Both the position numbers and the translations under genes were made by a program. A stretch of DNA of 64,000 bases from Natronospirales bacterium. GTDB taxonomy: Bacteria > Pseudomonadota > Gammaproteobacteria > Natronospirales > REEB76. Positions 1 to 64,000 of this stretch are shown piece after piece. How positions within the stretch are numbered: position 1 is the stretch's first letter; each line of letters begins with the position of its first letter. The DNA lies in assembly GCA_021792635.1 (NCBI GenBank), contig JAJYUH010000001.1:280710-344709 (forward strand). The letters run 5' to 3'. The notes under the pieces are model-generated. The model saw only the letters and a program-made list of their open reading frames with translations. It was not told the DNA's origin and did not search any database.

Positions 1-7
1 TTACGAC

Positions 8-730
8 ATGGCTCACACCATTGAACTATACACCTGCCCGGTTACCGCCACGGACCTCCCGCGGCTGGAAACCCGTTACCTTCCCTGCCTGCATGCCGGG
101 GAGCAGGCGCGTTACCGCCGTTTTGTATCGGCGCGGCGCGGGCTGGAATGGCTGGCTGGGCGTGCGCTGGCATTGGAAGCGCTGTCACTGGCTCTGGGTC
201 GGGTCAACGGATCCGCGCTGCGTACGGGTAGCAGCGGCAATATCGTTTATCAGGATGCGCCCATGGCACTGAGTTTGAGTCACAGCCGCGGCTTGCTTGC
301 CCTGACTGTTGCAACGGTTCCTACGGGAGTGGATGTGGAACGAGTGTGCGCGCGTTCCATTGTCGCGTATGCACAAGAAGTATTTGCCTCCACTGAGGCT
401 GCACATATTGCACGGGCGGCCACGCTCGAGCGGCCACGCGTGTTTTACCGGTACTGGACGCTCAAGGAAGCCGTCTGCAAGGCGGCGGGACTCTCCATCT
501 GGGAAGGCCTGGCTGCGGCACAATTTGCGTTGCAGTCGGCACCGGCCTTCAACGGGACGATTGCGGGTCCCTGGCGGTTCTGGTCCGCGGGCATCCAGCC
601 ACACTGGCAACTGGCAGTCGCGGCTCACGCAGTGCTGCCGGCACAGGCGTTCACCGCTTGGCGCCTGGCGCTGCCCGGTTCGCGGGAGCAATTGGAGCTG
701 GATACGCTCAGCAGTTTTGTAAGCGGGTGA
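8..730 (+). CDS. 4'-phosphopantetheinyl transferase (Sfp/EntD type)
   Basis: 240-aa ORF with 'GVDVERV' (GxDxE) and 'YWTLKEAVCKAAG' (WxxKEAxxK) PPTase motifs. Sits directly upstream of a cluster with two ACP genes. Confidence 0.8.
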   Translation: MAHTIELYTCPVTATDLPRLETRYLPCLHAGEQARYRRFVSARRGLEWLAGRALALEALSLALGRVNGSALRTGSSGNIVYQDAPMALSLSHSRGLLALTVATVPTGVDVERVCARSIVAYAQEVFASTEAAHIARAATLERPRVFYRYWTLKEAVCKAAGLSIWEGLAAAQFALQSAPAFNGTIAGPWRFWSAGIQPHWQLAVAAHAVLPAQAFTAWRLALPGSREQLELDTLSSFVSG

Positions 731-829
731 TACGGACAGGTTGCGTGAGCGCGGCCCAGGGGGAAGCTGCCTGCGTGACGACAGTCAACCGGGTTATGCC
801 ACAATGCCCCGCTGCGGCATCGCAGACAG

Positions 830-1582
830 GTGGGAAAGCAAGTGGCTGAGGAAATGGAAGGGTTTTCCATTGATCGCTGGTCAGCTTGGGCTCCGGGTGT
901 CCAGAATCTGCCGGCGTGGCGTGCCTGGATCAGGGGAGAACGGCTTGCGACACCGGACCAGTCACCCGATGTGAGCTTTCTGCCGGCGCTGCTGCGCCGA
1001 CGCCTGGATCGCGTCGGCCGCATGGCCCTGCATGTGGCTTGGCGCTGCGCCAAGGGCCAGGCGGACCTGCCGCTGGTGTTCGCTTCGCGCCATGGTTCTC
1101 TTGCCCGCACGGTGGAGTTGCTGGATGGACTGGCCCGGGATGAACCGCTTTCTCCCGCGGCGTTCAGCTTGTCGGTGCACAACGGCGCGGCGGGTCTGTT
1201 TTCCATCGCCCGCGCCGACAGGAGCCCGGCCACTGCCTTGGCGGCCGGTTCCGGGACCTTGGCGGCAGCGCTGCTGGAAGGCGCTGGCATGCTGACGGAG
1301 GGCACCGGTGCGGTGCTGGTCGTTTACGCAGACGAAACTCCGCCGCCGCAATACCAGGTCTACGTGGAACCGGATCAACCGGTCTTCGCATTGGGAATGT
1401 TGCTGACCGCTGCGCAGGGCAAACCACCGCGGTACCGGCTGACGCCGGTGCAGAGCGCGGTGCCGGCGCTGCGCCCGGAAGCGGCGCTCATGGAATTCCT
1501 GTTGGAAGATGCTGCCGTGGCCAGGCTGGATGCGAGTGAGTCCGGCTGGCGACTGGAGCGGGTAGGCAGCCATGCTGGATGA
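830..1582 (+). CDS. KS-like protein without recognisable catalytic triad (chain-length-factor/ApeC-like)
   Basis: 250-aa ORF. Its position and size match the KS-partner (CLF) of aryl-polyene clusters, and I saw no Cys-His-His KS triad by eye. Start uncertain (GTG 830 or ATG 854). Confidence 0.55.
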   Translation: MGKQVAEEMEGFSIDRWSAWAPGVQNLPAWRAWIRGERLATPDQSPDVSFLPALLRRRLDRVGRMALHVAWRCAKGQADLPLVFASRHGSLARTVELLDGLARDEPLSPAAFSLSVHNGAAGLFSIARADRSPATALAAGSGTLAAALLEGAGMLTEGTGAVLVVYADETPPPQYQVYVEPDQPVFALGMLLTAAQGKPPRYRLTPVQSAVPALRPEAALMEFLLEDAAVARLDASESGWRLERVGSHAG

Positions 1583-2336
1583 AGCGGAACCATTGGACCC
1601 GCGCCGCCGGGGATCCGTTCCCTCGCCGCTTCAGACGCGCGGTGGTCCGGACACGATTGCACCCGGCCACCAGGCAAGCTGGTTGCCGCGGGCTGTTTCC
1701 AGAATCAAGACCCATTGGCTGCTCAAGATGCTGGGTACCACGGGTTACATGACATTGTTCATGCTGGGCTATTTCTGGCTGCTGAGACATCCGCTGTTTC
1801 CGGTAACGGTCATGCCCCTGACCGGCCTGGACCGGCTGATCGGTTTCCAGCCCTGGAGCATCGTGTTGTACGCCTCTTTGTGGCTGTACATTTCACTGGT
1901 TCCCATGTTGCTCCCCGCCTGGCGTGAATTGCTCCCCTACCTCAGCGCGGTCACGGTCCTGAGCCTGACCGGTTTTGCGATTTTCTTTTTCTGGCCCACG
2001 GCCATCCCCGAGCCGGATATAAATTGGGCGCAGTATCCCTCCGTCGCCTTTCTGAAATCGGTGGATGCCTCGGGCAATGCCTGTCCCTCGCTGCATGTGG
2101 CGTTTGCGGTGTTGACCGGCATGTGGTTGCACCGCCTGCTCAGGCAGATGGGCGCGCCCATCAAGCTGTGCGCGCTCAATGCCTGCTGGTGTGCGGGGAT
2201 CGTCTATTCCACCCTGGCTCTCAAACAGCATGTGGTACTCGATGTGGAGGCGGGGGCGGTATTGGGTGCGGGGGTGGCGGCCTTGCATCTGTTTATTCTC
2301 CCCCGGCCGCGCATGCTGTACAGCGAGCTTGAATAA
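1572..2336 (+). CDS. PAP2-superfamily-like integral membrane protein
   Basis: Multi-TM ORF with 'CPSLHVAFAV' (PSGH-like C2) and 'LKQHVVLDV' (HxxxD, C3-like) motifs. Overlaps the upstream gene by 11 nt; an alternative start is ATG 1728. Confidence 0.5.
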   Translation: MLDEAEPLDPRRRGSVPSPLQTRGGPDTIAPGHQASWLPRAVSRIKTHWLLKMLGTTGYMTLFMLGYFWLLRHPLFPVTVMPLTGLDRLIGFQPWSIVLYASLWLYISLVPMLLPAWRELLPYLSAVTVLSLTGFAIFFFWPTAIPEPDINWAQYPSVAFLKSVDASGNACPSLHVAFAVLTGMWLHRLLRQMGAPIKLCALNACWCAGIVYSTLALKQHVVLDVEAGAVLGAGVAALHLFILPRPRMLYSELE

Positions 2337-2751
2337 GACGGATCGCCGTCCTCGCGATACCCGGCCCGGCCCCGACCCCGTGAATATGCGCCATGCCTTG
2401 CGATGCACTGAAATTGGACATTAAAATGTCGCGCCCGTGATTGAGCAGGCCCATGCCCAGGTCAATTCATGAAAAACGGGTGTTCGGTTTGATGGTTTGA
2501 TTAAGAAAGCCAAGGGGATTCAGCCCGACTGTGTGACTACACTCCCTGATTTATGGAACCGCATGCACCGACCTGCGCAATGGGAAGTGCGGCTGGTCGC
2601 TTCGAATGGCAAACGGCCCGGTGCCGGCCGGCGCCGGGGAGCGTGGCCCCGAAGGCGCACGCGGAGGTGGCGCTTCCGGGCCTGGGGGTGGAAGATGCGC
2701 CTGTGGCGGACGCGGCTGGGCCCGGCTGGCAGAGGGAACGGGTGGGCAGAC

Positions 2752-3546
2752 ATGCTTAAGAAGCTGGCCTATGGGTACCGTGCCTTGGGTACCGGGTTTT
2801 GTTTCGCCGGTTTTGGGGCGGGCTGCGTGGTGGTGGGCCTTACGCTGCTGCCCGTCATTCTGCTGTGGCCCGGCAACGCGACTGCGCGCCGGCGGCGGGT
2901 GCGCCGTCTGGTGAGCCTGGCCTTCAGGGTGCTGCTGGCGGCCATCCGCGGGCTGGGACTCGGGCGGGTGGAGGTGGAAGGCCGGGAATGGCTACAGCAT
3001 GCCGCCGGCCGGCTGGTGCTGGCCACCCATCCGAATTATCTGGATGCCGTGGTGCTGCTTTCCCTTTTGCCCATGGCGGATTGTGTGATAAAAAGCGGCC
3101 TGTGGCGCAACCCGTTCACGCGCGCATTCGTGATAGCGGCTGGCTATATAAGTAATAGTAATGAGGATCCGGTGGCGGCGATCGAAACCTGCATCCGGGC
3201 GGTACACGGCGGCCAGACGCTGGTGCTGTTCCCGGAAGGCACCCGCTCGACGCCAGGGGCACCGCTGCGCTTCAGGCGCGGTGCGGCACAAATCGCGGTG
3301 CGCGGCGATCTCGAAATCCTGCCGGTGGTCATGCACTGTTCACCGCCCGCGCTGCTCAAGACCACCAGGTGGTATCAGGTACCGGAGCGCGCCTGGGTGT
3401 TGCATGTGAAAATCTTTCCGCCGCGCTGCGTGAGCGATTTTGTGCCGCAGGTATCCCTGCCGCCGGCAATAGCGGTACGCCGCGCCACCCGCGCCCTGCA
3501 GAATTTCTTTCAGGAGCAGATCACGCAGTATGAACACGCTTATTGA
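2752..3546 (+). CDS. lysophospholipid (PlsC/LPLAT-family) acyltransferase, ApeD-like
   Basis: 'THPNYLDAV' (HX4D) and 'FPEGTRS' acyltransferase motifs. The ORF-track start at 2497 adds an Arg/Trp-rich extension judged non-coding, so ATG 2752 is preferred. Confidence 0.8.
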   Translation: MLKKLAYGYRALGTGFCFAGFGAGCVVVGLTLLPVILLWPGNATARRRRVRRLVSLAFRVLLAAIRGLGLGRVEVEGREWLQHAAGRLVLATHPNYLDAVVLLSLLPMADCVIKSGLWRNPFTRAFVIAAGYISNSNEDPVAAIETCIRAVHGGQTLVLFPEGTRSTPGAPLRFRRGAAQIAVRGDLEILPVVMHCSPPALLKTTRWYQVPERAWVLHVKIFPPRCVSDFVPQVSLPPAIAVRRATRALQNFFQEQITQYEHAY

Positions 3547-3790
3547 CGAGCTGAAGCAGCTCATCATCAACGTCCTGGATCTGGAGGATGTGACTCCGGC
3601 GGATATTGATCCGCATGCGCCCCTGTTCGGCGACGGTCTGGGACTCGACTCCATTGATGCCCTGGAGCTGGGAGTCGCCATCCAGAAACGTTATCACATC
3701 ACCCTGGACTCGACCTCCGCCGAAACCCGCCGGCATTTTTATTCGGTGGCGAATCTGGCGAAGTTCATTTCGGCGCAGCAAGCATCCTGA
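3530..3790 (+). CDS. acyl carrier protein
   Basis: 86 aa with 'GLGLDSIDALEL' phosphopantetheine-attachment (DSxD/L) motif. Overlaps the upstream gene by 17 nt. Confidence 0.85.
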   Translation: MNTLIDELKQLIINVLDLEDVTPADIDPHAPLFGDGLGLDSIDALELGVAIQKRYHITLDSTSAETRRHFYSVANLAKFISAQQAS

Positions 3791-3801
3791 GAGACATACC
3801 C

Positions 3802-4053
3802 ATGGATACCCAAGATGTTTTTCAGAAGCTCAAGAGCACCCTGGTGGAACAGTTCGAGCTGGATCCGGCGAAAATTGTGCCCGAAGCACGACTGTATGAG
3901 GACCTGGACCTGGACAGCATTGATGCGGTGGATCTGGTGATCAAGCTGCAGGAGATCACCGGCCGCAAGGTGAGCCCGGAGGATTTCAAAGGCGTGCGCA
4001 CAGTGGCAGACATCCAACGTGTCATAGAGAAGCTGATCGCCGCTCCGCAATGA
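3802..4053 (+). CDS. acyl carrier protein (second copy)
   Basis: 83 aa with 'LDLDSIDAVDLV' Ser-attachment motif. Tandem with the first ACP, as in APE clusters. Confidence 0.85.
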   Translation: MDTQDVFQKLKSTLVEQFELDPAKIVPEARLYEDLDLDSIDAVDLVIKLQEITGRKVSPEDFKGVRTVADIQRVIEKLIAAPQ

Positions 4054-4628
4054 CGCGTTCGGTCGTTCCTGCGCTGATTGTCATGGGGCTGTTCGCCTAT
4101 CCGCTGGTTATTTACTTCGCTGCCGGCCGCGTGGCGCCCAGGATACTCCTGGCGGGCGCACTGACGCTGTTGGCGCTGCGCGTGCTGTTTAAAACCTGGC
4201 GGGAATTCCGGCGCCCGTGGGGCCGGCTTGGTCTTGCCGCCGTCCTGCTTGTGGGCGCCATCGCAGTATGGTTCAGCCATGGCCTCAGCCTGCAGCGAGT
4301 GCGGCTGTATCCGGTGGCAATTGATGCGGTTTTTTTCCTGGTGTTTTTCCTCTCGTTGTTCACGCGCACGCCGCTGGTGGAGCGCATCGCCCGCGTCAGC
4401 GACCCTGAGCTTGGTCCCGATGCCATTCTTTACACCCGTCGCGTCACCCGGGTGTGGAGCGGCGTGCTGCTGGCCAACACGCTGATCGCGCTGTATACGG
4501 CGCTGCACGCGTCCATGGCCGCCTGGGCCCTGTACAACGGATTGCTGTCCTACCTGCTGATCGGGACGGTGTTCCTGGCGGAATACCTGATTCGTCGCCG
4601 GTCACGCCGCATCCGGACGCATCCATGA
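4050..4628 (+). CDS. small integral membrane protein (ApeG-like position), function unknown
   Basis: 192-aa hydrophobic ORF with 4-nt overlaps at both ends. No motif recognised. Confidence 0.5.
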   Translation: MTRSVVPALIVMGLFAYPLVIYFAAGRVAPRILLAGALTLLALRVLFKTWREFRRPWGRLGLAAVLLVGAIAVWFSHGLSLQRVRLYPVAIDAVFFLVFFLSLFTRTPLVERIARVSDPELGPDAILYTRRVTRVWSGVLLANTLIALYTALHASMAAWALYNGLLSYLLIGTVFLAEYLIRRRSRRIRTHP

Positions 4629-6013
4629 ATGCACCGGATCAAGTCAATTCGTTTGCCGATCAGAGACACCGGATTTCCGACATTCAACAAAGAGTGATCG
4701 CCCGCGGTGACAGCGGCGACCTGCTGGCCGGCGAATTCCAGCGACGCGTGGCCGGCATCGCCGGCTGTTTGTTGCAACGTCCCGAGCAGCGCTGGGCCCT
4801 GGTGTGTGATGACACCCTGTGGTTCGCGGCGGGTTTCCTGGCGCTGGCTCAGGCTCGCAAGACTCTGATCCTCCCGCAGACCGGCGGACCGGAGAGCGCA
4901 GCGGAGGCGCAAGCGGCGGCCGTGCTCACGGACCAGCCGGCGCGATTCCCGTCATTTGCCAGCGTGGATGTGACTGCCGTACCTGAAGCAGGCGCGCCGG
5001 TCAGTACCGACCTGGACGATGCGCTCCCCGTCGAGTTCTACACCTCGGGTTCCACCGGCCGGCCCAAGCGCGTGGACAAACTGCTTGGGCAATTGCGTGC
5101 CGAAGTGACGGCGCTGGAAGCCCGCTGGGGACCGGCGCTCGGCGACGCGCTGGTGCTTGGCAGCGTGCCGCATCATCATTTATATGGGCTGCTGTTCCGC
5201 GTTTTGTGGCCCCTGTGGGCGGGCCGCCCGCTGTATGCGCCTGCCTGTGCGCAAGCGCATGAATTCAAGGCGGCAGCCAGGCGGTTCGGACGTTGTCTGA
5301 TAGTCAGCAGTCCGGCCTTCCTGACTCGGGTTGCGGATTTCGCCATGCTGCAACCGCCGGATGCATTCGCGGCCCTGTTCAGTTCCGGCGCGCCGCTGCC
5401 GGCCGCCACGGCCGCAAAAATCGCCGGCGAAATGGGACGTGCGGCCATCGAGGTGTACGGCAGCACCGAAACCGGCGGCATTGCCTGGCGCACCTGGGAA
5501 CCCGAGAGAGGGCAAACTGCGTGGCAACCCTTCGCGCAGTTGGAGACGGCCTTGCTGGGGGCCACACCCGGACTTTTGCGAGTGCGCTCACCCTGGACCT
5601 GGAAGGCCGATTGGATGGACACCGATGATCTGGCGCAAATGCTGCCGCAGCGGCGTTTCCTGCTCTGCGGCCGGGCCGACAGCGTGCTGAAAGTGGAAGA
5701 CAAGCGTGTCTCACTTGCGGAAATGGAACGGCGTCTTGTTGCCCATGGGTTCGTGAGTGAAGCACGCCTGCTGGTACTGAAGGGCAAACGCAATTCGGTG
5801 GGTGCGGTGGTGGTGCTGAGCACCGCCGGGCGCCGCCAACTGGAACAGGCCGGAACACGGAGCGTGCGCAAGGCGCTCATGGACTGGCTGCGCGCCTGGT
5901 ATGACCCGGTACTGGTGCCGCGCAAATGGCGCTTCCGGGAGGCCATGCCGGACAATGCCATGGGCAAGATCGAACAGGCGGAACTGCAAGCACTGTTCAC
6001 GGAGCGGCGTTGA
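4625..6013 (+). CDS. AMP-dependent (adenylate-forming) acyl/aryl ligase, ApeH-like
   Basis: 'YTSGSTGRPK' (A3), 'YGSTETG' (A5) and 'GRADSVLKVEDKRV' (A8) cores. ATG 4625 overlaps the upstream TGA, so the ORF-track start at 4454 is rejected. Confidence 0.8.
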   Translation: MNAPDQVNSFADQRHRISDIQQRVIARGDSGDLLAGEFQRRVAGIAGCLLQRPEQRWALVCDDTLWFAAGFLALAQARKTLILPQTGGPESAAEAQAAAVLTDQPARFPSFASVDVTAVPEAGAPVSTDLDDALPVEFYTSGSTGRPKRVDKLLGQLRAEVTALEARWGPALGDALVLGSVPHHHLYGLLFRVLWPLWAGRPLYAPACAQAHEFKAAARRFGRCLIVSSPAFLTRVADFAMLQPPDAFAALFSSGAPLPAATAAKIAGEMGRAAIEVYGSTETGGIAWRTWEPERGQTAWQPFAQLETALLGATPGLLRVRSPWTWKADWMDTDDLAQMLPQRRFLLCGRADSVLKVEDKRVSLAEMERRLVAHGFVSEARLLVLKGKRNSVGAVVVLSTAGRRQLEQAGTRSVRKALMDWLRAWYDPVLVPRKWRFREAMPDNAMGKIEQAELQALFTERR

Positions 6014-6360
6014 TGGAACTCCCGGCGGTGCTGCATCGGCACGTGGCGGGTGACAGCGCCCGCGTGGAACTGGACGTGCATGCCGATCTCAGGTGGTTCG
6101 CGGGCCATTTCCCCGGACATCCCATCCTGCCCGGCGTGGTACAGCTCGCCTGGGCGGTGCATTTTTCCAGGGAGATTTTCGGCTACGGTCCCGGCGTGAG
6201 CGTCCTTGAGCAGCTCAAGTTCAAGCGACCCATCGGACCCGGCTGTCATATCACTCTGTTGCTGGTGCGGCGCCCCGCTGACACGGCTGTGAGTTTCGAG
6301 TACCGTGATGCGCACACCAGCTTCGCCTCGGGCAACTTGAGGTTTAAGCCATCCACATGA
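6013..6360 (+). CDS. hotdog-fold 3-hydroxyacyl-ACP dehydratase (FabZ/FabA-like, ApeI-like)
   Basis: 'FAGHFPGHPILPGVVQL' dehydratase signature. ATG overlaps the upstream TGA (TGATG). Confidence 0.75.
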   Translation: MELPAVLHRHVAGDSARVELDVHADLRWFAGHFPGHPILPGVVQLAWAVHFSREIFGYGPGVSVLEQLKFKRPIGPGCHITLLLVRRPADTAVSFEYRDAHTSFASGNLRFKPST

Positions 6361-8102
6361 ACTTCAAGGCCTGTGCCGTCATCCCCGTTTACAACCAGCA
6401 TGCCTGTCTTGTGCAGATTGCCGCGCGCTTGCGTGCCTGCGACCTGGCGTGCATCTTCGTGGACGACGGCAGCAATGCGACCACCAAGACGGTCCTGTCC
6501 AACCTCGCTTGCTCCGGAGCCGGCATGGAATGCCTGACTCTGCCGGGCAACCAGGGCAAGGGTGCCGCGGTGCTCGCCGGGCTTGAGCGCGCCGCCCAGC
6601 GTGGCTACAGCCATGCCTTGCAAGTGGACGCCGACGGCCAGCATGATCTGGACGACGTGCCGGCGCTGCTCAGGCTGGCCGAGACCCATTTTGAAAAACT
6701 CATATCCGGCCTGCCGGTATTCGACAATTCGGCGCCGCGTGTGCGCTTTTACGGGCGCTACCTCACCCATATTCTGGTGTGGATTGAAACCTTGTCGTTG
6801 CGATTGCGGGATTCCATGTGCGGCTTCCGCGTCTATCCACTCGCAGCCACGCTGGCGCTTGCACACAGCGTGAAACTCGGGCGGCGCATGCAATTCGATT
6901 CCGAGGTGATGGTGCGCCTGGACTGGCGCGGTGTGGAAAGCGTGTTCCTGCCCACGCGCGTGCGGTATCCAGCAGACGGTGTCTCCCATTTCCGGTACTT
7001 CACCGACAACCTGCACATGGGCTGGATGCACCTGCGCCTGTTCCTCGGCATGCTGCCGCGTATCCCCATGCTGTTGCGTCGCAAATTTGCACGGCACCGG
7101 GCGCGTCACTGGGCGCAATTGCCTGAGCGCGGCAGCGTATTGGGTATCCGTATCCTCGGCGCGGTGTACGCCCGGTGCGGCCGACGCGCCAGTCACCTGC
7201 TGCTGATGCCCGTGGTCTTTTATTTCCTCATCACCCATCCGCTGGCGCGGCGTGCCTCGCGCCAGTTTCTGACGGCGGTGCAGCCTTATACGCATGCTCT
7301 CGCCACCCGCGACGCGCGTCCCACCTGGCGCAACAGTTTCCGGCACTTCTGGCGCTTCGCCGTCGCCAATCTGGACATGCTGGTGGCTTGGCGCAGGCCG
7401 GGGCAGGTGACGGTGCATTTTCCGGCACGCGATCAACTGGTGACTGCCGTGAACCGCGGCCAGGGGGTGCTGCTCATCAGCGCGCACCTGGGCAATCTGG
7501 AAGTCACGCGCGCGCTGGCTACCCGGGAGCGGGGCCTGAAAGTGAACGCCCTCGTGTACACCCGGCATGCGTACAAATCCAATACGGTGCTGGATGAAGT
7601 GAGCGAGGCTTACAACCTGCGGCTGATCCAGGTGCAGGAACTGGGACCCGATACGGCGGTGATGCTGCGGGAGAAGGTGGCGGCCGGCGAGCTGGTGGCG
7701 ATCGTGGGCGACCGCACGCCGGTGTCCGCCGCGAGCCCGGTGGTGCAAGCGGATTTCCTGGGCCAGCCGGCGCCGTTCGCAGTAGGGCCGTACGTGCTGG
7801 CGCACGTGCTGGAATGCCCGGTATATCTTTTTTTCTGTATCGCCGAAGGCGACGGTTACACTATCCACTTGGAGCCCTTCGCGGAACGCATCCATTTGCC
7901 GCGCCGCGGCAGCGAGGCGGCCCTGCAGGCATGGGCGGGTCGTTACGCCGCCCGCCTGGCGGATTACGCCGCGCGTTTTCCGCTGCAGTGGTACAACTTC
8001 TATGATTTCTGGGCGGACCGTGGTCCGGCTGCAACCCGCCTGCGCGGCATCCACCACTCCAAAATGGATATCCATGGACAAGGCTCGCAAACACTTGCCT
8101 GA
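6357..8102 (+). CDS. fusion protein: family-2 glycosyltransferase (N-terminal) plus LpxL/HtrB-like lipid A-type acyltransferase (C-terminal), ApeJ-like
   Basis: N-terminal 'AVIPVYNQ...IFVDDGSNATT...QVDADGQH' (GT2). C-terminal 'LISAHLGNLEV' (HX4E of lauroyl/myristoyl acyltransferases). 581 aa. Confidence 0.75.
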   Translation: MNFKACAVIPVYNQHACLVQIAARLRACDLACIFVDDGSNATTKTVLSNLACSGAGMECLTLPGNQGKGAAVLAGLERAAQRGYSHALQVDADGQHDLDDVPALLRLAETHFEKLISGLPVFDNSAPRVRFYGRYLTHILVWIETLSLRLRDSMCGFRVYPLAATLALAHSVKLGRRMQFDSEVMVRLDWRGVESVFLPTRVRYPADGVSHFRYFTDNLHMGWMHLRLFLGMLPRIPMLLRRKFARHRARHWAQLPERGSVLGIRILGAVYARCGRRASHLLLMPVVFYFLITHPLARRASRQFLTAVQPYTHALATRDARPTWRNSFRHFWRFAVANLDMLVAWRRPGQVTVHFPARDQLVTAVNRGQGVLLISAHLGNLEVTRALATRERGLKVNALVYTRHAYKSNTVLDEVSEAYNLRLIQVQELGPDTAVMLREKVAAGELVAIVGDRTPVSAASPVVQADFLGQPAPFAVGPYVLAHVLECPVYLFFCIAEGDGYTIHLEPFAERIHLPRRGSEAALQAWAGRYAARLADYAARFPLQWYNFYDFWADRGPAATRLRGIHHSKMDIHGQGSQTLA

Positions 8103-9645
8103 ACCCGGCGCCCTGACAGTGGGCGGACGGCCGCTGCGCATCGCCGATGTCTGCGCCGTGGCGCGCGGCGCGTCTCCTGGCTTGAACGCCGCACCCGCAT
8201 TCCGCCAGCGTATTGACGCCGGTGCACGCATGCTTGCCGGGCACATCGCCGCGGGCCGGCCGATATACGGCGTGAGCACCGGCTACGGTGATTCCTGCAC
8301 CGTCAGCATCCCGCCGCAGGTGCTGGAAGAACTGCCGGTGCACCTCATTCATTATCACGGCTGCGGCCTGGGCCGGCATTTCGACGAGCCCACCGCCGCC
8401 GCCGTCCTGGTGACGCGCCTGGCGTCACTGGCCGCCGGATTTTCCGGTGTGCGCTTCGAAGTGTTGCAGCAACTGCAGGCATTTCTGCAGCGGCGCATCA
8501 TTCCGCTGATACCAGAAGAAGGCTCGGTGGGTGCCAGCGGTGATCTCACGCCGCTGTCATACGTGGCCGCCGCGCTCATGGGTGAGCGGCAGGTGTATTT
8601 TCGCGGACGCGTGTGTGCCGCCGCGGAAGCGCTCGGGGAAACCGGCCTCCAACCCCTGACGTTCCGGCCCAAGGAAGGTCTGGCGCTCATGAACGGTACC
8701 TCGGTCATGACGGCGTTGGCTTGTCTCGCTTGGGAGCGGGCCGAATATCTGACGCGCCTGGCAAGCCGTATCACCGCCATGGCGAGCCTCGCCATGGACG
8801 GCAACCGGGAGCATTTCGCGCCGGGCCTGTTCGCCGCCAAACCCCATGCGGGCCAGCAGCAGGTGGCGGCATGGATTTACGCCGACCTGAGCGTGGGCCG
8901 CGGGGAACGGAACAACGGCGTGCAGGACCGCTATTCCATCCGCTGCGCACCCCAGGTGATCGGAGTACTGGCCGACGCGCTCGGCTGGATGCGGCGCGAT
9001 ATCGAGACCGAACTCAACAGTGCCAACGACAATCCCATCATTGATCCGGACAGCGGCGCCGTCTATCACGGCGGACATTTCTACGGCGGACACATCGCTT
9101 TCGTGGCCGACTGTCTGAAAACCGCCGTCGCCAACATCGCCGACCTGCTGGACCGGCAACTGGCGCTGCTGGTGGACAGCCGCTTCAGCAACGGCCTGCC
9201 GCGCAATCTTTCCGGTGCCCGCGGTGCACGCGCCCAGCTCAACCACGGTTTCAAGGCGGTACAGATCGCGGTCTCCGCCTGGACCGCGGAGGCGCTCAAA
9301 CTCACCATGCCGGCGAGCGTGTTCTCGCGTTCCACCGAATGCCACAACCAGGACAAGGTGAGCATGGGCACCATCGCCGCCCGCGACGCCATCCGGGTGC
9401 TGGAACTCACCGAGCAGGTGGCGGCCGCTTGTCTGGCCGCGGTTTGCCAGGCGCTGGAAATCCGCCGGCGTCTGCTGTCGCCGTCCGCCGGCCAGCCCGG
9501 GGAATCCATCCGTGCCACGCAGCAGCAGGTGCTGGCGCTGTGTCCGTTCGTGGAGGAGGACCGGCCGCTGGAAAACGAGTTGCGCAGCCTGTGTACGGCC
9601 ATTCAGCAGCGCCGCTGGCCGCTGTATGGGAAGGAAACGTCATGA
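8074..9645 (+). CDS. MIO-dependent aromatic amino acid/histidine ammonia-lyase (HAL/TAL/PAL family)
   Basis: 'GSVGASGDLTPLSYVA' (Ala-Ser-Gly MIO precursor), 'YGVSTGYG' Tyr-loop and 'NGTSVMTA'. Start ATG 8074 gives the typical N-terminus (overlaps upstream gene by 29 nt). Confidence 0.85.
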   Translation: MDKARKHLPEPGALTVGGRPLRIADVCAVARGASPGLNAAPAFRQRIDAGARMLAGHIAAGRPIYGVSTGYGDSCTVSIPPQVLEELPVHLIHYHGCGLGRHFDEPTAAAVLVTRLASLAAGFSGVRFEVLQQLQAFLQRRIIPLIPEEGSVGASGDLTPLSYVAAALMGERQVYFRGRVCAAAEALGETGLQPLTFRPKEGLALMNGTSVMTALACLAWERAEYLTRLASRITAMASLAMDGNREHFAPGLFAAKPHAGQQQVAAWIYADLSVGRGERNNGVQDRYSIRCAPQVIGVLADALGWMRRDIETELNSANDNPIIDPDSGAVYHGGHFYGGHIAFVADCLKTAVANIADLLDRQLALLVDSRFSNGLPRNLSGARGARAQLNHGFKAVQIAVSAWTAEALKLTMPASVFSRSTECHNQDKVSMGTIAARDAIRVLELTEQVAAACLAAVCQALEIRRRLLSPSAGQPGESIRATQQQVLALCPFVEEDRPLENELRSLCTAIQQRRWPLYGKETS

Positions 9646-10064
9646 TGAAAAAAGCGCTGCTGTGCGCCGAGGTGGAGATGGAAGTCCCGTTTCAGGACGT
9701 GGACGTCATGCAGGTGGTCTGGCACGGAAATTATTTCCGCTATTTCGAGGCGGCCCGCAGCCAGCTCCTGCGCAGGATTGATTACGATTATGCCGAGATG
9801 CGCGCCTCGAATTATCTGTGGCCCATCATCGAGACCCGGGTGCGTTTCGTGCAGGCAGTGCATTATCGCCAGCAAATTGTGGTGAGCGCCATGCTCATGG
9901 AATGGGAGAACCGCCTCAGAATTGATTACCGCATCCGCGATGCGCACACCGGCGCGCGGCTTACCACCTGCTACACCATCCAGTGCGCCGTGGACGCCCA
10001 AACGCACGCATTGCAACTGGTCAGCCCGCCGCCGCTCCTGGAACGTCTCAAGGCATATCTATGA
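9642..10064 (+). CDS. 4HBT/YbgC-type hotdog thioesterase (ApeK-like)
   Basis: 140 aa. 'VPFQDVDVMQVVWHGNYFRYFE' is typical of the 4-hydroxybenzoyl-CoA thioesterase fold. ATGATGA overlap with upstream stop. Confidence 0.7.
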   Translation: MMKKALLCAEVEMEVPFQDVDVMQVVWHGNYFRYFEAARSQLLRRIDYDYAEMRASNYLWPIIETRVRFVQAVHYRQQIVVSAMLMEWENRLRIDYRIRDAHTGARLTTCYTIQCAVDAQTHALQLVSPPPLLERLKAYL

Positions 10065-10642
10065 GTCGCAGGAAATCCGCAGCGGCCTTATGTGCCGTAA
10101 CCCTGTTGCTTGTCGCCGCTTTCCCGGCCGCCACCGGCGCCGCCGATCTGTCCAAGGCGCCGGAATCCTTCCGTGCGCGCTTCATCGAAACCCGCACCCT
10201 GCCCGGCTTCGATCAGCCGCTGGTTTCCCGCGGCAACGTGACTTTCAGCCGTACCCGCGGCGTCGTCTGGGAAGTGACCGCGCCCTATCATTATGTTTTC
10301 AGGCTGAGTGCCAGCGGCGCCGAAGAACAGATGCCCGACGGCTCGGTACGGCATCTGGATGCGGAACACGCACCCTGGCTTGCCGTGGTGCGGCATATCT
10401 TCAGCGGCGCCCTGGCGGGCAACATTTCGGAGCTGAGACGCTATTTTCACGTGCGGGTGACGGCGCTCCGGGCCGGCCGCCGCATCGAACTCACTCCCAA
10501 ATCCGGTCCCATGGCCAAGGCCATAAACCATATCCGCGTCACCGAGGCGGGTACGCCCCGGTCCCTGCGCATTGATGAAGCATCCGGCGGCCGCATCGTC
10601 ATCCGTTTCCTGGAAGCAAAAACCGCCGCGGAGATGCCGTGA
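10061..10642 (+). CDS. LolA-like periplasmic lipid/lipoprotein carrier (ApeL-like)
   Basis: Signal peptide 'MSRRKSAAALCAVTLLLVAAFPAATGA'. Size and position between the thioesterase and the MMPL exporter match APE clusters. Confidence 0.55.
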   Translation: MSRRKSAAALCAVTLLLVAAFPAATGAADLSKAPESFRARFIETRTLPGFDQPLVSRGNVTFSRTRGVVWEVTAPYHYVFRLSASGAEEQMPDGSVRHLDAEHAPWLAVVRHIFSGALAGNISELRRYFHVRVTALRAGRRIELTPKSGPMAKAINHIRVTEAGTPRSLRIDEASGGRIVIRFLEAKTAAEMP

Positions 10643-12951
10643 GTGCACCGGCCACGACGCTCATCAAACCGCTGATCTGGATTGCTGCGCTGACACTGCT
10701 GTGCGTGTGCGCCGCCCTGCGACTGGATCCGCGGCAACCGGTGGATACCAATCTTCTGGATCTGTTGCCGGCGACGCAGCAATCACCGCTGCTGGACGCG
10801 GCCACGGAGCGCACCCAGGGCGCGTTCTTGCGGGAATTGCTGCTGGTGGTAAGCGCCGCGGATTACTCGCAGGCGCGGCGCGGCGCAAAGGCCGCGCAAA
10901 CCGCGTTCGCCGCGGCGGGCCTGCCGCTCGCGGATGCGGCACGGAGTGTCCAGGCATTGATCGGCCTGTATCGCCGGCATCGTTACGCTTTGCTGACCGC
11001 TGCGGACCGGCAGCAGCTCGACAGAAACCCCGCCGGCGCCTTCACCAATGACGTGGCCGGCGAGTTTGCCAATCCGGCCGGCATGATGGGCGTATTTGGC
11101 GGCGATCCCGGCGGTTATCTCGGTCGCTTTCTCATGGGTCTGCCGCAGCCTTATGCAAACTTCACGCCTGACGGTGCGTTCATGTCGGCGCGGCGCAACG
11201 GAAAAAATTATTTCCTGTTGCGCGCCACGCTGCCGGAAGCGGCCCTGGGGGAGCGGGGTGCGGCACATGCGGCGCGCGCGGTGGCGGCAGCGCACGCCGC
11301 AGTAATGACACAATGTCCCGCATGCCGGGTGCGAGCCACCGGCGCGGCACTGTTCGCGGCTGCGGCCCAGAACGAAGCCCGGCAGGAAGTGTTATGGCTC
11401 ACCGCGGCCTCCATGCTGTTCATCGTGCTGCTGATCCTGCTGGTGTTCCGCAGTCTGCGGCCACTGATCCTGGGGGTACTGTCCGTCGGCGCGGGCGTGC
11501 TGGCGGGCGCCGCCGCGGTGCTGATCGGTTTCGGTTCGGTGCACATCCTGACGCTGGTATGCGGCACCACGCTGCTGGGGATCGCCATTGATTATGCCTT
11601 CCTGTATTTCGCCGAACACTGGTTCGGCGGCGGTGCGGCGCAATACACGCTCCACTCGGTTCTGCCGGGTCTGACCATGGGGCTCATCACCGGCGTCATT
11701 GCCTTCGCTTTCCTGCCGCTGGCCGGGTTTCCGGCGCTCACGCAGATCGCCGTATTTTCCGTGGCCGGGCTGATGATGTCGTACGCCACGGTGGTGTTGC
11801 TGTTTCCGTCGGCACTGCGCAAACGCCCCGCCGTCCGGTTTGCGAAACTATTGCAATTCCCGCAGCGGCTGCTGGTACTGGCTTGCCGGCGCACCCGCTG
11901 GCGCTATCTGGTGCCGCTGATCCTGCTCTTGTTATCCGTTCCGGGATGGTTCCAGTTGCACGCCAGCGACGCTGTGCGCGAATTGCAGAATTTTCCCAAG
12001 CCCCTGCTCAACGCCGACCGGGACGTTCGCACGCTGCTGGGACAGACATCGCCGCCGGGTTTCTTTCTGATTGAAGGCGGAAATCTCCAGCAGGCTTTGC
12101 AGCGGGAAGAGACCTTGTTCAATGTCACGGCTGTCGCAGTTCCCGGTGCGGTGGCATTGGGACTGTCGCGCTTCCTGCCTTCCGCATCGCGGCAGCGGGC
12201 GAACCTGGAGACCTGGGCGAGGGTTTATCGTGGTCCCGCGGCGCTCAAACGGGCGTTCGCACACATCGGTCTGCCTCCCGCATACGTGAATACCATGGAA
12301 GCCGGCTGGAAACACAATGCGCACACGCCGCTGACGCCGCGGGCTCTTTTGGCGGCGGAACCGGACCTGGGCCAGTTCGTGGTACGGGCGCGTAACCGCT
12401 GGGCGCTGATCGCCACCCTGCTCTCGTCACCCGCTACCGTGCCACAATTGCAAAACGCCGCAGCGCAGGTGCCCGGCGTGCGTTTCGTGGCGCCGTTGCA
12501 GCGCCTCACCGATACCTTCCGGCAGATCCGCCGGCGCGCCACCTGGCTGGTGGCGGCGGGGTATGTGCTGATTTCGCTGCTGCTCATCGGGCGTTACGGA
12601 CGGCGCGACACCCTGCGCATGCTGTATCCGCCGCTCCTGTCCCTGGCGGTGACGCTCGGGGCGCTCGGCTGGTTGCGGGTACCGGTGAATATTTTCGTGA
12701 TCGTCGGTCTGATCCTGGTACTGGGGGTGGGCCGGGATTACACCGTGTTTCTGCGGGAAGGCGCCCGCTCGCAGGCCACCGCTCTGGGGGTGACACTGGC
12801 GGCGCTGGCCACTCTGTGCTCATTCGGCATGCTGACCTTCAGCGCGATTCCCGCGCTGCATGCCTTTGGTCTCGCCACGCTGATCGGCATCCTGGCGAGC
12901 TATCTGAGTGCGCCCCTTTCCATTGCGCCGCACACGGAGGAGGCGACATGA
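10639..12951 (+). CDS. MMPL/RND-superfamily membrane exporter (ApeM-like)
   Basis: 770 aa with two blocks of about 6 TM helices separated by soluble domains. GTG start overlaps the upstream TGA. Confidence 0.75.
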   Translation: MSAPATTLIKPLIWIAALTLLCVCAALRLDPRQPVDTNLLDLLPATQQSPLLDAATERTQGAFLRELLLVVSAADYSQARRGAKAAQTAFAAAGLPLADAARSVQALIGLYRRHRYALLTAADRQQLDRNPAGAFTNDVAGEFANPAGMMGVFGGDPGGYLGRFLMGLPQPYANFTPDGAFMSARRNGKNYFLLRATLPEAALGERGAAHAARAVAAAHAAVMTQCPACRVRATGAALFAAAAQNEARQEVLWLTAASMLFIVLLILLVFRSLRPLILGVLSVGAGVLAGAAAVLIGFGSVHILTLVCGTTLLGIAIDYAFLYFAEHWFGGGAAQYTLHSVLPGLTMGLITGVIAFAFLPLAGFPALTQIAVFSVAGLMMSYATVVLLFPSALRKRPAVRFAKLLQFPQRLLVLACRRTRWRYLVPLILLLLSVPGWFQLHASDAVRELQNFPKPLLNADRDVRTLLGQTSPPGFFLIEGGNLQQALQREETLFNVTAVAVPGAVALGLSRFLPSASRQRANLETWARVYRGPAALKRAFAHIGLPPAYVNTMEAGWKHNAHTPLTPRALLAAEPDLGQFVVRARNRWALIATLLSSPATVPQLQNAAAQVPGVRFVAPLQRLTDTFRQIRRRATWLVAAGYVLISLLLIGRYGRRDTLRMLYPPLLSLAVTLGALGWLRVPVNIFVIVGLILVLGVGRDYTVFLREGARSQATALGVTLAALATLCSFGMLTFSAIPALHAFGLATLIGILASYLSAPLSIAPHTEEAT

Positions 12952-13526
12952 ACAGGCAGGCCGGGTCTGCCGCTTTGGCATTGAGCGTACTGTTCACAGC
13001 CGGCTGTGCCAGCATGCTTCCGGCGGCCGGCTGCATGGCTTTCGTCCGCGGTGGACAGCTCTGTCTGCTGCCGCCGGCGCAATTGCCGCCGCTGGACGGT
13101 GCCCACATGGTCACCATTGATCATGACGGCACGCAGCAGACGTTCATCGGCCAACTGCATATTGATGCACGTGTCATCCGTCTGGCAGGCAGCAGCCTGC
13201 TCGGCCCCGGCCTGTTCAGCGTCAGCTACAACGGCCGCACTCTGCAAAGCGAGCCGGCCCACGGACCACAGCGTGCTGACCTGCTCATCATCATGCTGGA
13301 GCTGGTGATGGCCCGGCAACGGGCACTGCAACCGGCATTACGCGGCATGCGACTGACACAAACCACGGCTGCGGACGGCACGCGGGTGCGTGAACTCTTC
13401 GCGGGGGGGCGTCGGGTAGCGCATATCGAAATCAGCACCGGGCCGCTGAGGCAGGCCACCATCCGCTTCGATATTCCGCCGGCGCATCTGTCTGTATTGA
13501 TGCAACCGCTGGCGGCACGGCCCTGA
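12948..13526 (+). CDS. lipoprotein, DUF3261-like (ApeN-like)
   Basis: Lipobox 'LFTAGC' after a signal peptide. ATGA overlap upstream. Assignment rests on position in the cluster. Confidence 0.55.
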   Translation: MNRQAGSAALALSVLFTAGCASMLPAAGCMAFVRGGQLCLLPPAQLPPLDGAHMVTIDHDGTQQTFIGQLHIDARVIRLAGSSLLGPGLFSVSYNGRTLQSEPAHGPQRADLLIIMLELVMARQRALQPALRGMRLTQTTAADGTRVRELFAGGRRVAHIEISTGPLRQATIRFDIPPAHLSVLMQPLAARP

Positions 13527-14704
13527 TGCGCACCTATTTGCACGCACTCGGCATCATCAATGCACTGGGCAGTGGCGCACAGACGGTGCGCACCGGGCTG
13601 CACACCGCCAGCCTTTCACGCCTGGTGGTGCGTGACGACCTGGTGCCGGGGCGGGAGGTGCGGGTGGCCGCGGTAAATGAGACATTGCCGGACATCCTGC
13701 CGGCGCTTACGGCGGCGTACGCCAGCCGCAACAATCGCCTGCTGCAGGCGTGCGTGCATCAGATACGTCCGCAGATTGACGCGGTCATCAACCGCTTCGG
13801 TCCCGGACGCGTCGGCATCGTACTGGGCACCAGCACCTCGGGCATTCTGGAAGGCGAACAGGCGGTCAGGCGGCGCCGCGAGCAGGGTGAATTCCCGCAC
13901 GAGTTCGATTACCGGCAGCAGGAAATCAGCAGCCCTTCGGAATATCTCCGGCGTGCGCTCGGCATCACCGGCCCGGCCTGGACCGTATCCACCGCCTGCA
14001 CCTCCAGTGCCAAGGCCTTCGCCTCCGCACGCCGGCTGCTGCGCATGAACGCATGCGACGCGGTAATCGCGGGCGGCGCCGATTCCCTGTGCCGGCTCAC
14101 GCTCAACGGCTTTACGGCACTGGAGTCGGTGGCACGGCAGGTCTGTAATCCCTTCAGCCGCAACCGCGACGGCATCATGCTCGGCGAAGGTGCGGCGGTG
14201 CTGGTATTGTCGCGGCAACCGGGGCCGGTGTGCCTGCTGGGCGTGGGAGAATCCTCCGACGCCTATCACATCTCGGGGCCGGACCCGGAAGGCCGGGGCG
14301 CGGAAATCGCCATGCGCGCGGCGCTCACGGACGCGGGTATGACTGCCGGCGAGGTGGATTACCTCAATCTCCACGGCACCGGTACCCCGCAGAACGACCT
14401 GATGGAAAGCCACGCGGTGGCGCGCGTATTCGGCACGGATTTGCCCTGCAGTTCCACCAAACCGCTGGTGGGGCACATGCTGGGCGCGGCAGGCGCCACC
14501 GAGCTGGCTTTTTGCTGGCTGCTGCTCACGGAACACGGTGCGCACACGCGCCTGCCGCCCCATGTATGGGACGGCGAACGGGATCCGGCGCTTGCTCCCT
14601 TAAGCCTGTGCGCGCAGGATGACCCGTCGCGCGACTGCCATATCATGGCCAGCAACTCGTTCGCCTTCGGCGGCAGCAATACCACATTGATAATAGGGGC
14701 TTGA
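13526..14704 (+). CDS. beta-ketoacyl-ACP synthase (KAS I/II family, ApeO-like)
   Basis: 'STACTSSAKAF' (active Cys), 'LHGTGTPQND' and 'GHMLGAAG' (His-His). 392 aa. Confidence 0.85.
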   Translation: MRTYLHALGIINALGSGAQTVRTGLHTASLSRLVVRDDLVPGREVRVAAVNETLPDILPALTAAYASRNNRLLQACVHQIRPQIDAVINRFGPGRVGIVLGTSTSGILEGEQAVRRRREQGEFPHEFDYRQQEISSPSEYLRRALGITGPAWTVSTACTSSAKAFASARRLLRMNACDAVIAGGADSLCRLTLNGFTALESVARQVCNPFSRNRDGIMLGEGAAVLVLSRQPGPVCLLGVGESSDAYHISGPDPEGRGAEIAMRAALTDAGMTAGEVDYLNLHGTGTPQNDLMESHAVARVFGTDLPCSSTKPLVGHMLGAAGATELAFCWLLLTEHGAHTRLPPHVWDGERDPALAPLSLCAQDDPSRDCHIMASNSFAFGGSNTTLIIGA

Positions 14705-14707
14705 AGC

Positions 14708-15154
14708 ATGGCGGAAGCATTGCCGGCAGTCGCGGAATTGCTACCCCTCGCCGGTAGCGCAATTCTGCTGGATGAATTGCGGGCGGAAACCGCCCACGGC
14801 GTGATTGCCGCGGCCCGCATCGGCCGCAGCCACCTGTTCTTTTCCGTTGAACAGCGGGGTGTGCCCAGTTGGGTGGGCATTGAACTCATGGCCCAGACCA
14901 TTGGCCTGCATGCCGGTCTGGTGGCACGCCGGGAAAACCGGCCGCCGCAGGTGGGGTACCTCCTGGGCACACGGCGCTATGCGCCCGAGACGTCATGGTT
15001 CCCGGAGGGCGCATCGCTCGAGATCCGCGTCGAGCGGCTCTATCTGGATGACTCCGGACTGGGGGCTTACGATTGCACCATCGTCAGTGACGACGCGTTG
15101 CTGGCGCATGCCACCATCACCGTGTTTCAAACTGCAGCCGAGGTGGGCCCGTGA
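14708..15154 (+). CDS. hotdog-fold dehydratase (ApeP-like)
   Basis: 148 aa. 'GIELMAQTIG' resembles the FabZ-like hotdog core. Lies between the KS and KR genes. Confidence 0.6.
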   Translation: MAEALPAVAELLPLAGSAILLDELRAETAHGVIAAARIGRSHLFFSVEQRGVPSWVGIELMAQTIGLHAGLVARRENRPPQVGYLLGTRRYAPETSWFPEGASLEIRVERLYLDDSGLGAYDCTIVSDDALLAHATITVFQTAAEVGP

Positions 15155-15882
15155 GTACCGCGAAACGGGTACTGGTGACCGGCGCGAGCCGGGGCATCGG
15201 CAAGGCCATTGCCGTGAAGCTGGCGCAAGACGGTTTTGCCGTCACGGTGCATGGTTACCGCAGCCCGGAAAAGGCCGAAGCCGTGGTCGCGCAGATACGC
15301 GCCGCGGGCGCCGCCGCCGCCACACTCGCTTTCGATATCGCGGATCGCGCACAAGCGGGTGCCGCGCTGGCACAGGATGTGGCCGCCCACGGCGCGTATT
15401 GGGGTGTGGTGTGCAACGCCGGCATCGCCGCCGACCATGCCTTTCCCGCCATGCCCGCCGAAGACTGGGAGCGTGTGATTCACACCAATCTGGGCGGTTT
15501 CTACAATGTGCTGCAGCCGCTCGTCATGCCCATGGTGCGCCTGCATCAGGGCGGCCGCATTGTCACGCTGGCGTCCGTGTCGGGCCTCATGGGTAACCGC
15601 GGCCAGGTGAATTACAGCGCCTCCAAGGCCGGCATCATCGGCGCCAGCAAGGCCCTGGCGGTGGAACTGGCGAGCCGCCAGATCACCGTGAACTGCGTGG
15701 CGCCGGGCCTGATCGAGACCGACATGAGCGGCGGCTTGCCGCTGGAAGACCTGCTCAAACAGATTCCCATGGGCCGCGTGGGTCAACCCGAGGAAGTGGC
15801 GGCACTGGTGGGCTTCCTGTTTTCCGACGGCGCCGCCTACATCACCCGCCAGGTGTTTTCCGTGAACGGAGGCATGGTGTGA
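15151..15882 (+). CDS. fabG: 3-oxoacyl-ACP reductase (SDR, FabG family, ApeQ-like)
   Basis: 'VTGASRGIGKAIA' Rossmann motif and 'YSASKAG' (YxxxK). 243 aa. Confidence 0.9.
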   Translation: MSTAKRVLVTGASRGIGKAIAVKLAQDGFAVTVHGYRSPEKAEAVVAQIRAAGAAAATLAFDIADRAQAGAALAQDVAAHGAYWGVVCNAGIAADHAFPAMPAEDWERVIHTNLGGFYNVLQPLVMPMVRLHQGGRIVTLASVSGLMGNRGQVNYSASKAGIIGASKALAVELASRQITVNCVAPGLIETDMSGGLPLEDLLKQIPMGRVGQPEEVAALVGFLFSDGAAYITRQVFSVNGGMV

Positions 15883-17120
15883 TGCGGCGCGTGGTGGTGA
15901 CCGGCATGGGCGGTTTGACTGCACTCGGTCATGACTGGCCATGCATCGGCGAAAATTTGCGCGCGCGCCGTTCCGGGGTGCGGCACATGCAGGAATGGGA
16001 GCGCTACGCGGATCTCAATACACGGCTGGCCGCTCCCGTGGCGGCGTTTGAACTTCCGCCCCACTATAACCGCAAAACCATGCGCAGCATGGGACCGGTG
16101 GCACTCATGTCCACCCGCGCGACGGAGCTCGCGCTGCAAGACGCGGGTCTGCTCCGGCATCCGGTGCTCACTTCCGGTCAGACCGGTATCGCGCATGGCG
16201 CCTGCTCCGGCAGCACGGAAGCGGTGGTGGCCTTCGGCCGCATGGCCATCACCGGCAACCTGCGCGGCATCACCTCCAGCACCTATGTGCAGATGATGAG
16301 TCACACCGGTGCGGTGAACATCAGTCTGTTCTTCGGCATTACCGGGCGCATCATCCCGACCAGCAGCGCCTGCACTTCCGGCAGCCAGGCCATCGGTTTT
16401 GCCTACGAGACCATCAAATACGGACGGCAGACGGTGATGATCGCGGGCGGTGCCGAGGAGTTGAGCGTCGGACCGTCCGCCGTGTTTGATACCCTGTTTG
16501 CCACCAGTACCCGCAATCACGCGCCTCACACCACACCGCGGCCCTTCGACCGCGACCGCGACGGGCTGGTGGTGGGCGAGGGCGCCGCCACGCTGATTCT
16601 CGAGGACCTGGAGCACGCCCGGCGGCGCGGCGCGCGCATCTACGCGGAAGTGCTGGGCTTCGGCAGCAATACCGATGGCTCTCATATCACCCAGCCCCGG
16701 GTCGAGACCATGGCCATGGCCCTGCAACTGGCGCTTGAGGATGCCGGATTGGCGCCCGCCGACATCGGCTACGTCAACGCCCACGGCACCGGCACGGACC
16801 GCGGCGATATCGCCGAATCCGTCGCCACCCAGAACATCCTCGGCAAGCGCGTGCCCATCAGCTCGCTCAAGAGTTATTTCGGCCACACGCTGGGGGCCTG
16901 CGGCTCCCTGGAAGCCTGGCTCAGTATCGAGATGATGCGGGACAACTGGTTTGCGCCCACCATCAACCTGGACAACCTGGATCCCGCCTGCGCCGAACTG
17001 GATTACCTCACCGGCGACGGCCGCCGCTTTGAGGCGGAGCACATCATGAGCAACAACTTCGCCTTCGGCGGCATCAATACCAGCCTCATCTTTCGCCGCT
17101 GGGACGGCGCCGGCGCCTGA
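15879..17120 (+). CDS. beta-ketoacyl-ACP synthase (FabB/FabF family, ApeR-like)
   Basis: 'SSACTSGSQAIG' (Cys), 'NAHGTGT' and 'FGHTLGACG' (His-His). 413 aa. Confidence 0.9.
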   Translation: MMRRVVVTGMGGLTALGHDWPCIGENLRARRSGVRHMQEWERYADLNTRLAAPVAAFELPPHYNRKTMRSMGPVALMSTRATELALQDAGLLRHPVLTSGQTGIAHGACSGSTEAVVAFGRMAITGNLRGITSSTYVQMMSHTGAVNISLFFGITGRIIPTSSACTSGSQAIGFAYETIKYGRQTVMIAGGAEELSVGPSAVFDTLFATSTRNHAPHTTPRPFDRDRDGLVVGEGAATLILEDLEHARRRGARIYAEVLGFGSNTDGSHITQPRVETMAMALQLALEDAGLAPADIGYVNAHGTGTDRGDIAESVATQNILGKRVPISSLKSYFGHTLGACGSLEAWLSIEMMRDNWFAPTINLDNLDPACAELDYLTGDGRRFEAEHIMSNNFAFGGINTSLIFRRWDGAGA

Positions 17121-17125
17121 CCGCG

Positions 17126-17956
17126 TCACATATATTCGTAAAGTGCACCGGCGCTTTTGACAAAGCGGTCAAATGGCAGGCGGAAGCGCCGTTCGTAAAA
17201 TAATGTGCCATGGTGAGGCGGCTGCGTGTAATCGCGGTCCTCCGGCACCCGCCGGTAGGCTTGATGCCCGCGTAACAGCAGTTGCACGATTGAGCCCGGC
17301 AACAGAGCGAGAAACGTCGCGCGCTGGGTTTTATAACTGCGTGCCAGGGCAAGTGCGTGGAACGCGTGCATGCGGTTCAGGGAGGTCGCCAATATATCCC
17401 GGTTGCCGTTTATGAATTGCATGACAGCGGCTGATCCCGGCCGCTTGCGCGCGGCGTTATAGGCCGGGAATTCGTACAGTTGTTGCCGCAAATTCCGTGC
17501 GCGCGCGAATGCCACACCAATCATGTGGCTCGCATCATGGTCCGGATGACCGCCTTCCCACGCCATCACGTAGATGCGATCAATGGGCGTGGTATCCATG
17601 AGAGCACACAGGCTCCGGTAGCCATCCACTATCCGTTCGGGAAGCCGGCAATCAAAGATATTTTTCTCATAGCCGGTCAGGAATATGTCCGCGGGATTGA
17701 CCCCCAGCCCGGTCAATACCCTGGTACTTTCTGCGATACGCGTTTTTGAGTCGGCACCGTATATGCTGCCATGGGTAAGATAAACGACCAAAACACGGTT
17801 ACCCGACCGCAGTTCCTCACGGATACGCAGCGAGCAAAAGTATTCATCGTCATTATGCGCGAGTAACAGCAAAACGTTCACGCCACGTCGTCCCCAATCT
17901 TGAATTTGCATCCATCGCGAAAACCGGTCCGGCAAATAACGGGTTGCCTGCATCAT
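17126..17956 (-). CDS. PIG-L/LmbE-family N-deacetylase
   Basis: 'LLLLAHNDDE' (AHPDDE-like) and 'GGHPDHDASH' (HPDH) zinc-site motifs. Convergent with the last KS, only 5 nt between the stops. Confidence 0.7.
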   Translation of the reverse strand: MMQATRYLPDRFSRWMQIQDWGRRGVNVLLLLAHNDDEYFCSLRIREELRSGNRVLVVYLTHGSIYGADSKTRIAESTRVLTGLGVNPADIFLTGYEKNIFDCRLPERIVDGYRSLCALMDTTPIDRIYVMAWEGGHPDHDASHMIGVAFARARNLRQQLYEFPAYNAARKRPGSAAVMQFINGNRDILATSLNRMHAFHALALARSYKTQRATFLALLPGSIVQLLLRGHQAYRRVPEDRDYTQPPHHGTLFYERRFRLPFDRFVKSAGALYEYM

Positions 17957-18024
17957 CGGGCGAATGGGCTAATATAGCATCCATCTTGTACGCAAACGCC
18001 GGAACCATCCGGCGGTGAAACGGA

Positions 18025-18648
18025 ATGATGCGGAAAAAACAATTGGCGCTGTATGCAGCGTTGCTGGTGACATTAGTTGCGCCAGTGCCGGCACTGGCGC
18101 GTCACCCGTATCGCTTCGTCCCTTCCGAGTCCTGTATTCGGCCGCATCCGCCCCAAGCCAGTGTCACGCTTGCCCATGCTCGGGCTACCGTGAGCTTCTC
18201 GCCGGACGGACGCGGTGAGGCACTGATCCTGAAGGCGGTCAGCGCGGCACGGCATACGATTCTGGTGCAGGCCTACAGTTTCAGCGACCGGCGCATCCTG
18301 GCCGCGCTGGGAGAAGCCAGGTCGCGAGGCGTGGACGTGCGGGTGATTCTCGACAAGACGGATACCGAGAGTTACGAACATCGCAAACCGGTGGCGGCGA
18401 TCCTTTCCGCGGAGGGCATCCCGGTGTGGATCGACAATGCGGTACGCATCGCGCATAACAAGGTAATGATTATTGACGGCACCGACCTCATCACCGGTTC
18501 CTACAATTTCACCTACGCGGCTGCCTACCACAACGCCGAGAACCTGCTTTACATCCGTAACGCCGCCGCACTGGTGCATGCCTATATTGCCAACTGGAAT
18601 TGGCGGCTGAGTTGCGCGCAAGCCTACGCCGGCCGACCGGTGAGGTGA
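18025..18648 (+). CDS. secreted HKD-motif phospholipase D-superfamily protein (Nuc-like endonuclease/PLD)
   Basis: Signal peptide 'MMRKKQLALYAALLVTLVAPVPALA' and a single HKD motif 'AHNKVMIIDGTDLITGSYNFT'. 207 aa. Confidence 0.75.
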   Translation: MMRKKQLALYAALLVTLVAPVPALARHPYRFVPSESCIRPHPPQASVTLAHARATVSFSPDGRGEALILKAVSAARHTILVQAYSFSDRRILAALGEARSRGVDVRVILDKTDTESYEHRKPVAAILSAEGIPVWIDNAVRIAHNKVMIIDGTDLITGSYNFTYAAAYHNAENLLYIRNAAALVHAYIANWNWRLSCAQAYAGRPVR

Positions 18649-18880
18649 GGGTCGGGCCTGTCGCCGCGGGCAGATTTCCCCGCCTGTACTAAGCTGTTCC
18701 CAGGGAATTGAGAACGGCCTGACGGTACGGGAGGAACGGCGCATGGCTGTGCCGCCGTGTGTTTTCCAGCATCGTCCGCTCTTGTGCGGCGGCTTCGCTC
18801 CGGGCCCATGGCCCCGGGCCGCATCGGTTGCGGTCGGTGATGTGCTGCCGGTCCGCCGGGTGATGGGCCTGCGAAGGTAA

Positions 18881-19417
18881 ATGGACGCCGTGACCTTCGC
18901 CACCGTGCTGACGCTGCTCGATAACGGTCGGGCGGAGATTGTGGGGGTGGGGGCGTTCTGGGGGCAGGCGGGACGGGTGCGATTGCCGGGCGTGACTGCA
19001 GCGGTGCTGACTGTGCCTGTGACCCTGCACCTGGAGGGGGAATTGGACAGCATCGTGTACGCGCAACTGCTCGCGGGGCCGGGGCTCAGGCAAGCGCGAC
19101 GCCGTGCCGACCTGGCTGTTGCCTGGAGTCGGGGCCGCGCACGCGAACGGCGCGCATGGGCGGGCGTCAACAGCTTTGCCATCCCGGATCTGGCGCTGTA
19201 CTGGCAGGGCGGGACCCGCGAAAAAGAGGCCGCGCAACTCGCGGTGGAGTTCGCCGGTGTGCTGGCGGAGGAATTTCCCGATCCGGTGGCGGAACTGCTG
19301 CGGTATTTCAGCACCGACTTGGACACGCTCGTCACGCAACTGACGGAGGCGGACTACCACCAGGCGGGCACCACGCTGCCCTCGGGTACGGGAAAGCACG
19401 GGCGGCGGCACTGCTGA
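18881..19417 (+). CDS. hypothetical protein (178 aa), no family recognised
   Basis: ORF with strongly G/C-biased third codon positions like neighbouring genes. A stop lies immediately upstream of the ATG. No motif recognised. Confidence 0.35.
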   Translation: MDAVTFATVLTLLDNGRAEIVGVGAFWGQAGRVRLPGVTAAVLTVPVTLHLEGELDSIVYAQLLAGPGLRQARRRADLAVAWSRGRARERRAWAGVNSFAIPDLALYWQGGTREKEAAQLAVEFAGVLAEEFPDPVAELLRYFSTDLDTLVTQLTEADYHQAGTTLPSGTGKHGRRHC

Positions 19418-19469
19418 CCGCTCGCCCCGACTGTTTCCCGCGTTGTGAACCGATGGCGCGGCGCGCGTA

Positions 19470-20354
19470 TCAACTGGCGCACATCTGCGCCAGGGTGTAG
19501 GCAGCCACATAAATGGATTGCGGCACACCGTTGATCTCGAAAGCCCGGTATTTGAATCCCGTCTTGTCCTTGTTCAGCACGAACTGGAACACGGCGGTGG
19601 CCGACTTGCCCTGATAGGTGACAATGCCGCTGACGTTCACGAAGTCCGTGCCGCCGGAGCCGGCCGCGGCCTGCCAGCGCGGTGACGCGAAAAATCCGTT
19701 CACTTCCTGTGCCACGGTTTTGCCCGCACAGTTGTCCAGATGCGCGTTCTTTACCAGGCGGATGTCGCCCGCATCCGGTATCCAGCGTGGATCAGCCCTG
19801 AGCATTACCGCGTTGTTTTGCGGCTGTGCCGCGAGTTGCGCCGGCACTTTGCCGTAGCCGGTGACGGTAATGACGCCGGCGAGAGTGGCGCCGCCCAGAA
19901 ACAGCGCTTCCACGATGAGCGCGGCGATGAGCCAGTTGCCGAGTTTGAAACGATGCCGGCCGTGGAGATAGGCGGGATAACCCACGGGCCACAACAGGGC
20001 CACGAATCCAAGCCAGCGGAACATGGGTTTGAGCGGGCTGCCGCTGCTCCACGCGGCCGGTGACTGGAAGACTTCGCCGGCGGCGAAACCCGCGGTGATG
20101 AGCGCCGTGAGCGCCAGCAGCCACACGAACCCGCTGACGGAATGAGCGGCAAACGCCGTGAGCAAAAGCCCCACGATCGCAATCAGCGGTATGGCCAGCA
20201 GAAACACCCCGTAATCCGCCCCCGGCATGTCCGAGGATAGCAATTTGCGCGGCGTGGATGGATTCAGGGCAGCAGCGCAATGCACACAGCGCGCCGCCTC
20301 GGGGGTTTGCTTTCCACAGGCGGGACAGAGCTTGGTCTTGCCGTTATGCGTCAT
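19470..20354 (-). CDS. zinc-ribbon / 4-TM membrane protein with C-terminal extracytoplasmic domain, function unknown
   Basis: N-terminal 'CPACGK...CVHC' zinc ribbon, about 4 hydrophobic helices, then a soluble C-terminal domain. The ORF-track extension to 20576 has low GC3, so the ATG at 20354 (TAATG overlap with upstream stop) is preferred. Confidence 0.5.
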   Translation of the reverse strand: MTHNGKTKLCPACGKQTPEAARCVHCAAALNPSTPRKLLSSDMPGADYGVFLLAIPLIAIVGLLLTAFAAHSVSGFVWLLALTALITAGFAAGEVFQSPAAWSSGSPLKPMFRWLGFVALLWPVGYPAYLHGRHRFKLGNWLIAALIVEALFLGGATLAGVITVTGYGKVPAQLAAQPQNNAVMLRADPRWIPDAGDIRLVKNAHLDNCAGKTVAQEVNGFFASPRWQAAAGSGGTDFVNVSGIVTYQGKSATAVFQFVLNKDKTGFKYRAFEINGVPQSIYVAAYTLAQMCAS

Positions 20355-21469
20355 TACCGGTGCCGCCTGTAGTGATGGTGTATGAGTTTCTTTTTCCTTT
20401 TGAGCAGCGCGCGCGGATGCCGCTGGATACGGCGCACTGATCCCGGCGCGCGTAGCGCATTCCCGGACCGCCTCCGCTTTTGCGCAAACGCGTACGGCGG
20501 GCGCCTGCGCGGCTGTACTCGCGGACGATGCGGATAGGAGCGCCGCAGCGCGCGCTCGCGGGCAATGTGCTGCCAACGCCGCCGCCGGCGCAGTTGGACG
20601 CGGCGGAAATTGCGTACGTCGCGGGCGCGATAGCGCGATGGCAGACGCATATGCCGCAAGGCACGCGGTGCGTGCCGCAGGCGCCTGAACCGGGCGGTAC
20701 GGCTGGCGAGGTAGCCAAAATGGCCTGCGGTGGCGATGCGTTCACCCGCCTGGTTCCTGATCGCAATGGCGCCCGTGCCCACGCCGGTGTACAGGCCTTT
20801 CTCGCCCCGCGGGCAATGGCTGGCGCAGTAGCGTACCTCGTAACCGGTGCCGCGGATGCCGATGGTGGCCACCGGCGTTTCCACCGCGTAATCCTGATGA
20901 TCCACATGGCCGATAAAACCGCTGATAGCGCGGAAACCACCCTTGATAAGGCGGAAGAAGGCGCTTTCATGTTCTGCCCGCGGCGGTGCTGCGGAAGCGG
21001 AGGGCGGGGCGGGCGCCGGTTGCATGGCTGCGGGTGGTTGCGCGGGCGAGGCCGACCGTGCCGATGGCGCCGCCTGGGCGTAGCTCGCCGGTTCCACCGG
21101 CGGTGCCAGGGCGAAACCGTGGGCGGCGGGGTCGAAGTGGTAAGCCTGAATCTGGAAATCGGTGTCCGGGCGCAGCAGCATGCGGCCGCCGTCTTCGAAG
21201 TCCAGGTCCGCATAGCCGTCGTCGCCGGTGATGAGGGTATCGCCGGAGTAAATCGGATCGCCATCCTGCAACGCGCGCGTAGCGCCGTCGGCGGCGGTGT
21301 CCGTCACCGGACCTACGGCCAGCACCGCACTGCCGGCCCGTTCCGGCGCGGCGGCGCTGCGGGTCGCTGCAGCGGTACGGATCATGTCCTGTCCCCGGGC
21401 GGCGCCCATCAGGACCGCGCCGGTCAGAGCGAGCGCTGTCGCGGCAAGGTGCATCGGACGTTTGCGCAT
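20354..21469 (-). CDS. secreted FecR-domain protein with Pro/Ala-rich insert and Arg-rich C-terminal tail
   Basis: Signal peptide 'MRKRPMHLAATALALTGAVLMGAARG'. FecR-like blocks 'GDPIYSGDTLITGDDGYADLDFEDGGRMLLRPDT' and 'VETPVATIGIRGTGYEV'. The last ~115 aa are extremely R/K/H-rich. Confidence 0.6.
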   Translation of the reverse strand: MRKRPMHLAATALALTGAVLMGAARGQDMIRTAAATRSAAAPERAGSAVLAVGPVTDTAADGATRALQDGDPIYSGDTLITGDDGYADLDFEDGGRMLLRPDTDFQIQAYHFDPAAHGFALAPPVEPASYAQAAPSARSASPAQPPAAMQPAPAPPSASAAPPRAEHESAFFRLIKGGFRAISGFIGHVDHQDYAVETPVATIGIRGTGYEVRYCASHCPRGEKGLYTGVGTGAIAIRNQAGERIATAGHFGYLASRTARFRRLRHAPRALRHMRLPSRYRARDVRNFRRVQLRRRRRWQHIARERALRRSYPHRPRVQPRRRPPYAFAQKRRRSGNALRAPGSVRRIQRHPRALLKRKKKLIHHHYRRHR

Positions 21470-21611
21470 GGCCTGCCTCCCGTCACGCCGCCCGTAAGCG
21501 GCTCCCGCTTCTAGTTTCATGAGCACGCATAAGCAAAGCCGGATGGAAATGTTCCCATCCGGCCTTTGATAACGCATGCCGAGCGGCGGCGCTGACGCGC
21601 CTCACCCGCCG

Positions 21612-22103
21612 TCACTTCAACTGATCCACCGCTTTCATGGCCGGTACGGACAGAAATGTGTCCGGATTCTGCGGATCGTTGCTCACCGGCAGTGTGCCGC
21701 ACAGGAGCTGCGAGAGCGTGGTCTTGCCGTCGATACCCGGCTGGGGGCCGCCGCCGACGTCGTATTTCAGCACCCGGCCGCGGGCATTCCATTCCTTGGG
21801 CAGGTCGCGGGCATTAGGGCGCACTTCCACGGTCACCTCGATCCACTTGCTCCAGCCCCAGGTTTCGGTGTGATAGTTGTAGGGGTTGCCGCCGTTCGAG
21901 GCGATGATGGCATGCCAGTTCTCCAGGTCATAGGAGTACTGGTTGAGGCCGGTACAGGCAGCAACCAGTTGTTTCACCGCCCCTCTGACTACGGCGGTAT
22001 TGTCCGGTGGCGTGCCGGGTTGCAGGGTGACGGTATTCTCCGGAGCCTTGGAACAGGCGGTAACCAGCAGGGCGGCAAAGCACGCGATCAGCAGTTTTTT
22101 CAT
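21612..22103 (-). CDS. lipoprotein, function unknown
   Basis: 'MKKLLIACFAALLVTAC' signal peptide plus lipobox. 163 aa. Confidence 0.6.
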   Translation of the reverse strand: MKKLLIACFAALLVTACSKAPENTVTLQPGTPPDNTAVVRGAVKQLVAACTGLNQYSYDLENWHAIIASNGGNPYNYHTETWGWSKWIEVTVEVRPNARDLPKEWNARGRVLKYDVGGGPQPGIDGKTTLSQLLCGTLPVSNDPQNPDTFLSVPAMKAVDQLK

Positions 22104-22185
22104 GGTGTAACGTTTCCCCGGGCAGATGCTGGTGAAAGTATAGCTCAGGAAAGCCGGCCCGCAGCCGTTCGCGTAGCCACCGGGG

Positions 22186-22809
22186 TTACCTCTGCCGTCC
22201 GCGCCGGTGATGATTCACGAACCAGATCAGCAGCAGCACCAGCACAACCACAAGCGCGACGATGAAATACAGACTGGCCTCGTCAAAATATTGCTCATAC
22301 ATGCGCAAATGCCGGCCCAGGCGGAAGGTGCCCAGGCCCCACAGGCTTACCCATAGCAGCGCACCGCTGGCATTGAACAGCAGGAAACGCCGGAACGGCA
22401 TTTCGGCGGTGCCGGACACGATGCCGTTCACCTGCCGCAGCACCTCGAAGAAGCGCGCGAAGGTCACGAACCAGCCGCCGTAGCGGGCGAATTTCTCCTG
22501 CATGCGCCGCACTTCCTGCGCGCCGACGCCCACATATCTGCCGACCCGCAGGATCAGCCGGTGGCCGCCCTTGAGACCGATCCAGTAGCCGAGGCTGTCA
22601 CCGCTGACGGCGGCAAAAAACGCCGTAACCAGCACCAGCGTGATGTCGAGCTTGCCATGCACCGCCAGCACCGCGGAGGCGATGAGCAGCGTCTGCCCCG
22701 GCGCGGGTATACCGAAGCTCTCGATGAAAATGACAAGAAACAGCAGCGGGTAACCGTAATGCGCGAGATACGGTTCGAGGGATTGCAGGGAGTCGTGCCA
22801 GAAGCGCAT
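22186..22809 (-). CDS. DedA-family membrane protein
   Basis: 207 aa with a 'FIESFGIPAPGQTLLIASA' DedA/SNARE-associated signature and multiple TM helices. Confidence 0.8.
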   Translation of the reverse strand: MRFWHDSLQSLEPYLAHYGYPLLFLVIFIESFGIPAPGQTLLIASAVLAVHGKLDITLVLVTAFFAAVSGDSLGYWIGLKGGHRLILRVGRYVGVGAQEVRRMQEKFARYGGWFVTFARFFEVLRQVNGIVSGTAEMPFRRFLLFNASGALLWVSLWGLGTFRLGRHLRMYEQYFDEASLYFIVALVVVLVLLLIWFVNHHRRGRQR

Positions 22810-22892
22810 TCAGGATCGCGGGTTTTCCGGGGGAGTGGGTGCATGGTAGCAGATGCGGTACCCCTCCATCCGCAGGCGCTCTGGGTCTGGAA

Positions 22893-24911
22893 TCAGTTCA
22901 CTTTGTCCGATACCGGCGGTTCGATGATGCGCGCCTGGCTCGTGATCAGCTGTTCGCAGGCGTCCGCATTCAGTGGTTCGCTCAACAGGAAACCCTGGAT
23001 CAATTCGCAGTTTTGCGTTTGCAGCCATTTGAGTTGCGCCTCGTTTTCCACGCCCTCCGCCACCACGCGGATGCCGAGCGAATTGGCGAGCTGTATGGTG
23101 GCGCGCGCCACCGCCGCATCCTCGCGGCTGATAGCCACGTCGCGCACAAAACTCTGGTCCAGCTTCAATACATCAATGGGAAAACGCTTGAGATAGCCCA
23201 GCGAGGAATTGCCGGTGCCGAAATCATCCAGCGCCAGACGGATACCCATGCCGCGCAGTTTGCGCAACTCCTCCAGATTGCTGTTCTCATTGGCCAGCGC
23301 CACACTCTCGGTGATTTCCAGCAGCAGCGCCTGCGCCGGCAGACCGCTTTCGCCGAGGATGCGCCCCACGGTGCTGGCCAGGTTCGCCACGGTGAACTGG
23401 CGTGCCGACAGATTCACCGCCATATGGAATTCGGCGCCGTAGATGCCGCGCCAGTGCACCGCCTGTCGGCAGGCCTCGCGTAGCACCCATTCGCCGATGG
23501 GGATGATGAGACCGGTTTCCTCGGCCAGCGGGATGAATTCCGTAGGCGGCACCAGGCCGAACACGCGGCTGTGCCAGCGCAGCAGCGCTTCCAGGCCCAT
23601 GAGCCGGCCGTTCAGCAGATCGAACAGCGGCTGGTAATGCAGTACCAGTTCGCCCCGGGTCAACGCCTTGCGCAATTCCACCTCATGCTTCAACCGCCGC
23701 AGCGCCGCCTCGTGCATATCCGGAGTGAAAAACTGGTAGCTGTTGCGGCCGAGATGTTTGGCGCGATACAGCGCCGTGTCGGCATTGGCGAGCAGGCTTT
23801 TGGCATCGGGGCTGTCCGCCGCCAGCAGCGTGATGCCCAGGCTGCAGGTGACGCGCAATTCCATCTCGTTGAGCAGCAAGGGGCGCGCGATGGTACCCAG
23901 GATGCGTTCGGCCAATACGCCCATGTCCTCGCGTTGCGTCGCGTGCTCCACCAGCACGATGAATTCATCACCGGACAGGCGTGCCACCGTGTCACGATCG
24001 GCAATGCAGCGTTTGAGTCGCTGCGCCACGCGCTTCAGCACCTCATCACCGATCTGGTGACCCAGTGAATCATTGATATGCTTGAAACGGTCCAGGTCCA
24101 TGAACAGCACCGCCAGTTGCGCATCGCCGCGGCGCGCGCGGGTGATGGCGTTGGCCAGCTTCTGCTCGAACAAGGTACGGTTAGGCAGGCCGGTGAGGGA
24201 GTCGTAGTTGGCAAGCTGCACCAACTGTTCTTCGGCGCGTTTGCGGTCGCTCATCTCGGTGCGTAATTCATCGGCGATATCTGCATAGGCAAAGCGGGTA
24301 TCGAGTTGCTCCACCAGACGTTTGTGCATGCCGATGGACATGCGCACCAGCAGCGCCACCATGACGCACAGCAGCACCGCGGCGGTCAGATGGATTTCCT
24401 GGAATTCAAGCGCCAGCCGCACGATCAGCGGCAACGCCGCCACGCACAGGAAGGTGAAATAGCCCTTTAGGCAGGGTGCGAGCGCGGGCATGGCCACCGC
24501 GCAAGCCGCCATGATGACGATACCGAGGAACATCTGGTGGGCCACGTCGCCGGGCGGAAACAGCAGCGCGCCCGCAAGTCCCCAGCCGGCGGCGACGAGC
24601 GTATTGCCTATCAGGAAACGCCGTTCCCACAGGGGGGCATGGATACTCTCGATGAGACGGTGACGGAAACGCCGATTCAGCAGACCGCGGCCGATCTCCA
24701 CCGTCATCATGTAGAGCAGCCACCCCACCAGGGTGAGGTGGTCAAGGGGGGTACGCCAGAACAACCCCACCAGCAGCACCGCGACAATGAGCCCTGCGAG
24801 ATGAGTACCGCGGGTGTTATGGAACAGAAGATTGGTAAGTTCCGCCTTGACCTGCAGGCTGACATTACGGCTGGGTACCAGCGCATCCGCCAGGGTGGCA
24901 ATTGCCATCAA
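22893..24911 (-). CDS. membrane-anchored GGDEF-EAL protein (c-di-GMP turnover)
   Basis: N-terminal multi-TM sensor region. Variant 'SGDEF' cyclase motif. Complete EAL set by eye ('EALLRW', 'NLSARQ', 'EITES', 'DDFGTG', 'KLDQSF', 'EGVE', 'QGF'). Confidence 0.9.
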
Positions 24912-25137
24912 GCCTCCCGGTCTTCCTTCAAGCCCAGCCTCCCACGGGCTGGCAGGCTACTTATGTCGAGTAGAGCCGCGCGCAAGTGTGCAGAGTCGGC
25001 GCCTGTCTGTCCAGTGGGGGTAAAACAGGTGAAATACGGGGTCAACGGTGCGATTATGCCGACCACGGGACTTGTAGCCAGAATATGTAAAGGTTCATGA
25101 TCAACAACTTCCGGGATCGCGGGCAGGGAGGTTAGTT

Positions 25138-26379
25138 TTGGGGGCCAACCATCCGATCAGCGCGAATCTGTTGACGTACTTTGGTCTCGTCAGCCAGTTG
25201 GTCGCCACCATTCTGCTGGTCGTGCTGTTTGTACTGCTGCGCCGACATGCCGGCCGGCGGCCGTATTTCCGGGCCTGGAGCAACGCCTGGATCGCATTCG
25301 CGGTCGCGCTCGCCGCGCTGGTACTGCGCTTCAATGTGCTGCCCGGCATTTTCGCGCCTGCCACCGGGGCCGGCGGGTGGGCCCGGGTCTGCTATTTCCT
25401 CTATCAGTTCGGCAAGTTCGCCTTCCTGCTGCTGCTGCTGCGCGGCACACTGCTGTATTTGCGCGGCATGACACGCCAGTCCCTGGTCCTGGTGATGGGG
25501 ATGTGGGCCGTCGCGGCTGCCATCGCCGCGGGCTCCGTGGCATATTCATCCACCCTGCAAGCCGTCCTGTTCTGGCAGGGTTTGTGCAATGTGGTGGTGT
25601 ATGCGTTTTGTGCGGTGGCCATGCTGACGCTGCCGGTGCCGCGCCGCAGTCTGGGCACGCGCACCACCGGCACGGTTCTCGCCGCTACCCTGGTACTGTG
25701 GCTGGTTTACCTGATCGCGCTGCTGGATGCGGTGATGCCGGGTGTGCGCCTCAACCCGGGTCTGCGCGTCCTGCTGTCCGGCCCCAACCGTTATCTCGAT
25801 CTCATTTTCTCCATGCTGCTGGCTTTCGGCATGGTGCTGGTGCTGTTCGAGGATACGCGCCGCGAGATTGACACGGCACACCAGGAATTGCGCGTCGCCC
25901 ACGAACAACTGTTGCGCGAGTCTTATCTCGACGCCCTCACCGGCGCATACAACCGGCGCGCCTTCACCGAAGGCAGCGGTCTCGAGGACGCCAGGGGCAG
26001 TTTCGGCGCGCTGGTGGTGTTCGACATGGATAACCTCAAGAACGTAAACGACGTGTACGGTCACAAACACGGCGACGCGCTGCTCAAGCACTTCGCCTCG
26101 GTATTGCGTGCAAGTTTGCGACCCTCCGACAAACTCTATCGCCTGGGCGGGGATGAATTCCTGGTGGTCATGCCGCGCGCCATGGCCAGAATCGCGGGTC
26201 CGCGCATGCGCGAGATCGTCGCCACCGCGCCGTCCCTCCGGGAAGCGGATACCGGTGCGCTCATCAAATTGCGGGCCAGCATCGGCGCCGCGGATTTTGC
26301 CAGCGTGGAGGATATCGAGATTGCGCTCCATGAAGCGGACCGTTCCATGTATGCCAACAAGCGTGCCGGCAGGAATTAG
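25138..26379 (+). CDS. membrane-anchored diguanylate cyclase (GGDEF)
   Basis: Multi-TM N-terminus. 'RLGGDEFLVV' is preceded by 'RPSD' (RxxD I-site spacing). TTG start as given by the ORF track, uncertain. Confidence 0.85.
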   Translation: MGANHPISANLLTYFGLVSQLVATILLVVLFVLLRRHAGRRPYFRAWSNAWIAFAVALAALVLRFNVLPGIFAPATGAGGWARVCYFLYQFGKFAFLLLLLRGTLLYLRGMTRQSLVLVMGMWAVAAAIAAGSVAYSSTLQAVLFWQGLCNVVVYAFCAVAMLTLPVPRRSLGTRTTGTVLAATLVLWLVYLIALLDAVMPGVRLNPGLRVLLSGPNRYLDLIFSMLLAFGMVLVLFEDTRREIDTAHQELRVAHEQLLRESYLDALTGAYNRRAFTEGSGLEDARGSFGALVVFDMDNLKNVNDVYGHKHGDALLKHFASVLRASLRPSDKLYRLGGDEFLVVMPRAMARIAGPRMREIVATAPSLREADTGALIKLRASIGAADFASVEDIEIALHEADRSMYANKRAGRN

Positions 26380-26599
26380 CCTGCATGCAGCCGCCAAGGG
26401 GAGCGAACCCGGGTTGAGCGCCGCGCTGTTGCAACGGCGCAATCCGGCTCGCTCCCGTGCCTGAACCTCCGCAGCAACATTTGTCGCCGGGCCGGGCTGG
26501 CCGGAAGTCGCTGTATTCTGTTACAGTCCCGCGGCATTCGATTTGGGAATGCATGCCCGGGGTTGGCTGCAATACCCGATCCAAATAAGGGATACTCGC

Positions 26600-27061
26600 A
26601 TGAAATACTTCCTCGCTTTGGCCGCCGCCGCAAGCCTGTGGCTGTGCCTGCCCACCGTCTGCCGGGCAGGGAATTTCCAGGTGCAACCGGGATGGTGGAA
26701 AATCATTGTGACGATCAACATGCCGGGCATGCCGTTGCACATCCCGCCCCAGACCGTGCGCAAGTGCATCACACCCGAGCAAGCCGCGCATGGCTTGCAG
26801 CAAATGATGCATCCGCAGGCGAACCCCGGCGAACGACAGGTATGCAAACTCACTTCCGTCACCACCCATGGACAGCAGGTGCGGTACCGGGGCAGCTGCA
26901 GCATGCCGCAGGGGAATACGAGCTTTCACGGCTACATGCACTACGACAGCCCGGATCAATTTCACGGGCAGGTCAGCACCGCGACTAACATGGCAGGCCG
27001 TGTGCTGCAGATGCGCGAGGGGTTGCAGGGCCGGCGTGTGGCCGCGGTCTGCCCGCGTTGA
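26600..27061 (+). CDS. secreted Cys-containing protein, DUF3617-like
   Basis: Signal peptide 'MKYFLALAAAASLWLCLPTVCRA'. Spaced Cys pattern and a 'GRRVAAVC' C-terminus resemble DUF3617. ATG 26600 preferred over 26543. Confidence 0.45.
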   Translation: MKYFLALAAAASLWLCLPTVCRAGNFQVQPGWWKIIVTINMPGMPLHIPPQTVRKCITPEQAAHGLQQMMHPQANPGERQVCKLTSVTTHGQQVRYRGSCSMPQGNTSFHGYMHYDSPDQFHGQVSTATNMAGRVLQMREGLQGRRVAAVCPR

Positions 27062-27249
27062 GGGTGCGCGCACGTCCCGGTGCAATACGCAGGCGGTCCC
27101 CGGCTGCGTAGCGCCGGAGCGCGCCGGATTTTTCTTTTGGCCGGCGCGAGCTATGCTGCTTCTTGCAGGTAAAATATGAATGTTAAGCACCGTTCCCGAA
27201 GCGGAACGGTGCGGGGCGCAGCGCCCGCAAATCCGCTGCGGGAGACATT

Positions 27250-29058
27250 GTGAAGCCAACGGATATTTCCAACCCCGACTACTTTCATCGGGTGGTGGAT
27301 TGCCAATGGGCCTGCCCGGCGCACACCGACGTTCCCCAATACATCCGCCTCATCGCCCAGGGCCGCTTCGCCGACGCCTACCTGCTCAACCGGGAATCCA
27401 ATGTATTCCCCGGCATCCTCGGGCGGGTCTGCGACCGCCCCTGCGAGCCCGCCTGCCGCCGCGGCCGCGTGGATGAGAAGCCGGTGGCCATCTGCCGGCT
27501 GAAACGCGTGGCCGCCGATTTGAAAGGCAACATCGCCGCGCGCCTGCCGGGAATCCCCAAGCAGAAGAACGGCAAACGCATCGCCTGCATCGGCGCCGGC
27601 TGCGCCTCACTCACCGTTGCCAACGATCTCCTGCCGCTGGGCTACGAAGTGGTGATGTTCGAGAAACAGCGCGAGCCCGGCGGCCTGATGCGCACCAACA
27701 TCCCCGCCTTCCGCCTGCCGGCGGAGGTGCTGGGTGAAGAGATCCGCGTGATCGTGGACATGGGCGTGGAGCTGCGCCTGAATGAATCCGTCGCCAGCAT
27801 GCGGCAACTGCTCAGCCGGGGATTCGACGCGGTATTCGTGGGCAGCGGCGCGCCGCGCGGCAAAAATCTGGAAATCCCCGGCCGCTACGACGATGCCGCG
27901 CACGTGCACATCGGCATTGATTGGTTGGAGTCCGTCGCTTTCGGCCACATCAACGCCGTCGGCCGGCAAGTACTCATCATCGGCGCCGGCAACACCGCCA
28001 TGGATTGCTGCCGCACCGCGCTCAGGATCGGCGCCCGGGATGTGAAGGTCATGGCGCGCAAGCCGCTCACCCAGCTCAAGGCCTCCGACTGGGAACTGGA
28101 GGATGCCATGGAGGAGAGCGTGGAGATCATCCAGTGCCACGCGCCCACGGAGTTCGTATTGGAGCACGGCCGCGTCTGCGGCATGCGGTTCGAGGTGCTG
28201 GAGTACTACCAGGAAAACGGCAAGCAGAAATCCAGGAAGCTCGGCGACCGGTTTCTGCCCGCCGACGACATCGTGCTGGCCATCGGCCAGGAGAACGCCT
28301 TCCCCTGGATAGAGCGCGACATCGGCATCGAGTTCGATCAGTGGGACGTGCCGGTGGTGGACCGCAAGACCATGCAGAGCACGCGTGCCGGCATTTTCTT
28401 CGGCGGTGACGCCGCCTTCGGGCCGGAGAACATCATCTGGGCGGTGGAGCACGGCCACCAGGCGGCCATCTCCATCCACAAATACTGCCATGGCGAGGAT
28501 ATCGGCGTGCGCCCGCCGTTTGCCGTGAATCTCACCAGTACCAAGATGGGCATCCACGAATGGAGCTACAGCAACAGCTTCGATACCTCGGTGCGGCGGC
28601 TGGTGCCGCACGTGAGCCTCCAGGAGCGCTTCAAGAAAATCAACATCGAGGTGGAGTTGGGCTTTACCGACGAGCAGACCCGCGTGGAGGTGGAGCGCTG
28701 CCTCAACTGCGACATCCAGACAGTGTTCTTCGCGTCCAAGTGCATCGAATGCGATGCCTGTATCGACGTGTGTCCCACCGCCTGCCTCACCATCACCCAC
28801 AACGGTGAAGAGGACGACCTGCGCGCCCGCCTCAAGGCGCCGGCGGACAACCGCAAGCAGCCGCTGTTCGTCTCGGAGCCCCTGAAGCAGACCGGTCGGG
28901 TGATGGTGAAGGACGAGGACCAGTGCGTGCACTGCGGCCTGTGCGCGGAGCGCTGTCCCACCGCCGCCTGGGATATGCAGAAGTCCTCCGTGAAAATTCC
29001 CTACGCCGGCGACGAGCTGGCCGGCACGGCGCAACCGCCCCAGCGCCGCCGCGCGTGA
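27250..29058 (+). CDS. FAD/NAD(P)H oxidoreductase (GltD-like) fused to 2x[4Fe-4S] ferredoxin domain, KorC-like
   Basis: 'CIGAGCASLTVA' and 'IIGAGNTAMDC' dinucleotide folds, N-terminal Cys cluster, C-terminal 'CLNCD...CIECDACIDVCP' and 'CVHCGLCAERCP'. GTG start. Confidence 0.75.
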   Translation: MKPTDISNPDYFHRVVDCQWACPAHTDVPQYIRLIAQGRFADAYLLNRESNVFPGILGRVCDRPCEPACRRGRVDEKPVAICRLKRVAADLKGNIAARLPGIPKQKNGKRIACIGAGCASLTVANDLLPLGYEVVMFEKQREPGGLMRTNIPAFRLPAEVLGEEIRVIVDMGVELRLNESVASMRQLLSRGFDAVFVGSGAPRGKNLEIPGRYDDAAHVHIGIDWLESVAFGHINAVGRQVLIIGAGNTAMDCCRTALRIGARDVKVMARKPLTQLKASDWELEDAMEESVEIIQCHAPTEFVLEHGRVCGMRFEVLEYYQENGKQKSRKLGDRFLPADDIVLAIGQENAFPWIERDIGIEFDQWDVPVVDRKTMQSTRAGIFFGGDAAFGPENIIWAVEHGHQAAISIHKYCHGEDIGVRPPFAVNLTSTKMGIHEWSYSNSFDTSVRRLVPHVSLQERFKKINIEVELGFTDEQTRVEVERCLNCDIQTVFFASKCIECDACIDVCPTACLTITHNGEEDDLRARLKAPADNRKQPLFVSEPLKQTGRVMVKDEDQCVHCGLCAERCPTAAWDMQKSSVKIPYAGDELAGTAQPPQRRRA

Positions 29059-29063
29059 GCCCC

Positions 29064-30869
29064 ATGAACGCGCGCATCAACGACTTTGTCATCAAGATCG
29101 CCAACGTCAACGGCACCGGTTCGGCGAGCGCCAACGGCCTGCTGATGAAGGCCATCTTCCGCATGGGCATCCCGGTGGTGGGCAAGAACTTTTTCCCCTC
29201 CAACATCCAGGGCCTGCCCACCTGGTTCGAGATCCGCGTGAGCCGCGAAGGCTATCTCGCCCGCTCCGGCCGCGTGGACATCATGGTGGCGATGAATGCC
29301 CAGACCTATGCGCGCGATCTGGCGGACGTGAGCCCCGGCGGCTATCTGCTCTACGATTCCACCTGGCCGCGGGACAAACAGCTCACGCGCGACGACATCA
29401 CCCTCATCGGCATCCCCCTGGCGCAGATGGTGAACCAGCAGTTCGAGAACATCCGCGCGCGCATCCTCATGAAGAATGTGTGTTACCTGGGAGCGCTGGC
29501 GGCGCTCCTCGATCTCGACATGCGGGTGCTGGAGGAGCTGCTCAAGGAAACCTTCGCCGACAAGCAGAAGCTCATCGCCGGCAACCTCAAGGCCATCGAG
29601 CTCGGCTACCAGTATGCGAAACAGCACTGTGACTGTCCGCTGCCGCTCAGGCTCGAGCCCATGCACGCCACCGCCGGCCACATCATGGTGGACGGCAATA
29701 CCCTGGCGGCGCTCGGCTGTGTATATGCCGGCGCCACCGTCGGCGCCTGGTATCCCATCACGCCGTCCACCTCGCTCATGGACGCCTTCAAGGAGTTCTG
29801 CGAGCGTTACCGCGTGGACCCCGAGACCGGCAAGCAGCGTTACTGCATCGTGCAGGCGGAGGATGAGCTGGCCGCCATCGGCATGGTGCTGGGCGCCGGC
29901 TGGAACGGCGCGCGCGCCTTCACGCCCACCAGCGGTCCCGGCCTTTCGCTCATGAATGAATTCATCGGTTTCGCCTACTACGCGGAAATCCCGGCGGTGA
30001 TTTTTGACGTGCAGCGCGTGGGTCCCTCCACCGGCATGCCCACGCGCACCCAGCAGGCGGACCTGCTGTTCGCAGCCTATGCCTCCCACGGCGACACCCG
30101 TCATGTGCTGCTGTTCCCGGCGGATCCGGCCGAGTGCTTCCACATGGCGGTGGCGGCCTTCGATCTGGCCGAGCGCCTGCAGACGCCGGTGATGGTGCTC
30201 TCCGACCTGGACATCGGCATGAACGACTGGATGGTGCCGAAGCTGCGCTGGGATGAAGGCTACGTGCCGGACCGCGGCAAGGTGTATTCACGGGAACAAT
30301 TGCAGGACATGCAGGTGTTCCACCGTTACACGGACAGCGACGGCGACGGCATCGCCTATCGCAGCCTGCCCGGCGTGCATCCCGGGGGCGCGTATTTCAC
30401 GCGCGGTTCCGGCCACGATCGCCGCGGCGCCTACACCGAGGACGCGGACGAATACCAGGACGTGCTGGACCGCCTGCGGCGCAAGCACGACACCGCGAAA
30501 GCACTGGTGCCGGCACCGGTGGTACGCAGCAAGAAGGGCGTGAAGACCGGCATCGTCTCCATCGGCAGTTGCGACGCCGCCGTGCGCGAGGCGCTCGACA
30601 TCCTCGCCCGGGGAGGCACCGAGGTGAACTATCTCAGGGTGCGCGGCTTCCCCTTCAACCGCGAGGTGGAGGAATTTATCGAGCGGCACGAACACCTCTT
30701 CGTGGTGGAGCAGAATCGCGATGCCCAGTTGAAAGCATTATTGCTGCTGGAGACCAAGGTGGAGCGGCGCAAACTCACTTCCATTCTGCACTACGGCGGC
30801 ATGCCCATGGATTCACGCTGTATCGTCAGCGGTATCAATGAGGCGCTCGCCAAAGGAGCCGCGGCATGA
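29064..30869 (+). CDS. korA: 2-oxoacid:acceptor oxidoreductase, alpha subunit
   Basis: 601 aa. 'KIANVNGTGSASANGLL' N-terminus and overall KorA/OorA-like organisation. ATG 29064 preferred over the track start 28923. Confidence 0.85.
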   Translation: MNARINDFVIKIANVNGTGSASANGLLMKAIFRMGIPVVGKNFFPSNIQGLPTWFEIRVSREGYLARSGRVDIMVAMNAQTYARDLADVSPGGYLLYDSTWPRDKQLTRDDITLIGIPLAQMVNQQFENIRARILMKNVCYLGALAALLDLDMRVLEELLKETFADKQKLIAGNLKAIELGYQYAKQHCDCPLPLRLEPMHATAGHIMVDGNTLAALGCVYAGATVGAWYPITPSTSLMDAFKEFCERYRVDPETGKQRYCIVQAEDELAAIGMVLGAGWNGARAFTPTSGPGLSLMNEFIGFAYYAEIPAVIFDVQRVGPSTGMPTRTQQADLLFAAYASHGDTRHVLLFPADPAECFHMAVAAFDLAERLQTPVMVLSDLDIGMNDWMVPKLRWDEGYVPDRGKVYSREQLQDMQVFHRYTDSDGDGIAYRSLPGVHPGGAYFTRGSGHDRRGAYTEDADEYQDVLDRLRRKHDTAKALVPAPVVRSKKGVKTGIVSIGSCDAAVREALDILARGGTEVNYLRVRGFPFNREVEEFIERHEHLFVVEQNRDAQLKALLLLETKVERRKLTSILHYGGMPMDSRCIVSGINEALAKGAAA

Positions 30870-31921
30870 GCTTCATGCAGAAACCCAGGGTCAGCCATTC
30901 CCAGTTGCCGCGCAACGAGCTCGGCCTCACCACCCGCGACTACGAAGGCAGCATGTCCACGCTGTGCGCCGGCTGCGGCCACGATTCCATCACCGCGGCG
31001 CTCATCCAGGCTTTCTGGGAGCTGAACATCGAACCGTACAAGGTCGCCAAGATGAGCGGCATCGGCTGCTCGTCCAAGACACCCGCGTATTTCCTGGCGG
31101 AAGCCCACGGCATCAACGCCGTACATGGGCGCATGCCGTCCATCGCCACCGGCGCCAATGCCGCCGACCGCAACCTGTATTACCTCGGCGTGTCCGGCGA
31201 CGGCGACTCGCTGTCCATCGGCTTCGGCCAGTTCGCCCACGCCCTGCGCCGCAACATCAACATGCTCTACATCATCGAGAACAACGGCGTCTATGGCCTC
31301 ACCAAGGGCCAGTTCTCGGCTTCCGCGGACGTGGGCAGCAAGGCCAAGAAGGGCGAGGTGAACCAGCAGCCGCCCATTGACCCGGTGATCGCCGCGCTCA
31401 CGCTCGGCGGCAGTTTCGTGGCGCGCAGTTTCTCCGGCGACAAGGGCCAGCTGGTGCCGCTCATCAAGGCCGGCATCATGCACAACGGTTTTGCGCTTCT
31501 GGACGTGCTTTCGCCCTGCGTGACCTTCAACGATCACGAGGACTCCACCAAGAGCTACGCCCATACCCGCCAGTTCTACCACCCGGCGGTACATGCCGAC
31601 TTCGTGCCGCAGAAAAAACCCATCCGCGCCGCCTATGACGACGGCGAGTCCATGCCGGTGGAACTGCACGACGGCAGCACCGTGGTGCTGCGCAAGGTGT
31701 CGAAGGATTACAATCCCACCAACCGCGCCCGGGCCTACAGTTACCTGCACGAACACCAGAAGCGCGGCGAGATCGTCACCGGCCTCCTGTATATAGATGA
31801 AGATCAGCGCGAGATGCACGACATCAGCAACACCGTGAGCGCGGCGCTGCGTGACCTGCCATATGCGGAACTCTGTCCCGGCAGCGCCGCCCTGGAGGAA
31901 ATCCAGAATCTCTATCGTTGA
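30866..31921 (+). CDS. korB: 2-oxoacid:ferredoxin oxidoreductase, beta (TPP-binding) subunit
   Basis: 'CAGCGHDSI' Fe-S Cys motif and 'GVSGDGDSLSIG...NNGVYGLTKGQ' TPP-binding motif. ATGA overlap with korA. Confidence 0.9.
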   Translation: MSFMQKPRVSHSQLPRNELGLTTRDYEGSMSTLCAGCGHDSITAALIQAFWELNIEPYKVAKMSGIGCSSKTPAYFLAEAHGINAVHGRMPSIATGANAADRNLYYLGVSGDGDSLSIGFGQFAHALRRNINMLYIIENNGVYGLTKGQFSASADVGSKAKKGEVNQQPPIDPVIAALTLGGSFVARSFSGDKGQLVPLIKAGIMHNGFALLDVLSPCVTFNDHEDSTKSYAHTRQFYHPAVHADFVPQKKPIRAAYDDGESMPVELHDGSTVVLRKVSKDYNPTNRARAYSYLHEHQKRGEIVTGLLYIDEDQREMHDISNTVSAALRDLPYAELCPGSAALEEIQNLYR

Positions 31922-31960
31922 CGGAAACGGATTTCCGCGCCGACGGTCAAGAGAAAGCGA

Positions 31961-32179
31961 CTACCCAAGCCTCCCCTTCTCATCCGGCAATAAGCGTTCA
32001 ATCACTGCTGTTTCGGTAGGCGCATGGGTGATGCGCTGGATCAACTTCAGAGCCTTGTGCGCAGCGGGCGACAGGCGCCGCGTTTTACGTGCATCGCCCC
32101 GTTGCTTGAGTGCGCGGACTGATACATTGACTCGTTCGGTGGCGGTCATGCCGGGCTTGAATTTCCGTCTGCGCGGCAT
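31961..32179 (-). CDS. possible small ribbon-helix-helix-type DNA-binding protein (orphan)
   Basis: 72 aa from the second Met. 'ERVNVSV' strand-like then 'LSPAAHKALKLIQRI...TETAVIERLL' helix-like segments. Moderate GC3. No partner gene. Confidence 0.3.
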   Translation of the reverse strand: MPRRRKFKPGMTATERVNVSVRALKQRGDARKTRRLSPAAHKALKLIQRITHAPTETAVIERLLPDEKGRLG

Positions 32180-32342
32180 CGCCCTGCTCGCTCTGCAGCA
32201 CGTTGCCGGCATGCCGATTCACGATCCGCGGAGTTTCTGGCAGTATCTGAAGAAGACCTGAGTTGATAAAATCCCGCGCGCATGCCGCTGCGATTCGCGG
32301 CCAATGGCACCCACTCATCCTGCAGCCGAATCCGGTCATCCC

Positions 32343-33536
32343 ATGAAAACCGATTCCATGACCGGCGCCGAACGCCGCGCCGCCCTCTCGCTTGCGGGCA
32401 TTTTCTCCCTGCGCATGCTGGGGCTGTTCATGATCTACCCGGTGTTCGCGCTGTACGCGCGCACTCTGCCGGACGCCACGCCCTTCACCATCGGACTGGC
32501 GCTGGGCATCTACGGCCTCACCCAGGCGATCCTGCAGATTCCATTCGGCTTCCTCTCCGACCGCTTCGGACGCAAGCGCATCATCGCCATGGGACTGGTG
32601 CTGTTTGCCGCGGGCAGCATGCTGGCGGCGCTTTCCCATTCGATTGACGGCATCATCGCCGGGCGGCTGCTGCAGGGCGCGGGGGCGGTGGGTTCGGCGA
32701 TCCTGGCGCTGGCGGCGGATCTGACGCGCGAGCGGCACCGCACCAAGGCCATGGCCATCATCGGCATGACCATCGGCTTGGCCTTCGCGTTCGCATTGGT
32801 GGCGGGTCCGGTGCTCAATTCCCTCATCGGCGTGTCCGGCATCTTCTGGCTCACGGCGGCACTGGCACTCGCCGGCATCGGCGTACTCTTCGGCCTCGTG
32901 CCCCGTCCGGTGCGCAGCCCGCCGCAGGAAGATGCCGAGGCGGTGCCGGCGCTGTTTCGCCGCGTGCTCAGCGACCGCGAACTGCTGCGCCTGGATTTCG
33001 GTATCTTCGTGCAGCATGCCATCCTTACGGCGAGTTTCCTGAGCGTGCCCCTGGTGCTGCGTGCCGCGGGGGTACAGAGCCATGATCAGTGGTTCGTTTA
33101 TCTGCCGGTGCTGGCGCTCTCGGTGCTGTTCATGGTGCCGTGCATCATCATCGCCGAGCGCGGCGGACGCCTGAAACCGGTGTTTCTGGGCGGTGTGGCC
33201 GCGCTTGCCGCGGCGGAACTGCTGCTGTTTGCCGGCCACGCCCACCTGCCGGTGGTGCTGCTGGCGCTCACGCTGTTTTTCACCGGCTTCAATCTGCTGG
33301 AATCCATGCTGCCTTCGATCATCTCGCGGGTGGCGCCGCCCCACGCCAAAGGCACGGCCCTGGGCGTATATTCCTCCGCGCAGTTCTTCGGCATCTTCGT
33401 CGGCGGCGCGCTGGGGGGCGCAGTGCAGGGGTGGCTGGGGTTTGCCGGCGCGTTTGGCTTTTCGGCGCTGCTCGCAGCGCTCTGGTTGCTGGTAGCGGTT
33501 GCCATGCATTCCCCCCTTCCGCGCACCAGTCACTGA
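32343..33536 (+). CDS. MFS transporter
   Basis: About 12 TM helices. 'LSDRFGRKRII' (MFS loop 2-3 motif). Confidence 0.8.
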   Translation: MKTDSMTGAERRAALSLAGIFSLRMLGLFMIYPVFALYARTLPDATPFTIGLALGIYGLTQAILQIPFGFLSDRFGRKRIIAMGLVLFAAGSMLAALSHSIDGIIAGRLLQGAGAVGSAILALAADLTRERHRTKAMAIIGMTIGLAFAFALVAGPVLNSLIGVSGIFWLTAALALAGIGVLFGLVPRPVRSPPQEDAEAVPALFRRVLSDRELLRLDFGIFVQHAILTASFLSVPLVLRAAGVQSHDQWFVYLPVLALSVLFMVPCIIIAERGGRLKPVFLGGVAALAAAELLLFAGHAHLPVVLLALTLFFTGFNLLESMLPSIISRVAPPHAKGTALGVYSSAQFFGIFVGGALGGAVQGWLGFAGAFGFSALLAALWLLVAVAMHSPLPRTSH

Positions 33537-33658
33537 GCGTTGCCGCAGCGGCGGTCTTCGGGATGGCGATGCTTGCTGCGGGGACTCAGGCACCGTAACC
33601 GGGGCGACCGCTGCCGCCAATGCATAATCAGCCGGATTTTCCGGATATTTTTATTCGA

Positions 33659-33676
33659 GTATCCGGATTATCGTGT
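33659..33676. repeat. left 18-bp inverted repeat flanking the phd-vapC cassette (GTATCCGGATTATCGTGT)
   Basis: Perfect reverse complement of 34409-34426. Embedded in a patch of CCGGAT motifs that includes an 8-bp-stem hairpin (33640-33647 / 33660-33667). Confidence 0.85.
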
Positions 33677-33681
33677 GTTTT

Positions 33682-33730
33682 TGCCGGGTTGCGGACGTTT
33701 CCAATATAGACTAGACTAATTAAACTTAGT
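33682..33730 (+). promoter_or_regulatory. putative phd-vapC promoter plus palindromic operator
   Basis: 'TTGCCG'-17 nt-'ATATAG' sigma70-like spacing, followed by direct 'TAGACTAGAC' and the palindrome ACTAA-N6-TTAGT (33715-33730), just upstream of the antitoxin start. Confidence 0.4.
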
Positions 33731-33746
33731 TTGTATGGGATATGCC

Positions 33747-33986
33747 ATGCACACGGTTAATATGCACGAAGCGAAAACTCAGCTTTCAAAGCTGGTGGAC
33801 AAGGCCGTCAAGGGCGAGCCGTTCATTATCGCCAAGGCAGGTAAGCCTTTGGTGAGGGTCACCGCGCTGGAAACCGCCGTGCGCGCCCAACGGCTCGGGT
33901 TCCTGACTGGAGAAATTGAGGTGCCTGATGACTTCGATCAGATGGGTGCCCAGCCAATTCAAGAGCTGTTCGAGGGCAAACCGTGA
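33747..33986 (+). CDS. Phd/YefM-family antitoxin
   Basis: 'MHTVNMHEAKTQLSKLVDKAVKGEPFIIAKAGKPLVRV' is a canonical Phd/YefM N-terminus. Alternative ATG at 33735. ATGA-type overlap with the toxin gene. Confidence 0.8.
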   Translation: MHTVNMHEAKTQLSKLVDKAVKGEPFIIAKAGKPLVRVTALETAVRAQRLGFLTGEIEVPDDFDQMGAQPIQELFEGKP

Positions 33987-34369
33987 AGCTGTTGCTGGAT
34001 ACGCACGTCCTGTTGTGGGCGGTCGGACAGCCCGAAAAACTGTCATCAGGGGCACGCAAACTGATCGAGAGTCGGCGCAATGAGCTGTTTTTCAGCGTCG
34101 CCAATCTGTGGGAAGTGGCGATCAAACACGATTTGAGACGGAAGGATTTCCGCGTGGACCCGAGATTATTGCGCCGTGGATTGCTGGACAATGGCTATGG
34201 GGAGCTACCCATTACCAGCGAGCACGCCGTGGCGGTAGATGGTTTGCCGCCCATCCACAAGGATCCATTTGATCGTCTATTGGTGGCGCAGGCAATGGTT
34301 GAAGGCATCACCCTGCTCACTGTTGATCGGCAAGTTGCAAAGTACCCCGGCCCGATTCGCCAAGTGTGA
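33983..34369 (+). CDS. vapC: PIN-domain toxin, VapC family
   Basis: 128 aa. 'LLDTHVLLW' (first acidic PIN residue), 'SVANLWEVAIK', 'DPFDRLLVAQA' (conserved Asp). Confidence 0.85.
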   Translation: MKLLLDTHVLLWAVGQPEKLSSGARKLIESRRNELFFSVANLWEVAIKHDLRRKDFRVDPRLLRRGLLDNGYGELPITSEHAVAVDGLPPIHKDPFDRLLVAQAMVEGITLLTVDRQVAKYPGPIRQV

Positions 34370-34408
34370 GCGTTACAGAACTTCCCATATCCCGGATGAA
34401 CTGAAACA

Positions 34409-34426
34409 ACACGATAATCCGGATAC
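34409..34426. repeat. right 18-bp inverted repeat flanking the phd-vapC cassette (ACACGATAATCCGGATAC)
   Basis: Perfect reverse complement of 33659-33676, 40 nt after the vapC stop. Confidence 0.85.
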
Positions 34427-34522
34427 CTTTATTCAAAAACCGGTCATACAGCATGCCGGCAATCCGTGCGGAGGCGCGGACGAAACCGCCGGCTTCCCGG
34501 CGGCACGCTCAGAGGTTCACGC

Positions 34523-35206
34523 TTGAAACGGCATGGCATCAGGGTGTTTCGGGCGGCGACTGCGGCTGCGGTTCTTGGCATCGCGTGCGGCGTGCTGCCG
34601 GTGCCGGGGTGCACGACCCTTAATCCCGGCAGTGGTCCCGCAGTGTACCGGCGCAGCGCGGGCTTGGCGCGCGCAATCTCCGGCGAGCCCCTCTGGGTTT
34701 TCGATGCCGGGTGGCACACGGGATTGGTGCTGTCGCGAGCCGAGATGGGGCCATCGCTTGCCGCGCTGTTGCGACGCTCGCCCCGGGCGCGCTACTTCGT
34801 ATGGGGTTGGGGTAACCGCCGGTACTACATGGCCGCCCGGCCGACGAGTGCCATGGGACTGGCCGCACTTTTTCCCTCCCGCAGCGTGGTATTGGTCCAG
34901 GCCTGTCGTCACAAACCGCCGCTGTGCTTCTCCCAGGGAGTACGCCTGCGCGCCATGACTGTTTCCCGCGGCGGCATAGTCCGTCTGGACGACTACCTGG
35001 TGCACTCTTTGCAGAACGGCGCACACGCAGACCTGCAGCCCGTTGCACCCGGTCCGTATCCCCACAGCGAATTCTTTGCCTCCGGGCTGTCCTATGACGC
35101 GTTTCACACCTGCAACACCTGGACCGCCGAGGCCCTCCGGGCAGCCGGTCTCCCGGTTTCCTCCGGCGGGGTCGTTTTTGCCGGTCAAGTGTGGCGCCAG
35201 CTATAG
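34523..35206 (+). CDS. DUF2459/TIGR02117-like putative lipoprotein
   Basis: 'GWHTGLVL', 'WGWGNRRYY' and 'HTCNTWTAEALRAAGLPV' blocks recalled from this family. TTG 34523 has an AGAGG 8 nt upstream; the track start is 34466. Confidence 0.5.
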   Translation: MKRHGIRVFRAATAAAVLGIACGVLPVPGCTTLNPGSGPAVYRRSAGLARAISGEPLWVFDAGWHTGLVLSRAEMGPSLAALLRRSPRARYFVWGWGNRRYYMAARPTSAMGLAALFPSRSVVLVQACRHKPPLCFSQGVRLRAMTVSRGGIVRLDDYLVHSLQNGAHADLQPVAPGPYPHSEFFASGLSYDAFHTCNTWTAEALRAAGLPVSSGGVVFAGQVWRQL

Positions 35207-35381
35207 ACGAAATTTCCGGGATACAGCGCCGTGCTCTGCGGAGGCCCCTGCCCCCGGGAAAAACCTGGCATTTCCCGCCGGTAGGGGTGATCCCCAGTGA
35301 CCCCGGCGGCATGTGCCCTTACAATGACCAACTCCCACCGGGGACCGGGCGGGATCCACCCTGAACACAGAGGACCGGCAC

Positions 35382-35870
35382 ATGGCACGCGGCGTCAACA
35401 AAGTCATTCTCATCGGTAACCTGGGCGCGGACCCGGAAGTGCGTTACATGCCGAGCGGCGGCGCGGTTGCCAACATCCGCATCGCCACCAGCGAATCCTG
35501 GAAGGACAAGGAAAGCGGCGAGCAGAAAGAGCGCACCGAATGGCACCGCATCACCTTCTACGGCCGACTGGCGGAAATCGCCGGCGAATACCTGAAGAAG
35601 GGCTCGCAGGTCTATATAGAAGGCCGGCTGCGCACCCGCACCTACGAGAAGGAGGGCCAGACCCACTATTCCACCGAGATCATCGCCGACAACATGCAGA
35701 TGCTGGGCTCGCGTGCCGGTGCCGGCGGGGTGGACCGCGTCAGCGCGGCGGACGACCCCAGGAAGTCCCCGCCGGGGGAAAGCCGCGGCGAACCCGAAAC
35801 GGTCGCCGCTCCGGCCTCCAATCCGGCCAAGACAGGCGGCGATTTCAACGACGACGATATACCGTTCTAG
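35382..35870 (+). CDS. ssb: single-stranded DNA-binding protein
   Basis: '[43 protein letters not shown]' OB-fold N-terminus, Gly/Pro-rich linker, acidic tip 'DDDIPF'. Confidence 0.95.
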
Positions 35871-35899
35871 GGCATACCCCCGTCATTTTTGTAAACAAA

Positions 35900-35931
35900 C
35901 CCAGGTAGGCGTATGTCCTGCCTGGGTTTTT
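35900..35931 (+). terminator. rho-independent terminator after ssb
   Basis: 10-bp stem CCCAGGTAGG / CCTGCCTGGG (one G-U pair), 7-nt loop, followed by TTTTT. Confidence 0.65.
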
Positions 35932-36364
35932 GCTTGTTAACACTCCGGGCGCCATCGAGCAGGGTTCCCGGCAAGTGGATACCTGAATTATTTTGACAAC
36001 AACTGGGGAGACACCGGCGGTCGGTTTGGGTGAAAACAGCAACCGTGGGGTTCTCGCCGCCCTCATCCCATGAAGCGTTGTCCTCTCAATACCTCCGTAA
36101 GACGTTCCTTATGCAGTATTCCCCGGACCCCCACTCCGCCCAACAGTGGGTTTGGGTAGCGTCCCGACACAGGAACGTGCGCTCGGCATGCCCCCAGTCC
36201 CGCTGCCGCTGGACGATATAAACCGGCCCGGAAGCGGGGATGCGTGCGTTGCTGCCGAGCAGAAACACGAAGGTCCACTGGCACCACGTGCGCTGCTCCC
36301 CAGCACCTTGCGGGCATTATTCGTGCGAAGGAGTGCGTGGAGTGATGGTGCCAGAGGGTTTGGC

Positions 36365-36408
36365 TTTCTAATACCCAAATTGGGGTATATAATCCCCAAA
36401 ATGGGTAT
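36365..36408 (+). promoter_or_regulatory. putative promoter with two near-palindromic operators for the NTase/HEPN-like operon
   Basis: Perfect TATAAT at 36388-36393, with weak -35 'TTTCTA' 17 nt upstream. ATACCCAAATTGGGGTAT (36371-36388) fills the spacer. A second related site, ATCCCCAAAATGGGTAT (36392-36408), overlaps the first ATG. Confidence 0.45.
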
Positions 36409-37030
36409 TAAGAATCAACCAATGACTGTCGCTGCGCAAACCCGTTCCGGGATTGCAGACGCCCTGTTTACCAAGGTGCAACAGCGAGTACTGGCTATCG
36501 TATATGGGAACTCCGGTAGGTCTTTTTATGCGAACGAGATTATTGCCCTCGCAGGTTCCGGTACGGGTGCGGTCCAGAGGGAATTGGGCCGTCTTGAGGC
36601 GGCAGGTCTCGTTATTCTTACGCGCATCGGTAACCAGAAGCACTACCAGGCTAATGCGTTGGCACCGGTGTTTGTGGAATTGCGCGGCCTAGTCCTGAAA
36701 ACTTGCGGTCTGGTGGATATTTTACGCGCAGCACTGGCACCGCTAGCCGGTCAAATCATCACCGCATTCGTTTATGGCTCGGTCGCTAAGGGCGAGGATA
36801 CAGCGAAAAGTGACATCGATCTGATGGTGCTAAGCCATACGCTGTCGTACGCTGACTTATATGCTGTTCTGGAAGGGGCGACGAATCAGCTAGGGCGGAC
36901 TGCCAACCCGACCTTGTATAAGCCCCAGGAACTCGAAAAACGTGTTAAAGAGGGCAACGCCTTCATCCAGCGAGTCCTGGCACAACCGAAACTTTGGTTG
37001 ATGGGAGACGAACATGAGCTCGCCGTTTGA
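36401..37030 (+). CDS. winged-helix DNA-binding domain fused to a pol-beta-type nucleotidyltransferase (MNT-like)
   Basis: N-terminal 'ANEIIALAGSGTGAVQRELGRLEAAGLV' (wHTH) and C-terminal 'YGSVAKGEDTAKSDIDLMVL' (GS-x9-13-DxD NTase motif). Alternative start 36422; the track start 36146 is rejected. Confidence 0.7.
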   Translation: MGIKNQPMTVAAQTRSGIADALFTKVQQRVLAIVYGNSGRSFYANEIIALAGSGTGAVQRELGRLEAAGLVILTRIGNQKHYQANALAPVFVELRGLVLKTCGLVDILRAALAPLAGQIITAFVYGSVAKGEDTAKSDIDLMVLSHTLSYADLYAVLEGATNQLGRTANPTLYKPQELEKRVKEGNAFIQRVLAQPKLWLMGDEHELAV

Positions 37031-37436
37031 AAACCTAAGTGGACCCGGCAAACCCCTGCGCAAAGAGGCCGCTGATGCAAAAGAATTCCAAGGGCTAAAG
37101 CGTTCCGGTCTCGCGCGCTTACCCGATGCGGCGAATCCCGCCAATTCACTGGAAAGCCGATTTGATCTTGCCTACAACGCGGCGCATGCATTGTGTTTGG
37201 CGGCGTTACGTTGGCATGGCTATCGGCCTGAGCATCGGTATATTGTTTTTCAAGTGCTTCCCCATACGCTTGGGTTGGGGCCGGAGGTGTGGCGCGTCCT
37301 GGATAAATGCCACAACATCCGCAATCAGGGAGAGTATGAGGGCGACCTGAATGTGGACGATCAACTTGTCACAGACCTGATCGGCGCCTGCCGTGCAGTA
37401 GCAACTAAGGTGAATGCTCTTAAACCTCCAGGGTGA
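37014..37436 (+). CDS. small alpha-helical HEPN-like partner protein (putative toxin)
   Basis: 140 aa, 17-nt overlap with the NTase gene. Predicted helical bundle. 'CHNIRNQGEYEG' sits where DUF86-type HEPN proteins carry RNxxxHxY, and the canonical His is not evident. Confidence 0.45.
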   Translation: MSSPFENLSGPGKPLRKEAADAKEFQGLKRSGLARLPDAANPANSLESRFDLAYNAAHALCLAALRWHGYRPEHRYIVFQVLPHTLGLGPEVWRVLDKCHNIRNQGEYEGDLNVDDQLVTDLIGACRAVATKVNALKPPG

Positions 37437-37449
37437 AGCATTTCGTTCG

Positions 37450-37578
37450 ATGGCAACGAAGAGACCAGCAATGAAACACGGGAAAGCCAAGATCACTTTG
37501 GACGAACTGCTTGACCAAAGTATTCCCAATAGGCGCCACGATCGGGTTGACGTAGGCTCGGTAAACCCGGGCGCTTGA
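37450..37578 (+). pseudogene. C-terminal remnant of an AbrB/MazE/PemI-type antitoxin
   Basis: 'KITLDELLDQSIPNRRHDRVDVGSVNPGA*' parallels the MazE/PemI C-terminus ('[24 protein letters not shown]'). No swapped-hairpin N-terminal domain is present. Confidence 0.35.
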
Positions 37579-37692
37579 GAGAAAATTTGAGCGGCTTTTG
37601 GTCGCGCCGCATAGACGACACCCATCGCCTGGTCTAATAGGGTCGAGGGCGATGCGGTCGCCGTCATCGCCTGCCGTTACCACTATGACTAG
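37551..37692 (+). pseudogene. yoeB: 5'-truncated, frameshifted yoeB/txe-family toxin remnant
   Basis: '[25 protein letters not shown]' then, in the +1 frame, 'NRVEGDAVAVIACRYHYD*'. Compare E. coli YoeB '[30 protein letters not shown]...IAACRYHY'. Removing one A from 'TAATAGG' (about 37635-37638) restores 'LVYRVEGD'. Confidence 0.7.
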
Positions 37693-38226
37693 GTTGAGCA
37701 TTCCCGCCCGGGCCGGCGGCGTTCACCGAAACCTTCATACCGCACCGCAAGCTACTGCTCGGCGGCGACGGCCTGTCGGTGGAGGAATTCCTCGCCCAGC
37801 CCGTCGGGCACTGGCAGCGGCCAAGAGTGCTTTGCCGGCTCCGCCGGGGGCTTGACCGGGTGCGTGAAAGCGGGCCTACGGGTCCAAAGTCTGTTTTTCA
37901 TGAACCCGGTCCCGTAAAATCCGTTCCGGCGCCGGGGCCGGATCTCCAGGGGCTTCAAACGGCAAGTCCAAGCCCGTCACGCGCCCGCAATATCCGGCGC
38001 GGTTAAGTGAGGTAAGGCTGAGGCCTCCCCGGCGTGTCGGAAACGGCGGGGCCTGTTGCCCCGCCGGGTTCGTGTGCACTGGGCTGGCGATGCACGTTAC
38101 CCTGCCTAACTGACTGGGAATGAAATGTATGAACGAAACTCGCTGTGCTTTGCATTGCCGTCCCAGCCGCAACTTCCGTGTGACGGCCCGGCTCCCGGAC
38201 CATTTCAAGTCAAGGATTATTTTCCA

Positions 38227-39318
38227 ATGAATACAGAATCCCAGCCCCCCAAGAAAACCGATCTGCAGAATCCAAACCCCTCCCCGATGGCCCCACAGGC
38301 CGGCATGCCCCAGCCGCCCTGGATGCCTGGCTACGTGCCAGCCGACGAAATTGATCTCGTGGACCTGGGCGTCGCCCTGTGGCGCCGGCGATGGTTGGTG
38401 GGTGGAGTGTTTCTGGTGCTGATGCTGTTGGTTCTGGCGGCGGCGCTACTCAAGAAACCCACTTATGATTACACCACCACGCTGCAGCTTGGCAGTTCCA
38501 TATCCCAGACATCCGGCAATGTGGTTCCGCTGATGTCCGCTCAAAGTGTCTCCGAGACCATGCGGGATACCTATATCCCCAGCGCCCGGTATCAGTACGC
38601 CATCCAGAATCACTTGGGTAAGTCCGTGGTGGGAGTACCCAAGATAACCGCGACTGGCGATGTGAATGGCAGCGACGTAGTGCTCAGTTGCAGGGCCAGG
38701 GAATCAATGGGGGCGGCGTGCATGGCGGTGGAGAAACTCGTCGCTGATGCGTTCATCCGGGATAACTCACGCTTTATCACCGCTGGGAAAAATCAGCTGG
38801 CTTCGCTACAGTCTCAAGCCAAAGTTTTGCAGGTGCAGCTGGACAAGTTGCAGACCTCCGCGGCGCTCTACCAGCAGCAGCAGACCGCCCTGAAGCGGCA
38901 GATTGCACGTATGGAGCAGGCCGGCCTCCAGGCCGCCAAGGGGGCAATCAGCGGTTCTGCTGCTTTGTCCAATCTGGTTCTCAATACCGAGGTGCAACGC
39001 GCCATGGATAGCCTCAGCAAGGTTCGTCAAAAACTGGATGTCGAAACCCCTCAACAGATAGCGCAAGTCTCACAACAGATAGATGACAACCGGCATGCCC
39101 AGCAATTGCAGGAGCAAACCCTCGGTCAAGGTTACGGCCGTATACTGAACGCGGGCTTGCGTTCGCTTGGGCCCGTAGGCCTCGGCCGCGCCGCCATCCT
39201 CGCCATCGGCATCGTGCTGAGCATCTTTCTGGCGCTCCTGGCCGCGCTGTTCATGGGCTACGTGGAGCAGGTGCGCATGCGCCTGGCCACCGCGAAAAAC
39301 ACCCGAGGGAAGTCATGA
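38227..39318 (+). CDS. wzz: Wzz-like polysaccharide co-polymerase (chain-length determinant), copy 1
   Basis: '[21 protein letters not shown]' followed by TM1, a long Gln/Ala/Leu-rich coiled-coil periplasmic region, then C-terminal TM '[25 protein letters not shown]'. Confidence 0.7.
   Translation: MNTESQPPKKTDLQNPNPSPMAPQAGMPQPPWMPGYVPADEIDLVDLGVALWRRRWLVGGVFLVLMLLVLAAALLKKPTYDYTTTLQLGSSISQTSGNVVPLMSAQSVSETMRDTYIPSARYQYAIQNHLGKSVVGVPKITATGDVNGSDVVLSCRARESMGAACMAVEKLVADAFIRDNSRFITAGKNQLASLQSQAKVLQVQLDKLQTSAALYQQQQTALKRQIARMEQAGLQAAKGAISGSAALSNLVLNTEVQRAMDSLSKVRQKLDVETPQQIAQVSQQIDDNRHAQQLQEQTLGQGYGRILNAGLRSLGPVGLGRAAILAIGIVLSIFLALLAALFMGYVEQVRMRLATAKNTRGKS
39178..39222 (+). repeat. 45-nt exact direct repeat shared by the 3' ends of the two wzz-like genes (second copy 40641-40685)
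   Basis: GGCCTCGGCCGCGCCGCCATCCTCGCCATCGGCATCGTGCTGAGC is identical at both positions. The 5' ends (38227 to ~38390 versus 39489 to ~39650), including the upstream 'AAGGATT' region, are also highly similar. Confidence 0.9.
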
Positions 39319-39488
39319 CATCCAGACCATAAGACGACCGGATCCCGGACCGTGCTACAGTTCGGAACGACCCTGGAAGTGTCAGACGTGGGACGCCGGA
39401 ACCGTACCGGCCGTCACGAGCGACGCGACGCTATCGGACCCGATATCAAAATTTCGAGGAAGCAAGTTCACCTAAAGGATTTTTTGTG

Positions 39489-40769
39489 ATGGATACAGAA
39501 TCCCAGCCTCCCAAGAAAACCGATCTGCAGAATCCAAGCCCCTCCCCGATGGTTCCACAAGCCGGCATGTCCCAGCCGCCCTGGATGCCGGGCTACCCAC
39601 CGAACGAGGAAATTGATCTCGTGGATCTCGGCGTCATGCTCTGGCGCCGGCGCCGGCTGATGGTATGGGTGGCCGGAGTGCTGATTGCATTGGCCTTGCT
39701 GCTCGCGATTTTCAAGAAGCCGACGTACGACTATACCGTCAGCATCCAGTTGGGTTCCGTGTTGGCCCAGGATGGTACTTTGGCGCCGCTCATGTCGCCG
39801 CAGTCCGCCGCCGGGACATTGCAGAACACCTATATCCCCAATGCCATCTACCAGTACGAAGTGCAGCAGCACGTCAGCCTGCGTACGCTGAAGATCAACG
39901 TGGGCTCGCACAGCGACAGCACCACCGTCACGCTCACCTGCAAGGTCCCCGGCAAGCTGAGCGCGGCGTGCATGGCGGTGGAAAAGGCCGCGGCCGGAAA
40001 TTTCGTCAGGGACAATGCCCGGGCCATGGCCGCCGTCCGTGCCAGCCTAAAAGCGCAGGTGGATGCCGCCAAACTAAATCTGGTGGCCCTGCAGGACCCC
40101 ACGGTGTTCGGTGTGCAGAAACTCGCGGCGGAAAAGGCTATCGCAGATGCCCGAAACGCCCTCGCCAACCTGCAGGCCAGTACCACGGTGCTCAAGGTCC
40201 GCCAGAGCAAACTCCATGCCTCCGTGAGTCTCTACCGGAAAGAGACCGCGCAGTTGCAGGCCCACATTACTGACGTGCGCAAGGCTGCCATGGGTGCCGC
40301 CCAGGGGACGACCAGTCCCACCGAAGCCATGGCCAATCTGATCCTCAGCACCGAAGAGCAGCGCAGCGTGGACCTCTACAACACGATCCAGCACAAGCTC
40401 GCGGTCACGCTCCCGGAGCAGTCGGCCACCGTGGACAAGGACTTGGCTGACAACGCCCGTGCCCAGACCTTGCAGAAACAGGTGATCGCGCAGAATCAGT
40501 TAGCGCTGCAGAAGCTGCTCTTCGACCACGGCCAGCAGATCCAGAACCAGCAGATCCGCATCGGCAAGCTGCAGTCCCAGCTCAGTAACATCCAGGACAA
40601 CCGCGTGCTGGGAGATCCGCTGCGCTCGCTCGTGCCAGTGGGCCTCGGCCGCGCCGCCATCCTCGCCATCGGCATCGTGCTGAGCGTCTTTATCGCTTTA
40701 ATCGCCGCGCTGTTTGCCGGATATGTAGAGCAGGTACGCGCGCGCCTGGCTGCCGCGAAAAACACCTGA
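39489..40769 (+). CDS. wzz: Wzz-like polysaccharide co-polymerase, copy 2 (tandem paralogue)
   Basis: Same architecture as copy 1. The N-terminal ~50 aa and C-terminal ~40 aa are near-identical to copy 1, and the central domain is divergent. Confidence 0.7.
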
Positions 40770-40935
40770 GGTGGAAAACGGTCCGGGAGACGACTTCACG
40801 GGAGACTCCGCAGCAGGCGATAATCACCCGGCGGGACATCAGGCAATAATACGGGGAAACTGCCCGGCTTCAGCAGGCGCCGCTGATACAAGCCGGCCCT
40901 CCGGGCCGCTTTCCTGCGCTAAAACGGAATATCAC

Positions 40936-41844
40936 GTGGCCGAGCGAATACCAACCTATCTGGCTCAACTGGAAGCGGAGAGCATCCACATCCTCCGCGA
41001 GGTGGCCGCGGAATTTGACAATCCCGTGATGCTGTACTCCATCGGCAAGGATTCCTCGGTGATGCTGCACCTGGCCCTGAAGGCCTTTTATCCGGCCAAG
41101 CCGCCGTTCCCGCTGCTGCACGTGGATACCACCTGGAAATTCCGCGACATGATCCGTTTCCGGGACGAGACCGCCAAACGGCTGAACCTCAAGCTGATCG
41201 TGCACATCAACGAAGAGGGGGTCCGCGCCGGCATCAACCCCTTCGACCACGGCAGCAAGAAGCACACCGACGTGATGAAGACCGAGGCACTCAAGCAGGC
41301 GCTGACCCGATACCGGTTTGACGCCGCTTTCGGCGGTGCGCGCCGCGATGAGGAGAAATCCCGCGCCAAGGAGCGCGTGTATTCGTTCCGCGATGCCAAT
41401 CACCGCTGGGACCCCAGGAACCAGCGTCCGGAATTGTGGCACCTGTACAACGGACGCATCAACAAGGGCGAAAGCATCCGCGTGTTCCCGCTCTCAAACT
41501 GGACCGAGCTGGATGTGTGGCAATACATTCACCAGGAAAATATTCCGGTGGTGCCGCTGTATTTCGCCAAACAGCGCCCGGTGGTGGAACGCGACGGGGC
41601 GCTCATCATGGTGGACGACGCACGCATGCGTCTCCATCCCGGTGAAGTCCCGCGCATGGAAATGGTGCGCTTCCGCACGCTGGGGTGCTACCCGCTGACC
41701 GGCGCCGTGCGCTCCCATGCCGCGACACTGCCGGAAGTGATTCAGGAAATGCTGCTGACGCGCACCTCCGAACGCCAGGGCCGCATCATTGACCATGACC
41801 AGGCCGGGTCCATGGAAGAAAAGAAGCGTGAAGGGTATTTCTGA
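40936..41844 (+). CDS. cysD: sulfate adenylyltransferase subunit 2
   Basis: GTG start gives a 302-aa protein, '[45 protein letters not shown]' (PAPS-reductase-fold 'SIGKDS'). The track start 40771 is rejected. Confidence 0.9.
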
Positions 41845-41845
41845 C

Positions 41846-43768
41846 ATGGCAGATCAGCAGCCACTTGTCCGCAGTGACATCGAAGCCTTCCTGGAACGGG
41901 ACCGGCGCAAGGAACTGTTGCGCTTCATCACCTGCGGCAGCGTGGACGACGGCAAGAGCACGCTCATGGGCAGGTTGCTGCATGACACCGACATGATTTT
42001 CGAGGACCAGTTGGCGGCACTGCAATCGGACAGCCGCAAGCATGGAACCACGGGCGACGATATGGATCTGGCCCTGCTCATGGATGGCTTGCAGTCCGAG
42101 CGGGAGCAGGGCATCACCATAGATGTCGCCTACCGCTATTTTTCCACGGAAAAGCGCAAATTCATCATCGCGGACACGCCGGGCCATGAACAGTACACCC
42201 GCAACATGGCCACCGGCGCTTCCACCGCCGATCTGGCGGTGATTCTGGTGGATGCGCGCAAGGGCGTGCTCACCCAGACCCGGCGGCACAGTTTTATCGT
42301 CTCCCTGCTGGGCATCCGCCACGCCATCCTCGCCGTCAATAAGATGGATACGGTGGAGTACGCGCGCAAGGTATTCGAGGAAATCTGCGCCGATTACCGG
42401 GCGCTGGCCGCCTCGCTCGGCCTTCCGGACATCCGCTTCGTGCCGGTTTCCGCGCTCAAGGGCGACAACGTCGTGCATCACGGCGCGGCCATGCCCTGGT
42501 ATCAGGGTGAGACCCTGCTCGAGATGCTGGAAACCGTCGAGATTGCAGAGGACATCAATTTCCGGGACCTGCGGTTGCCGGTGCAATACGTGAACCGGCC
42601 GAACCAGGACTTCCGCGGTTTCTGCGGCACCCTCGCCGCCGGTATACTGCGCAAGGGGGACAGCGTCATGGCGCTGCCGTCGCGCAAGTCCAGCCGGGTA
42701 AGCGCCATCGTTACCCATGACGGCGAACTGGAGACGGCGTTCGCCTCCATGGCGGTGACGGTTACGCTGGCGGACGAAATTGACATCAGCCGCGGCGACA
42801 TCCTGGTGCACGGCGAGCGGGCGCCGCACGTGGGCACCAGTCTGGACGCGTGGCTCATCTGGATGGCGGAGGCGCCGATGCTGCCGGGCAAGCAATACCT
42901 GTTCAAACTGGCCGCGAAAACCGCCGCCGGCGTGATCCAGAAGATTCATCACAGCGTGGACATCAACACGCTGGAGCAGCACCCCGCCGCGGAACTGGCG
43001 CTGAACCAGATCGCCCAATGCCGGGTGGTCCTGAGCGAACCGGTGGCGTTTGATCCGTATGCCCTCTCGCGCGTCACCGGCGGTTTCATCGTCATTGACC
43101 GCCTCACGAACGCCACCGTCGGCGCCGGCATGGTGACGCGCACCCTCACCTTGCCCCGGGAGGACCGTGTGCAGAATGTGGTATGGCACGAGCACAAGGT
43201 CAACCAGACCCTGCGCGCCAATCAAAAGGGCCAGCATCCCTGCGTACTCTGGCTGACCGGTCTTTCCGGCTCCGGCAAATCCACCATTGCCAACGCGCTG
43301 GAACAGCGGCTATTCCTGGAAGGCTACCATTCCTATCTGCTGGACGGCGACAATGTGCGCCATGGGCTCAACAAGGATCTGGGTTTCAGCGACGCGGCCC
43401 GCGTGGAAAATATCCGCCGCATCGGTGAGGTGGCAAGACTGTTCACGGATGCCGGACTGATCGTGATTACCGCGTTCATTTCGCCCTTTCGTGCCGACCG
43501 GCGCCTGGTGCGGGAACTCATCCCCGAGGGCGAATTCATCGAGGTGTTTCTGGATACGCCGATTGAGGTTTGTGAGCAACGCGACCCCAAAGGTTTGTAC
43601 CGCAAGGCGCGCGCCGGGCAGATCCGCAATTTCACCGGTATTGATGCGCCCTATGAACCGCCGCAAGCCGCCGAGCTGGTGCTGCACACCGCGGAAGACG
43701 ATGTGGCAGAATGCGTGGATCAGGTCATAGCGTACATGCGGCGCAACAGCATGCTGAAACACACCTGA
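41846..43768 (+). CDS. cysN: bifunctional sulfate adenylyltransferase subunit 1 / adenylylsulfate (APS) kinase (CysN-CysC fusion, NodQ-type)
   Basis: GTPase motifs '[10 protein letters not shown]', 'DTPGHEQY', 'NKMD'. C-terminal APS-kinase P-loop '[19 protein letters not shown]'. 640 aa. Confidence 0.9.
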
Positions 43769-43810
43769 ATCCCGCTGGGCGCGGCGATGACTGCCAAGGA
43801 CGGCGGAAAT

Positions 43811-43837
43811 GCAGATTTTGCAGGAGCAAAAATCTGC
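43811..43837 (+). other. 9-bp-stem hairpin in the cysNC / wbpA-like intergenic region
   Basis: GCAGATTTT-(9 nt)-AAAATCTGC. No downstream T-tract, so not a canonical intrinsic terminator. Confidence 0.4.
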
Positions 43838-43965
43838 CTTCGCCGCGATGGTGTAAGATTCACAATTTCGGTAGGAGCGGCGACATTCGCCGTGATGAAC
43901 GCCATCCGGCGGAAACACGGGGAGAATTCGCGACCCTCAGTTGCGGGCGCAGGATACCAGCGGAA

Positions 43966-45291
43966 ATGGCAAACTCTGACGACAATCAGCAGGAACGCTT
44001 GCTCAGGCGGTTGCGTGACCGCGAGGCCGTCATCGGCATCGTGGGTCTGGGTTACGTGGGCTTGCCGCTGATGCTGCGTTTCATCGAGAAAGGCTACCAG
44101 GTTATCGGCTTCGACATTGACCCGGACAAGGTGAAGGCTCTCGGAGAGGGGCGCAGCTATATCAAGCACATCGCCGCCGGAAAAATCGCCGCCGCCATCA
44201 AGGCGGGTTTCCTTCCCACCACAGACTTCGCGCGCGCTCGCGACGCGGATGCGCTCATCATCTGTGTTCCCACGCCGCTCAATAAGTATCGGGAGCCGGA
44301 TCTCTCATTCGTCACTGGCACCATGGATGAGCTGGTGCCGTATCTGCATGCGGGGCAAGTCGTTTCACTCGAAAGTACCACCTATCCGGGCACTACGGAT
44401 GAGGAACTCAAGCCGCGCATCGAGAGCCGCGGATTTGTGGTCGGCAAGGATGTGTTCCTGGTGTTCTCGCCCGAACGCGAAGACCCGGGCAATGTGGATT
44501 TCACCACCGGCGCCATACCTAAGATATGCGGCGGCGTGACGCCGGCATGCCGTGAGGCCGGCGTTGCCCTGTACGCCCAGGTCATTGACAAGGTGGTGCC
44601 CGTGAGTTCGACCCGCGTCGCGGAGATGACCAAGCTGCTGGAAAATATCCATCGTGCCGTCAATATCGGTCTCGTGAATGAAATGAAAATCGCCGCCGAC
44701 CGCATGGGCATTGATATCCGCGAAGTGATTGACGCCGCCGCCACCAAACCCTTCGGTTTCGTGCCGTACTATCCCGGTCCCGGGTTGGGCGGTCATTGCA
44801 TTCCGATCGATCCGTTTTATCTCACCTGGAAGGCGCGCGAGTATGGAGTGCATACGCGCTTCATCGAACTGGCCGGCGAAGTCAACAGTGCCATGCCGGA
44901 ATGGGTGGTATCAAAAATGGTGGATGGCCTGAACCAGCGGGGCCGGGCGCTGAAAGGCGGCCGTGTGTTGGTGCTCGGCATCGCCTACAAGAAAAACGTG
45001 GACGACACCCGCGAATCGCCGTCCGTGCATATCATGGGAATCCTGCGGCACAAGGGTGCCAGCGTGGAATACTCGGATCCCCATGTGCCCGTGTTTCCCA
45101 GGATGCGCGAGCACAGTTTCGATCTGCGCAGCGTTCCACTCACGGCTGAAAGCGTCGCCGCATATGACTGTGTATTGGTGGCGACAAACCATGACGGTTT
45201 TGACTACAAGCTGATTCAAAAGCACGCAAAACTGATTGTGGACAGCCGCGGCGTTTACCGCGGGCAGTATGATAATGTAGTCAAAGCTTGA
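43966..45291 (+). CDS. wbpA: UDP-N-acetyl-D-glucosamine 6-dehydrogenase-like nucleotide-sugar dehydrogenase
   Basis: '[15 protein letters not shown]' NAD fold, 'GGHCIPIDP' catalytic Cys. First of a WbpA/B/D/E-like gene series. The track start 43711 is rejected. Confidence 0.8.
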
Positions 45292-45304
45292 GGGCGGTAT
45301 TGAC

Positions 45305-46366
45305 ATGAACGGTAATTACAAAGCCATCCGTGACAGGAAAATCTGCTTTGCGCTTGTCGGTTGTGGGCGCATTTCCACGAAGCACTTCGAGTCCTTCCAG
45401 AAGCATGCAGAACACGCGGAACTGGTGGCAGTGTGTGACACCGATGCGACTGCGCTCAAGGCGGCCTGTGCCAGTACCGGAGCCCGGGGTTATCCAGGTC
45501 TCGACGCCATGCTGAAAGCAGGCGGTTTCGATGCCGTGGTGCTGGCCTCGCCCAGCGGCCTGCATGCGGATCAGGGTATTCAGGTGGCACGATCCGGCCA
45601 TCACATCATCACTGAGAAACCCATGGCCACCCGCTGGGAGGACGGCAAACGTCTCGTCAAAGCCTGTGATGACGCCGGTGTACGCTTGTTTGTGGTGAAG
45701 CAGAACAGGCGCAATGCCACTATCCAGTTGCTGAAGCGGGCCATCGAGGAACGCCGTTTCGGTCGCATCTACATGGTAAATGTCAACGTATTCTGGTCCC
45801 GTCCCCAATCCTATTACGACAGTGCCAAGTGGCGTGGTACCTGGGAGTTCGATGGTGGTGCCTTCATGAACCAGGCTAGCCACTATGTGGACCTGCTGGA
45901 CTGGCTGATCGGGCCGGTGGAGAGTGTACAGGCGTTCACGGCGACGTTGGCGCGCAACATTGAGGTGGAGGATACAGGCGTCCTGAGTATCAAATGGCGT
46001 TCCGGTGCGCTCGGCTCCATGAATGTGACCATGCTTACCTATCCTAAAAATCTGGAGGGCTCGATTACTATCCTGGGCGAAAAGGGGACGGTGCGTATTG
46101 GCGGTATGGCCGTCAACGAGATTCAACATTGGCAGTTTGCCGAACCGGATTCGGACGATGAGGTTGTCAAGAAAGCCAATTATGAAACCACCTCAGTGTA
46201 TGGCTTTGGCCATCCACTCTATTACGACAACGTCATCAGCACGCTGCGCGGCGAAGCTGAAGCTGAAACCGATGGCCGAGAAGGGCTGCGTTCGTTGGAA
46301 CTGTTGATAGCAGCTTATGTTTCAGCCCGCGACGGCCGCCGTGTCTCGCTACCACTGGAATACTGA
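45305..46366 (+). CDS. wbpB: Gfo/Idh/MocA oxidoreductase, WbpB-like (UDP-GlcNAcA 3-dehydrogenase)
   Basis: '[15 protein letters not shown]' Rossmann N-terminus and 'EKPMA' motif. Position between the wbpA-like and wbpD-like genes. Confidence 0.75.
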
Positions 46367-46377
46367 GGCCGCCTTAC

Positions 46378-46962
46378 GTGGGTTATACAGCGCATGAAAC
46401 CGCCATTATCGACACGGGCGCCCGTGTCGGGGATGGCACGCGCATCTGGCATTGGGTGCATATATGCAGTGGCGCAATGATCGGCGAGCGCTGTGTGTTT
46501 GGCCAAAATGTGTTCGTGGGTAATCGCGTAATTATCGGCAATAATGTCAAGATCCAGAACAACGTTTCCGTGTATGACAATGTCACGCTGGAGGATGATG
46601 TATTCTGTGGCCCCAGCATGGTGTTTACCAACGTTTATAATCCGCGTTCGGCGATAATCCGTAAAGATGAGTACCGCGATACGCTCGTTCGTCGTGGGGC
46701 GTCCCTGGGAGCCAATTGCACCATCGTATGCGGTGCCACCATCGGACAATATGCGTTCATAGGTGCTGGGGCGGTTGTCACTGGTGATGTCCCTGACTTC
46801 GCACTTATGGTCGGCGTACCTGCGCGGCCGATCGGCTGGATGAGCCGGTATGGGGAGCGCCTGGACTTGCCGGTGAATGGCCATGGAGCCGAGGCAACTT
46901 GCCCACACACCGGGGATTGCTATCGTCTGGTCAAGGATCGCTGCATGCTGATTCCGGCGTGA
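46378..46962 (+). CDS. wbpD: hexapeptide-repeat N-acetyltransferase, WbpD/WlbB-like
   Basis: 194 aa of left-handed beta-helix repeats ('[33 protein letters not shown]'). GTG start. Confidence 0.75.
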
Positions 46963-46986
46963 ACAATAAATTCGGCTGGATAGAAC

Positions 46987-48072
46987 GTGGAATTCATTGA
47001 TCTCAAGACGCAATACCGCCGCATTGAACAGGATGTGAATCGCCGCATCAGGAGCGTGCTTGAGCATGGGCAGTATATTCTTGGGCCGGAAGTTGCCGAA
47101 TTGGAAGAACAGCTGGCGGCTTATGTGGGCGCTAAACACAGTATCGCCGTCTCTAGCGGCACGGACGCCTTGCTGATTGCCATGATGGCAGTGGGGGTGG
47201 GTCCAGGCGATGAAGTAATTACACCTGCCTTTACCTACATCGCCACCGCTGAGACCGCGCGTGTCCTGGGAGCTAAACCCGTGTGTGTGGATATTGACCC
47301 CAGGACCTATAACATTGATCCGGGCTTGATTGAAGCCGCGATTACTCCGAAGACCAAGGTTATCATCCCGGTTAGCCTCTACGGTCAATGTGCGGATATG
47401 GAAAGGGTCAATGCCATTGCTAGGAAGCACAATCTGCCCGTTATCGAGGATGCAGCCCAGAGTTTCGGCGCGACTTACAAGGGCAGAAAATCATGCAATC
47501 TATCCCTGATCGGCGCCACCAGCTTCTTCCCGTCAAAACCACTGGGTTGTTATGGCGACGGTGGCGCGTTGTTCACGAACGATGACGAACTGGCAATCGC
47601 CATGCGGCAAATCAGCCGCCACGGTCAGGACAGACGTTATCATCACATACGCGTGGGCGTGAATGGCCGTATCGATACTTTGCAGGCGGCAGTGTTGTTG
47701 GCAAAATTGCCGTTGTTTGATGAGGAAATAGCGAAGCGCGTGGAGATTGGCGGTCGTTATACAGAGATGCTTAATGGCAGCGTCAAAACGCCGTTCGTCA
47801 AGATGCACAATATCTCCGTTTATGCCCAATACACTGTGGCTGTGGACAATCGCGAACAGGTGATTTCTTCCCTGAAAAATGCTGGTATCCCAACCGCGGT
47901 CCATTACCCGCTGTCAATCCATCAACAGCCTGCATTTAGCGAATCAGGCATTCATTTACCGCACTCAGAACGCGCGGCGACCAGAGTCCTCAGTTTACCG
48001 ATGCATCCATATCTTGGGCGTGAAACGCAAACACGAGTTGTTGATGAATTGCGCGCTGCCCTGGAAGGCTGA
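46987..48072 (+). CDS. wbpE: DegT/DnrJ/EryC1-family PLP aminotransferase, WbpE-like
   Basis: 'MEFIDLKTQYRRIEQDV...' N-terminus, 'SFFPSKPLGCYGDGG' (PLP Lys). 361 aa. GTG start. Confidence 0.8.
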   Translation: MEFIDLKTQYRRIEQDVNRRIRSVLEHGQYILGPEVAELEEQLAAYVGAKHSIAVSSGTDALLIAMMAVGVGPGDEVITPAFTYIATAETARVLGAKPVCVDIDPRTYNIDPGLIEAAITPKTKVIIPVSLYGQCADMERVNAIARKHNLPVIEDAAQSFGATYKGRKSCNLSLIGATSFFPSKPLGCYGDGGALFTNDDELAIAMRQISRHGQDRRYHHIRVGVNGRIDTLQAAVLLAKLPLFDEEIAKRVEIGGRYTEMLNGSVKTPFVKMHNISVYAQYTVAVDNREQVISSLKNAGIPTAVHYPLSIHQQPAFSESGIHLPHSERAATRVLSLPMHPYLGRETQTRVVDELRAALEG

Positions 48073-48286
48073 CAGAACGTTATGTCTGTGTTGCCGGAGG
48101 AGTTTTCGGAGTTATTTCAGGGAAGGCACATTATTGGCAGTCAGTCCCAACGGCCGATTCTCTTAGAAATACTGGCATACTTACCTGTCTTAACTGCTAC
48201 CCATTAAGAGACCTTGCGTTTCCGAGCTGGGAACAGCCAGCAGAGTAAATGCTCACTTTGCACCTGCATTGTAGACGAAATAGCTT

Positions 48287-49198
48287 ATGTACAATTGCCT
48301 TTTCGAAGAACCCTGGTGGCTGGATGCGGTCGCTCCTGGAGCATGGCATGAAGTGACTGTTGAAAAGGGTGGGGTTATCTACGCCAGGCTTCCATTTGTG
48401 CTGCGCCGGCGATTTGGCCTCAGAATGGTAACCATGCCAAGCCTGACACAGACGCTTGGTCCCTGGTTAAGGCTGGATTCACCGAAGTATGTGAATCGTC
48501 TGGCATTGGAAAAGGAATTGATGCTTTCTCTGATTGAGAAATTACCGAAGTACGATATTTTTTTTCAGAACTTTCATTCCTCGATTACCAACTGGCTGCC
48601 GTTTTATTGGAGTGGATACTCTCAAACTACCCGATATACCTATGTCATAAGTAACGCGCGATCGCTTGAAGAAATATGGTCATGTATGAGTGACAAGACG
48701 CGCAACGAAATCAGGAAGGCTGAGAATAAACATGGATTAAGAGTAGAGGAGAAGCGGGATCTTGACGCTTTATACAATCTTATTGTGGCAACATTCAGCC
48801 GGCAGGGGAAATCGGTACCGTATTCAAGAGCGCTGCTTGAACGAATTGAATCGGCGTGCACGGCAAGAGGGCGTGGACAGACATTTATATGTAGCGACGG
48901 ATACGGCAAGCGGTGTGCGGCAATCTATGTAGTGTGGGATCAAAAATCAGCCTATTATCTTTTAAGTGGCAGCGATCCAAAATTGAGAAACACGGGCGCA
49001 TTGAGTTTCCTGCTGTGGCACGCAATTAAATACCTGCATTCGAGAACAGCGTGCTTCGACTTTGAAGGTAGTTGGGTACAATCCATCGAAAGTCATTTTC
49101 GCAGTTTCGGTGGGAATCAAACACCATATTTCAACATCACGCGGGCCAACAGTCTTGGCAGAATTTATCTCAAAGCTCGGACTAGATTTCGTCGGTAA
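48287..49198 (+). CDS. FemAB-like/GNAT (Acetyltransf_6-like) protein
   Basis: 303 aa. Overall resemblance to EPS-cluster FemAB-type acyl/aminoacyl transferases ('AIYVVWDQKSAYYLLSGSD...'). By-eye call only. Confidence 0.4.
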   Translation: MYNCLFEEPWWLDAVAPGAWHEVTVEKGGVIYARLPFVLRRRFGLRMVTMPSLTQTLGPWLRLDSPKYVNRLALEKELMLSLIEKLPKYDIFFQNFHSSITNWLPFYWSGYSQTTRYTYVISNARSLEEIWSCMSDKTRNEIRKAENKHGLRVEEKRDLDALYNLIVATFSRQGKSVPYSRALLERIESACTARGRGQTFICSDGYGKRCAAIYVVWDQKSAYYLLSGSDPKLRNTGALSFLLWHAIKYLHSRTACFDFEGSWVQSIESHFRSFGGNQTPYFNITRANSLGRIYLKARTRFRR

Positions 49199-49267
49199 TA
49201 TTTAGAATAGAGACTCCCGATAAATAAACGTGATAATTACGCTCCCCATCAAAGAGAATCCACGGGC

Positions 49268-49978
49268 ATGATGAATCGCATTTTAGGGTCCGTCCACCGG
49301 CGTGGCATACGCAAGACCATCGTTATTGGTCTTCGCTATCTCTGGCACAACGTTACCGCCACCCGCTATCTCTGGGATCGTTTGTTTGATTTGCGCTACG
49401 GAACAGATACCTATGCGCCGCTGGAAGTAAACAAGTTAGGCGTGACCGGTGACAATCTATGGCATGCGTCTGCGTATCATCCCGCGCGTGCAGCGACATT
49501 TATTTCGCTCATGAAAGTTTTGAAGTTGCCACCGACTTATGGCTTTGTGGATCTCGGCTGCGGAAAAGAGCGGGTGCTGTTAATGGCGGCACAATTCGGT
49601 TTCAGGGTTATCCGGGGTGTGGAATTTTCTTCTGTTCTTTGCAAAATTGCACGATGTAATGTCGAAAAATATATCCGATTCGTGCCGGCGGCAAGTGTAA
49701 TCAGTGTGCACTTGGCTGATATCACCGAGTACGAGTTACACGCAGACGAGCACGTTTATTTCATATTTAATGCATTCGACAATATCGTCATTGATAAGTT
49801 GATTATGCGGTTTCAGCGCTCCCTGGAGTTGCACCCACGTCCTCTCTACGTCATATACAATAATCCAATATACAAAAGTGCTTGGGACGCCAGCGAATTG
49901 TTTCAGACACACCACGAATATACATTTCCAAACGATCGTATCGCTGTTTACTCGAACGCGACGAACAATGTTGGTTAA
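49268..49978 (+). CDS. class I SAM-dependent methyltransferase
   Basis: Motif I 'FVDLGCGKERVLLMAA' and post-I acidic 'GVEFS'. 236 aa. Confidence 0.5.
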   Translation: MMNRILGSVHRRGIRKTIVIGLRYLWHNVTATRYLWDRLFDLRYGTDTYAPLEVNKLGVTGDNLWHASAYHPARAATFISLMKVLKLPPTYGFVDLGCGKERVLLMAAQFGFRVIRGVEFSSVLCKIARCNVEKYIRFVPAASVISVHLADITEYELHADEHVYFIFNAFDNIVIDKLIMRFQRSLELHPRPLYVIYNNPIYKSAWDASELFQTHHEYTFPNDRIAVYSNATNNVG

Positions 49979-50082
49979 TATATTCTGCAATACACCGGCA
50001 CGGAGTTCTGACTGACAAAAAACCTATTTTATTGTTTATATCCAGAATTGAATCAGATTCGCGTGTTTATGCTCTTTAACGC

Positions 50083-51522
50083 GTGGTATTCCAAGAATGG
50101 AAAAGCAAGCTTGTGAAACTAATCGTTGAAATGCCTATTGGTTGCGAGTCGGAGAAATCATATATCGCACAGGTGATTCTGGGCGATTTTCTTGGTTTGG
50201 ATTTCACGTTGATATTTTCCGTATCTTTGACGGAAATCCGCGTTTTCGATGATGCTGGCCGCGAATTGATCATGCCGGATGTATTTTTCAGAGACGCGAC
50301 GGACCATTGGCTTGCGAAAGATTCGTTACCAGCATTTCCGTTGCAAAAGCTGCGACGCGCTGATTTGCGGTTCCCCGTGCCGTCATTGTATAGCGACCTT
50401 CCAGTTATCTATGGACAGTGGCGAAGAGATACGGAACCATCGGTATCGGTGACTTCCATGCAGGTCAGGTGTGGCATTGACGTATTTGGATCGTGTTTCT
50501 TTATGCTCTCCCGCTACGAGGAAGCCGTTTCCGTCGAACGCAACAGGTACGGAAATTTCTCATATTCCGCATCCATATTCGCCCACGATGATCTGGTTCT
50601 GAGACCACTGGTGAATGAGTACCTTGAATTGCTCTGGGCATGTTTGAGCCATCTGTGGCCCGGGTTGGAACGGCGCAACCGATCTTACCGCCCGGTACTT
50701 ACTCACGATGTTGACCGGCCGCTTTCCATGCAGCATCTGGGCATCATGGGGCTGGGTAAAAAACTTGCTGCGGGATTGCTTTATTACCGTGACCTTGATT
50801 TGACGCTGCGGAGATTGAGGGGATTCATTCAAGCGAAACGCGGCGATCACGATGCGGATTCATTCAACACGTTTAATTTCATCATGGACACCGCCGAACG
50901 CCATGGATTGCGCAGCGCCTTCTACTTCATCACGGATCACAGCGCCGGTCGCCTGGACGGTGATTACAACCTTCAGGATCCATGGATACGGCGGCTGTTA
51001 CGGAAAATCCATGACCGTGGACACGAAATCGGGCTGCATGGCAGTTACAATACCCATAAAGATCAGAAACAGATCAACCGCGAGGTTGAAATACTCAGAA
51101 CGATATGTGCCGAAGAAGGTTTCAATTTAGGAATAATCGGGGGCAGGCAGCATTACCTGCGCTGGGAAGTGCTTGATACCTGGGATATCTGGGATCGCGC
51201 GGGACTTGCCTACGACAGTAGCGTGGGATTTGCAGAGCATGTGGGTTTCAGAGCCGGTACCTGCTGCGAATACACCGCATACAGCCTTCGCCAACGAAAG
51301 CCATTAAATCTCAGGGAACGTCCAATTATTGTAATGGACACCACCCTCGCGGCGGGAGAGTTCATGGCCCTTGACCTGGATGCCGCCAAACCGCTGGTTC
51401 TGGATTTGATAAAAACATGCAGGTTCTATCGCGGTGATTTTGTCTGCCTGTTCCACAACAGCAATCTTGAAACCAGGGCTCAGAAGCGGTTTTTCTCTGA
51501 AGTTGTGGCAGAAGCAGTCTGA
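50083..51522 (+). CDS. polysaccharide deacetylase-like (CE4/NodB-like) protein
   Basis: 'LTHDVDRP' and 'HEIGLHGSYNTH' resemble CE4 Asp/His metal-site motifs. 479 aa. Start uncertain. Confidence 0.4.
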   Translation: MVFQEWKSKLVKLIVEMPIGCESEKSYIAQVILGDFLGLDFTLIFSVSLTEIRVFDDAGRELIMPDVFFRDATDHWLAKDSLPAFPLQKLRRADLRFPVPSLYSDLPVIYGQWRRDTEPSVSVTSMQVRCGIDVFGSCFFMLSRYEEAVSVERNRYGNFSYSASIFAHDDLVLRPLVNEYLELLWACLSHLWPGLERRNRSYRPVLTHDVDRPLSMQHLGIMGLGKKLAAGLLYYRDLDLTLRRLRGFIQAKRGDHDADSFNTFNFIMDTAERHGLRSAFYFITDHSAGRLDGDYNLQDPWIRRLLRKIHDRGHEIGLHGSYNTHKDQKQINREVEILRTICAEEGFNLGIIGGRQHYLRWEVLDTWDIWDRAGLAYDSSVGFAEHVGFRAGTCCEYTAYSLRQRKPLNLRERPIIVMDTTLAAGEFMALDLDAAKPLVLDLIKTCRFYRGDFVCLFHNSNLETRAQKRFFSEVVAEAV

Positions 51523-51523
51523 G

Positions 51524-52822
51524 ATGTCGTTTGCTTCCCGCATATCATGGCTGATTCCAAAAGGAAGAGCCGGCAGAAGCATAGTCGCCTTGGCGGGAGG
51601 TACCGTCATGGCCCAGGTGATTACCGCTACGGCTCTGCTCTTTGTTACCCGGCTATATACGCCGGCCGAGATAGGCATCATCTCGCTTTTTCTTTCTTTC
51701 TTCGCATTTTGGTCGCAACTGCTTTCATGGCGATACGAGTATGCGCTGTTCGTTGCCAGGGATGATTACGAATCCTATCGAGTGTTCAGGCTCGGCATCA
51801 GTCTTGTTCTTGCCATGTCGGCACTGTCAGTGCCGGTACTCTATGGCCTTATAAGAGGAAACACACTGGGGTTTGGTTTGCTGCCAATCTGGAGTCCATT
51901 GGCCGGGATGCTGATTTTTGCCGGCTATGGAATTTTTGTACTGCACAGGATATGGGGGTTGCGCAGCGGATTGGTCAGGAACGTCAACAAGGCCACCGTG
52001 TCCCGGGCGGCATCCACTGCGGTCGTCCGGGTTGTCCTTGGATTCGCCGGTGGTGGTGTGGCCGGGCTGTTTGCCGCGGAATTTGCGGGAGCATGGGGTG
52101 CGACCGCTGCGCTTCATCCTGCAGTTCGCAAACGTTATTCCGCAAGCCGCCCGGCGATCTTCTGGCAGGGCTTGCTCGCAGTAATGAAGCGGTATTCGAA
52201 ATTCCCGAAATACGATATGCCTTCCACGATAATTGATCAGCTCGCACTGACACTGCCCATCCCGATAATCGCATCGCTTTATGGAGCGCAGGCGGCCGGA
52301 TGGTTCGGATTGGCCCGGATGGTCGTGGCACTTCCGAATGCACAACTGGGCAGGGCCGTATCCGATGTTTTCCAAATGGAACTGGCGCAGAAGGTGCGCG
52401 CAGATGACTTTGCAGCCGCACGCCGGCTTTTCCATACATTGCTGCGCAAGCTGAGCCTGTTCGGCCTGCTTCCGCTAGCCGGCGTGATGATTCTCGCTCC
52501 CATATTCGTACCCTGGGTGTTCGGCAAACCGTGGGCTGAAGCGGGTATCATCATGGCGTGCATTGCGCCATGGCTGTATGCGGCGCTCGTGGTCAGCCCA
52601 TTGAGCGGGCTGATATCGGTTCTTGAGCGTCAGGAATACAAATTCATATATGACATCTCGACATTGATTTTGATTGGATTGGTTTATCTGGCCGGGCGTC
52701 AGTGGTCTTTGGGTTTGATCACGGTGGTAATGCTGCTTGCCATCGCAAATATCATTGGTTATGCGATTTATCTGTTAATATTTCTGCGCATCATCTCAAG
52801 GCACCTGAAATCGAGTACCTGA
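51524..52822 (+). CDS. wzx: Wzx-type oligosaccharide flippase (polysaccharide biosynthesis/MOP family)
   Basis: About 12 TM helices. N-terminus 'GRSIVALAGGTVMAQVITATALLFVTRLYTPAEIG' is typical of O-unit flippases. ATG 51524 follows the upstream stop. Confidence 0.7.
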   Translation: MSFASRISWLIPKGRAGRSIVALAGGTVMAQVITATALLFVTRLYTPAEIGIISLFLSFFAFWSQLLSWRYEYALFVARDDYESYRVFRLGISLVLAMSALSVPVLYGLIRGNTLGFGLLPIWSPLAGMLIFAGYGIFVLHRIWGLRSGLVRNVNKATVSRAASTAVVRVVLGFAGGGVAGLFAAEFAGAWGATAALHPAVRKRYSASRPAIFWQGLLAVMKRYSKFPKYDMPSTIIDQLALTLPIPIIASLYGAQAAGWFGLARMVVALPNAQLGRAVSDVFQMELAQKVRADDFAAARRLFHTLLRKLSLFGLLPLAGVMILAPIFVPWVFGKPWAEAGIIMACIAPWLYAALVVSPLSGLISVLERQEYKFIYDISTLILIGLVYLAGRQWSLGLITVVMLLAIANIIGYAIYLLIFLRIISRHLKSST

Positions 52823-52823
52823 C

Positions 52824-54731
52824 ATGTGCGGCGTGATTACTCTCCTGCATGATAACGCGGCTTGCGAAGCCCACATCGGCGCGCTCTCGGATAAGCTCGC
52901 CCGTCGAGGCCCGGATGATCATGCCTGGCTCGCCTGGTCCGGTAACACGTTTACATCCGGAAGAGAGGAGCCGGTTGCGCGCGGCAAGGTGATCATGGCG
53001 CATCGCCGTCTATCCATTATTGATTTGTCAACTGATGGGCGTCAGCCCATGGCCTCGGCGGATGGGAAGCTGCACATTGCGTATAACGGCGAGGTGTACA
53101 ACTACCGCGAATTACGCATGGAACTTGAATCCCTCGGTCATGGCTTTCGCACGCGCACCGATACCGAAGTCATTTTGGCCGCTTTGAGCCACTGGGGCCT
53201 GGATGTTGTGCGACGATTCAAGGGCATGTTCGCCTTTACCTTGCTCGATGTGCAACGCCGGAAACTTTACGCGGTGCGCGATCATTTCGGCATCAAACCC
53301 ATGTTCTACTGCCGGTTTGCAAACGGATTGGCATTTGCTTCCGAAATCCCACCCCTTTTGACATTACCGGGTGTGAAGCGCGAGCTTAATCCCCAGGCGG
53401 TTTACGACTACCTTCAATTCGGGAACACGGACCACAACAACGAAACGATGTTTGCCGGGGTCCGGCAGCTTCCGCCGGCGACGATTCTTGAAGTGGATGT
53501 GGATGCAATTTCATTTCAAGAACCGGTGAAATATTGGAAACTTGGTCTTGAAGAGAATGACTGTGGCGGGTATGGCGAAGCCGTCGAACGTGTCAGAGAC
53601 CTGTTCCTGGAAAATATCCGCTTGCACCTGCGTAGCGATGTGCCGATCGGTTCTGCACTCTCCGGAGGTATTGATTCTTCTGCCATTGTATGTGCAATCC
53701 GTGAAGTTGATTCTCAGGCTGATATTCGCACGTTCAGTTACATTGCTCCCGGAGCGCTCTCCGAGGAGAAATGGGTGGACTTGGTCAACAACCGCGTCGG
53801 AGCGATGAGCGTGAAAGTCCGACCCGATGTTGAAGATATGCTTCGAGATCTTGATGATCTCATTACAATTCAGGGTGAACCCGTCGGCAACACCAGTATC
53901 TATGCCCAATATTGCGTGTTCCGTGCGGCGTCACAGCATGGGATCAAAGTCATGTTGGACGGACAGGGGGCTGACGAGTTGCTGGCCGGTTATGTGGGCT
54001 ATCAGGGGAGCTTTCTCGCGGAGCTGGTAAAACAGAAGCGCTTCTTGTCAGCGCAGCGGTTTTTACGCAAATCCTCGCGTTGGCCCGGGAGAAGCAGCAG
54101 CCTGATCGTTCAATTGGCGACGCGGCAACTGCTGCCACCTCGCTTGCAGGCATTGGGCCGCAGGGCAATCGGCAAGGCTCTCACTCCGGATTGGGTGAAT
54201 ATAGGATGGTTTCAGGATCGTGGTGGCAGATTTTCGCTGCCAAACATGCGAAAGTCCGGCGCACACTGTCTGCGGGAAAGTCTGATTGACACTTTGCAAA
54301 GCACGTCCTTGCCGGCACTATTGCGCTACGAAGATCGCAACTCCATGCGGTTTTCCATCGAGAGCCGTGTGCCGTTCCTGACTTACGATTTTGCCGAGCT
54401 CGTAATCGGTCTTCCGGCAGAATATCTGATTCACGAAACCGGCCGCAGCAAGAACATCTTCAGGCAGGCGATGCGGGGGATTGTTCCGGATCAAGTGCTG
54501 GATCGGCGCGACAAGATCGGATTCGCAACCCCGGAGAACATCTGGGCAAGCAAACTGCAATCTCAATCCATGGAAATGATGCACGATACGCATTTCGGAA
54601 AGCTTTTTAATCCGGATAAATTACCAGCTCACATCGAGCATTTGGTCAGGAACGTCAAAAAGCGTGATTTTCGTATGTGGAGACTCATTAATTTTTGGAA
54701 GTGGGTTAAGTTGTTTGACGTAAAGTGTTGA
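52824..54731 (+). CDS. asnB: glutamine-hydrolysing asparagine synthase-family amidotransferase (AsnB/WbpS-like)
   Basis: N-terminal 'MCG' nucleophile Cys2 and 'SGGIDSS' PP-loop. 635 aa. Confidence 0.9.
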   Translation: MCGVITLLHDNAACEAHIGALSDKLARRGPDDHAWLAWSGNTFTSGREEPVARGKVIMAHRRLSIIDLSTDGRQPMASADGKLHIAYNGEVYNYRELRMELESLGHGFRTRTDTEVILAALSHWGLDVVRRFKGMFAFTLLDVQRRKLYAVRDHFGIKPMFYCRFANGLAFASEIPPLLTLPGVKRELNPQAVYDYLQFGNTDHNNETMFAGVRQLPPATILEVDVDAISFQEPVKYWKLGLEENDCGGYGEAVERVRDLFLENIRLHLRSDVPIGSALSGGIDSSAIVCAIREVDSQADIRTFSYIAPGALSEEKWVDLVNNRVGAMSVKVRPDVEDMLRDLDDLITIQGEPVGNTSIYAQYCVFRAASQHGIKVMLDGQGADELLAGYVGYQGSFLAELVKQKRFLSAQRFLRKSSRWPGRSSSLIVQLATRQLLPPRLQALGRRAIGKALTPDWVNIGWFQDRGGRFSLPNMRKSGAHCLRESLIDTLQSTSLPALLRYEDRNSMRFSIESRVPFLTYDFAELVIGLPAEYLIHETGRSKNIFRQAMRGIVPDQVLDRRDKIGFATPENIWASKLQSQSMEMMHDTHFGKLFNPDKLPAHIEHLVRNVKKRDFRMWRLINFWKWVKLFDVKC

Positions 54732-54777
54732 TGTTGTAAACAATAACGCACGCGAGCGGAATCATTCCAGAAAATAC

Positions 54778-55920
54778 ATGTACAGAATCTGCATAGTGAC
54801 TTCCATACACCCTGATTATGACAAACGAGTATGGAGACATGCAAAGTCCCTGGCGGCGTCTGGTGCAGAAGTCCATCTTATCTGTCCCTGGGATATTCCT
54901 TGTAGATCTGTAATTGACGGCGTTCATATTATCTCGTTCGAGAGGGTTCAGGGAAGAAAATCCAGGCTCTTCAAGCTCCCATACCGCATAGCGCCGCTCA
55001 TTATGAAAATAATCCGCCACGTGGATCTGCTGCATTTCCATGACATAGATCTGCTGCCCATGATGATGCTTGCCAGATTCATCAGGCCCGTTGTGTATGA
55101 TGTGCATGAGAATTACCCGGACGAGATGCTGGTCAGATATTGGGTGCCGGATCTGCTCAGAAAGCCGCTCTACTGGCTGGTGAGGTCCGGGCAATACTTG
55201 GCCTCACTGGTCATCCGGAATATTGTGCTGGTCGTCCCGGCTCAGGAACGGGATTTTCCAAAGAGATTTGTCAGAAAGACCATTGTGAGAAATTATGGCT
55301 CGACAGCCTTGCTGGAGCAGGTATCCGGAGATTATCCTAGCCGGGCTCGCCGGGTCGCTTTCATCGGCTCGCAATATCCGGAGAACGGCACTTTTCTGGT
55401 ACTCGAGATCGCAACATGTCTGAAGGCATCTGGCGTTGAGGTCGAGATTTTGTGTTCGGATAGATTTTCAAGCAAAGCGTTGAGAGCAGAGTTTCTGAGA
55501 CGCGTTCAAGCTCTGGGGATCGAGCGTCACATTACTCTTGTCCCGAACGTACCCGCACCGGAGATAATGGATATATTGAACCAAGCGCGTATCGGATTGC
55601 TGGTAAACCTCCGTGTCCCAAAACAGGAAAAAGCACTGCCTACCAGATTATTCGAGTACATGGCCGCCGGATTGCCAGTGGTGGCAAGCGACTTACCGCT
55701 GATTGTGCACTATGTCAGCGATGCAAACTGCGGCTTATTGGCCAAACCAGAGGATCCACAGAGTTTTACCTCGGCAATCGCGCGTCTTCTTGATGACGAG
55801 AAGATGGCCATGAATATGGGACGGCGCGGTCAGCACGCATTTATTGATCGGTTCTCATGGGAGAGCCAAATACCTGGGTTACTTTCCTTCTACGATAAAA
55901 TACTGGGTGTCGCTAAATAA
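54778..55920 (+). CDS. GT4-family (GT-B) glycosyltransferase
   Basis: C-terminal 'RLFEYMAAGLPVVASD' (EX7E region). 380 aa. Confidence 0.75.
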   Translation: MYRICIVTSIHPDYDKRVWRHAKSLAASGAEVHLICPWDIPCRSVIDGVHIISFERVQGRKSRLFKLPYRIAPLIMKIIRHVDLLHFHDIDLLPMMMLARFIRPVVYDVHENYPDEMLVRYWVPDLLRKPLYWLVRSGQYLASLVIRNIVLVVPAQERDFPKRFVRKTIVRNYGSTALLEQVSGDYPSRARRVAFIGSQYPENGTFLVLEIATCLKASGVEVEILCSDRFSSKALRAEFLRRVQALGIERHITLVPNVPAPEIMDILNQARIGLLVNLRVPKQEKALPTRLFEYMAAGLPVVASDLPLIVHYVSDANCGLLAKPEDPQSFTSAIARLLDDEKMAMNMGRRGQHAFIDRFSWESQIPGLLSFYDKILGVAK

Positions 55921-56078
55921 TACGCCTTATCATGAAAATGCTTGCTGCGAGCCTGCTTGAAACTACAAACCTGCTTGCAATCTATGAGACCATTTCAAAA
56001 TCCCAGATAGAGGAAGAATAGAAGTTATGCACGATAATGAGTTTACAACCTCGGGTGAGTTACCATAAGTAACTATGT

Positions 56079-57356
56079 ATGAATGACGAGAATATAATGG
56101 CACGCCGCCAGGCCAGCATTGCAATTTCCTATGAAAGGCTATCCAAGTGGGCCGGAATGATGTTTTCTATTCAGTTTGTAGGAGTGAACCTTGCTTCGGA
56201 CTTATTCAGAATATCCGGTGCGCAACACAGCGATATCGTTACCGCGATCATTTTGTATGTTCCCACGGTGATCGCACTTTGTTTATTGACACCCAGTACC
56301 ATAAAAACGAAACATGGCTATCACATCTATCTTTGTTTGTGGCTGGTTATCTGCCTGACCGTTATATGGTTTGTTGTGGATAGTTTGCACGCTTCGGATA
56401 TTGCTTTGCAGACGGCTTATGATCTCAAGCGGCCTTACTTCTTTGTACAAGGAGTCACCTTGGCAGGGTTGGTCGGGTTGTTTGCAGTCACAAGTTGGCG
56501 TTCCTTCGCGCTGTCCTTCATGAAGTGGACGTTGGCGTCAAGTATCTTGGCATGTGGCTTATACCTATCAATCTATCATATGAATACGAGTGTTGGCCGG
56601 TTTGCGGGCGCTACGGCCTTGCAGCACGCTATCGTATTCAGCGCTGGGATATCTTGTGCGTTTGCTTTCCTGTTTCTTGCTGCAAAAGGATTGTTCCGGA
56701 GCAGGTTATTTACAATGCCGGTGCTTTGGGCGTCCATCATTTTTCTGACCACGGGCATCTTGGCTTCCGGGACACGCGCTGCTTTGCTCGGGGCGATGGT
56801 TTCTGGGGCGGCGTATATTGTTCTCATGTCGAAACGTGGTAGGTTTCGACGCGTAATCATTGTCATGTCGGGGCTGGTTTTTATCTCTGCCATCGCAATC
56901 CAGTGGGTCCCGCATGACTCGATTGATAGAGTGAGTCAAATCGAGGTAGGCGGACTAAATCAGCGAATCAAATTGATTGATCTGTCCTTTATCAGTTTCG
57001 AGAATCATCCGTTTGGTAAAACACGCCAATATATGCGGGCACTGGATGGCCAGAATTATGCCCACGACACAATATTGCAGATGCTTTTGGAGACCGGCGT
57101 TGTCGGCGCTCCCATTCTTTTCATCATCGTGATTCTTGCCGTGAGGGGTGCTTTCAAGTATTTCCGATCTGATCCAATAATGTCCGGGTTTATGCTTGTC
57201 TTGTTCTACTTCGTTCTACAATCTTTTTCGTCAGGCAGTGCGTATAATACGGAATTCTGGTTTTCGGTTGTATTCCTTGCGGCACTCACAAAACGTAATC
57301 TTATTGATAACCTGCAACCAGCGTTTACCATCATGGGGAAGTCAAACAGTGCATGA
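56079..57356 (+). CDS. wzy: O-antigen polymerase/ligase-family membrane protein (Wzy-like)
   Basis: More than 10 TM helices. 'SGTRAALLGAMVSGAAYIV' resembles the Wzy_C/O-antigen-ligase loop region. AT-rich gene. Confidence 0.6.
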   Translation: MNDENIMARRQASIAISYERLSKWAGMMFSIQFVGVNLASDLFRISGAQHSDIVTAIILYVPTVIALCLLTPSTIKTKHGYHIYLCLWLVICLTVIWFVVDSLHASDIALQTAYDLKRPYFFVQGVTLAGLVGLFAVTSWRSFALSFMKWTLASSILACGLYLSIYHMNTSVGRFAGATALQHAIVFSAGISCAFAFLFLAAKGLFRSRLFTMPVLWASIIFLTTGILASGTRAALLGAMVSGAAYIVLMSKRGRFRRVIIVMSGLVFISAIAIQWVPHDSIDRVSQIEVGGLNQRIKLIDLSFISFENHPFGKTRQYMRALDGQNYAHDTILQMLLETGVVGAPILFIIVILAVRGAFKYFRSDPIMSGFMLVLFYFVLQSFSSGSAYNTEFWFSVVFLAALTKRNLIDNLQPAFTIMGKSNSA

Positions 57357-57454
57357 CGATCATGCATTGTCATATTTTTGTTCAGAAGTATGACCAAAGA
57401 TAGTGTTGTAGTTGTATGGGGCCGTTAAATTCTCATACCTGAGCTTGTTATTTT

Positions 57455-58324
57455 ATGTCGGAACCTAAAGTGGATGAGACAACCTCATACCAAGAAGCAA
57501 CAGTTGTTTGCCCATTATGTGGGGATAATAATTTCTTATTATGGGCAACAGAGAATGGATATCGTGCGGTAAAGTGTTCGAATTGCGGCTTGATTTATGT
57601 CAATCCCCGTCCCCCACTTCAGACAATTGCTGAAGCCATTCGTACTGGCGTACACAGGGAAGAACTGTTAAATCTCAATGTTGTTGCCAGGCGCATTCCC
57701 GGTAAGGTTGCGCACTATAAAAGGATAATATCTGAAATGTTTGCTGATATATTTAGAAAAAACCAATCGATATGCTGGCTGGATGTTGGTGCTGGTTATG
57801 GAGAGATAGTTGAAGCGATTTCTGATATTGCACCGACTGGTAGTCGTATTGAAGGAATAGAGCCGATGAAGCCCAAGGTTTATCAAGCAATTTCTAGAGG
57901 ACTTTTGATAAAGGAAGGTTATATTACTGACATAAATAATAAATATAATTATATATCGATTATCAATGTGTTTTCTCACATCCCGGATTTTAGGTTGTTT
58001 CTTCAAGATATTAAGAAAGTGATGTTACCTCACGCGGAAATCCTAATTGAGACTGGCAATGCAGCGGATGTTGGTGAAAGGAAACATTTTCCTGGCGAGC
58101 TGAATTTGCCGGATCATTTGGTTTTTGCTGGCGAAGAACATATCCGACGCTATCTTGCAGAGAGTGGTTTTGAACTTCTAGCAATAAAACGCCTGCGAAT
58201 TGATGATATTGGCTGGTTTATGAAAAATACCATCAAATCCATTATTGGCCGGCGGGTGGCATTAAGATTGCCTTATACATCACCAAGTCGAACACTTTTA
58301 TTTCGGGCTCGCCTAGTGGCGTGA
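57455..58324 (+). CDS. class I SAM-dependent methyltransferase with N-terminal zinc ribbon
   Basis: 'CPLCG...CSNCGLIYVNP' plus motif I 'WLDVGAGYGEIVEAI'. 289 aa. Most AT-rich gene in the window by eye. Confidence 0.6.
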   Translation: MSEPKVDETTSYQEATVVCPLCGDNNFLLWATENGYRAVKCSNCGLIYVNPRPPLQTIAEAIRTGVHREELLNLNVVARRIPGKVAHYKRIISEMFADIFRKNQSICWLDVGAGYGEIVEAISDIAPTGSRIEGIEPMKPKVYQAISRGLLIKEGYITDINNKYNYISIINVFSHIPDFRLFLQDIKKVMLPHAEILIETGNAADVGERKHFPGELNLPDHLVFAGEEHIRRYLAESGFELLAIKRLRIDDIGWFMKNTIKSIIGRRVALRLPYTSPSRTLLFRARLVA

Positions 58325-58382
58325 GCACCTATATTTGGTGATAGTTTGCGCTTTAGCACCTAAGGATGTAGATATCGTGTCA

Positions 58383-59402
58383 ATGAATAAATACATAATC
58401 CTCGTAACCGGCGGCACCGGCTCGTTTGGCAAGACGGTTACAGAATATCTCCTTAAACGCGGTTGTCCTGAAATACGGGTGTTCAGCCGGGATGAAGACA
58501 AACAGAACAGCATGCGGATTGCCATGCATGACCCCCGGGTTAAATTTTACCTTGGCGATGTGCGGAATCGGGACAGCGTTGACAAGGTTATGAAAGGCGT
58601 GGATTACGTATTCCACGCGGCGGCCCTGAAGCAGGTGCCTTCCTGTGAGTTCTTTCCGATGGAAGCGGTGCGCACGAACGTTGTAGGTAGTACGAACGTC
58701 CTGGATTCTGCCATCGAACACGGCGTCAAGGGCGTGGTTTGTCTGAGCACCGACAAAGCGGTATATCCCATCAATGCCATGGGCATGTCAAAAGCACTGA
58801 TGGAGAAAGTCGCGCAGGCCACTTCACGCAACACGCCGGTGGGCGGCACCATTATTTCGTGCGTGCGCTATGGAAACGTGATGTATTCACGGGGCTCCGT
58901 GATTCCCCTTTTCATTAAACAGCTAAAAGAAGGTATGTCGCTCACCGTCACCGAGCCGGACATGACACGTTTCATGCTGGCACTCACGGACGCGGTTGAT
59001 CTGGTGGAATATGCCTTCCAGAATGCGCGGCCGGGAGACGTCTTTGTGCGCAAGGCCCCTGCCTGCACCATTGGCGATCTGATCAAGGCGCTCAAGAAGC
59101 TTTTCAAAGCCGATAATCCGGTCAAGATCATCGGCATGCGTCATGGCGAAAAGCTTTACGAAACACTCGTAAATGCGGAGGAACGTCTGCGCGCCGACGA
59201 CTTGGGTGAGTATTACCGTATCCGCATGGATGACCGGGATTTGAATTATGCGAAGTACTTTTCAGAAGGAGAACCACAGGAAGCGGCGACCGAGGACTAT
59301 CATTCCCATAATACGCGCCGTCTCAGCGTAAACGAGATTGAAGAGCTGCTCTTGAAATTGCCGGAAGTCCAGCAGGAGCTGGCCGCATGGCAGGCGCATT
59401 GA
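58383..59402 (+). CDS. fnlA: UDP-N-acetylglucosamine 4,6-dehydratase/5-epimerase (FnlA/CapE/WbjB)
   Basis: Long collinear identity by eye to S. aureus Cap5E: 'LVTGGTGSFG', 'VDYVFHAAALKQVPSCEFFPMEAV', 'CLSTDKAVYPINAMGMSKALMEKV'. Confidence 0.9.
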   Translation: MNKYIILVTGGTGSFGKTVTEYLLKRGCPEIRVFSRDEDKQNSMRIAMHDPRVKFYLGDVRNRDSVDKVMKGVDYVFHAAALKQVPSCEFFPMEAVRTNVVGSTNVLDSAIEHGVKGVVCLSTDKAVYPINAMGMSKALMEKVAQATSRNTPVGGTIISCVRYGNVMYSRGSVIPLFIKQLKEGMSLTVTEPDMTRFMLALTDAVDLVEYAFQNARPGDVFVRKAPACTIGDLIKALKKLFKADNPVKIIGMRHGEKLYETLVNAEERLRADDLGEYYRIRMDDRDLNYAKYFSEGEPQEAATEDYHSHNTRRLSVNEIEELLLKLPEVQQELAAWQAH

Positions 59403-59433
59403 ATAGGGCGTGCCTTTCCGGAGACGCCAAGTA

Positions 59434-60546
59434 ATGCGGACAGTGGCCATAACCGGTGCGGGGGGGTTTCTGGCTTGGCATTTACGCTGCCGGCTGCATG
59501 CCTTGGGCTGGCGTGCGCCGTTACTGTTGAACCGCGAGATATGGTCCGACGTTGAACGGCGCCGTGATTTGCTTCGGCAAGCAGACGTAGTGGTGCATCT
59601 TGCCGGGGTCAATCGTGCAAATCCGGATGAGGTCGAGCAAGGCAATATCAAGCTCGCCAAGGAACTGGCCGAAGCGCTGGACACAGCCGGCGTGAAGCCG
59701 CAAGTGGTGTATGCGTCCACGACTCACATCGAGCGCGGAACCGCCTATGGTTTGGGGAAACGCCGTGCCGGCGAGATTCTCGGCGAATGGGCTGGACGAA
59801 ATCACGCGACGTTTGCCAATCTGGTCATACCGCATGTATTCGGTGAACAATGCCGGCCTTTCTATAATTCCGCGGCGGCCACTTTCTGTTATCAGATCGC
59901 CAACGGTCAGGAGCCGATTGTCGAAAACAACGGCCAGCTTGAGCTCCTGCACGCCCAGGATGTTTGCACGGCGATCATGCGGGCGATTGAAGGTTGCGTC
60001 AATGACAGTATCCGGCTCACAGGCCATCCGATCACGGTTGTCGAGATGCTCGATCAGGTGCGGTCGCTGGACAGGAGCTATCGCAACAACATTATTCCCG
60101 ACCTTCGCGATCGCTTCACATTGCAACTTTTCAACACCTATCGCGGGTATCTGTTCCCGAAACACTATCCTGTACGACTGAAATTGCACACCGATAATCG
60201 AGGTGGATTGTTTGAGGCCGTAAAGGGCGACAACGGCGGTCAGGCGTTTCTTTCCACAACAAAGCCGGGTATCACACGCGGCAACCATTACCATATCAAC
60301 AAAGTTGAGCGGTTCCTGGTTGTTGAAGGTGAAGCCGTTATCAAGGTCCGCAAGCTGTTCAATGACGAAATACATGAATTCATGGTCAGCGGCGCAGCCC
60401 CGGTGTATATAGACATGCCGACGCTGCATACGCACAATATCACCAACACGGGTTCCGGAACACTGCTCACGATGTTCTGGAGTCATGAAATATTCGACCC
60501 GACAAATCCGGATACCGTCCGTGAGCCGGTTCAACATCAGGGATAG
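59434..60546 (+). CDS. fnlB: UDP-2-acetamido-2,6-dideoxy-hexulose reductase/epimerase (FnlB/CapF/WbjC)
   Basis: N-terminal SDR 'ITGAGGFLAWHL...VHLAGVNR' and C-terminal cupin 'KPGITRGNHYHINKVERFLVVEG'. Matches Cap5F organisation. Confidence 0.85.
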   Translation: MRTVAITGAGGFLAWHLRCRLHALGWRAPLLLNREIWSDVERRRDLLRQADVVVHLAGVNRANPDEVEQGNIKLAKELAEALDTAGVKPQVVYASTTHIERGTAYGLGKRRAGEILGEWAGRNHATFANLVIPHVFGEQCRPFYNSAAATFCYQIANGQEPIVENNGQLELLHAQDVCTAIMRAIEGCVNDSIRLTGHPITVVEMLDQVRSLDRSYRNNIIPDLRDRFTLQLFNTYRGYLFPKHYPVRLKLHTDNRGGLFEAVKGDNGGQAFLSTTKPGITRGNHYHINKVERFLVVEGEAVIKVRKLFNDEIHEFMVSGAAPVYIDMPTLHTHNITNTGSGTLLTMFWSHEIFDPTNPDTVREPVQHQG

Positions 60547-60549
60547 CAG

Positions 60550-61692
60550 ATGAAACGCCTGAAAGTGATAACCATTCTTGGCACGCGACCGGAGATTATT
60601 CGATTGTCGCGAGTCATGGCGGCGCTCGACCGTTATACCGATCACAAGATCGTACACACCGGACAAAACTACGATTACGAACTGAACGAGGTGTTTTTCA
60701 AGGAGCTGGAGATACGAACACCGGATGTGTTCCTGAACGTCGATACTAGCAGCCTCGGGACGGTGCTTGGCAATATCCTTATCTCCATCGAGAAGGTATT
60801 TCGCGAGGATCGGCCGGATGCCGTGCTGATCCTGGGCGACACGAACAGTTCCATTGCAGCCATCATGGCCAAACGCATGAAGATTCCCGTGTATCACATG
60901 GAAGCCGGCAACCGCTGCTTCGACCCGAACGTTCCTGAAGAAACAAATCGCAAGATCGTGGACCGCATCAGTGATTTCAATCTTGTCTATACGGAACATG
61001 CCCGCAGACATCTTCTCTCAGAAGGCCTGCCGCATCGCAGAATTTATCTGACAGGGTCGCCCATGCGCGAGGTGCTGGATCATTACCGGGAGAAGATAGA
61101 ATCCTCAGATGCACTTACACGTCTTGCGCTCAAGCCACGGCAGTTCGTTCTCGTCAGCATGCACCGGGAGGAAAATGTGGATGACAGAGGGAGTCTGCTG
61201 AAGCTGCTGGATGCGCTGGCTGGCTTGCATGGGAAGTATAAATACCCGGTTATTATCTCCACCCACCCGCGAACCCATCAGCGGATGGAGGCGCTTGAAG
61301 ACTATAAACCATCAGATGGCTTGCGTTTTGTGAAGCCATTTGGCTTCCTTGATTACATTAAATTGCAGACCCAGGCGTTCTGCGTGGTGTCTGACAGCGG
61401 CACTATCAGTGAGGAGTCGTCTATTCTGGGGTTCCCAGCTATTACCGCACGTAATGCCATGGAACGCCCGGAGGCGCTCGATGCCGGCGGCATCATACTG
61501 ACTGGACTGGATTGTGATGTCATTCTTCAGGCTGTTGAAGTGGTGACCGATCAAAATAAACGTGGCGTCCGGGCTCCGCTGCCCGATGAATACGCGATGA
61601 CCAACGTTTCCCAACGCGTGGTGAACCTGATCCTTGGTACCGCCAGGCTGAGCAATGCCTGGGACGGTCTGCTGCGTCACGATTACGATTGA
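60550..61692 (+). CDS. fnlC: non-hydrolysing UDP-HexNAc 2-epimerase (FnlC/CapG/WbjD)
   Basis: 'GTRPEIIRLS', 'HTGQNYDY', 'ILGDTNS', 'HMEAGNRCFD.NVPEE.NRKIVD' are collinear with Cap5G. Confidence 0.9.
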   Translation: MKRLKVITILGTRPEIIRLSRVMAALDRYTDHKIVHTGQNYDYELNEVFFKELEIRTPDVFLNVDTSSLGTVLGNILISIEKVFREDRPDAVLILGDTNSSIAAIMAKRMKIPVYHMEAGNRCFDPNVPEETNRKIVDRISDFNLVYTEHARRHLLSEGLPHRRIYLTGSPMREVLDHYREKIESSDALTRLALKPRQFVLVSMHREENVDDRGSLLKLLDALAGLHGKYKYPVIISTHPRTHQRMEALEDYKPSDGLRFVKPFGFLDYIKLQTQAFCVVSDSGTISEESSILGFPAITARNAMERPEALDAGGIILTGLDCDVILQAVEVVTDQNKRGVRAPLPDEYAMTNVSQRVVNLILGTARLSNAWDGLLRHDYD

Positions 61693-61720
61693 CTAAGCCG
61701 AGACGGAATCGGCGTCGTTA

Positions 61721-62965
61721 ATGCGCATCCTCGCGATACACCGTTATTACTGGCCCGATACGCCGCCATACGCTTCGATGCTGCGGGCGATCGCAGAAAC
61801 GTTGGTTACGAGTGGGCATGAAGTCACCGTATTTACCACACAACCCTCATATAAACCTGGATTTCGCATCCCGAGACAAAGACGCGATGAAATAATGAGC
61901 GGGGTGCGTATCCTGCGTATGGGCCTCCTTCCAGAGATGAAGAAGAACATACTGCTGCGCGCGCTCAATCTCGCGCTCTTCATGGCAGGTATTATGGCTC
62001 ACGTCGTCTTTCGGCGTCGGTATGATGCCATCATGGCCTCTACGGCTCCCGCGGTTATGGTTGGGTTGGCCGCGCGGTGGGTTGCAAGGCTTACGGGCGC
62101 GCGGTTCGTGTATCACTGCCAGGATATACACCCGGAACTCGGCCGTTTGTCCGGGCATTTTCGCAATCAACTCGTGTACCAATCACTCTTGGGCATCGAT
62201 TCCGCGAACTGCAATGCCGCCGTGGCGGTCGTAGTGTTGTCCACGGACATGCGTGCGGCAATTCAGGCACGGATAGGTTACATCGGCAAGGACAACATTC
62301 ATGTCATCAACAATTTCAGCCTGCCAGTGTTCCCCGGCGCAGAAACGTATGGAATCCAGCCGAAGCTGGCAGAGGAACTGTTGCCGCCTTCAGACAGGAT
62401 GCGGATGATATTCGCCGGGAACATTGGCCGCTTCCAGGGCCTGGATGTGATACTCGATGCTTTCCAGACTGCAAAACATCGTGCGGCTATGGAGCTGGTG
62501 TTCTTGGGTGAAGGGTCGGAACTTGACAGGCTGCAGGATAAAGTGACCGCTGCGAAGTTGCGTGATGTTCGCTTCATCCCGCACCAGCCCGTGGATGTCG
62601 CGAAAACATTGATTGAAAGATGTGATCTTTGCCTGGTAAGCCTCATACCCCACATATACAAATACGCCTATCCGAGCAAGACGATGACCTGTCTGGAACT
62701 CGGCAAACCAATTCTTGCCATTGTGGAACCGGACAGCGAACTCGCGCGATTCGTGACAGACAACGAGATTGGTTATGCAGCATCGCTGGAAGACGTCGGT
62801 TCGATTGCTCGGACGATGGATATGGCATGGGAGCACCGTGCAGCTTTGTCCGTGATGGCGTCTAACGCCAGCCGCATCTGGGCAGCGACTTACAGTCCGG
62901 AAAATGTGCTCCCAAGATGGGCCGAACTGTTCGGCCGAATCCAGGGGAATGCCCGGAATGTATAA
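61721..62965 (+). CDS. GT4 glycosyltransferase, WbuB-like (putative L-FucNAc transferase)
   Basis: 'MRILAIHRYYWPDTPPYASML' N-terminus is typical of WbuB-type enzymes. Lies immediately after fnlABC, as in L-FucNAc-containing O-antigen loci. Confidence 0.7.
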   Translation: MRILAIHRYYWPDTPPYASMLRAIAETLVTSGHEVTVFTTQPSYKPGFRIPRQRRDEIMSGVRILRMGLLPEMKKNILLRALNLALFMAGIMAHVVFRRRYDAIMASTAPAVMVGLAARWVARLTGARFVYHCQDIHPELGRLSGHFRNQLVYQSLLGIDSANCNAAVAVVVLSTDMRAAIQARIGYIGKDNIHVINNFSLPVFPGAETYGIQPKLAEELLPPSDRMRMIFAGNIGRFQGLDVILDAFQTAKHRAAMELVFLGEGSELDRLQDKVTAAKLRDVRFIPHQPVDVAKTLIERCDLCLVSLIPHIYKYAYPSKTMTCLELGKPILAIVEPDSELARFVTDNEIGYAASLEDVGSIARTMDMAWEHRAALSVMASNASRIWAATYSPENVLPRWAELFGRIQGNARNV

Positions 62966-63812
62966 ACCGGTTGTCATTATCGGGGCACCGCGCTCTGGCA
63001 CCAACATGTTGCGCGATACGCTCACCGTTATGCCTGGAGTGGGTTCCTGGCCCTGCGATGAGATCAACTACATATGGAGGCATGGGAATCTGCATCACCC
63101 ATCCGATGAGTTTAAGCCGGAGATGGCGACGGATCGGATACGGCGGTACATAAGAGGGCGGTTCGATGATCTGGCAAAGAAAGGTCCATTCGAGTTTGTA
63201 GTCGAGAAGACGTGCGCGAACTGCCTGCGGGTAGGTTACGTGGATCGGGTACTGCCGGAGGCAACCTATATCTACATCGTGAGAGACGGCCTTGACGTTG
63301 TCGCTTCAGCTATACAACGCTGGCATGCGTCACTTGATCTCCGATATGTGCTGGCAAAAGCAAGATTTGTCCCATGGCAGGACGTACCCTATTACGCATC
63401 ACGGTATCTTGGAAACCACATACACAGACTTCTCTCCAGGGAGAAACGGCTGGCCTTCTGGGGACCAAAAATGGATTCGATGGACGAAATCCTGTCGAGA
63501 TATTCAATTGATGAAGTGTGCGCTTTGCAATGGAAGGCATGTATAGAGGCATCGGATGAGTTCTTTTCGCGGCATGCGCAGGATAGAGTCATCCGTGTGA
63601 GTTATGAATCGTTCGTGCGCGAACCGCGGGTCGAACTGGAGAGGATATGCGGGTTCACCGGCATAAGGTTCGATGCGGAAGCGGCAAGTAACCAGTTGAA
63701 AGGCATATCCGCCGGTAGCATTGGCAAGGGCAGGCGACAGTTCAATCAGGCGGCAATCGAAAGATTAACAAGGCTAATCGGTGCAACGTTGCATGGACAT
63801 GGATATATATAG
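62958..63812 (+). CDS. PAPS-dependent sulfotransferase
   Basis: 5'-PSB loop 'IIGAPRSGTNMLRDTL' and 3'-PB motif 'YIVRDGLDVVAS'. ATG 62958 overlaps the upstream gene by 8 nt. Confidence 0.75.
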   Translation: MYKPVVIIGAPRSGTNMLRDTLTVMPGVGSWPCDEINYIWRHGNLHHPSDEFKPEMATDRIRRYIRGRFDDLAKKGPFEFVVEKTCANCLRVGYVDRVLPEATYIYIVRDGLDVVASAIQRWHASLDLRYVLAKARFVPWQDVPYYASRYLGNHIHRLLSREKRLAFWGPKMDSMDEILSRYSIDEVCALQWKACIEASDEFFSRHAQDRVIRVSYESFVREPRVELERICGFTGIRFDAEAASNQLKGISAGSIGKGRRQFNQAAIERLTRLIGATLHGHGYI

Positions 63813-63824
63813 AGACCGTTGCGT

Positions 63825-64000
63825 ATGACTCAGTGGGATTCCTTCGTTAAACGGGCATTCGATGTCGTCTGTGCGGCGATTGGGCTTATCCTGTTCGGCT
63901 GGCTGATCCTGCTGGCTTGGGGGGTCATGACATTGGACACCGGATGCAACGGCATGTTCGTACAGGTCAGGGTCGGCCGCTACGGCCGTCTTTTCAAGGT
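63825..64000 (+). CDS. initiating polyprenyl-phosphate sugar-phosphate transferase (bacterial sugar transferase family), 3'-truncated by window edge
   Basis: 'FVKRAFDVVCAAIGLILFGWLILLAW...MFVQVRVGRYGRLFK' is the canonical N-terminal reentrant helix plus 'Q.R.G..G..F' block. Confidence 0.7.
   Translation, partial: MTQWDSFVKRAFDVVCAAIGLILFGWLILLAWGVMTLDTGCNGMFVQVRVGRYGRLFK

Follow-up and report, generated by a model that had tools for sequence, protein, structure and literature searches.

The ammonia-lyase gene described here lies inside an aryl polyene (APE) operon in the window, a 64,000-nucleotide stretch of a Natronospirales bacterium genome. Its product is probably, at roughly 0.7, a BagA-type MIO-dependent tyrosine ammonia-lyase (TAL) that serves as the standard starter-unit enzyme of an APE cluster of the Vibrio fischeri type (APE_Vf), and p-coumarate can be named as its starter unit with fair confidence. 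The lyase is an ordinary member of the widespread ammonia-lyase group found in V. fischeri-type clusters. APE clusters are among the commonest biosynthetic gene clusters in Gram-negative bacteria, and knowing how they are primed, from 4-hydroxybenzoate as in Escherichia coli or from tyrosine by way of p-coumarate as in V. fischeri and flexirubin producers, aids product prediction and pathway rebuilding. The window would add a further example of the tyrosine/p-coumarate-primed type.

The lyase gene and its operon

The reading frame is open throughout, from the ATG at 8074 to the TGA at 9643-9645 (Table 1). Its product matches PF00221 (Lyase_aromatic) over residues 21-471 with an E-value of 6.9e-161, far above chance. 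An AF2 model of the protein (pLDDT 92.8) gives TM values of about 0.88 against RsTAL, SgTAM, and AvPAL, the nearest solved structures being RsTAL (34% identity) and SgTAM (33%). All catalytic residues of MIO lyases are present: Tyr65, Ala154-Ser155-Gly156, Asn207, Tyr287, Arg290, and Phe336. The triad, which an earlier note on this DNA had recognized in 'GASGDL', aligns with A149-S150-G151 of RsTAL and A167-S168-G169 of AvPAL, and the carboxylate-binding set Asn207, Tyr287, and Arg290 aligns with Asn203, Tyr300, and Arg303 of RsTAL. Triad, catalytic and carboxylate-binding residues, profile, and fold thus all place the protein in the MIO lyase/aminomutase superfamily.

The operon opens with genes for a PPTase, an ApeC-like CLF, a PAP2 protein, an ApeD-like acyltransferase, two ACPs, an ApeG-like protein, a ligase, and an ApeI dehydratase, and continues with ApeJ, the lyase, ApeK, a LolA-like protein, an MMPL protein, a DUF3261 protein, a KS, an ApeP dehydratase, a KR, and a second KS. 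It therefore holds the KS/CLF, KR, DH, tandem ACPs, ApeH ligase, and ApeJ/K/L/M/N in conserved order that characterize APE_Vf clusters, with the ammonia-lyase gene inside the cluster. The ligase shares 32% identity over 437 aa with the acyl-CoA synthetase at the ApeH position of the E. coli CFT073 APE cluster. Neither a hydroxylase nor a methyltransferase gene was seen among the Pfam-annotated genes of the operon. The lyase gene has a GC content of 0.664 and a GC3 of 0.79, in line with the rest of the operon, and it does overlap both the ApeJ-like and the ApeK-like gene between which the earlier note had placed it: its ATG lies 29 nt ahead of the ApeJ-like stop codon (8100-8102), and its TGA shares the ATGA at 9642-9645 with the start of the thioesterase gene. 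The lyase-ApeK junction is arranged in the same way in a related locus (L081). An in-frame GTG at 8119 offers an alternative start without the ApeJ-like overlap.

Table 1. Features of the aryl polyene operon and of its ammonia-lyase gene (window positions)
Feature	Position	Strand	Basis or remark
Complete aryl polyene operon	8..17120	+	Pfam matches, gene order
Tandem acyl carrier protein genes, ApeE/ApeF-like	3530..4053 (3530-3790 + 3802-4053)	+	PF00550
ApeH-like AMP-dependent ligase gene	4625..6013	+	PF00501; predicted aryl-acid loader onto ACP
ApeJ-like GT2 + lipid A-type acyltransferase gene	6357..8102	+	PF00535, PF03279; directly upstream, overlaps lyase start
MIO-dependent aromatic amino-acid ammonia-lyase gene	8074..9645	+	523 aa; predicted BagA-type tyrosine ammonia-lyase
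Tyr65 codon, inner-loop catalytic base	8266..8268	+	Aligned to RsTAL Tyr60, AvPAL Tyr78, HAL Tyr53; invariant in alignment A1
Tyr94-His95 selectivity dyad codons	8353..8358	+	TATCAC -> YH
MIO electrophile precursor Ala154-Ser155-Gly156	8533..8541	+	GCCAGCGGT -> ASG; invariant in alignment A1
Arg290 codon, carboxylate-binding arginine (with Asn207, Tyr287)	8941..8943	+	RsTAL Arg303, AvPAL Arg317; invariant in alignment A1
His424-Asn425-Gln426 ('motif 2') codons	9343..9351	+	Gln426 in place of HAL-marking Glu
ApeK-like 4HBT thioesterase gene	9642..10064	+	PF13279; ATGA coupling to lyase stop

The gene is no oddity of 'the' APE operon: relatives of the window lyase occur in at least 593 species-representative genomes. 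In nearly all of the 80 retrieved loci with enough flanking DNA, tblastn synteny recovered the order glycosyltransferase, MIO lyase, thioesterase (ApeJ-lyase-ApeK). Two papers list an ammonia-lyase as a typical gene of the Aliivibrio fischeri ES114 APE cluster (MIBiG BGC0000837). The ammonia-lyase belongs to the fixed gene set of the large family of V. fischeri-type APE clusters.

The selectivity dyad and the choice of substrate

The lyase segment LPVHLIHYHGCGLG aligns without gaps in phmmer with four references: PpHAL LQRSLVLSHAAGIG, RsTAL LQANLVHHLASGVG, AvPAL LQTNLVWFLKTGAG, and Thermoplasma HAL LQKNLIRSHSSGVG. This alignment assigns the dyad to Tyr94-His95, opposite Ser-His in HAL, His89-Leu90 in RsTAL, Phe107-Leu108 in AvPAL, and S92-H93 in SgTAM, in agreement with the by-eye comparison with HAL in the earlier note. 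There, Ser-His, His-Leu, and Phe-Leu had been taken as the codes for HAL, TAL, and PAL, and the starter was held to be unreadable and possibly new. That an MIO lyase distinct from bona fide HutH supplies an arylacrylate starter, judged from its place in the operon, has stood; the unreadable starter has not, given the Tyr-His precedent of BagA, which points to p-coumarate. The popular two-residue code is incomplete: BagA carries Tyr-His, while SgTAM, CmdF, and FlxA carry Ser-His, so that several MIO enzymes acting on tyrosine are marked by a His in the second place of the dyad.

BagA is cited as a strict tyrosine ammonia-lyase, and its strict activity is tied to the His at dyad position 2; it carries Y-H where its PAL relatives carry F-L, and YH and FH enzymes are termed "TAL-like" (Weise et al., 2017). 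The printed alignment gives for BagA the blocks 'LIRYHLNG', 'GFGDS', 'HGFKGMQI', and FSRSTEAHNQDKVSM, and the motif 2 'STEAHNQDK' (Weise et al., 2017). Over these printed blocks, taken from a machine-read figure with visible errors, the window lyase is 55.7% identical to BagA, the highest value among the characterized enzymes shown, and overall identity is below the about 56% of these conserved stretches. The readable BagA pocket residues (Tyr-His, Lys, Ile, Glu, His, Asn, and Gln) are those of the window lyase, whose pocket carries the BagA-type [Tyr/Phe]-His dyad (AvPAL positions 107-108) and otherwise resembles that of a PAL. Among NCBIfam models, BagA_FevW (NF041222) ranks first with 440.8 bits; because its cut-off is 1000, the lyase is a relative of BagA/FevW and not an orthologue. 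As an indirect readout of what this model prefers, Tyr337 included, dyad variants scored YH 141.1, FH 138.9, SH 136.6, YL 136.3, and HL 133.3 bits, and all ten point changes at Asp73, Tyr337, Lys394, Ile398, Glu422, and His424 cost 2.1-4.4 bits. The distance from the cut-off and the alternation of Tyr and Phe at dyad position 1 count against the TAL reading, as does a pocket that is PAL-like outside the dyad and Tyr337.

Apart from Tyr94-His95 and Tyr337, five pocket residues are identical to AvPAL (Lys394/Lys419, Ile398/Ile423, Glu422/Glu448, Asn425/Asn451, and Gln426/Gln452), as would suit a phenylalanine ammonia-lyase or an enzyme of mixed PAL/TAL activity, with cinnamate or a mixture as starter and a head group that is non-hydroxylated or hydroxylated later. 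The dyad is Tyr-His in 33 of 79 loci and Phe-His in the other 46, F-L proteins such as P0129 (49% identity) fall inside the clade of the window lyase, and StlA, a PAL, combines F-L with a 'TE.YNQD' motif. A Pseudomonas fluorescens MIO enzyme is also termed 'PAL/TAL' in a sentence of a review; should it belong to the APE-lyase family, specificity may be relaxed. This reading is unlikely, however, as all 79 loci keep His95, the exact residue that divides BagA from its F-L PAL relatives, the operon has no visible hydroxylase gene, and the known APE head groups are 4-hydroxylated.

Since no enzyme assay was found for the APE-cluster subfamily, the ES114 enzyme included, in the literature reached, the substrate choice is drawn from BagA. 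The same circumstance leaves some room for the proposal of the earlier note that another amino acid, or a modified one (DOPA, a 3-substituted tyrosine, or histidine), yields an unusual acrylate starter. Tyr337 places a second polar group in the pocket, and some residues of the family are not found in BagA, among them Cys97 in 'GCGLG', a motif retained in 74 of the 79 loci. Such a substrate seems decidedly improbable: the readable pocket residues match BagA, the model scan agrees at Tyr337 and Asp73, Gln426 excludes a HAL-type site, and the family occurs in hundreds of ordinary APE clusters. Because of the Tyr/Phe exchange at dyad position 1 and the family-specific Cys97 and Tyr337, it is also conceivable, though rather doubtful, that the [Tyr/Phe]-His APE lyases are not strict TALs but are tuned to other or broader substrates (Phe, DOPA, or ring-substituted Tyr), with an undescribed head group in the window lineage, whose operon shows no methyltransferase gene.

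A second motif separates the lyase from the histidine enzymes. Motif 2 carries Glu in HAL and Gln in TAL and PAL (Schoener, 2014); it reads 'STECHNQDK' in the window lyase, 'STNAANQD' in RsTAL, and 'PTSANQED' in HAL, and the sequence 'STECHNQDKVS' is retained in 79 of 79 loci. This Glu/Gln difference sets HAL apart from the other MIO enzymes. Relatives of the lyase are annotated 'histidine ammonia-lyase' in sources and His95 corresponds to HAL His83, yet it is extremely improbable that the gene is a HutH paralogue unconnected with the pigment. The lyase has Gln426 at the position of PpHAL Glu414 and Tyr for the dyad Ser, scores 398.2 bits on HutH (TIGR01225, cut-off 539), and is translationally coupled inside an APE operon of conserved synteny. 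In neighbor-joining trees it stands apart from the HAL, RsTAL-type, TAM, FlxA, and AvPAL references in 100/100 bootstraps, so the grouping with bona fide HutH that the earlier note had named as a refutation was not seen.

A tyrosine 2,3-aminomutase that makes β-tyrosine in place of lyase chemistry is very improbable as well. SgTAM is among the nearest solved structures, both enzymes have His at dyad position 2, and Asp73 lies opposite an acidic residue of SgTAM ('YGE' versus 'YGD'); against this, the lyase BagA likewise has 'GFGDS', and a β-amino acid has no evident part in polyene priming. The aminomutase model TIGR03832 gives 311.1 bits (cut-off 501), whereas P0217 reaches 836 bits and belongs to a clade that does not include the window lyase. 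SgTAM and CmdF, both tyrosine aminomutases, are Ser-His in the printed alignment (Weise et al., 2017).

A tyrosine ammonia-lyase would fit the operon as follows. His95 shares the column of SgTAM His93, which reportedly hydrogen-bonds the phenol OH, and would thereby confer selectivity for L-tyrosine. The lyase would remove ammonia from L-tyrosine to give trans-p-coumarate, which the ApeH-like ligase may adenylate and load onto an ACP. The type II KS/CLF, KR, and DH would then extend p-coumarate to a 4-hydroxyphenyl polyene, with one elongation round less than from a 4-hydroxybenzoate start. The APE_Vf head group is reportedly 4-hydroxyphenyl. The operon position of the lyase supports an arylacrylate starter by analogy with flexirubin synthesis, and the Acinetobacter baumannii ApeH loads both 4-hydroxybenzoate and p-coumarate onto ApeE.

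Comparison with known systems

The APE_Vf lyase of A. fischeri ES114 occupies the same slot between ApeJ-like and ApeK-like genes, is about 59-61% identical to the window lyase, and shares His95 and 'STECHNQDK'. The surrounding genes are alike in Aliivibrio, Vibrio, and Photobacterium loci. The Vibrionaceae lyases carry Phe-His where the window has Tyr-His, and the window operon differs at its 5' end, which encodes a PPTase and a PAP2 protein, and in showing no methyltransferase gene. With BagA and FevW of the Streptomyces bagremycin and ferroverdin pathways the lyase shares Tyr-His, 'GFGDS' after the catalytic Tyr, the pocket Lys and Ile, and the motif 'FSRSTE.HNQDKVSM'. BagA reads 'YHLNGT' past the dyad whereas the window lyase reads 'YHGCGLG', and the pathway it serves is an actinomycete one whose product is of the aminophenol type, not a type II polyene cluster.

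The HutH of Pseudomonas putida (1B8F) has the same fold, the same MIO triad, and likewise a His in the second place of the dyad. It differs in the dyad Ser, the motif 2 Glu, and the residues His, Met, and Tyr/Val opposite Tyr337, Lys394, and Ile398, and it belongs to a separate clade with a hut-operon context. The TAL of Rhodobacter sphaeroides (RsTAL, 2O6Y) is the top structural match, with identical catalytic residues, and differs in having Met405, Val409, and Asn432 for Lys394, Ile398, and Glu422. A TAL of the RsTAL/Sam8 type, which needs a His-Leu dyad (the His89 switch), was rejected for the window enzyme on its Tyr-His dyad and separate clade.

FlxA of the Chitinophaga and Flavobacterium flexirubin pathways has been assayed as a TAL and has a HAL-like motif 1. 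It follows the pathway logic proposed here, converting Tyr to the p-coumarate that primes an aryl polyene, and shares the second dyad residue, His, and the motif 2 Gln with the window lyase. FlxA differs in its Ser-His dyad, its clade (P0210 scores 698 bits on the FlxA model), and its partner CoA ligase FlxY. The NCBIfam FlxA model (NF053541) gives its top dyad score with Ser-His and rates the window lyase at 321.9 bits (cut-off 700), and membership in that family was rejected.

The E. coli/Xenorhabdus-type APE clusters (ApeA-ApeR) resemble the window operon in their ApeC-to-ApeR order and in the ligase. They have no lyase gene: in E. coli CFT073 the ApeJ gene directly abuts the ApeK gene. PAP2 is also absent there, and ApeA and a methyltransferase gene lie upstream where the window has the PPTase. 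The starter of the E. coli/Xenorhabdus type is 4-hydroxybenzoate, made by UbiC.

The lyase gene and its surroundings

The open frame from ATG 8074 to the TGA at 9643-9645 codes for 523 residues, and residues 21-471 match the family of aromatic amino acid lyases (Pfam PF00221, E 6.9e-161). The Ala154-Ser155-Gly156 triad lies within 'GASGDL' (codons 8533-8541), and the catalytic set of Tyr65, Asn207, Tyr287, Arg290, and Phe336 is complete in a MAFFT-based residue map that recovers the reference enzymes' known numbering. The family match and the triad confirm the earlier note's call of an MIO ammonia-lyase flanked by ApeJ-like and ApeK-like genes. The proposed overlap with both neighbors also holds, as the ATG lies 29 nt 5' of the ApeJ-like stop (8100-8102) and the stop codon of the lyase shares an ATGA with the start of the thioesterase gene. 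A GTG in frame at 8119 is an alternative lyase start that would abolish the ApeJ-like overlap.

Genes of the aryl-polyene (APE) operon and the two genes 3' of it
Feature	Coordinates	Strand	Remarks
APE operon	8-17120	+	Pfam matches; genes in order below
PPTase	8-730	+	first gene of the operon
ApeC-like chain-length factor		+	after PPTase
PAP2 phosphatase	1572-2336	+	after ApeC-like gene
ApeD-like acyltransferase		+	after PAP2 gene
Two ACPs	3530-3790 and 3802-4053	+	after ApeD-like gene
ApeG-like ORF		+	between ACPs and ligase
AMP-dependent ligase, ApeH-like	4625-6013	+	
ApeI dehydratase		+	between ligase and ApeJ-like gene
ApeJ-like GT2 + lipid A-type acyltransferase	6357-8102	+	
Lyase	8074-9645	+	between ApeJ-like and ApeK-like genes
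ApeK-like 4HBT thioesterase	9642-10064	+	
LolA-like, MMPL, DUF3261 genes		+	3' of ApeK-like gene, in that order
KS, ApeP dehydratase, KR, KS		+	last four genes of the operon, in that order
PIG-L deacetylase	17126-17956	-	3' of the operon
PLD-like protein	18025-18648		after PIG-L deacetylase

Counted from GTG 4454, the longest ligase ORF would share 175 nt with the ApeG-like gene, but ATG 4625, which overlaps the ApeG-like stop as ATGA, is the more likely start. Numbered from this ATG, residue 36 is the first that aligns with the E. coli ligase. The PIG-L deacetylase and PLD-like genes are also found on a related MAG contig of 96% identity (L081), and their products may work on the pigment's lipid anchor. 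Further 3' are c-di-GMP signaling genes, one for a GGDEF-EAL protein and another for a GGDEF protein, followed by a 2-oxoacid:ferredoxin oxidoreductase pair (regions 22893-26379 and 27250-30869). Across 46000-64000 the GC content falls from ∼0.63 to 0.44-0.55 and every gene is on the + strand. This region, which encodes FemAB/GNAT, DUF7033, flippase-like, asparagine synthase, GT1, Wzy_C, methyltransferase, Polysacc_synt_2 dehydratase, and epimerase proteins, is a surface-polysaccharide or O-antigen type cluster. The low GC here suggests horizontal acquisition, which clusters of this kind commonly show. No tRNA genes occur within the 64-kb window.

Dyad assignment and separation from histidine ammonia-lyases

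In phmmer alignments to PDB sequences, the window segment 'LPVHLIHYHGCGLG' pairs gap-free with 'LQANLVHHLASGVG' of RsTAL and 'LQTNLVWFLKTGAG' of AvPAL, as well as with 'LQKNLIRSHSSGVG' of Thermoplasma HAL and 'LQRSLVLSHAAGIG' of P. putida HAL. Because no gaps intervene, the substrate-selectivity dyad Tyr94-His95 corresponds to His89-Leu90 of RsTAL, Phe107-Leu108 of AvPAL, and Ser-His of HAL, and the Tyr-His pair first read by eye is correct.

The earlier note had also considered that the enzyme might group with bona fide HutH. The window protein scores 398 against the hutH model TIGR01225, whose cut-off is 539, and has Gln426 ('HNQD') in motif 2 where HAL has Glu ('NQED') and where TAL and PAL also have Gln. 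At this motif Glu marks HAL and Gln marks TAL/PAL (Schoener et al., 2014). A neighbor-joining tree was built from 128 sequences: the window protein and 13 relatives in named genomes, 111 representatives retrieved by searching 1.84 billion proteins, and three references taken out of the PDB alignments (RsTAL, AvPAL, and one HAL); BagA was left out. The window protein falls in a clade of 62 sequences, of which 52 have [Tyr/Phe]-His and 53 have Lys394/Ile398, and most members also have, in the aligned signatures, Tyr or Phe at position 337 together with a 'TE..NQD' motif. All 100 bootstrap replicates separate the window side from the HAL, RsTAL-type, TAM, FlxA-type, and AvPAL references, while the exact 62-member clade is recovered in 71. 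Since profile score, motif 2, and tree all place the lyase outside HutH, a HutH identity is ruled out. The structure, predicted with confidence (pLDDT 92.8), has a closest solved counterpart at 34% identity. Structure search was dropped as a discriminator, as RsTAL, SgTAM, AvPAL, and HAL match about equally (TM 0.85-0.90), leaving the fold silent on substrate.

The Tyr-His dyad and the starter unit

Tyr-His had been taken to lie outside the known selectivity codes, a view that does not survive comparison with BagA, the tyrosine ammonia-lyase of the Streptomyces bagremycin pathway. In a published supplementary alignment, BagA reads Tyr-His ('LIRYHLNG'), the PAL StlA Phe-Leu ('LLTFLSAG'), the TAL Sam8 His-Leu, and SgTAM, CmdF, and PpHAL Ser-His (Weise, 2017). 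That paper ties His at this position to the strict TAL activity of BagA and describes YH/FH as 'TAL-like'. BagA has further blocks in common with the window lyase, namely 'YGVTTGFGDS', 'HGFKGMQI', and 'FSRSTEAHNQDKVSM', for which the window lyase reads 'YGVSTGYGDS', 'HGFKAVQI', and 'FSRSTECHNQDKVSM' (figure in Weise, 2017). Over the printed blocks, the window lyase is 55.7% identical to BagA, 49.6% to SgTAM, 43% to StlA, 41% to AvPAL, 40% to PpHAL, and 36% to Sam8, values that are rough because the blocks are conserved and machine-read. Judged by sequence, the Tyr-His of the window lyase is the BagA tyrosine ammonia-lyase signature.

An NCBIfam scan of ten clade representatives with YH or FH and ten with other dyads contained no BagA orthologue; BagA residues were therefore taken from HMM mutational scans and the supplementary alignment of Weise (2017). 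BagA_FevW, the NCBIfam model of BagA, is the top model for the window protein at 440.8 bits, far below its strict cut-off of 1000 and above the score of each of the 20 other representatives scanned. When a window protein fragment was scored with ten substituted dyads against curated models, BagA_FevW preferred YH (141.1 bits; FH 138.9, SH 136.6, YL 136.3, HL 133.3), whereas SH was best for both hutH (195.0; YH 190.8, HL 185.0) and FlxA, the model of the flexirubin TAL (147.4; YH 143.7, HL 138.7). Each of ten point changes (D73E, D73G, D73P, Y337F, Y337L, Y337H, K394M, I398Y, E422N, and H424A) reduced the BagA_FevW score, the losses being 2.1-4.4 bits. The hutH score rose by 2.0-5.4 bits with Y337H, K394M, and I398Y and by <1 bit with D73E, E422N, and H424A, and fell slightly with the remaining four. 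The scans, an indirect method, agree with the printed alignment.

Among 79 related loci, 33 carry Tyr-His and 46 Phe-His, with the His invariant; 'GCGLG' occurs in 74 and 'STECHNQDKVS' in all 79. A motif search of the 120 closest database proteins gave 103 Tyr-His and 8 Phe-His, the search pattern being unmatched in 9. Tyr and Phe swap between adjacent tree branches, for instance Phe-His in Pseudomonas beside Tyr-His in Pseudoxanthomonas and Herbaspirillum, so the position-1 hydroxyl is not essential. At position 2, His93 of the tyrosine-specific aminomutase SgTAM ('LVRSHSAGVG'; catalytic Tyr 63) occupies the column of window His95 (Tyr65 + 30). This His93 reportedly forms a hydrogen bond with the substrate's phenol hydroxyl. 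FlxA, a TAL by assay, combines a HAL-like motif 1 with Gln at motif 2 (Schoener, 2014). Three or more MIO lineages that use tyrosine (BagA, SgTAM/CmdF, and FlxA) thus have X-His, which makes the His-Leu of RsTAL/Sam8 one solution among several.

The remaining aryl pocket is PAL-like, with Lys394, Ile398, Glu422, Asn425, and Gln426 equivalent to Lys419, Ile423, Glu448, Asn451, and Gln452 of AvPAL. A PAL or mixed PAL/TAL would share this pocket, but with the dyad of BagA in place that reading is improbable. Phe-Leu variants occur beside the X-His majority in the clade (P0129, a database representative) and among characterized enzymes (StlA), and a PAL/TAL difference set by a Leu-to-His switch would fit them.

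Four clade members, P0129 (49% identical to the window lyase), P0139, P0144, and P0164, keep the Lys/Ile pair and 'STE.HNQDK' but have Phe-Leu in place of [Tyr/Phe]-His, and look like natural PAL variants. A sister group (P0178, P0184, P0186, P0194, and P0228) has Tyr-Leu, Lys + Gln in place of Lys + Ile, and 'SSE.HNQDK'. No curated NCBIfam model fits this group, the best match of P0178 being a D-beta-Phe aminomutase model at 342 bits against a cut-off of 800. The lyase domain also lies inside longer proteins, presumably joined there to NRPS or PKS modules: P0136 (2535 aa; domain 621-1095), P0144 (975 aa), and P0240 (924 aa).

A BagA-type tyrosine ammonia-lyase supplying p-coumarate as the APE starter is the best explanation, with a probability of roughly 0.7. 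The lyase would deaminate L-tyrosine to trans-p-coumarate, which the ApeH-like ligase would load onto one of the two ACPs and the type II PKS enzymes would extend. The ligase shares 32% identity with the synthetase that takes the ApeH place in E. coli CFT073, and A. baumannii ApeH loads both p-coumarate and 4-hydroxybenzoate in vitro. The top NCBIfam match of the window ligase, the 4-coumarate-CoA ligase model TIGR02372 (108 bits against a cut-off of 335), was dropped as a pointer to the starter and is uninformative, since E. coli ApeH, a presumed 4-hydroxybenzoate user, has the same best match (75 bits), both being far below the cut-off. Nor can the product distinguish the starters, because p-coumarate equals 4-hydroxybenzoate plus one elongation round. 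The earlier proposal of an acrylate starter with an unreadable identity holds only in part: the MIO lyase stands; the identity is readable with fair assurance through the BagA-type dyad, and p-coumarate is the likely starter. No enzyme assay for any member of the APE-cluster lyase subfamily was found in the papers searched. The P. fluorescens R124 'XAL' and the Kangiella koreensis PAL may belong to this family. Action on some other substrate is less probable still than a PAL or mixed activity, the active site being of the BagA type.

Lyases in other aryl-polyene clusters

With one genome per species scanned, at least 593 loci encode a relative of the window lyase. Represented among the best 80 of these (58-74% identity) are Vibrio, Photobacterium, Aliivibrio, Idiomarina, and Shewanella as well as Pseudoxanthomonas, Arenimonas, Herbaspirillum, Janthinobacterium, Pseudomonas, Propionivibrio, and Archangium, along with many MAGs. 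In nearly all of the best 80 loci with sufficient flanking DNA, on which slot conservation was judged, tblastn with the window operon proteins places the lyase between ApeJ-like and ApeK-like genes with the cluster around it. The lyase combines an intact BagA-type MIO active site, translational coupling to the thioesterase gene, and a slot conserved across hundreds of species. A recent insertion is ruled out by this conservation together with a GC content (0.664) and GC3 (0.79) like those of the remainder of the operon.

From ApeC to ApeR the E. coli CFT073 cluster keeps the order of the shared genes, but ApeJ there adjoins ApeK where the window has the lyase; the cluster also has an ApeB-type methyltransferase, which is absent from the window operon. 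For E. coli-type clusters, 4-hydroxybenzoate made via UbiC is the presumed starter. An ammonia lyase is a typical gene of the Aliivibrio fischeri ES114 cluster (MIBiG BGC0000837), named in two papers. Given this precedent and the synteny in relatives, the window cluster is of the V. fischeri type, in which a lyase is standard. What had appeared to be an oddity of this operon is an unexceptional representative of a component that is widespread and recognized in V. fischeri-type APE clusters.

Follow-up and report, generated by a model that had tools for sequence, protein, structure and literature searches.

Small toxin-antitoxin (TA)-bearing modules with inverted boundary sites and no mobility enzyme of their own are known from the pdif modules of Acinetobacter and from integron cassettes. 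Such modules rely on XerCD or IntI recombination at conserved sites and show no target duplication (pdif modules are mentioned in PMC10132070). Passenger genes can also travel as mobile insertion cassettes (MICs), a concept used in PMC4133298 and PMC7157771 and exemplified by the IS231-derived MIC231 and by Tn3-derived MICs/TIMEs; the Tn3-derived elements have ~38-bp repeats beginning GGGG and a 5-6 bp duplication (PMC4133298). On complete transposons, Lima-Mendez et al. (2020) described TA pairs in the Tn3 family, including TnAmu2 with a PIN-Phd pair; there, the TA genes lie beside tnpA, tnpR and res on a large autonomous transposon with 38-bp repeats. Within the ISL3 family, the ISPst2/ISPpu12/IS1396 elements share a left repeat, GGGTATCCGGAATTTCTGGTTGAT, and 8-bp AT-rich direct repeats (PMC6305408 Table 3; bioRxiv 10.1101/452334). 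They are autonomous (tnpA; ISPpu12 also tnpR), measure 3.0-3.4 kb, and carry either an ArsR-type regulator with a permease or lspA with a metal antiporter.

Here we analysed a 64-kb stretch of DNA (the window) in which a phd-vapC pair, enclosed by inverted repeats, separates an MFS transporter gene from ssb. With a probability of about 0.9, we regard the unit at 33657-34427 as a non-autonomous ISL3-family derivative, that is, a MIC with ~24-bp terminal repeats and phd-vapC in place of the transposase gene. The unit is like the ISPst2 clade in its repeat start (GGGTATCCGGA), the 8-bp AT-rich duplications seen at sibling copies, its passenger genes unrelated to transposition and a GC content below that of the host, and differs from it in having no transposase, a length of 0.77 kb and a TA pair as its only content. 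With MICs it has in common the IS/transposon-type inverted repeats around passenger genes, the missing transposase, the target duplications, complete at sibling copies, and the presumed mobilisation in trans; it departs from the known ones in its parent, an ISL3 element (8-bp duplication, ~24-bp repeats), and in carrying a TA operon and no other cargo. Keyword searches of the searchable literature brought up no account of ISL3-derived MICs with a TA pair alone. The same TA family rides on Tn3-family transposons, and the idea that a TA pair stabilises a transposable unit is common to both, whereas here a minimal non-autonomous unit, with ends of ISL3 type, contains nothing but the TA pair. One of our plasmid matches (H7/L082) is the TnAmu2 record itself (NC_015188.1), 68.5% identical at the nucleotide level to the window TA pair, and no ISL3 repeats surround its TA genes. 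The unit likewise resembles pdif modules and integron cassettes as a small, discrete TA-bearing module with inverted boundaries and no mobility enzyme, and is distinguished from them by variable 8-bp duplications and transposase-type ends.

The unit and its boundaries

A first-pass annotation of this DNA had reported an 18-bp perfect inverted repeat, and the two copies are indeed there: GTATCCGGATTATCGTGT at 33659-33676 and its exact reverse complement at 34409-34426 (Table 1). A chance origin is ruled out, as none of 100 shuffles gave any match. The arms reach 23 nt at 91% complementarity (33659-33681/34404-34426), and no further copy of GTATCCGGATTATCGTGT with up to 3 mismatches occurs in the 64 kb. 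As had also been claimed, the bracketed 768-bp segment holds only the PhdYeFM and PIN/VapC genes and about 65 bp of upstream DNA; the complete unit (33657-34427) is 771 bp long, contains two intact genes and is present once in the window. Its overall GC content is 0.535, compared with 0.63-0.64 for the flanks; along the sequence, values range over 0.46-0.59 inside and 0.63-0.71 on either side.

Table 1. Features of the MFS-ssb interval, in window coordinates
Feature	Position	Strand	Basis or remark
MFS transporter gene, left of insertion	32343..33536	+	Pfam MFS_1, E 1.5e-53
Terminator-like stem-loop CCGGATTTTCCGG + T-run ATATTTTTAT	33632..33654	+	terminator scan; fold -4.5 kcal/mol
Left flanking direct repeat TTTATTC	33650..33656	.	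remnant of 8-bp target-site duplication
Left terminal inverted repeat	33657..33681	+	GAGTATCCGGATTATCGTGTGTTTT; canonical start GGGTATCC, position 2 is A here
TA operon upstream region	33682..33746	+	palindrome ACTAA(N6)TTAGT at 33715-33730
phd, Phd/YefM-family antitoxin, 79 aa	33747..33986	+	Pfam PF02604, E 2.5e-10; gene call on identical contigs
vapC, PIN-domain toxin, 128 aa	33983..34369	+	Pfam PF01850, E 3e-14
Right terminal inverted repeat	34404..34427	-	AAACAACACGATAATCCGGATACC on + strand; 1 of 2 canonical terminal Cs kept
Right flanking direct repeat TTTATTC	34428..34434	.	
DUF2459 gene, right flank	34523..35206	+	Pfam PF09601, E 7e-26
ssb, ancestral right-hand neighbour of MFS gene	35382..35870	+	Pfam SSB, E 2e-40

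Canonical units of this kind run from GGGTATCC to GGATACCC. The window termini deviate from this canon: they read GAG in place of GGG and have lost a terminal C, and the duplication lacks one T. The best registers of the target duplication match at 7 of 8 positions (TTTATTCG/TTTATTCA); in a shifted register, the 7 nt TTTATTC are shared. The left repeat is a predicted binding and cleavage end for an ISL3-family transposase.

The first-pass annotation had further placed both ends in clusters of a palindromic core, ATCCGGAT (three copies on the left, two on the right), each able to fold into a hairpin, and this part did not survive inspection. Exact ATCCGGAT occurs once per side; the other supposed copies are degenerate (GCCGGATT, TTCCGGATA, ATCCCGGAT), and one left 'core' belongs to the terminator-like stem-loop with its T-run. 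The folds are weak on the left (-7.1 kcal/mol, z -2.2) and, on the right (-3.9 kcal/mol, z -0.9), no better than those of shuffled sequence. With one exact copy per side and weak or non-significant folds, clusters and hairpins are ruled out as a feature of the element. The window does contain more TCCGGATA 8-mers than expected (8 observed, 1.15 expected); the others are not repeat-like (10-13/20).

The start codon of vapC, a GTG, overlaps the phd stop by 4 nt, and by domain content and operon arrangement the pair fits a type II toxin-antitoxin system of the Phd/YefM-VapC(PIN) kind. VapC has at least 7994 homologues at E<=1e-20 among 8000 candidates scored, with 72-93% identity among the 120 homologues listed. 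Upstream of phd, the ACTAA(N6)TTAGT palindrome is a candidate Phd/VapC operator; an ACTAA...TTAGT-like motif also precedes the TA homologues of L080 and L081, and a simple scan of this region found no sigma-70 consensus. A TA homologue without ISL3 ends has the sequence GCCGGGTTGCG (33683-33693 here) in common with the window, so that TA-derived DNA starts directly behind the repeat.

The host locus

The proposal that MFS and ssb are normally neighbours is borne out by the two closest relatives found, L076 and L077 (MFS 82% identical in amino acids), both with the order uvrA-MFS-ssb and no insert. In L077, 181 bp separate the MFS gene, itself preceded by uvrA, from ssb. The contig of L076 ends within the gene that follows MFS; Pfam gives no assignment for this gene, and its DNA aligns to the window ssb. 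In the window, the interval holds the cassette and a DUF2459 gene, the latter now confirmed by Pfam. This gene has a host-like GC content, is missing from the relatives with 82% identical MFS proteins, and is a separate difference from them, outside the cassette. Together, the GC contrast and the insert-free uvrA-MFS-ssb order in L076 and L077 mark the phd-vapC unit as apparently foreign in origin, and its insertion accounts for the separation of MFS from ssb in this genome. The target of the cassette is the AT-rich terminator-like region 3' of the MFS gene.

Exact-protein matches of VapC, SSB, MFS and DUF2459, and contigs spanning the MFS-DUF2459 interval, were screened for empty sites; none was found, every contig with an identical MFS or DUF2459 protein carrying the unit. 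The cassette copy is identical in every contig of the window lineage, with the same junctions in the strain variant L075. Since L076 and L077 lack both the cassette and the DUF2459 gene, these relatives give no nucleotide-level reading of the insertion boundary. L075 additionally carries a MazEF cassette with different, ISL3-like repeats, and a viral-contig scan for the repeat of that cassette returned one coding chance match only.

Sibling copies and target duplications

The same unit recurs elsewhere, as expected of the mobile cassette suspected at first. VapC homologues of 88-93% identity led to copies in three other unrelated genomic contexts (marked by a suhB-like inositol phosphatase, by DjlA/CopD, and by rpoA-terminator/CitMHS), with repeats present and 87-93% DNA identity. 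Against a blastn query of window positions 33400-34600, homology extends over 33659-34427, 33646-34433 and 33641-34424, that is, it stops at the repeats. The phd-vapC unit thus occupies four insertion sites in all, with the same internal repeat/TA junctions at each.

Direct repeats outside the terminal repeats, sought as target-site duplications, are 8 bp long and AT-rich, and in sibling copies they are perfect and abut GGG...CCC. Next to the canonical termini, the 8-mers on the two sides agree fully in L022 (AATGTTTG) and L015 (TTTTTAAT), as well as in L035/L047, L054, L059, L064, L074 and L027+L032 (GATTTTTA), and match at 7 of 8 positions in L018 and L046. Sibling insertions in L018 and L085 also sit in terminator T-runs.

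Identity of the ends

Beyond the phd-vapC copies, many phyla have the repeat, where it terminates ISL3-family insertion sequences and other small cassettes. Three elements that end in the common termini (GGGTATCCGGATTA.CGTGT) code for DDE transposases of the ISL3 family: units with the same 19-20 nt termini measure 2106 bp in L064, 2184 bp in L054/L073 and 1801 bp in L074, and their proteins combine DDE_Tnp_ISL3, HTH_Tnp_ISL3 and Zn_ribbon_ISL3 domains (E 1e-53 to 1e-61). The transposases of L064, L054 and L074 are only 37-43% identical to one another. The L064 terminus agrees with the published ISPst2 left repeat at 20 of 24 positions, and literature substring searches for the repeat matched only this ISPst2-type left repeat. 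ISL3-transposase elements with the same termini, together with this 20/24 match to the ISPst2/ISPpu12 repeat, identify the window unit as a likely non-autonomous ISL3 derivative.

The window itself is free of transposase, as first supposed: tblastn with ISL3 transposases gave no match anywhere in its 64 kb. Many exact terminus matches in other genomes are solo ends, lacking a partner within 6 kb, and a search around 16 of them gave no convincing partner within 7 kb. The plasmid collection yielded only 60-70% identical TA homologues, without the repeats, and divergent ends were seen in the two plasmid-borne ISL3 elements examined (H31, H34).

Other TA families occur as sole cargo on the same ends. 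GGGTATCCGGATT-type ends carry, besides PIN-Phd, HigBA (HigB with an HTH protein, L048), YafQ-RelB (L027+L032) and AbiEii (L085), and a HepT-MNT pair (L041) adjoins a single exact end; other cargo on the same 19-mer termini includes transposases and a UDG-like gene. The AbiEii unit of L085 is 1353 bp long with these ends and a perfect CTTTTTTT duplication, and its exact empty site is found in L018 and L019. As read from these loci, the filled/empty pair L085 versus L018 shows a recent transposition of a sister AbiEii cassette.

Discussion

Might the repeats instead be sites at which a trans-acting site-specific recombinase (Xer/pdif-type, integron attC or lox-like) moves the cassette? The unit encodes neither recombinase nor transposase; moreover, the left end, both in the window and in L020/L085, directly follows a sequence resembling a right end, and the two form a large imperfect palindrome with a T-rich spacer that has the look of a core site. 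In L085, however, this palindrome is accounted for by two adjacent independent insertions, for one of which L018 is the empty site. A recombinase overlap region would be constant, whereas each insertion site has its own flanking 8-bp repeat (AATGTTTG, TTTTTAAT, GATTTTTA, CTTTTTTT and others), as expected of transposition and not of a recombinase core; nor do the sites share a dif-like or attC-like sequence or a constant core, and the same termini bound elements encoding ISL3 DDE transposases. Site-specific recombination is therefore extremely improbable, and ISL3 termini with variable 8-bp duplications also exclude membership among integron cassettes or pdif (Xer) modules. A decayed compound transposon, in which the repeats are solo remnants of two separate ISL3 insertions flanking a pre-existing TA locus, is very unlikely too, if slightly less so. 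Solo ISL3 ends are common, the window duplication is imperfect, and some such process must have made the first cassette; yet the unit has the same repeat/TA junctions at four loci, where matching 8-bp duplications span it whole (perfectly so in L022 and L015), which requires that, once formed, it moved as one piece.

Least credible of the alternatives is a role of the repeats as TA-operon operators or insulating terminators unrelated to mobility. In its favour, palindromic operators mediate the autoregulation of TA operons, the repeats are placed ~70 bp upstream of phd (left) and ~35 bp after vapC (right), and a weak hairpin is possible on the left. Against this, the right hairpin is indistinguishable from shuffled sequence, and the same 19-mer termini surround unrelated cargo (transposases, the UDG-like gene, other TA families). 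Moreover, distant plasmid TA homologues (65-70% at the nucleotide level; L080-L082, including TnAmu2) have no such repeats, and the ACTAA...TTAGT-like motif is kept in the repeat-free L080 and L081.

The evidence thus supports, at the level of sequence comparison, movement of the unit by DDE transposition with ISL3-family ends rather than by site-specific recombination. Of the earlier description as a small non-autonomous mobile TA cassette, the core stands through the copies, boundaries and duplications, while its two suggested forms, MITE-like or bounded by recombination sites, fall away. MITEs are under ~300-500 bp, non-coding and multicopy; the unit, in contrast, codes for proteins, measures 0.77 kb and occurs once here, so that MIC is the better fit. 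A Tn3-family derived MIC/TIME is ruled out by the ~24-bp repeats starting GGGTATCC and by the 8-bp duplications. In general terms, the unit belongs to a known kind, that of small hitch-hiking transposons.

By analogy with the family, an ISL3 DDE transposase from an autonomous relative would bind both ends in trans and excise or copy the unit. ISL3 elements have been reported to form circles with abutted ends. The unit would then integrate into an AT-rich 8-bp target, often the T-run of a terminator, and duplicate those 8 bp; the window copy landed after the terminator-like MFS hairpin, in the interval that ancestrally joined MFS to ssb. For a unit without a transposase, TA cargo may be a way to persist, since a cell that lost the DNA would be left with a stable PIN toxin no longer held by its labile antitoxin, and this could explain why TA pairs recur as sole cargo on ISL3 ends. 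The window copy itself is probably an immobilised fossil and now a chromosomal TA locus, given its eroded termini, its 7-bp direct repeat, the absence of an ISL3 transposase from the 64 kb and its identity in all contigs of the lineage.

Chromosomal TA loci are notoriously patchy between close strains, and to our knowledge the physical vehicle that moves a bare TA operon has rarely been identified. Here the vehicle can be read from the DNA: ISL3-family ends, 8-bp duplications, transposase-bearing relatives and a filled/empty pair. Since three or more further TA families occur as the only cargo on these ends, ISL3 derivatives without a transposase seem to favour TA pairs as passengers; this agrees with an earlier suggestion on Tn3 transposons, by which mobile DNA is stabilised by the TA modules it carries. 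More tentatively, at somewhat less than even odds, ISL3-type ends may be a widespread and undescribed vehicle that packs bare TA operons of several families into transposase-less cassettes, which insert, in several phyla and at times in tandem, in the T-runs of terminators, the TA pair serving as the cassette's own addiction module and replacing self-encoded mobility. For annotation, small operons flanked by short GGGTATCCGGATT-type repeats can be recognised as ISL3-derived cassettes, which IS finders based on transposases will miss; in this genome, the ssb neighbourhood is marked as a hotspot for small defence and TA cassettes. If the broader reading is true, the ISL3 vehicle would provide a concrete, testable mechanism by which chromosomal TA loci hop within and between genomes.

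An inverted-repeat-bounded phd-vapC unit

The phd-vapC toxin-antitoxin (TA) pair between the MFS and ssb genes is bracketed by an 18-mer, GTATCCGGATTATCGTGT, and its exact reverse complement (Table), as the first-pass annotation had described. No further copy was present in the 64-kb window with up to three mismatches allowed, and no match arose in 100 dinucleotide-preserving shuffles. The repeat arms reach 23 nt at 91% complementarity and enclose only phd, vapC (overlapping by 4 nt) and ~65 bp of upstream DNA. GC content is 0.46-0.59 inside the unit and 0.535 for the unit overall; the MFS and DUF2459 genes on either side have 0.63-0.71, and the 2-kb flanks 0.63-0.64.

The same annotation placed both ends in hairpin-forming clusters of a palindromic core, ATCCGGAT, which our analysis did not support. 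The exact core occurs once per side and the other supposed copies are degenerate, one on the left being a terminator-like stem-loop with a T-run directly past the MFS stop codon; hairpin folding is weak on the left (-7.1 kcal/mol, z -2.2) and at shuffle level on the right (-3.9, z -0.9). In direct orientation, the left flank at 33626-33656 (AATCAGCCGGATTTTCCGGATATTTTTATTC) matches the right end and its flank (34404-34434) at 74% identity, and it resembles the junction of two neighboring cassettes in locus L085. This stretch could derive from a solo right end that has decayed, could be an IR-like sequence that attracted the insertion, or could simply be the MFS terminator. Separately, the 8-mer TCCGGATA occurs at eight window sites versus 1.15 expected from shuffles; the five that lie outside the cassette do not resemble ISL3 ends (10-13/20 matches).

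Table. Coordinates and content of the unit, related cassettes and neighboring features.
Feature	Location	Length	Details
Terminator-like stem-loop	window 33632-33654
Left 18-mer	window 33659-33676
Phd/YefM antitoxin gene	window 33747-33986		PF02604, E 2.5e-10
PIN/VapC toxin gene	window 33983-34369		PF01850, E 3e-14
Right 18-mer	window 34409-34426
DUF2459 gene	window 34523-35206
Empty site, mazE/pemK cassette	window 35209-35216
Nucleotidyltransferase + HEPN-like pair	window 36146-37436
TCCGGATA sites	window 23717, 33640, 33660, 34418, 54611, 55322, 55375, 60507
Sibling phd-vapC copy	L022-24		adjoins inositol-phosphatase/SpoU/IscS cluster
Sibling phd-vapC copy	L015-17		between DjlA and CopD
Sibling phd-vapC copy	L018-21		between rpoA-side terminator and CitMHS transporter
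AbiEii unit	L085 6584-7936 (native)	1353 bp
Empty site, AbiEii unit	L018 4662-4675
HigB + HTH antitoxin	L048	815 bp
YafQ + RelB	L027+L032	699 bp	duplication GATTTTTA 8/8
UDG-like gene	L035/L047
ATPase_2/DUF234 gene	L042/L052
Internally deleted IS, derived from L054 type	L059 7224-8095	872 bp	perfect duplications GTTATATT
Two divergent ORFs	L046 12810-14065, L057, L071, L033+L028	1.25 kb	283 aa + 169 aa
Transposase-bearing unit	L064	2106 bp
Transposase-bearing unit	L054 (= L073) 10970-13153	2184 bp
Transposase-bearing unit	L074	1801 bp
AbiEii/AbiGii gene + ISL3-family transposase gene	L079 2064-4389
mazE/pemK(mazF) cassette	L075 7177-8014	~0.8 kb
Solo ends	L025 5394, L036 2211, L045 5978; L026, L038-L041, L050, L051, L065, L067

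Sibling copies and a filled/empty pair

The exact VapC protein was found only at the window's own locus, in metagenome contigs and MAGs (L001-L010); homologues 93, 91 and 88% identical (P0001, P0003 and P0005) lie in three unrelated contexts. Searching these loci by blastn with window 33400-34600 returned matches to 33659-34427 (92.6%), 33646-34433 (90%) and 33641-34424 (87%), so that homology ends at the repeats every time. The ends have the consensus GGGTATCCGGATTA(G/T)CGTGTGTTTT ... AACACG(C/A)TAATCCGGATACCC, and with termini set as GGGTATCC...GGATACCC the 8 bp outside them form direct repeats: AATGTTTG in L022 (8/8), TTTTTAAT in L015 (8/8), and a 7/8 repeat in L018. The duplicated 8-mers are AT-rich and different at each site, a signature of staggered-cut transposition and not of a recombinase core. 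Mobility had been proposed from the window alone, with copies elsewhere and target-site duplications as its checks; both were found, and the phd-vapC unit is a discrete entity that has moved.

Loci L085 and L018 share flanks at 98-99% DNA identity and a 97% identical CitMHS protein. L085 carries the same phd-vapC unit and a second one, whose ends are GGGTATCCGGATTTTAGTGTTG and GGGTATCCGGATTTCCGTGTTG and whose flanks show a perfect CTTTTTTT duplication; inside it are a gene for an AbiEii toxin (Pfam E 2e-14) and an ORF of 92 aa. L018 and L019 hold the precise empty site of this AbiEii unit (gcccggCTTTTTTTattGGGG...), and L020 (1-145) is also filled. This filled/empty pair is direct evidence of recent transposition within the cassette class. 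The AbiEii unit lies 3 bp from the phd-vapC unit, within a terminator T-run, a tandem insertion suggesting that terminator T-runs, or existing ends, attract such elements.

ISL3-family ends with diverse cargo

Scanning for GGTATCCGGATTANCGTGT returned stretches in three sets of contigs: 21 from one genome per species, 27 metagenomic and 2 viral. A few were coding coincidences (for example within rpsC); most lay at a sharp boundary following AT-rich DNA, in Bacillota, Pelotomaculum, Natronospirales, Nitrospiraceae, Bradyrhizobium, Acidovorax and gammaproteobacterial MAGs. At loci with both ends present, the bounded units span 0.7-2.2 kb, and the 8-bp duplications on their two sides match. Each of three such units codes for a protein combining DDE_Tnp_ISL3, HTH_Tnp_ISL3 and Zn_ribbon_ISL3 domains (E 1e-53 to 1e-61). 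The ISL3-family elements ISPst2, ISPpu12 and IS1396 have repeats GGGTATCCGGAATTTCTGGTTGAT and GGGTATACGGATTTAATGGTTGAT and 8-bp direct repeats such as TTTTTAAA (PMC6305408 Table 3; bioRxiv 10.1101/452334), and the L064 terminus, GGGTATCCGGATTATCGTGTTGAT, is identical to the ISPst2 left repeat at 20/24 positions. The presence of the same ends on ISL3 transposase units, with this likeness to ISPst2, marks the window repeats as IS ends of the ISL3 family. In this ISL3 derivative phd-vapC has taken the place of the transposase, and the unit is hence a mobile insertion cassette (MIC).

TA-derived DNA begins directly inside the left repeat: GCCGGGTTGCG (33683-33693) also occurs in a TA homologue without ISL3 ends, located on a Methylobacter plasmid. 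No ISL3 ends were found around more distant plasmid TA homologues, so the association is specific to the subclade at least 87% identical.

The same ends bound other cargo (Table). The L059 unit, an internal-deletion derivative of the autonomous L054 element, retains pieces of the transposase along with small Zn-ribbon ORFs, and illustrates how non-autonomous derivatives come about. Neither ORF of the 1.25-kb unit has a Pfam or PADLOC match, and the two could be an uncharacterized TA-like pair. On Pseudomonas putida pKF715A (L079), an AbiEii/AbiGii toxin-family gene directly precedes an annotated ISL3-family transposase gene, a hint that autonomous ISL3 elements may carry AbiE-type modules as well. 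For many of the exact ISL3 termini no partner lay within 6-7 kb. Three of these solo ends, from Bacillota/Alicyclobacillus, sit beside housekeeping genes and have ~50 nt of internal sequence conserved among them, and in L041 one exact end adjoins a HepT-MNT pair, its partner end searched for and not found. Solo ends of this kind could represent remnants or one-ended structures, among other possibilities.

These comparisons bear on other readings of the repeats. Were they sites for site-specific recombination, the duplications should not vary between sites as they do, nor should the ends be of transposase type. Two findings contradict a role as operator or terminator of the TA operon: the repeats surround unrelated cargo, and distant TA homologues lack them. 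A chance pairing of two independent solo ends is contradicted by matching duplications that span the whole unit at several loci.

The window copy and its variable neighborhood

In the closest relatives found (L076 and L077; MFS 82% identical in amino acids), uvrA is divergent from MFS. The ssb gene follows MFS by 181 bp in L077; in L076 the gene past MFS runs off the contig, and 450 bp of it align to the window ssb at 86.7% identity. Alignment to the window extends up to 33507 and resumes from 35297, so the cassette and DUF2459 are both absent. The proposed interruption of the MFS-ssb pair in the window lineage was therefore borne out, with at least two differences. The DUF2459 gene has host-like GC and was either gained in the window lineage or lost in these relatives, where MFS and ssb are directly adjacent.

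No empty MFS-DUF2459 site was found, as all contigs with an identical MFS or DUF2459 protein carry the cassette, and a 98.4% identical strain variant (L075) has the same cassette junctions. Both window ends are off canon, the left reading GAGTATCC and the right having a single C after GGATAC, and the flanking repeat, TTTATTC, is 7 nt long, its register falling short of the canonical layout by two bases. Neither an ISL3 transposase (tblastn) nor other ISL3-like ends were detectable in the window. We infer that the window copy is old, fixed and probably immobile.

In L075, whose 98.4% identity was measured upstream, an extra mazE/pemK(mazF) cassette lies between DUF2459 and ssb, bounded by 29-nt inverted repeats (97% complementary) whose termini, GGCTATTTGCAAAAGGTGGTTG, resemble classic ISL3 ends such as those of ISArsp7 (GGCTCTTCGC...GGTGGTG). 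The window holds its exact empty site. L075 has a 6/8 duplication of the target, GAAATTTC, and identity between the two falls from 98% to 88% at the insertion point. Downstream of the window ssb, in a low-GC stretch (~36300-37600), a nucleotidyltransferase and HEPN-like pair matches the PADLOC candidate defense system PDC-M05A/B (E 5e-80 and 8e-62). In L075 the pair is missing, with Wzz directly after ssb, and in L012 a different nucleotidyltransferase takes its place, which makes it a further variable cassette; a search for repeats bounding it gave no convincing candidate, ISL3-type or other.

Mechanism and implications

The case for transposition comprises ISL3-type ends, 8-bp duplications, multiple insertion sites, autonomous relatives sharing these ends and the filled/empty pair of a sister cassette. 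ISL3 members have been listed among the IS families with circular intermediates, presumably moving by copy-out-paste-in (bioRxiv 10.1101/2023.06.07.543989). The transposase of an autonomous relative would act in trans on the cassette ends, and phd-vapC would make cassette loss costly, stabilizing a unit unable to move itself. Such a role parallels that proposed for TA pairs in Tn3-family transposons (PMC7157771). TnAmu2 carries PIN-Phd (NC_015188.1; PMC7157771), and its record is among the plasmid matches to the window TA family, at 68.5% nucleotide identity.

Known precedents are MICs, ISL3 elements that carry passenger genes, and Tn3 transposons with TA passengers; a keyword and sequence-substring literature search, incomplete in coverage, did not turn up any account of cassettes with ISL3 ends and a TA as sole cargo. 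Such cassettes may represent a general, under-recognized route of TA mobility.

Follow-up and report, generated by a model that had tools for sequence, protein, structure and literature searches.

A predicted sulfated O-antigen locus combining a native cysD-cysNC pair with a horizontally spread sulfotransferase cassette

Results

Organisation of the locus

Within the window (the whole stretch of DNA analysed, 64,000 nt, from an uncultured gammaproteobacterium), cysD and a cysN-cysC fusion (cysNC) are flanked by two wzz genes on the 5′ side and by ~19 co-oriented glycan genes on the 3′ side (Table 1), the placement between wzz and nucleotide-sugar genes that an earlier note had described. CysD and CysNC scored above NCBIfam equivalog or subfamily cut-offs; the fusion, which begins 1 nt past the cysD stop, contains APS_kinase (236 bits) and GTP_EFTU (153.7 bits) domains, and the APS kinase motifs (P-loop GLSGSGKST, DGD, FISPF, FTGID) are intact in its translation. 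No cysH/I/J or sulfate ABC transporter genes were found among the scanned window ORFs (some small ORFs lay outside the scan), in keeping with the statement that the pair does not sit among sulfur-assimilation genes.

The two Wzz proteins share 45% identity and have nearly identical termini. Among the genes 3′ of the pair, the real start of the Wzx-type flippase gene is probably 3′ of that called, the AsnB-like protein probably serves in uronamide formation, the Wzy_C membrane protein is read as the O-antigen polymerase (the alternative being a ligase), and the WbuB/WcaI-family protein is presumed to be a 6-deoxy-L-HexNAc transferase. The best NCBIfam match of the FnlA-like protein, TIGR04130 at 451 bits, fell below the equivalog cut-off of 730. 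The locus had been thought to end with the sulfotransferase gene, but a Bac_transf initiating transferase gene follows it and runs past the window edge; in L001, which matches the window at 96.9% nt identity over 60760–64000, this gene encodes a 198-aa PF02397 protein and is followed by a DegT aminotransferase gene.

Table 1. Features of the cysD-cysNC and glycan region, in window coordinates.
Feature	Position	Strand	Evidence
wzz1, O-antigen chain-length determinant (PCP-1 type)	38125..39318	+	PF02706 Wzz 37 bits; GC3 0.69
wzz2, second chain-length determinant	39486..40769	+	PF02706 Wzz 33.6 bits; GC3 0.81, core-like
cysD, sulfate adenylyltransferase small subunit, GTG start	40936..41844	+	NF009214 CysD 538.7 bits (cut-off 413); GC3 0.80
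cysN-cysC fusion, ATP sulfurylase GTPase subunit + APS kinase	41846..43768	+	NF004035 1022 bits (cut-off 715)
Structured 197-nt spacer, cysNC to wbpA	43769..43965	+	RNA fold z = -4.0 vs shuffles
wbpA-like UDP-N-acetyl-hexosamine 6-dehydrogenase	43966..45291	+	TIGR03026 415 bits; 79% identity to L086 gene, same position
wbpB-like GFO/IDH/MocA oxidoreductase	45305..46366	+	PF02894, PF01408, PF22725; 82% identity in L086
wbpD-like hexapeptide N-acetyltransferase	46378..46962	+	PF00132 Hexapep; 81% identity in L086
wbpE-like DegT aminotransferase	46987..48072	+	PF01041 407.8 bits; 79% identity in L086
GNAT/FemAB-like acyltransferase	48287..49198	+	PF13480 56.6 bits
Possible methyltransferase	49268..49978	+	Weak: sub-threshold methyltransferase and DOT1 matches only
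DUF7033 / polysaccharide-deacetylase-like protein	50083..51522	+	PF23019 90.7 bits; PF01522 weak
Wzx-type flippase	51434..52822	+	PF13440 Polysacc_synt_3 47.7 bits; 58% identity in L086
AsnB-like glutamine amidotransferase	52824..54731	+	TIGR01536 404 bits; PF00733, PF13537
GT4 glycosyltransferase	54778..55920	+	PF00534, PF13439
Membrane protein with Wzy_C domain	56079..57356	+	PF04932 44 bits
SAM-dependent methyltransferase	57455..58324	+	PF13489 55.2 bits; GC3 0.34, locus minimum
FnlA-like UDP-GlcNAc 4,6-dehydratase/5-epimerase	58335..59402	+	TIGR04130 FnlA 451 bits; PF02719 334 bits
FnlB/WbcJ-like reductase	59410..60546	+	NF047837 235 bits, below cut-off 500
FnlC-like non-hydrolysing UDP-HexNAc 2-epimerase	60550..61692	+	TIGR00236 254.7 bits (cut-off 210)
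WbuB/WcaI-family GT4 glycosyltransferase	61721..62965	+	NF007640 WcaI family 125.9 bits, below cut-off; PF13579, PF00534
Cytoplasmic PAPS-dependent sulfotransferase, 284 aa, Sulfotransfer_3	62958..63812	+	PF13469 85.5 bits; PF00685 42.4 bits
PglC-type (Bac_transf) initiating phosphoglycosyl transferase, 5′ end	63825..64000, past window edge	+	L001 match

The sulfotransferase and its family

The sulfotransferase exceeded the cut-offs of both its Pfam families (PF13469, 27 bits; PF00685, 22 bits), matched no NCBIfam model, and belongs to an uncharacterised subfamily of Sulfotransfer_3. Both PAPS-binding motifs reported for it were recovered, GAPRSGTN at residues 9–16 (5′-PSB) and VRDGLDVVAS at residues 108–117 (3′-PB), with key residues invariant in 34 homologues, and its profile matches TPST1/2 across both. 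The protein has no N-terminal hydrophobic segment. Its AF2 model (pLDDT 92.8) found PAP-bound TPST1/2 as best PDB folds, at a TM of about 0.64, and the top structural matches were all PAP/PAPS-bound sulfotransferases. The 8-nt overlap with the WbuB-like glycosyltransferase gene likewise holds, given ATG 62958 as the start, and gene calls in a 97% relative give the same 8 nt.

The family is large: 597 representatives were found at E ≤ 1e-30. Its members are spread over 259 or more GTDB species, some of them non-marine (Gallionella, Acidobacteriota), and with the published cases given below this weakens the idea that the sulfated-glycan design is uncommon outside rhizobia and marine bacteria. 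A PglC-type initiating transferase gene comes after the sulfotransferase gene in 61/71 loci (GTDB species, several phyla), followed in frequency by a DegT gene after it (52/71) and a wbuB homologue directly 5′ (28/71), and the fnlABC-wbuB-ST arrangement occurs in about 30/80 loci. The usual setting of the family is an ST-PGT-aminotransferase cassette, often with fnlABC-wbuB 5′; Marinobacter nauticus ABH-585 and Alcanivorax sp. IL2 are culturable bacteria that have it. This cassette, horizontally spread and here accompanied by fnlABC-wbuB, is the serotype-specific part of the locus.

Inheritance of cysD-cysNC

The sulfate-activating pair has a different history. Its GC3 (0.80) is close to the core mean (0.82), compared with 0.34–0.65 for the glycan genes from wbpB to the sulfotransferase, and CysNC identity across the lineage falls smoothly (99, 94, 79–72, then 67–65%), whereas for the sulfotransferase the step below 97% is already 60%. 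In five relatives (L002, L003, L004, L085 and L086) cysD identity is 83–97%. L004 aligns with the window at 95.6% nt identity only over 40789–43828, with different genes on both sides. A 47-nt hairpin element (43802–43848) within the cysNC-wbpA spacer, which has no Rfam match, is 100% identical in L004, the sequence 3′ of it being unrelated; the spacer apparently forms the left boundary of the glycan region that varies among strains. In Competibacteraceae, the cysD-cysNC orthologue is followed by the housekeeping genes ABC-F, rnhA and dnaQ, and fused CysNC is common without glycan context, a sulfotransferase being nearby in only 3/38 control loci. The pair is therefore vertically inherited and compositionally native, the variable glycan locus of the lineage having been built around it, and a mobile, cassette-borne duplicate is rejected. 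As cysD-cysNC lies outside the mobile glycan cassette, the NodPQ pattern with which the earlier note had compared it, that of a cassette-type PAPS module, is not followed. Composition, phylogeny-like identity decay and synteny suggest that cysD-cysNC is most likely also the general sulfate-activating enzyme of the cell.

The core-like composition, vertical decay, persistence of the pair while adjacent glycan genes swap, Competibacteraceae gene order and control loci also argue against a dedicated, NodPQ-like second copy making PAPS for glycan sulfation only, with an assimilatory cysDN (or sat) elsewhere in the genome, as does the fact that many Gammaproteobacteria, e.g. Pseudomonas, carry just one cysNC fusion gene and use APS reductase for sulfate assimilation. 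We consider such a copy doubtful, although it would suit a pair placed inside the glycan locus (wzz to wbpA), with assimilation genes not found nearby, and the packing seen in relatives at 72–78% CysNC identity, in which glycan genes start 13–35 nt past cysD-cysNC; moreover, the capsule locus of Vibrio sp. KMM 8419 has second copies of cysC, cysN and cysD (PMC11641403).

A model for O-antigen sulfation

The reading we prefer, at a probability of roughly 0.7, is that of a Wzx/Wzy-dependent O-antigen locus with cytoplasmic O-sulfation of the repeat unit, for which the native cysD-cysNC supplies PAPS. CysD and CysN, identified by family scores, would make APS from sulfate, which the CysC domain of the fusion would phosphorylate to PAPS. 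From PAPS, the soluble sulfotransferase would move sulfate onto the undecaprenyl-diphosphate-linked oligosaccharide ahead of Wzx flipping, likely candidates for the acceptor being the 6-deoxy-L-HexNAc that WbuB attaches and the adjacent reducing-end sugar, and the sulfated unit would be polymerised by Wzy to a chain length set by both Wzz proteins.

PAPS genes and a sulfotransferase inside a polysaccharide cluster are a known design: chemically verified sulfated capsules are encoded by clusters with cysN/C, cysD and sulfotransferases in Vibrio sp. KMM 8419 (PMC11641403) and Cobetia marina KMM 1449 (PMC11766843). Since this Wzx/Wzy cluster holds PAPS genes and a glycan-type sulfotransferase, the predicted surface polysaccharide is very probably sulfated, a prediction that is sound but, the arrangement having already been described in marine bacteria, not surprising. 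Of the earlier proposal, the sulfated Wzx/Wzy glycan is supported by family, fold, motifs and comparative context, but the NodPQ logic, the locus end and the rarity are not.

It is less probable again that the adjacency is incidental, with a purely housekeeping cysD-cysNC lying beside a hypervariable O-antigen region and uncoupled from it beyond a cell-wide PAPS pool. O-antigen loci of other bacteria are likewise bordered by conserved genes, and the pair is a conserved island of native composition, separated from its neighbours in the window by gaps of 166 nt on one side and 197 nt on the other; no promoter or terminator pattern is prominent around it in either direction. Against this, 14/80 loci (species) encode an APS kinase domain no more than 10 kb from the sulfotransferase gene, versus about 0.33 expected, an enrichment of about 40-fold among loci that are phylogenetically non-independent (6/14 Halomonadaceae) but span at least six family-level lineages, with varying arrangements. 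Among the 14, Alcanivorax and Thalassobacillus have a stand-alone cysC, the PAPS-specific step, inside their sulfotransferase loci, and in one Alcanivorax locus cysC adjoins a gene for an SLC13/Na-sulfate-symporter-like transporter. A glycan locus also lies directly beside cysD-cysNC in 4/4 close relatives with long flanks, those at 72–78% CysNC identity, and in three of these (L002, L003 and L085) it includes sulfotransferases; in the fourth (L086), which has the most similar locus head, none occurs in the 10 kb visible, a view too short to weigh given that the window's own lies 19 kb past cysNC.

An acceptor other than O-antigen (protein tyrosine, as for RaxST/TPST, lipid A or core, or a small molecule) is very improbable: the closest matches of known structure are tyrosylprotein sulfotransferases and polyketide sulfotransferase domains, with carbohydrate sulfotransferases not among them, but identity to these is only about 16–18%, the locus Pfam/NCBIfam annotation contains no RaxX-like peptide or RaxAB-like exporter gene, the gene overlaps that of a glycosyltransferase and is so often followed by an initiating transferase gene, and NodH, a carbohydrate sulfotransferase, also belongs to PF13469 (PMC11625862).

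A predicted sulfated O-antigen

The glycan encoded from position 38125 to the window end, an O-antigen by its gene content, is predicted to be sulfated, a prediction that is well supported and to which a probability of roughly 0.7 is given. All substantial genes of this stretch lie on the forward strand (see table; Pfam and NCBIfam assignments), and the single co-oriented locus (38125-64000) contains nucleotide-sugar genes, glycosyltransferases, export and assembly functions, PAPS genes and a sulfotransferase (ST). The set of components for Wzx/Wzy-dependent O-antigen synthesis is present: a Wzx-like protein, a Wzy_C protein (putative Wzy), two Wzz proteins and an initiating phosphoglycosyl transferase (PGT).

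Features of the window, with family assignments, bit scores and third-position GC content (GC3).
Feature	Position	Strand	Assignment	GC3
Aryl-polyene/xanthomonadin-like cluster	8-17120	+		
GGDEF and oxidoreductase genes	22893-31921			
Ten upstream core genes (mean)				0.82
Terminator after ssb	35897-35929			
Gene pair between ssb and wzz1	36146-37436			0.54-0.57
wzz1	38125-39318	+	PF02706	0.69
wzz2	39486-40769	+	PF02706	0.81
cysD (GTG start)	40936-41844	+	NF009214, 538.7 bits (cut-off 413)	0.80
cysN-cysC fusion (cysNC)	41846-43768	+	NF004035, 1022.3 bits (cut-off 715); TIGR00455 apsK, 275.5 bits (cut-off 138.7)	0.80
Spacer cysNC-wbpA	43769-43965			
47-nt hairpin	43802-43848			
wbpA-like dehydrogenase	43966-45291	+	family match	0.71
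wbpB-, wbpD-, wbpE-like genes	after wbpA	+	family matches	
GNAT/FemAB-like, weak methyltransferase-like and DUF7033/deacetylase-like genes	next	+		
Wzx-type flippase, AsnB-like amidotransferase, GT4 glycosyltransferase	next	+	PF13440 (flippase)	
Wzy_C membrane protein (putative Wzy or ligase)	next	+	PF04932 (Wzy_C)	
Methyltransferase gene of low GC (0.41)	57455-58324			0.34
FnlA-, FnlB-, FnlC-like genes	next	+	family matches	
WbuB/WcaI-family GT4	61721-62965	+		
ST, 284 aa	62958-63812	+	PF13469, 85.5 bits (cut-off 27); PF00685, 42.4 bits (cut-off 22)	
wbpB through ST (range)				0.34-0.65
Bac_transf (PglC-type) initiating transferase	start 63825; runs past the window end (64000)	+		

By family assignment, the wbpABDE-like genes and an AsnB-like amidation step would form a pathway resembling that to a UDP-2,3-diacetamido-uronic acid, and the FnlABC-like genes one resembling that to a UDP-6-deoxy-L-HexNAc. 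FnlA was the best match for the dehydratase (451 bits, cut-off 730), the FnlB-like gene matched WbcJ at 235 bits (cut-off 500) and the FnlC-like 2-epimerase scored 254.7 bits against a wecB cut-off of 210; these enzymes could make L-FucNAc or another 6-deoxy-L-HexNAc related to it.

An earlier note had reported two PAPS-binding motifs in the sulfotransferase, an 8-nt overlap of its gene with that of the WbuB-like glycosyltransferase, and cysD with a CysN-APS-kinase fusion between the wzz genes and the nucleotide-sugar genes. The motifs read in translation as quoted, the overlap is present (a 97% relative has the genes called with the same overlap), and the PAPS genes are borne out by family scores and intact motifs, which together confirm the observation. 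The sulfotransferase is not, as had been thought, the end of the locus: the initiating transferase follows it, and in L001, a locus with 96.9% nt identity to the window across 60760-64000, the PGT is succeeded by a DegT aminotransferase.

The ops/JUMPstart core GGCGGTAG had a single occurrence, no more than chance would give, at 34231 and thus not within the locus; Rfam gave no match at gathering thresholds, and only chance-level ones, within 35.8-44.2 kb; and promoter and terminator scans returned counts within or close to those of shuffles, the sole convincing terminator being that after ssb. The spacers flanking cysD-cysNC (166 nt and 197 nt) have no clear terminator in either.

The two wzz genes are 45% identical, with near-identical N- and C-terminal (transmembrane) ends and a central periplasmic part differing in sequence and length, which suggests either gene conversion at the ends or a swap of the middle; the tandem pair also suggests two O-antigen modal lengths. 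The low-GC methyltransferase gene, its GC3 far under that of the other foreign-looking glycan genes, is probably the latest acquisition in the locus.

The sulfotransferase belongs to an uncharacterised subfamily

ST is a predicted PAPS-dependent sulfotransferase of an uncharacterised subfamily, comprising 597 representatives at E ≤ 1e-30 (50% clustering) and 2372 at E ≤ 1e-10; no NCBIfam model matched it. The 5'-phosphosulfate loop (PxxGTx) is represented by GAPRSGTN at residues 9-16 and the 3'-phosphate motif (R-x7-S) by RDGLDVVAS at residues 109-117, and across 34 homologues G9, A10, P11, R12, S13, G14, T15, N16, R109, G111, D113 and S117 were invariant, as were the segments WPCDEINY, EKTC, WGP and CALQW. 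A profile built from these homologues matched TPST1/2 (E about 1e-9), in an alignment spanning both PAPS-binding motifs. The AF2 model (pLDDT 92.8, pTM 0.90) has the sulfotransferase alpha/beta fold; when it was compared with the PDB by Foldseek, the best 50 of 138 matches (E ≤ 0.001) were all sulfotransferases, the top one being PAP-bound TPST (E = 7.5e-9, TM 0.63-0.66), and the closest neighbours among the matches listed were TPST, CurM ST, Stf9 and HS 3-OST, all PAP- or PAPS-bound.

TPST1/2, the nearest solved structures, have the fold and both motifs in common with ST, and their GEETR segment, which we take to carry the catalytic Glu, aligns with the invariant D34-E35 segment (WPCDEINY). 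However, identity is only about 16-18% (TM about 0.64), and TPSTs are Golgi-membrane enzymes with peptide substrates, whereas the gene context of ST is wholly glycan-related. A RaxST-like protein sulfotransferase was dismissed on that gene context. ST has no N-terminal hydrophobic segment and should therefore act in the cytoplasm, the site of PAPS synthesis.

cysD-cysNC is a native island in a variable region

The CysNC translation retains G1, G3 and G4 GTPase motifs and the P-loop, DGD and FISPF of an APS kinase, as these motifs are known from E. coli CysN and CysC. CysNC identity declines smoothly, from metagenome contigs (99% and 94%) through 'Gammaproteobacteria bacterium' MAGs (79-72%) to Candidatus Competibacter and Competibacteraceae (67-65%) and Alkalilimnicola (65%); ST, by contrast, goes in one step from 97% to 60%, and its best matches include Desulfobacterales. 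In L004, a locus sharing these PAPS genes, 95.6% nt identity to the window is confined to 40789-43828: on the 5' side lie ssb and then a single, unrelated wzz, and on the 3' side the sequences diverge about 60 nt past the cysNC stop, where L004, after a common hairpin, encodes an AbrB/MazE-like protein. GC3, the identity series and above all L004 thus mark cysD-cysNC as a conserved native island within a strain-variable glycan region; the pair does not travel with the cassette. The co-inheritance with its pathway expected of a NodPQ-type module was not found, L004 having kept the pair with both flanks replaced and other relatives joining it to rhamnose loci (below). The proposal of an embedded NodPQ-like module is right only in part: the same three lines of evidence speak, indirectly, against an extra copy next to a housekeeping assimilatory cysDN.

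The spacer between cysNC and wbpA folds far better than shuffles (z = -4.0) and had no match in Rfam. It contains a 47-nt hairpin that recurs at 100% identity in L004, with unrelated sequence beyond; a second, degenerate copy lies about 130 nt upstream in L004. Placed where the variable region starts, the element may be regulatory or may mark a junction formed by recombination.

Relatives join cysD-cysNC to various glycan genes, with a gap of 13-35 nt between cysNC and the first of these in four closer relatives. In three loci the partner is an ABC-transporter-type rhamnose locus, not a Wzx/Wzy locus: L002 ((DegT, MTase, ST, WbqC)-ssb-cysD-cysNC-rmlACDB-wzm-wzt-ST-ST-GT), L085, which comes from GCA_036383255.1 (ST-DegT-...-ST-ST-uvrA(-)-ssb-cysD-cysNC-rmlACDB-two PF00884 genes-wzm-wzt-ST) and L003 (cysD-cysNC-rmlACDB-ABC-...-ST-like-GTs). 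The order in L086 is wzz-cysD-cysNC-wbpA-wbpB-wbpD-wbpE-wzx-asnB-..., its WbpA, B, D and E being 79-82% identical to those of the window (WbpA 79%); the terminal 40-mer of L086 had no exact match in metagenome_contigs. Two Competibacteraceae loci (L087, L088) have, in this order, EPS genes, cysD-cysNC and ABC-F-rnhA-dnaQ.

Two further features of these regions were observed. The two PF00884 (Sulfatase-family) genes of L085 (15293-19595 of that locus) are large, lie between rmlB and wzm in an ST-rich, cysD-cysNC-anchored glycan locus, and could encode sulfatases or, since the superfamily includes them, phospho-transferases. In the window, a low-GC3 pair between ssb and wzz1 comprises a nucleotidyltransferase (Polbeta/NTP_transf_2) with a MarR-like HTH overlapping a 140-aa ORF without family match; it looks like a toxin-antitoxin pair and is absent from that position in L002, L085 and L004.

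The sulfotransferase accompanies glycan initiation across phyla

When GTDB was scanned with one genome for each species, 259 species had an ST relative, none above 59% identity, and 80 loci were kept. These include Halomonas, Chromohalobacter, Alcanivorax, Marinobacter and Kangiella, Gallionella and Thiothrix, as well as Desulfobacterales, Acidobacteriota, Planctomycetes, a cyanobacterium and Thalassobacillus. Judged against the window proteins, about 30/80 loci have the cassette fnlA-fnlB-fnlC-wbuB-ST. Among the 71 loci with sufficient flank, a PglC-type transferase lay directly 3' of ST in 61, a DegT aminotransferase 3' of it in 52, and wbuB directly 5' in 28, so that the PglC-type transferase and 4-aminotransferase-like DegT are more constant partners than the L-FucNAc genes. 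Across phyla, ST thus belongs constantly to a cassette for glycan initiation, a strong argument for a lipid-linked sugar as acceptor and against a protein or small molecule. Most of the value of this comparison lies in the large uncharacterised subfamily that it defines, in a recognisable ST-PGT-aminotransferase cassette, whose chemistry is directly testable in culturable carriers (Marinobacter nauticus, Alcanivorax, Halomonas, Chromohalobacter and Thalassobacillus). The fnlABC-wbuB-ST-PGT form of the cassette is carried by, among others, Marinobacter nauticus ABH-585, Alcanivorax sp. IL2, Halomonas koreensis DSM 23530 and Chromohalobacter nigrandesensis DSM 14323.

The constancy of PGT and DegT, and the finding of no N-acetyltransferase in the three cassettes inspected (L001; L054, from Marinobacter nauticus; L038, from Alcanivorax sp. 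IL2), would fit a family that sulfates the reducing-end 4-amino-4,6-dideoxy-HexNAc itself, even by N-sulfation of the free 4-amino group to a sulfamate. This is very improbable; to our knowledge no bacterial surface glycan carries such a sulfamate. A literature search yielded no example of sulfated FucNAc among marine O-polysaccharides.

PAPS genes accompany the family more often than expected. An APS-kinase domain was found ≤10 kb from ST in 14/80 loci, which are not phylogenetically independent (six are Halomonadaceae), against about 0.33 expected for a single-copy gene, given 1.31 Mb of flank and 4-Mb genomes. The link occurs in at least six family-level lineages, in differing arrangements: cysD or cysN was also near in 9/14, and cysC stood alone in five (three Alcanivoracaceae, two Thalassobacillus). 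The Alcanivorax sp. IL2 locus ends with ST-PGT-DegT-Wzx-WbpM-like dehydratase, an SLC13/Na-sulfate-symporter-like transporter and CysC, and in Marinobacter nauticus ST-PGT-DegT is followed by an insertion, then a DHH/DHHA1 protein and cysD-cysN-cysC. A metagenome scan with CysNC gave only relatives of 55-60% identity, which served as a background control and were not counted with the lineage; among 38 such loci with a fused CysNC and a length of 12 kb or more, only 3 had a detectable sulfotransferase nearby, so that a fused CysNC by itself does not diagnose glycan sulfation.

The transporter at the Alcanivorax locus end, SLC13/CitMHS with TrkA_C and Na_sulph_symp domains, adjoins the stand-alone cysC (L038, 17050-20106). 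The Marinobacter DHH/DHHA1 protein, immediately 5' of cysD-cysN-cysC (L054, 16091-20594), may be an NrnA-type pAp phosphatase.

Comparison with known systems

The earlier note also overstated the rarity of a sulfated-glycan design: ST relatives occur in at least 259 species, and PAPS genes with a sulfotransferase in a polysaccharide locus are already published for marine bacteria. Cobetia marina KMM 1449 has cysN/cysC, cysD, cysQ, a sulfate permease and a sulfotransferase within its CPS cluster (PMC11766843), and Vibrio sp. KMM 8419 carries three sulfotransferases, one of them in the adjoining O-antigen operon, together with second copies of cysC, cysN and cysD (PMC11641403); the sulfated capsules of both marine strains are chemically proven (PMC11641403, PMC11766843). 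As in the window, nucleotide-sugar, glycosyltransferase, export, PAPS (cysD; cysN/cysC fused in Cobetia) and sulfotransferase genes share one locus. However, theirs are ABC-transporter (Kps) capsule loci of marine hosts, whereas the window locus, whose sulfated product is a prediction, is of Wzx/Wzy/Wzz O-antigen type and belongs to an uncultured gammaproteobacterium with Competibacteraceae as its nearest named relatives. The cys genes of the Vibrio strain are described as second copies, whereas the window pair looks native and may be the sole copy, and the cysQ and sulfate permease of the Cobetia module were not seen in the window.

An older analogue is the rhizobial NodPQ/NodH logic. NodP/NodQ with NodH, and likewise LPS/K-antigen sulfation (LpsS, KpsS), use ATP sulfurylase and a CysN-APS-kinase fusion to feed PAPS to a cytoplasmic PF13469-type carbohydrate sulfotransferase, as is predicted for the window. 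NodPQ are extra, plasmid-borne copies, whereas the window cysD-cysNC appear to be a vertically inherited chromosomal resident. ST would form a separate, uncharacterised subfamily; NodH falls in the same Pfam family, PF13469 (PMC11625862).

Pseudomonas aeruginosa O-antigen clusters also resemble the window locus, as judged by domain and family matches. The O11-type order is wbjBCD-wbjE ... wbpL-wbpM and the O5-type has wbpABDE; the window resembles the former in FnlA/B/C-like genes, a WbuB/WbjE-like transferase and then an initiating transferase, and the latter in wbpA/B/D/E-like genes for a 2,3-diacetamido uronic acid; a leading wzz is shared too. It differs in that ST has been inserted after the L-HexNAc transferase, ahead of the initiating one, that cysD-cysNC stand between wzz and wbpA, and that a small PglC-type PGT takes the place of a WbpL/WecA-type enzyme.

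Proposed pathway and context

In the proposed pathway to a sulfated O-antigen, the CysD/CysN ATP sulfurylase and CysC APS kinase, so identified by family assignment, would supply PAPS, with which ST would sulfate the repeat unit while this is linked to Und-PP on the cytoplasmic side; the sulfated unit would then be flipped, polymerised and set in length by the two Wzz paralogues. cysD-cysNC probably also serve assimilation. If this is true, a Wzx/Wzy O-antigen from a lineage near Competibacteraceae joins the short list of bacterial sulfated surface glycans. In the EPS of granular sludge, sulfated glycoconjugates are reported to be chemically widespread, while the sulfotransferases that make them are not known (PMC10483923); loci like that of the window are candidate sources, a plausible ecological connection.

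Two regions lie upstream of the glycan locus. The aryl-polyene/xanthomonadin-like lipid biosynthesis cluster includes a PPTase, KS-like genes (PF13723; PRK09185 and PRK09116 beta-ketoacyl-ACP synthases), FabG2, an aromatic ammonia-lyase, an AMP-binding enzyme, acyltransferases, a GT2-acyltransferase fusion, a LolA-like protein, an MMPL/RND transporter and DUF3261. In the second, GGDEF-EAL and GGDEF genes are divergently arranged, and next come a GltD-like NAD(P)-binding Fe-S protein and an alpha/beta pair of 2-oxoacid:acceptor oxidoreductase.
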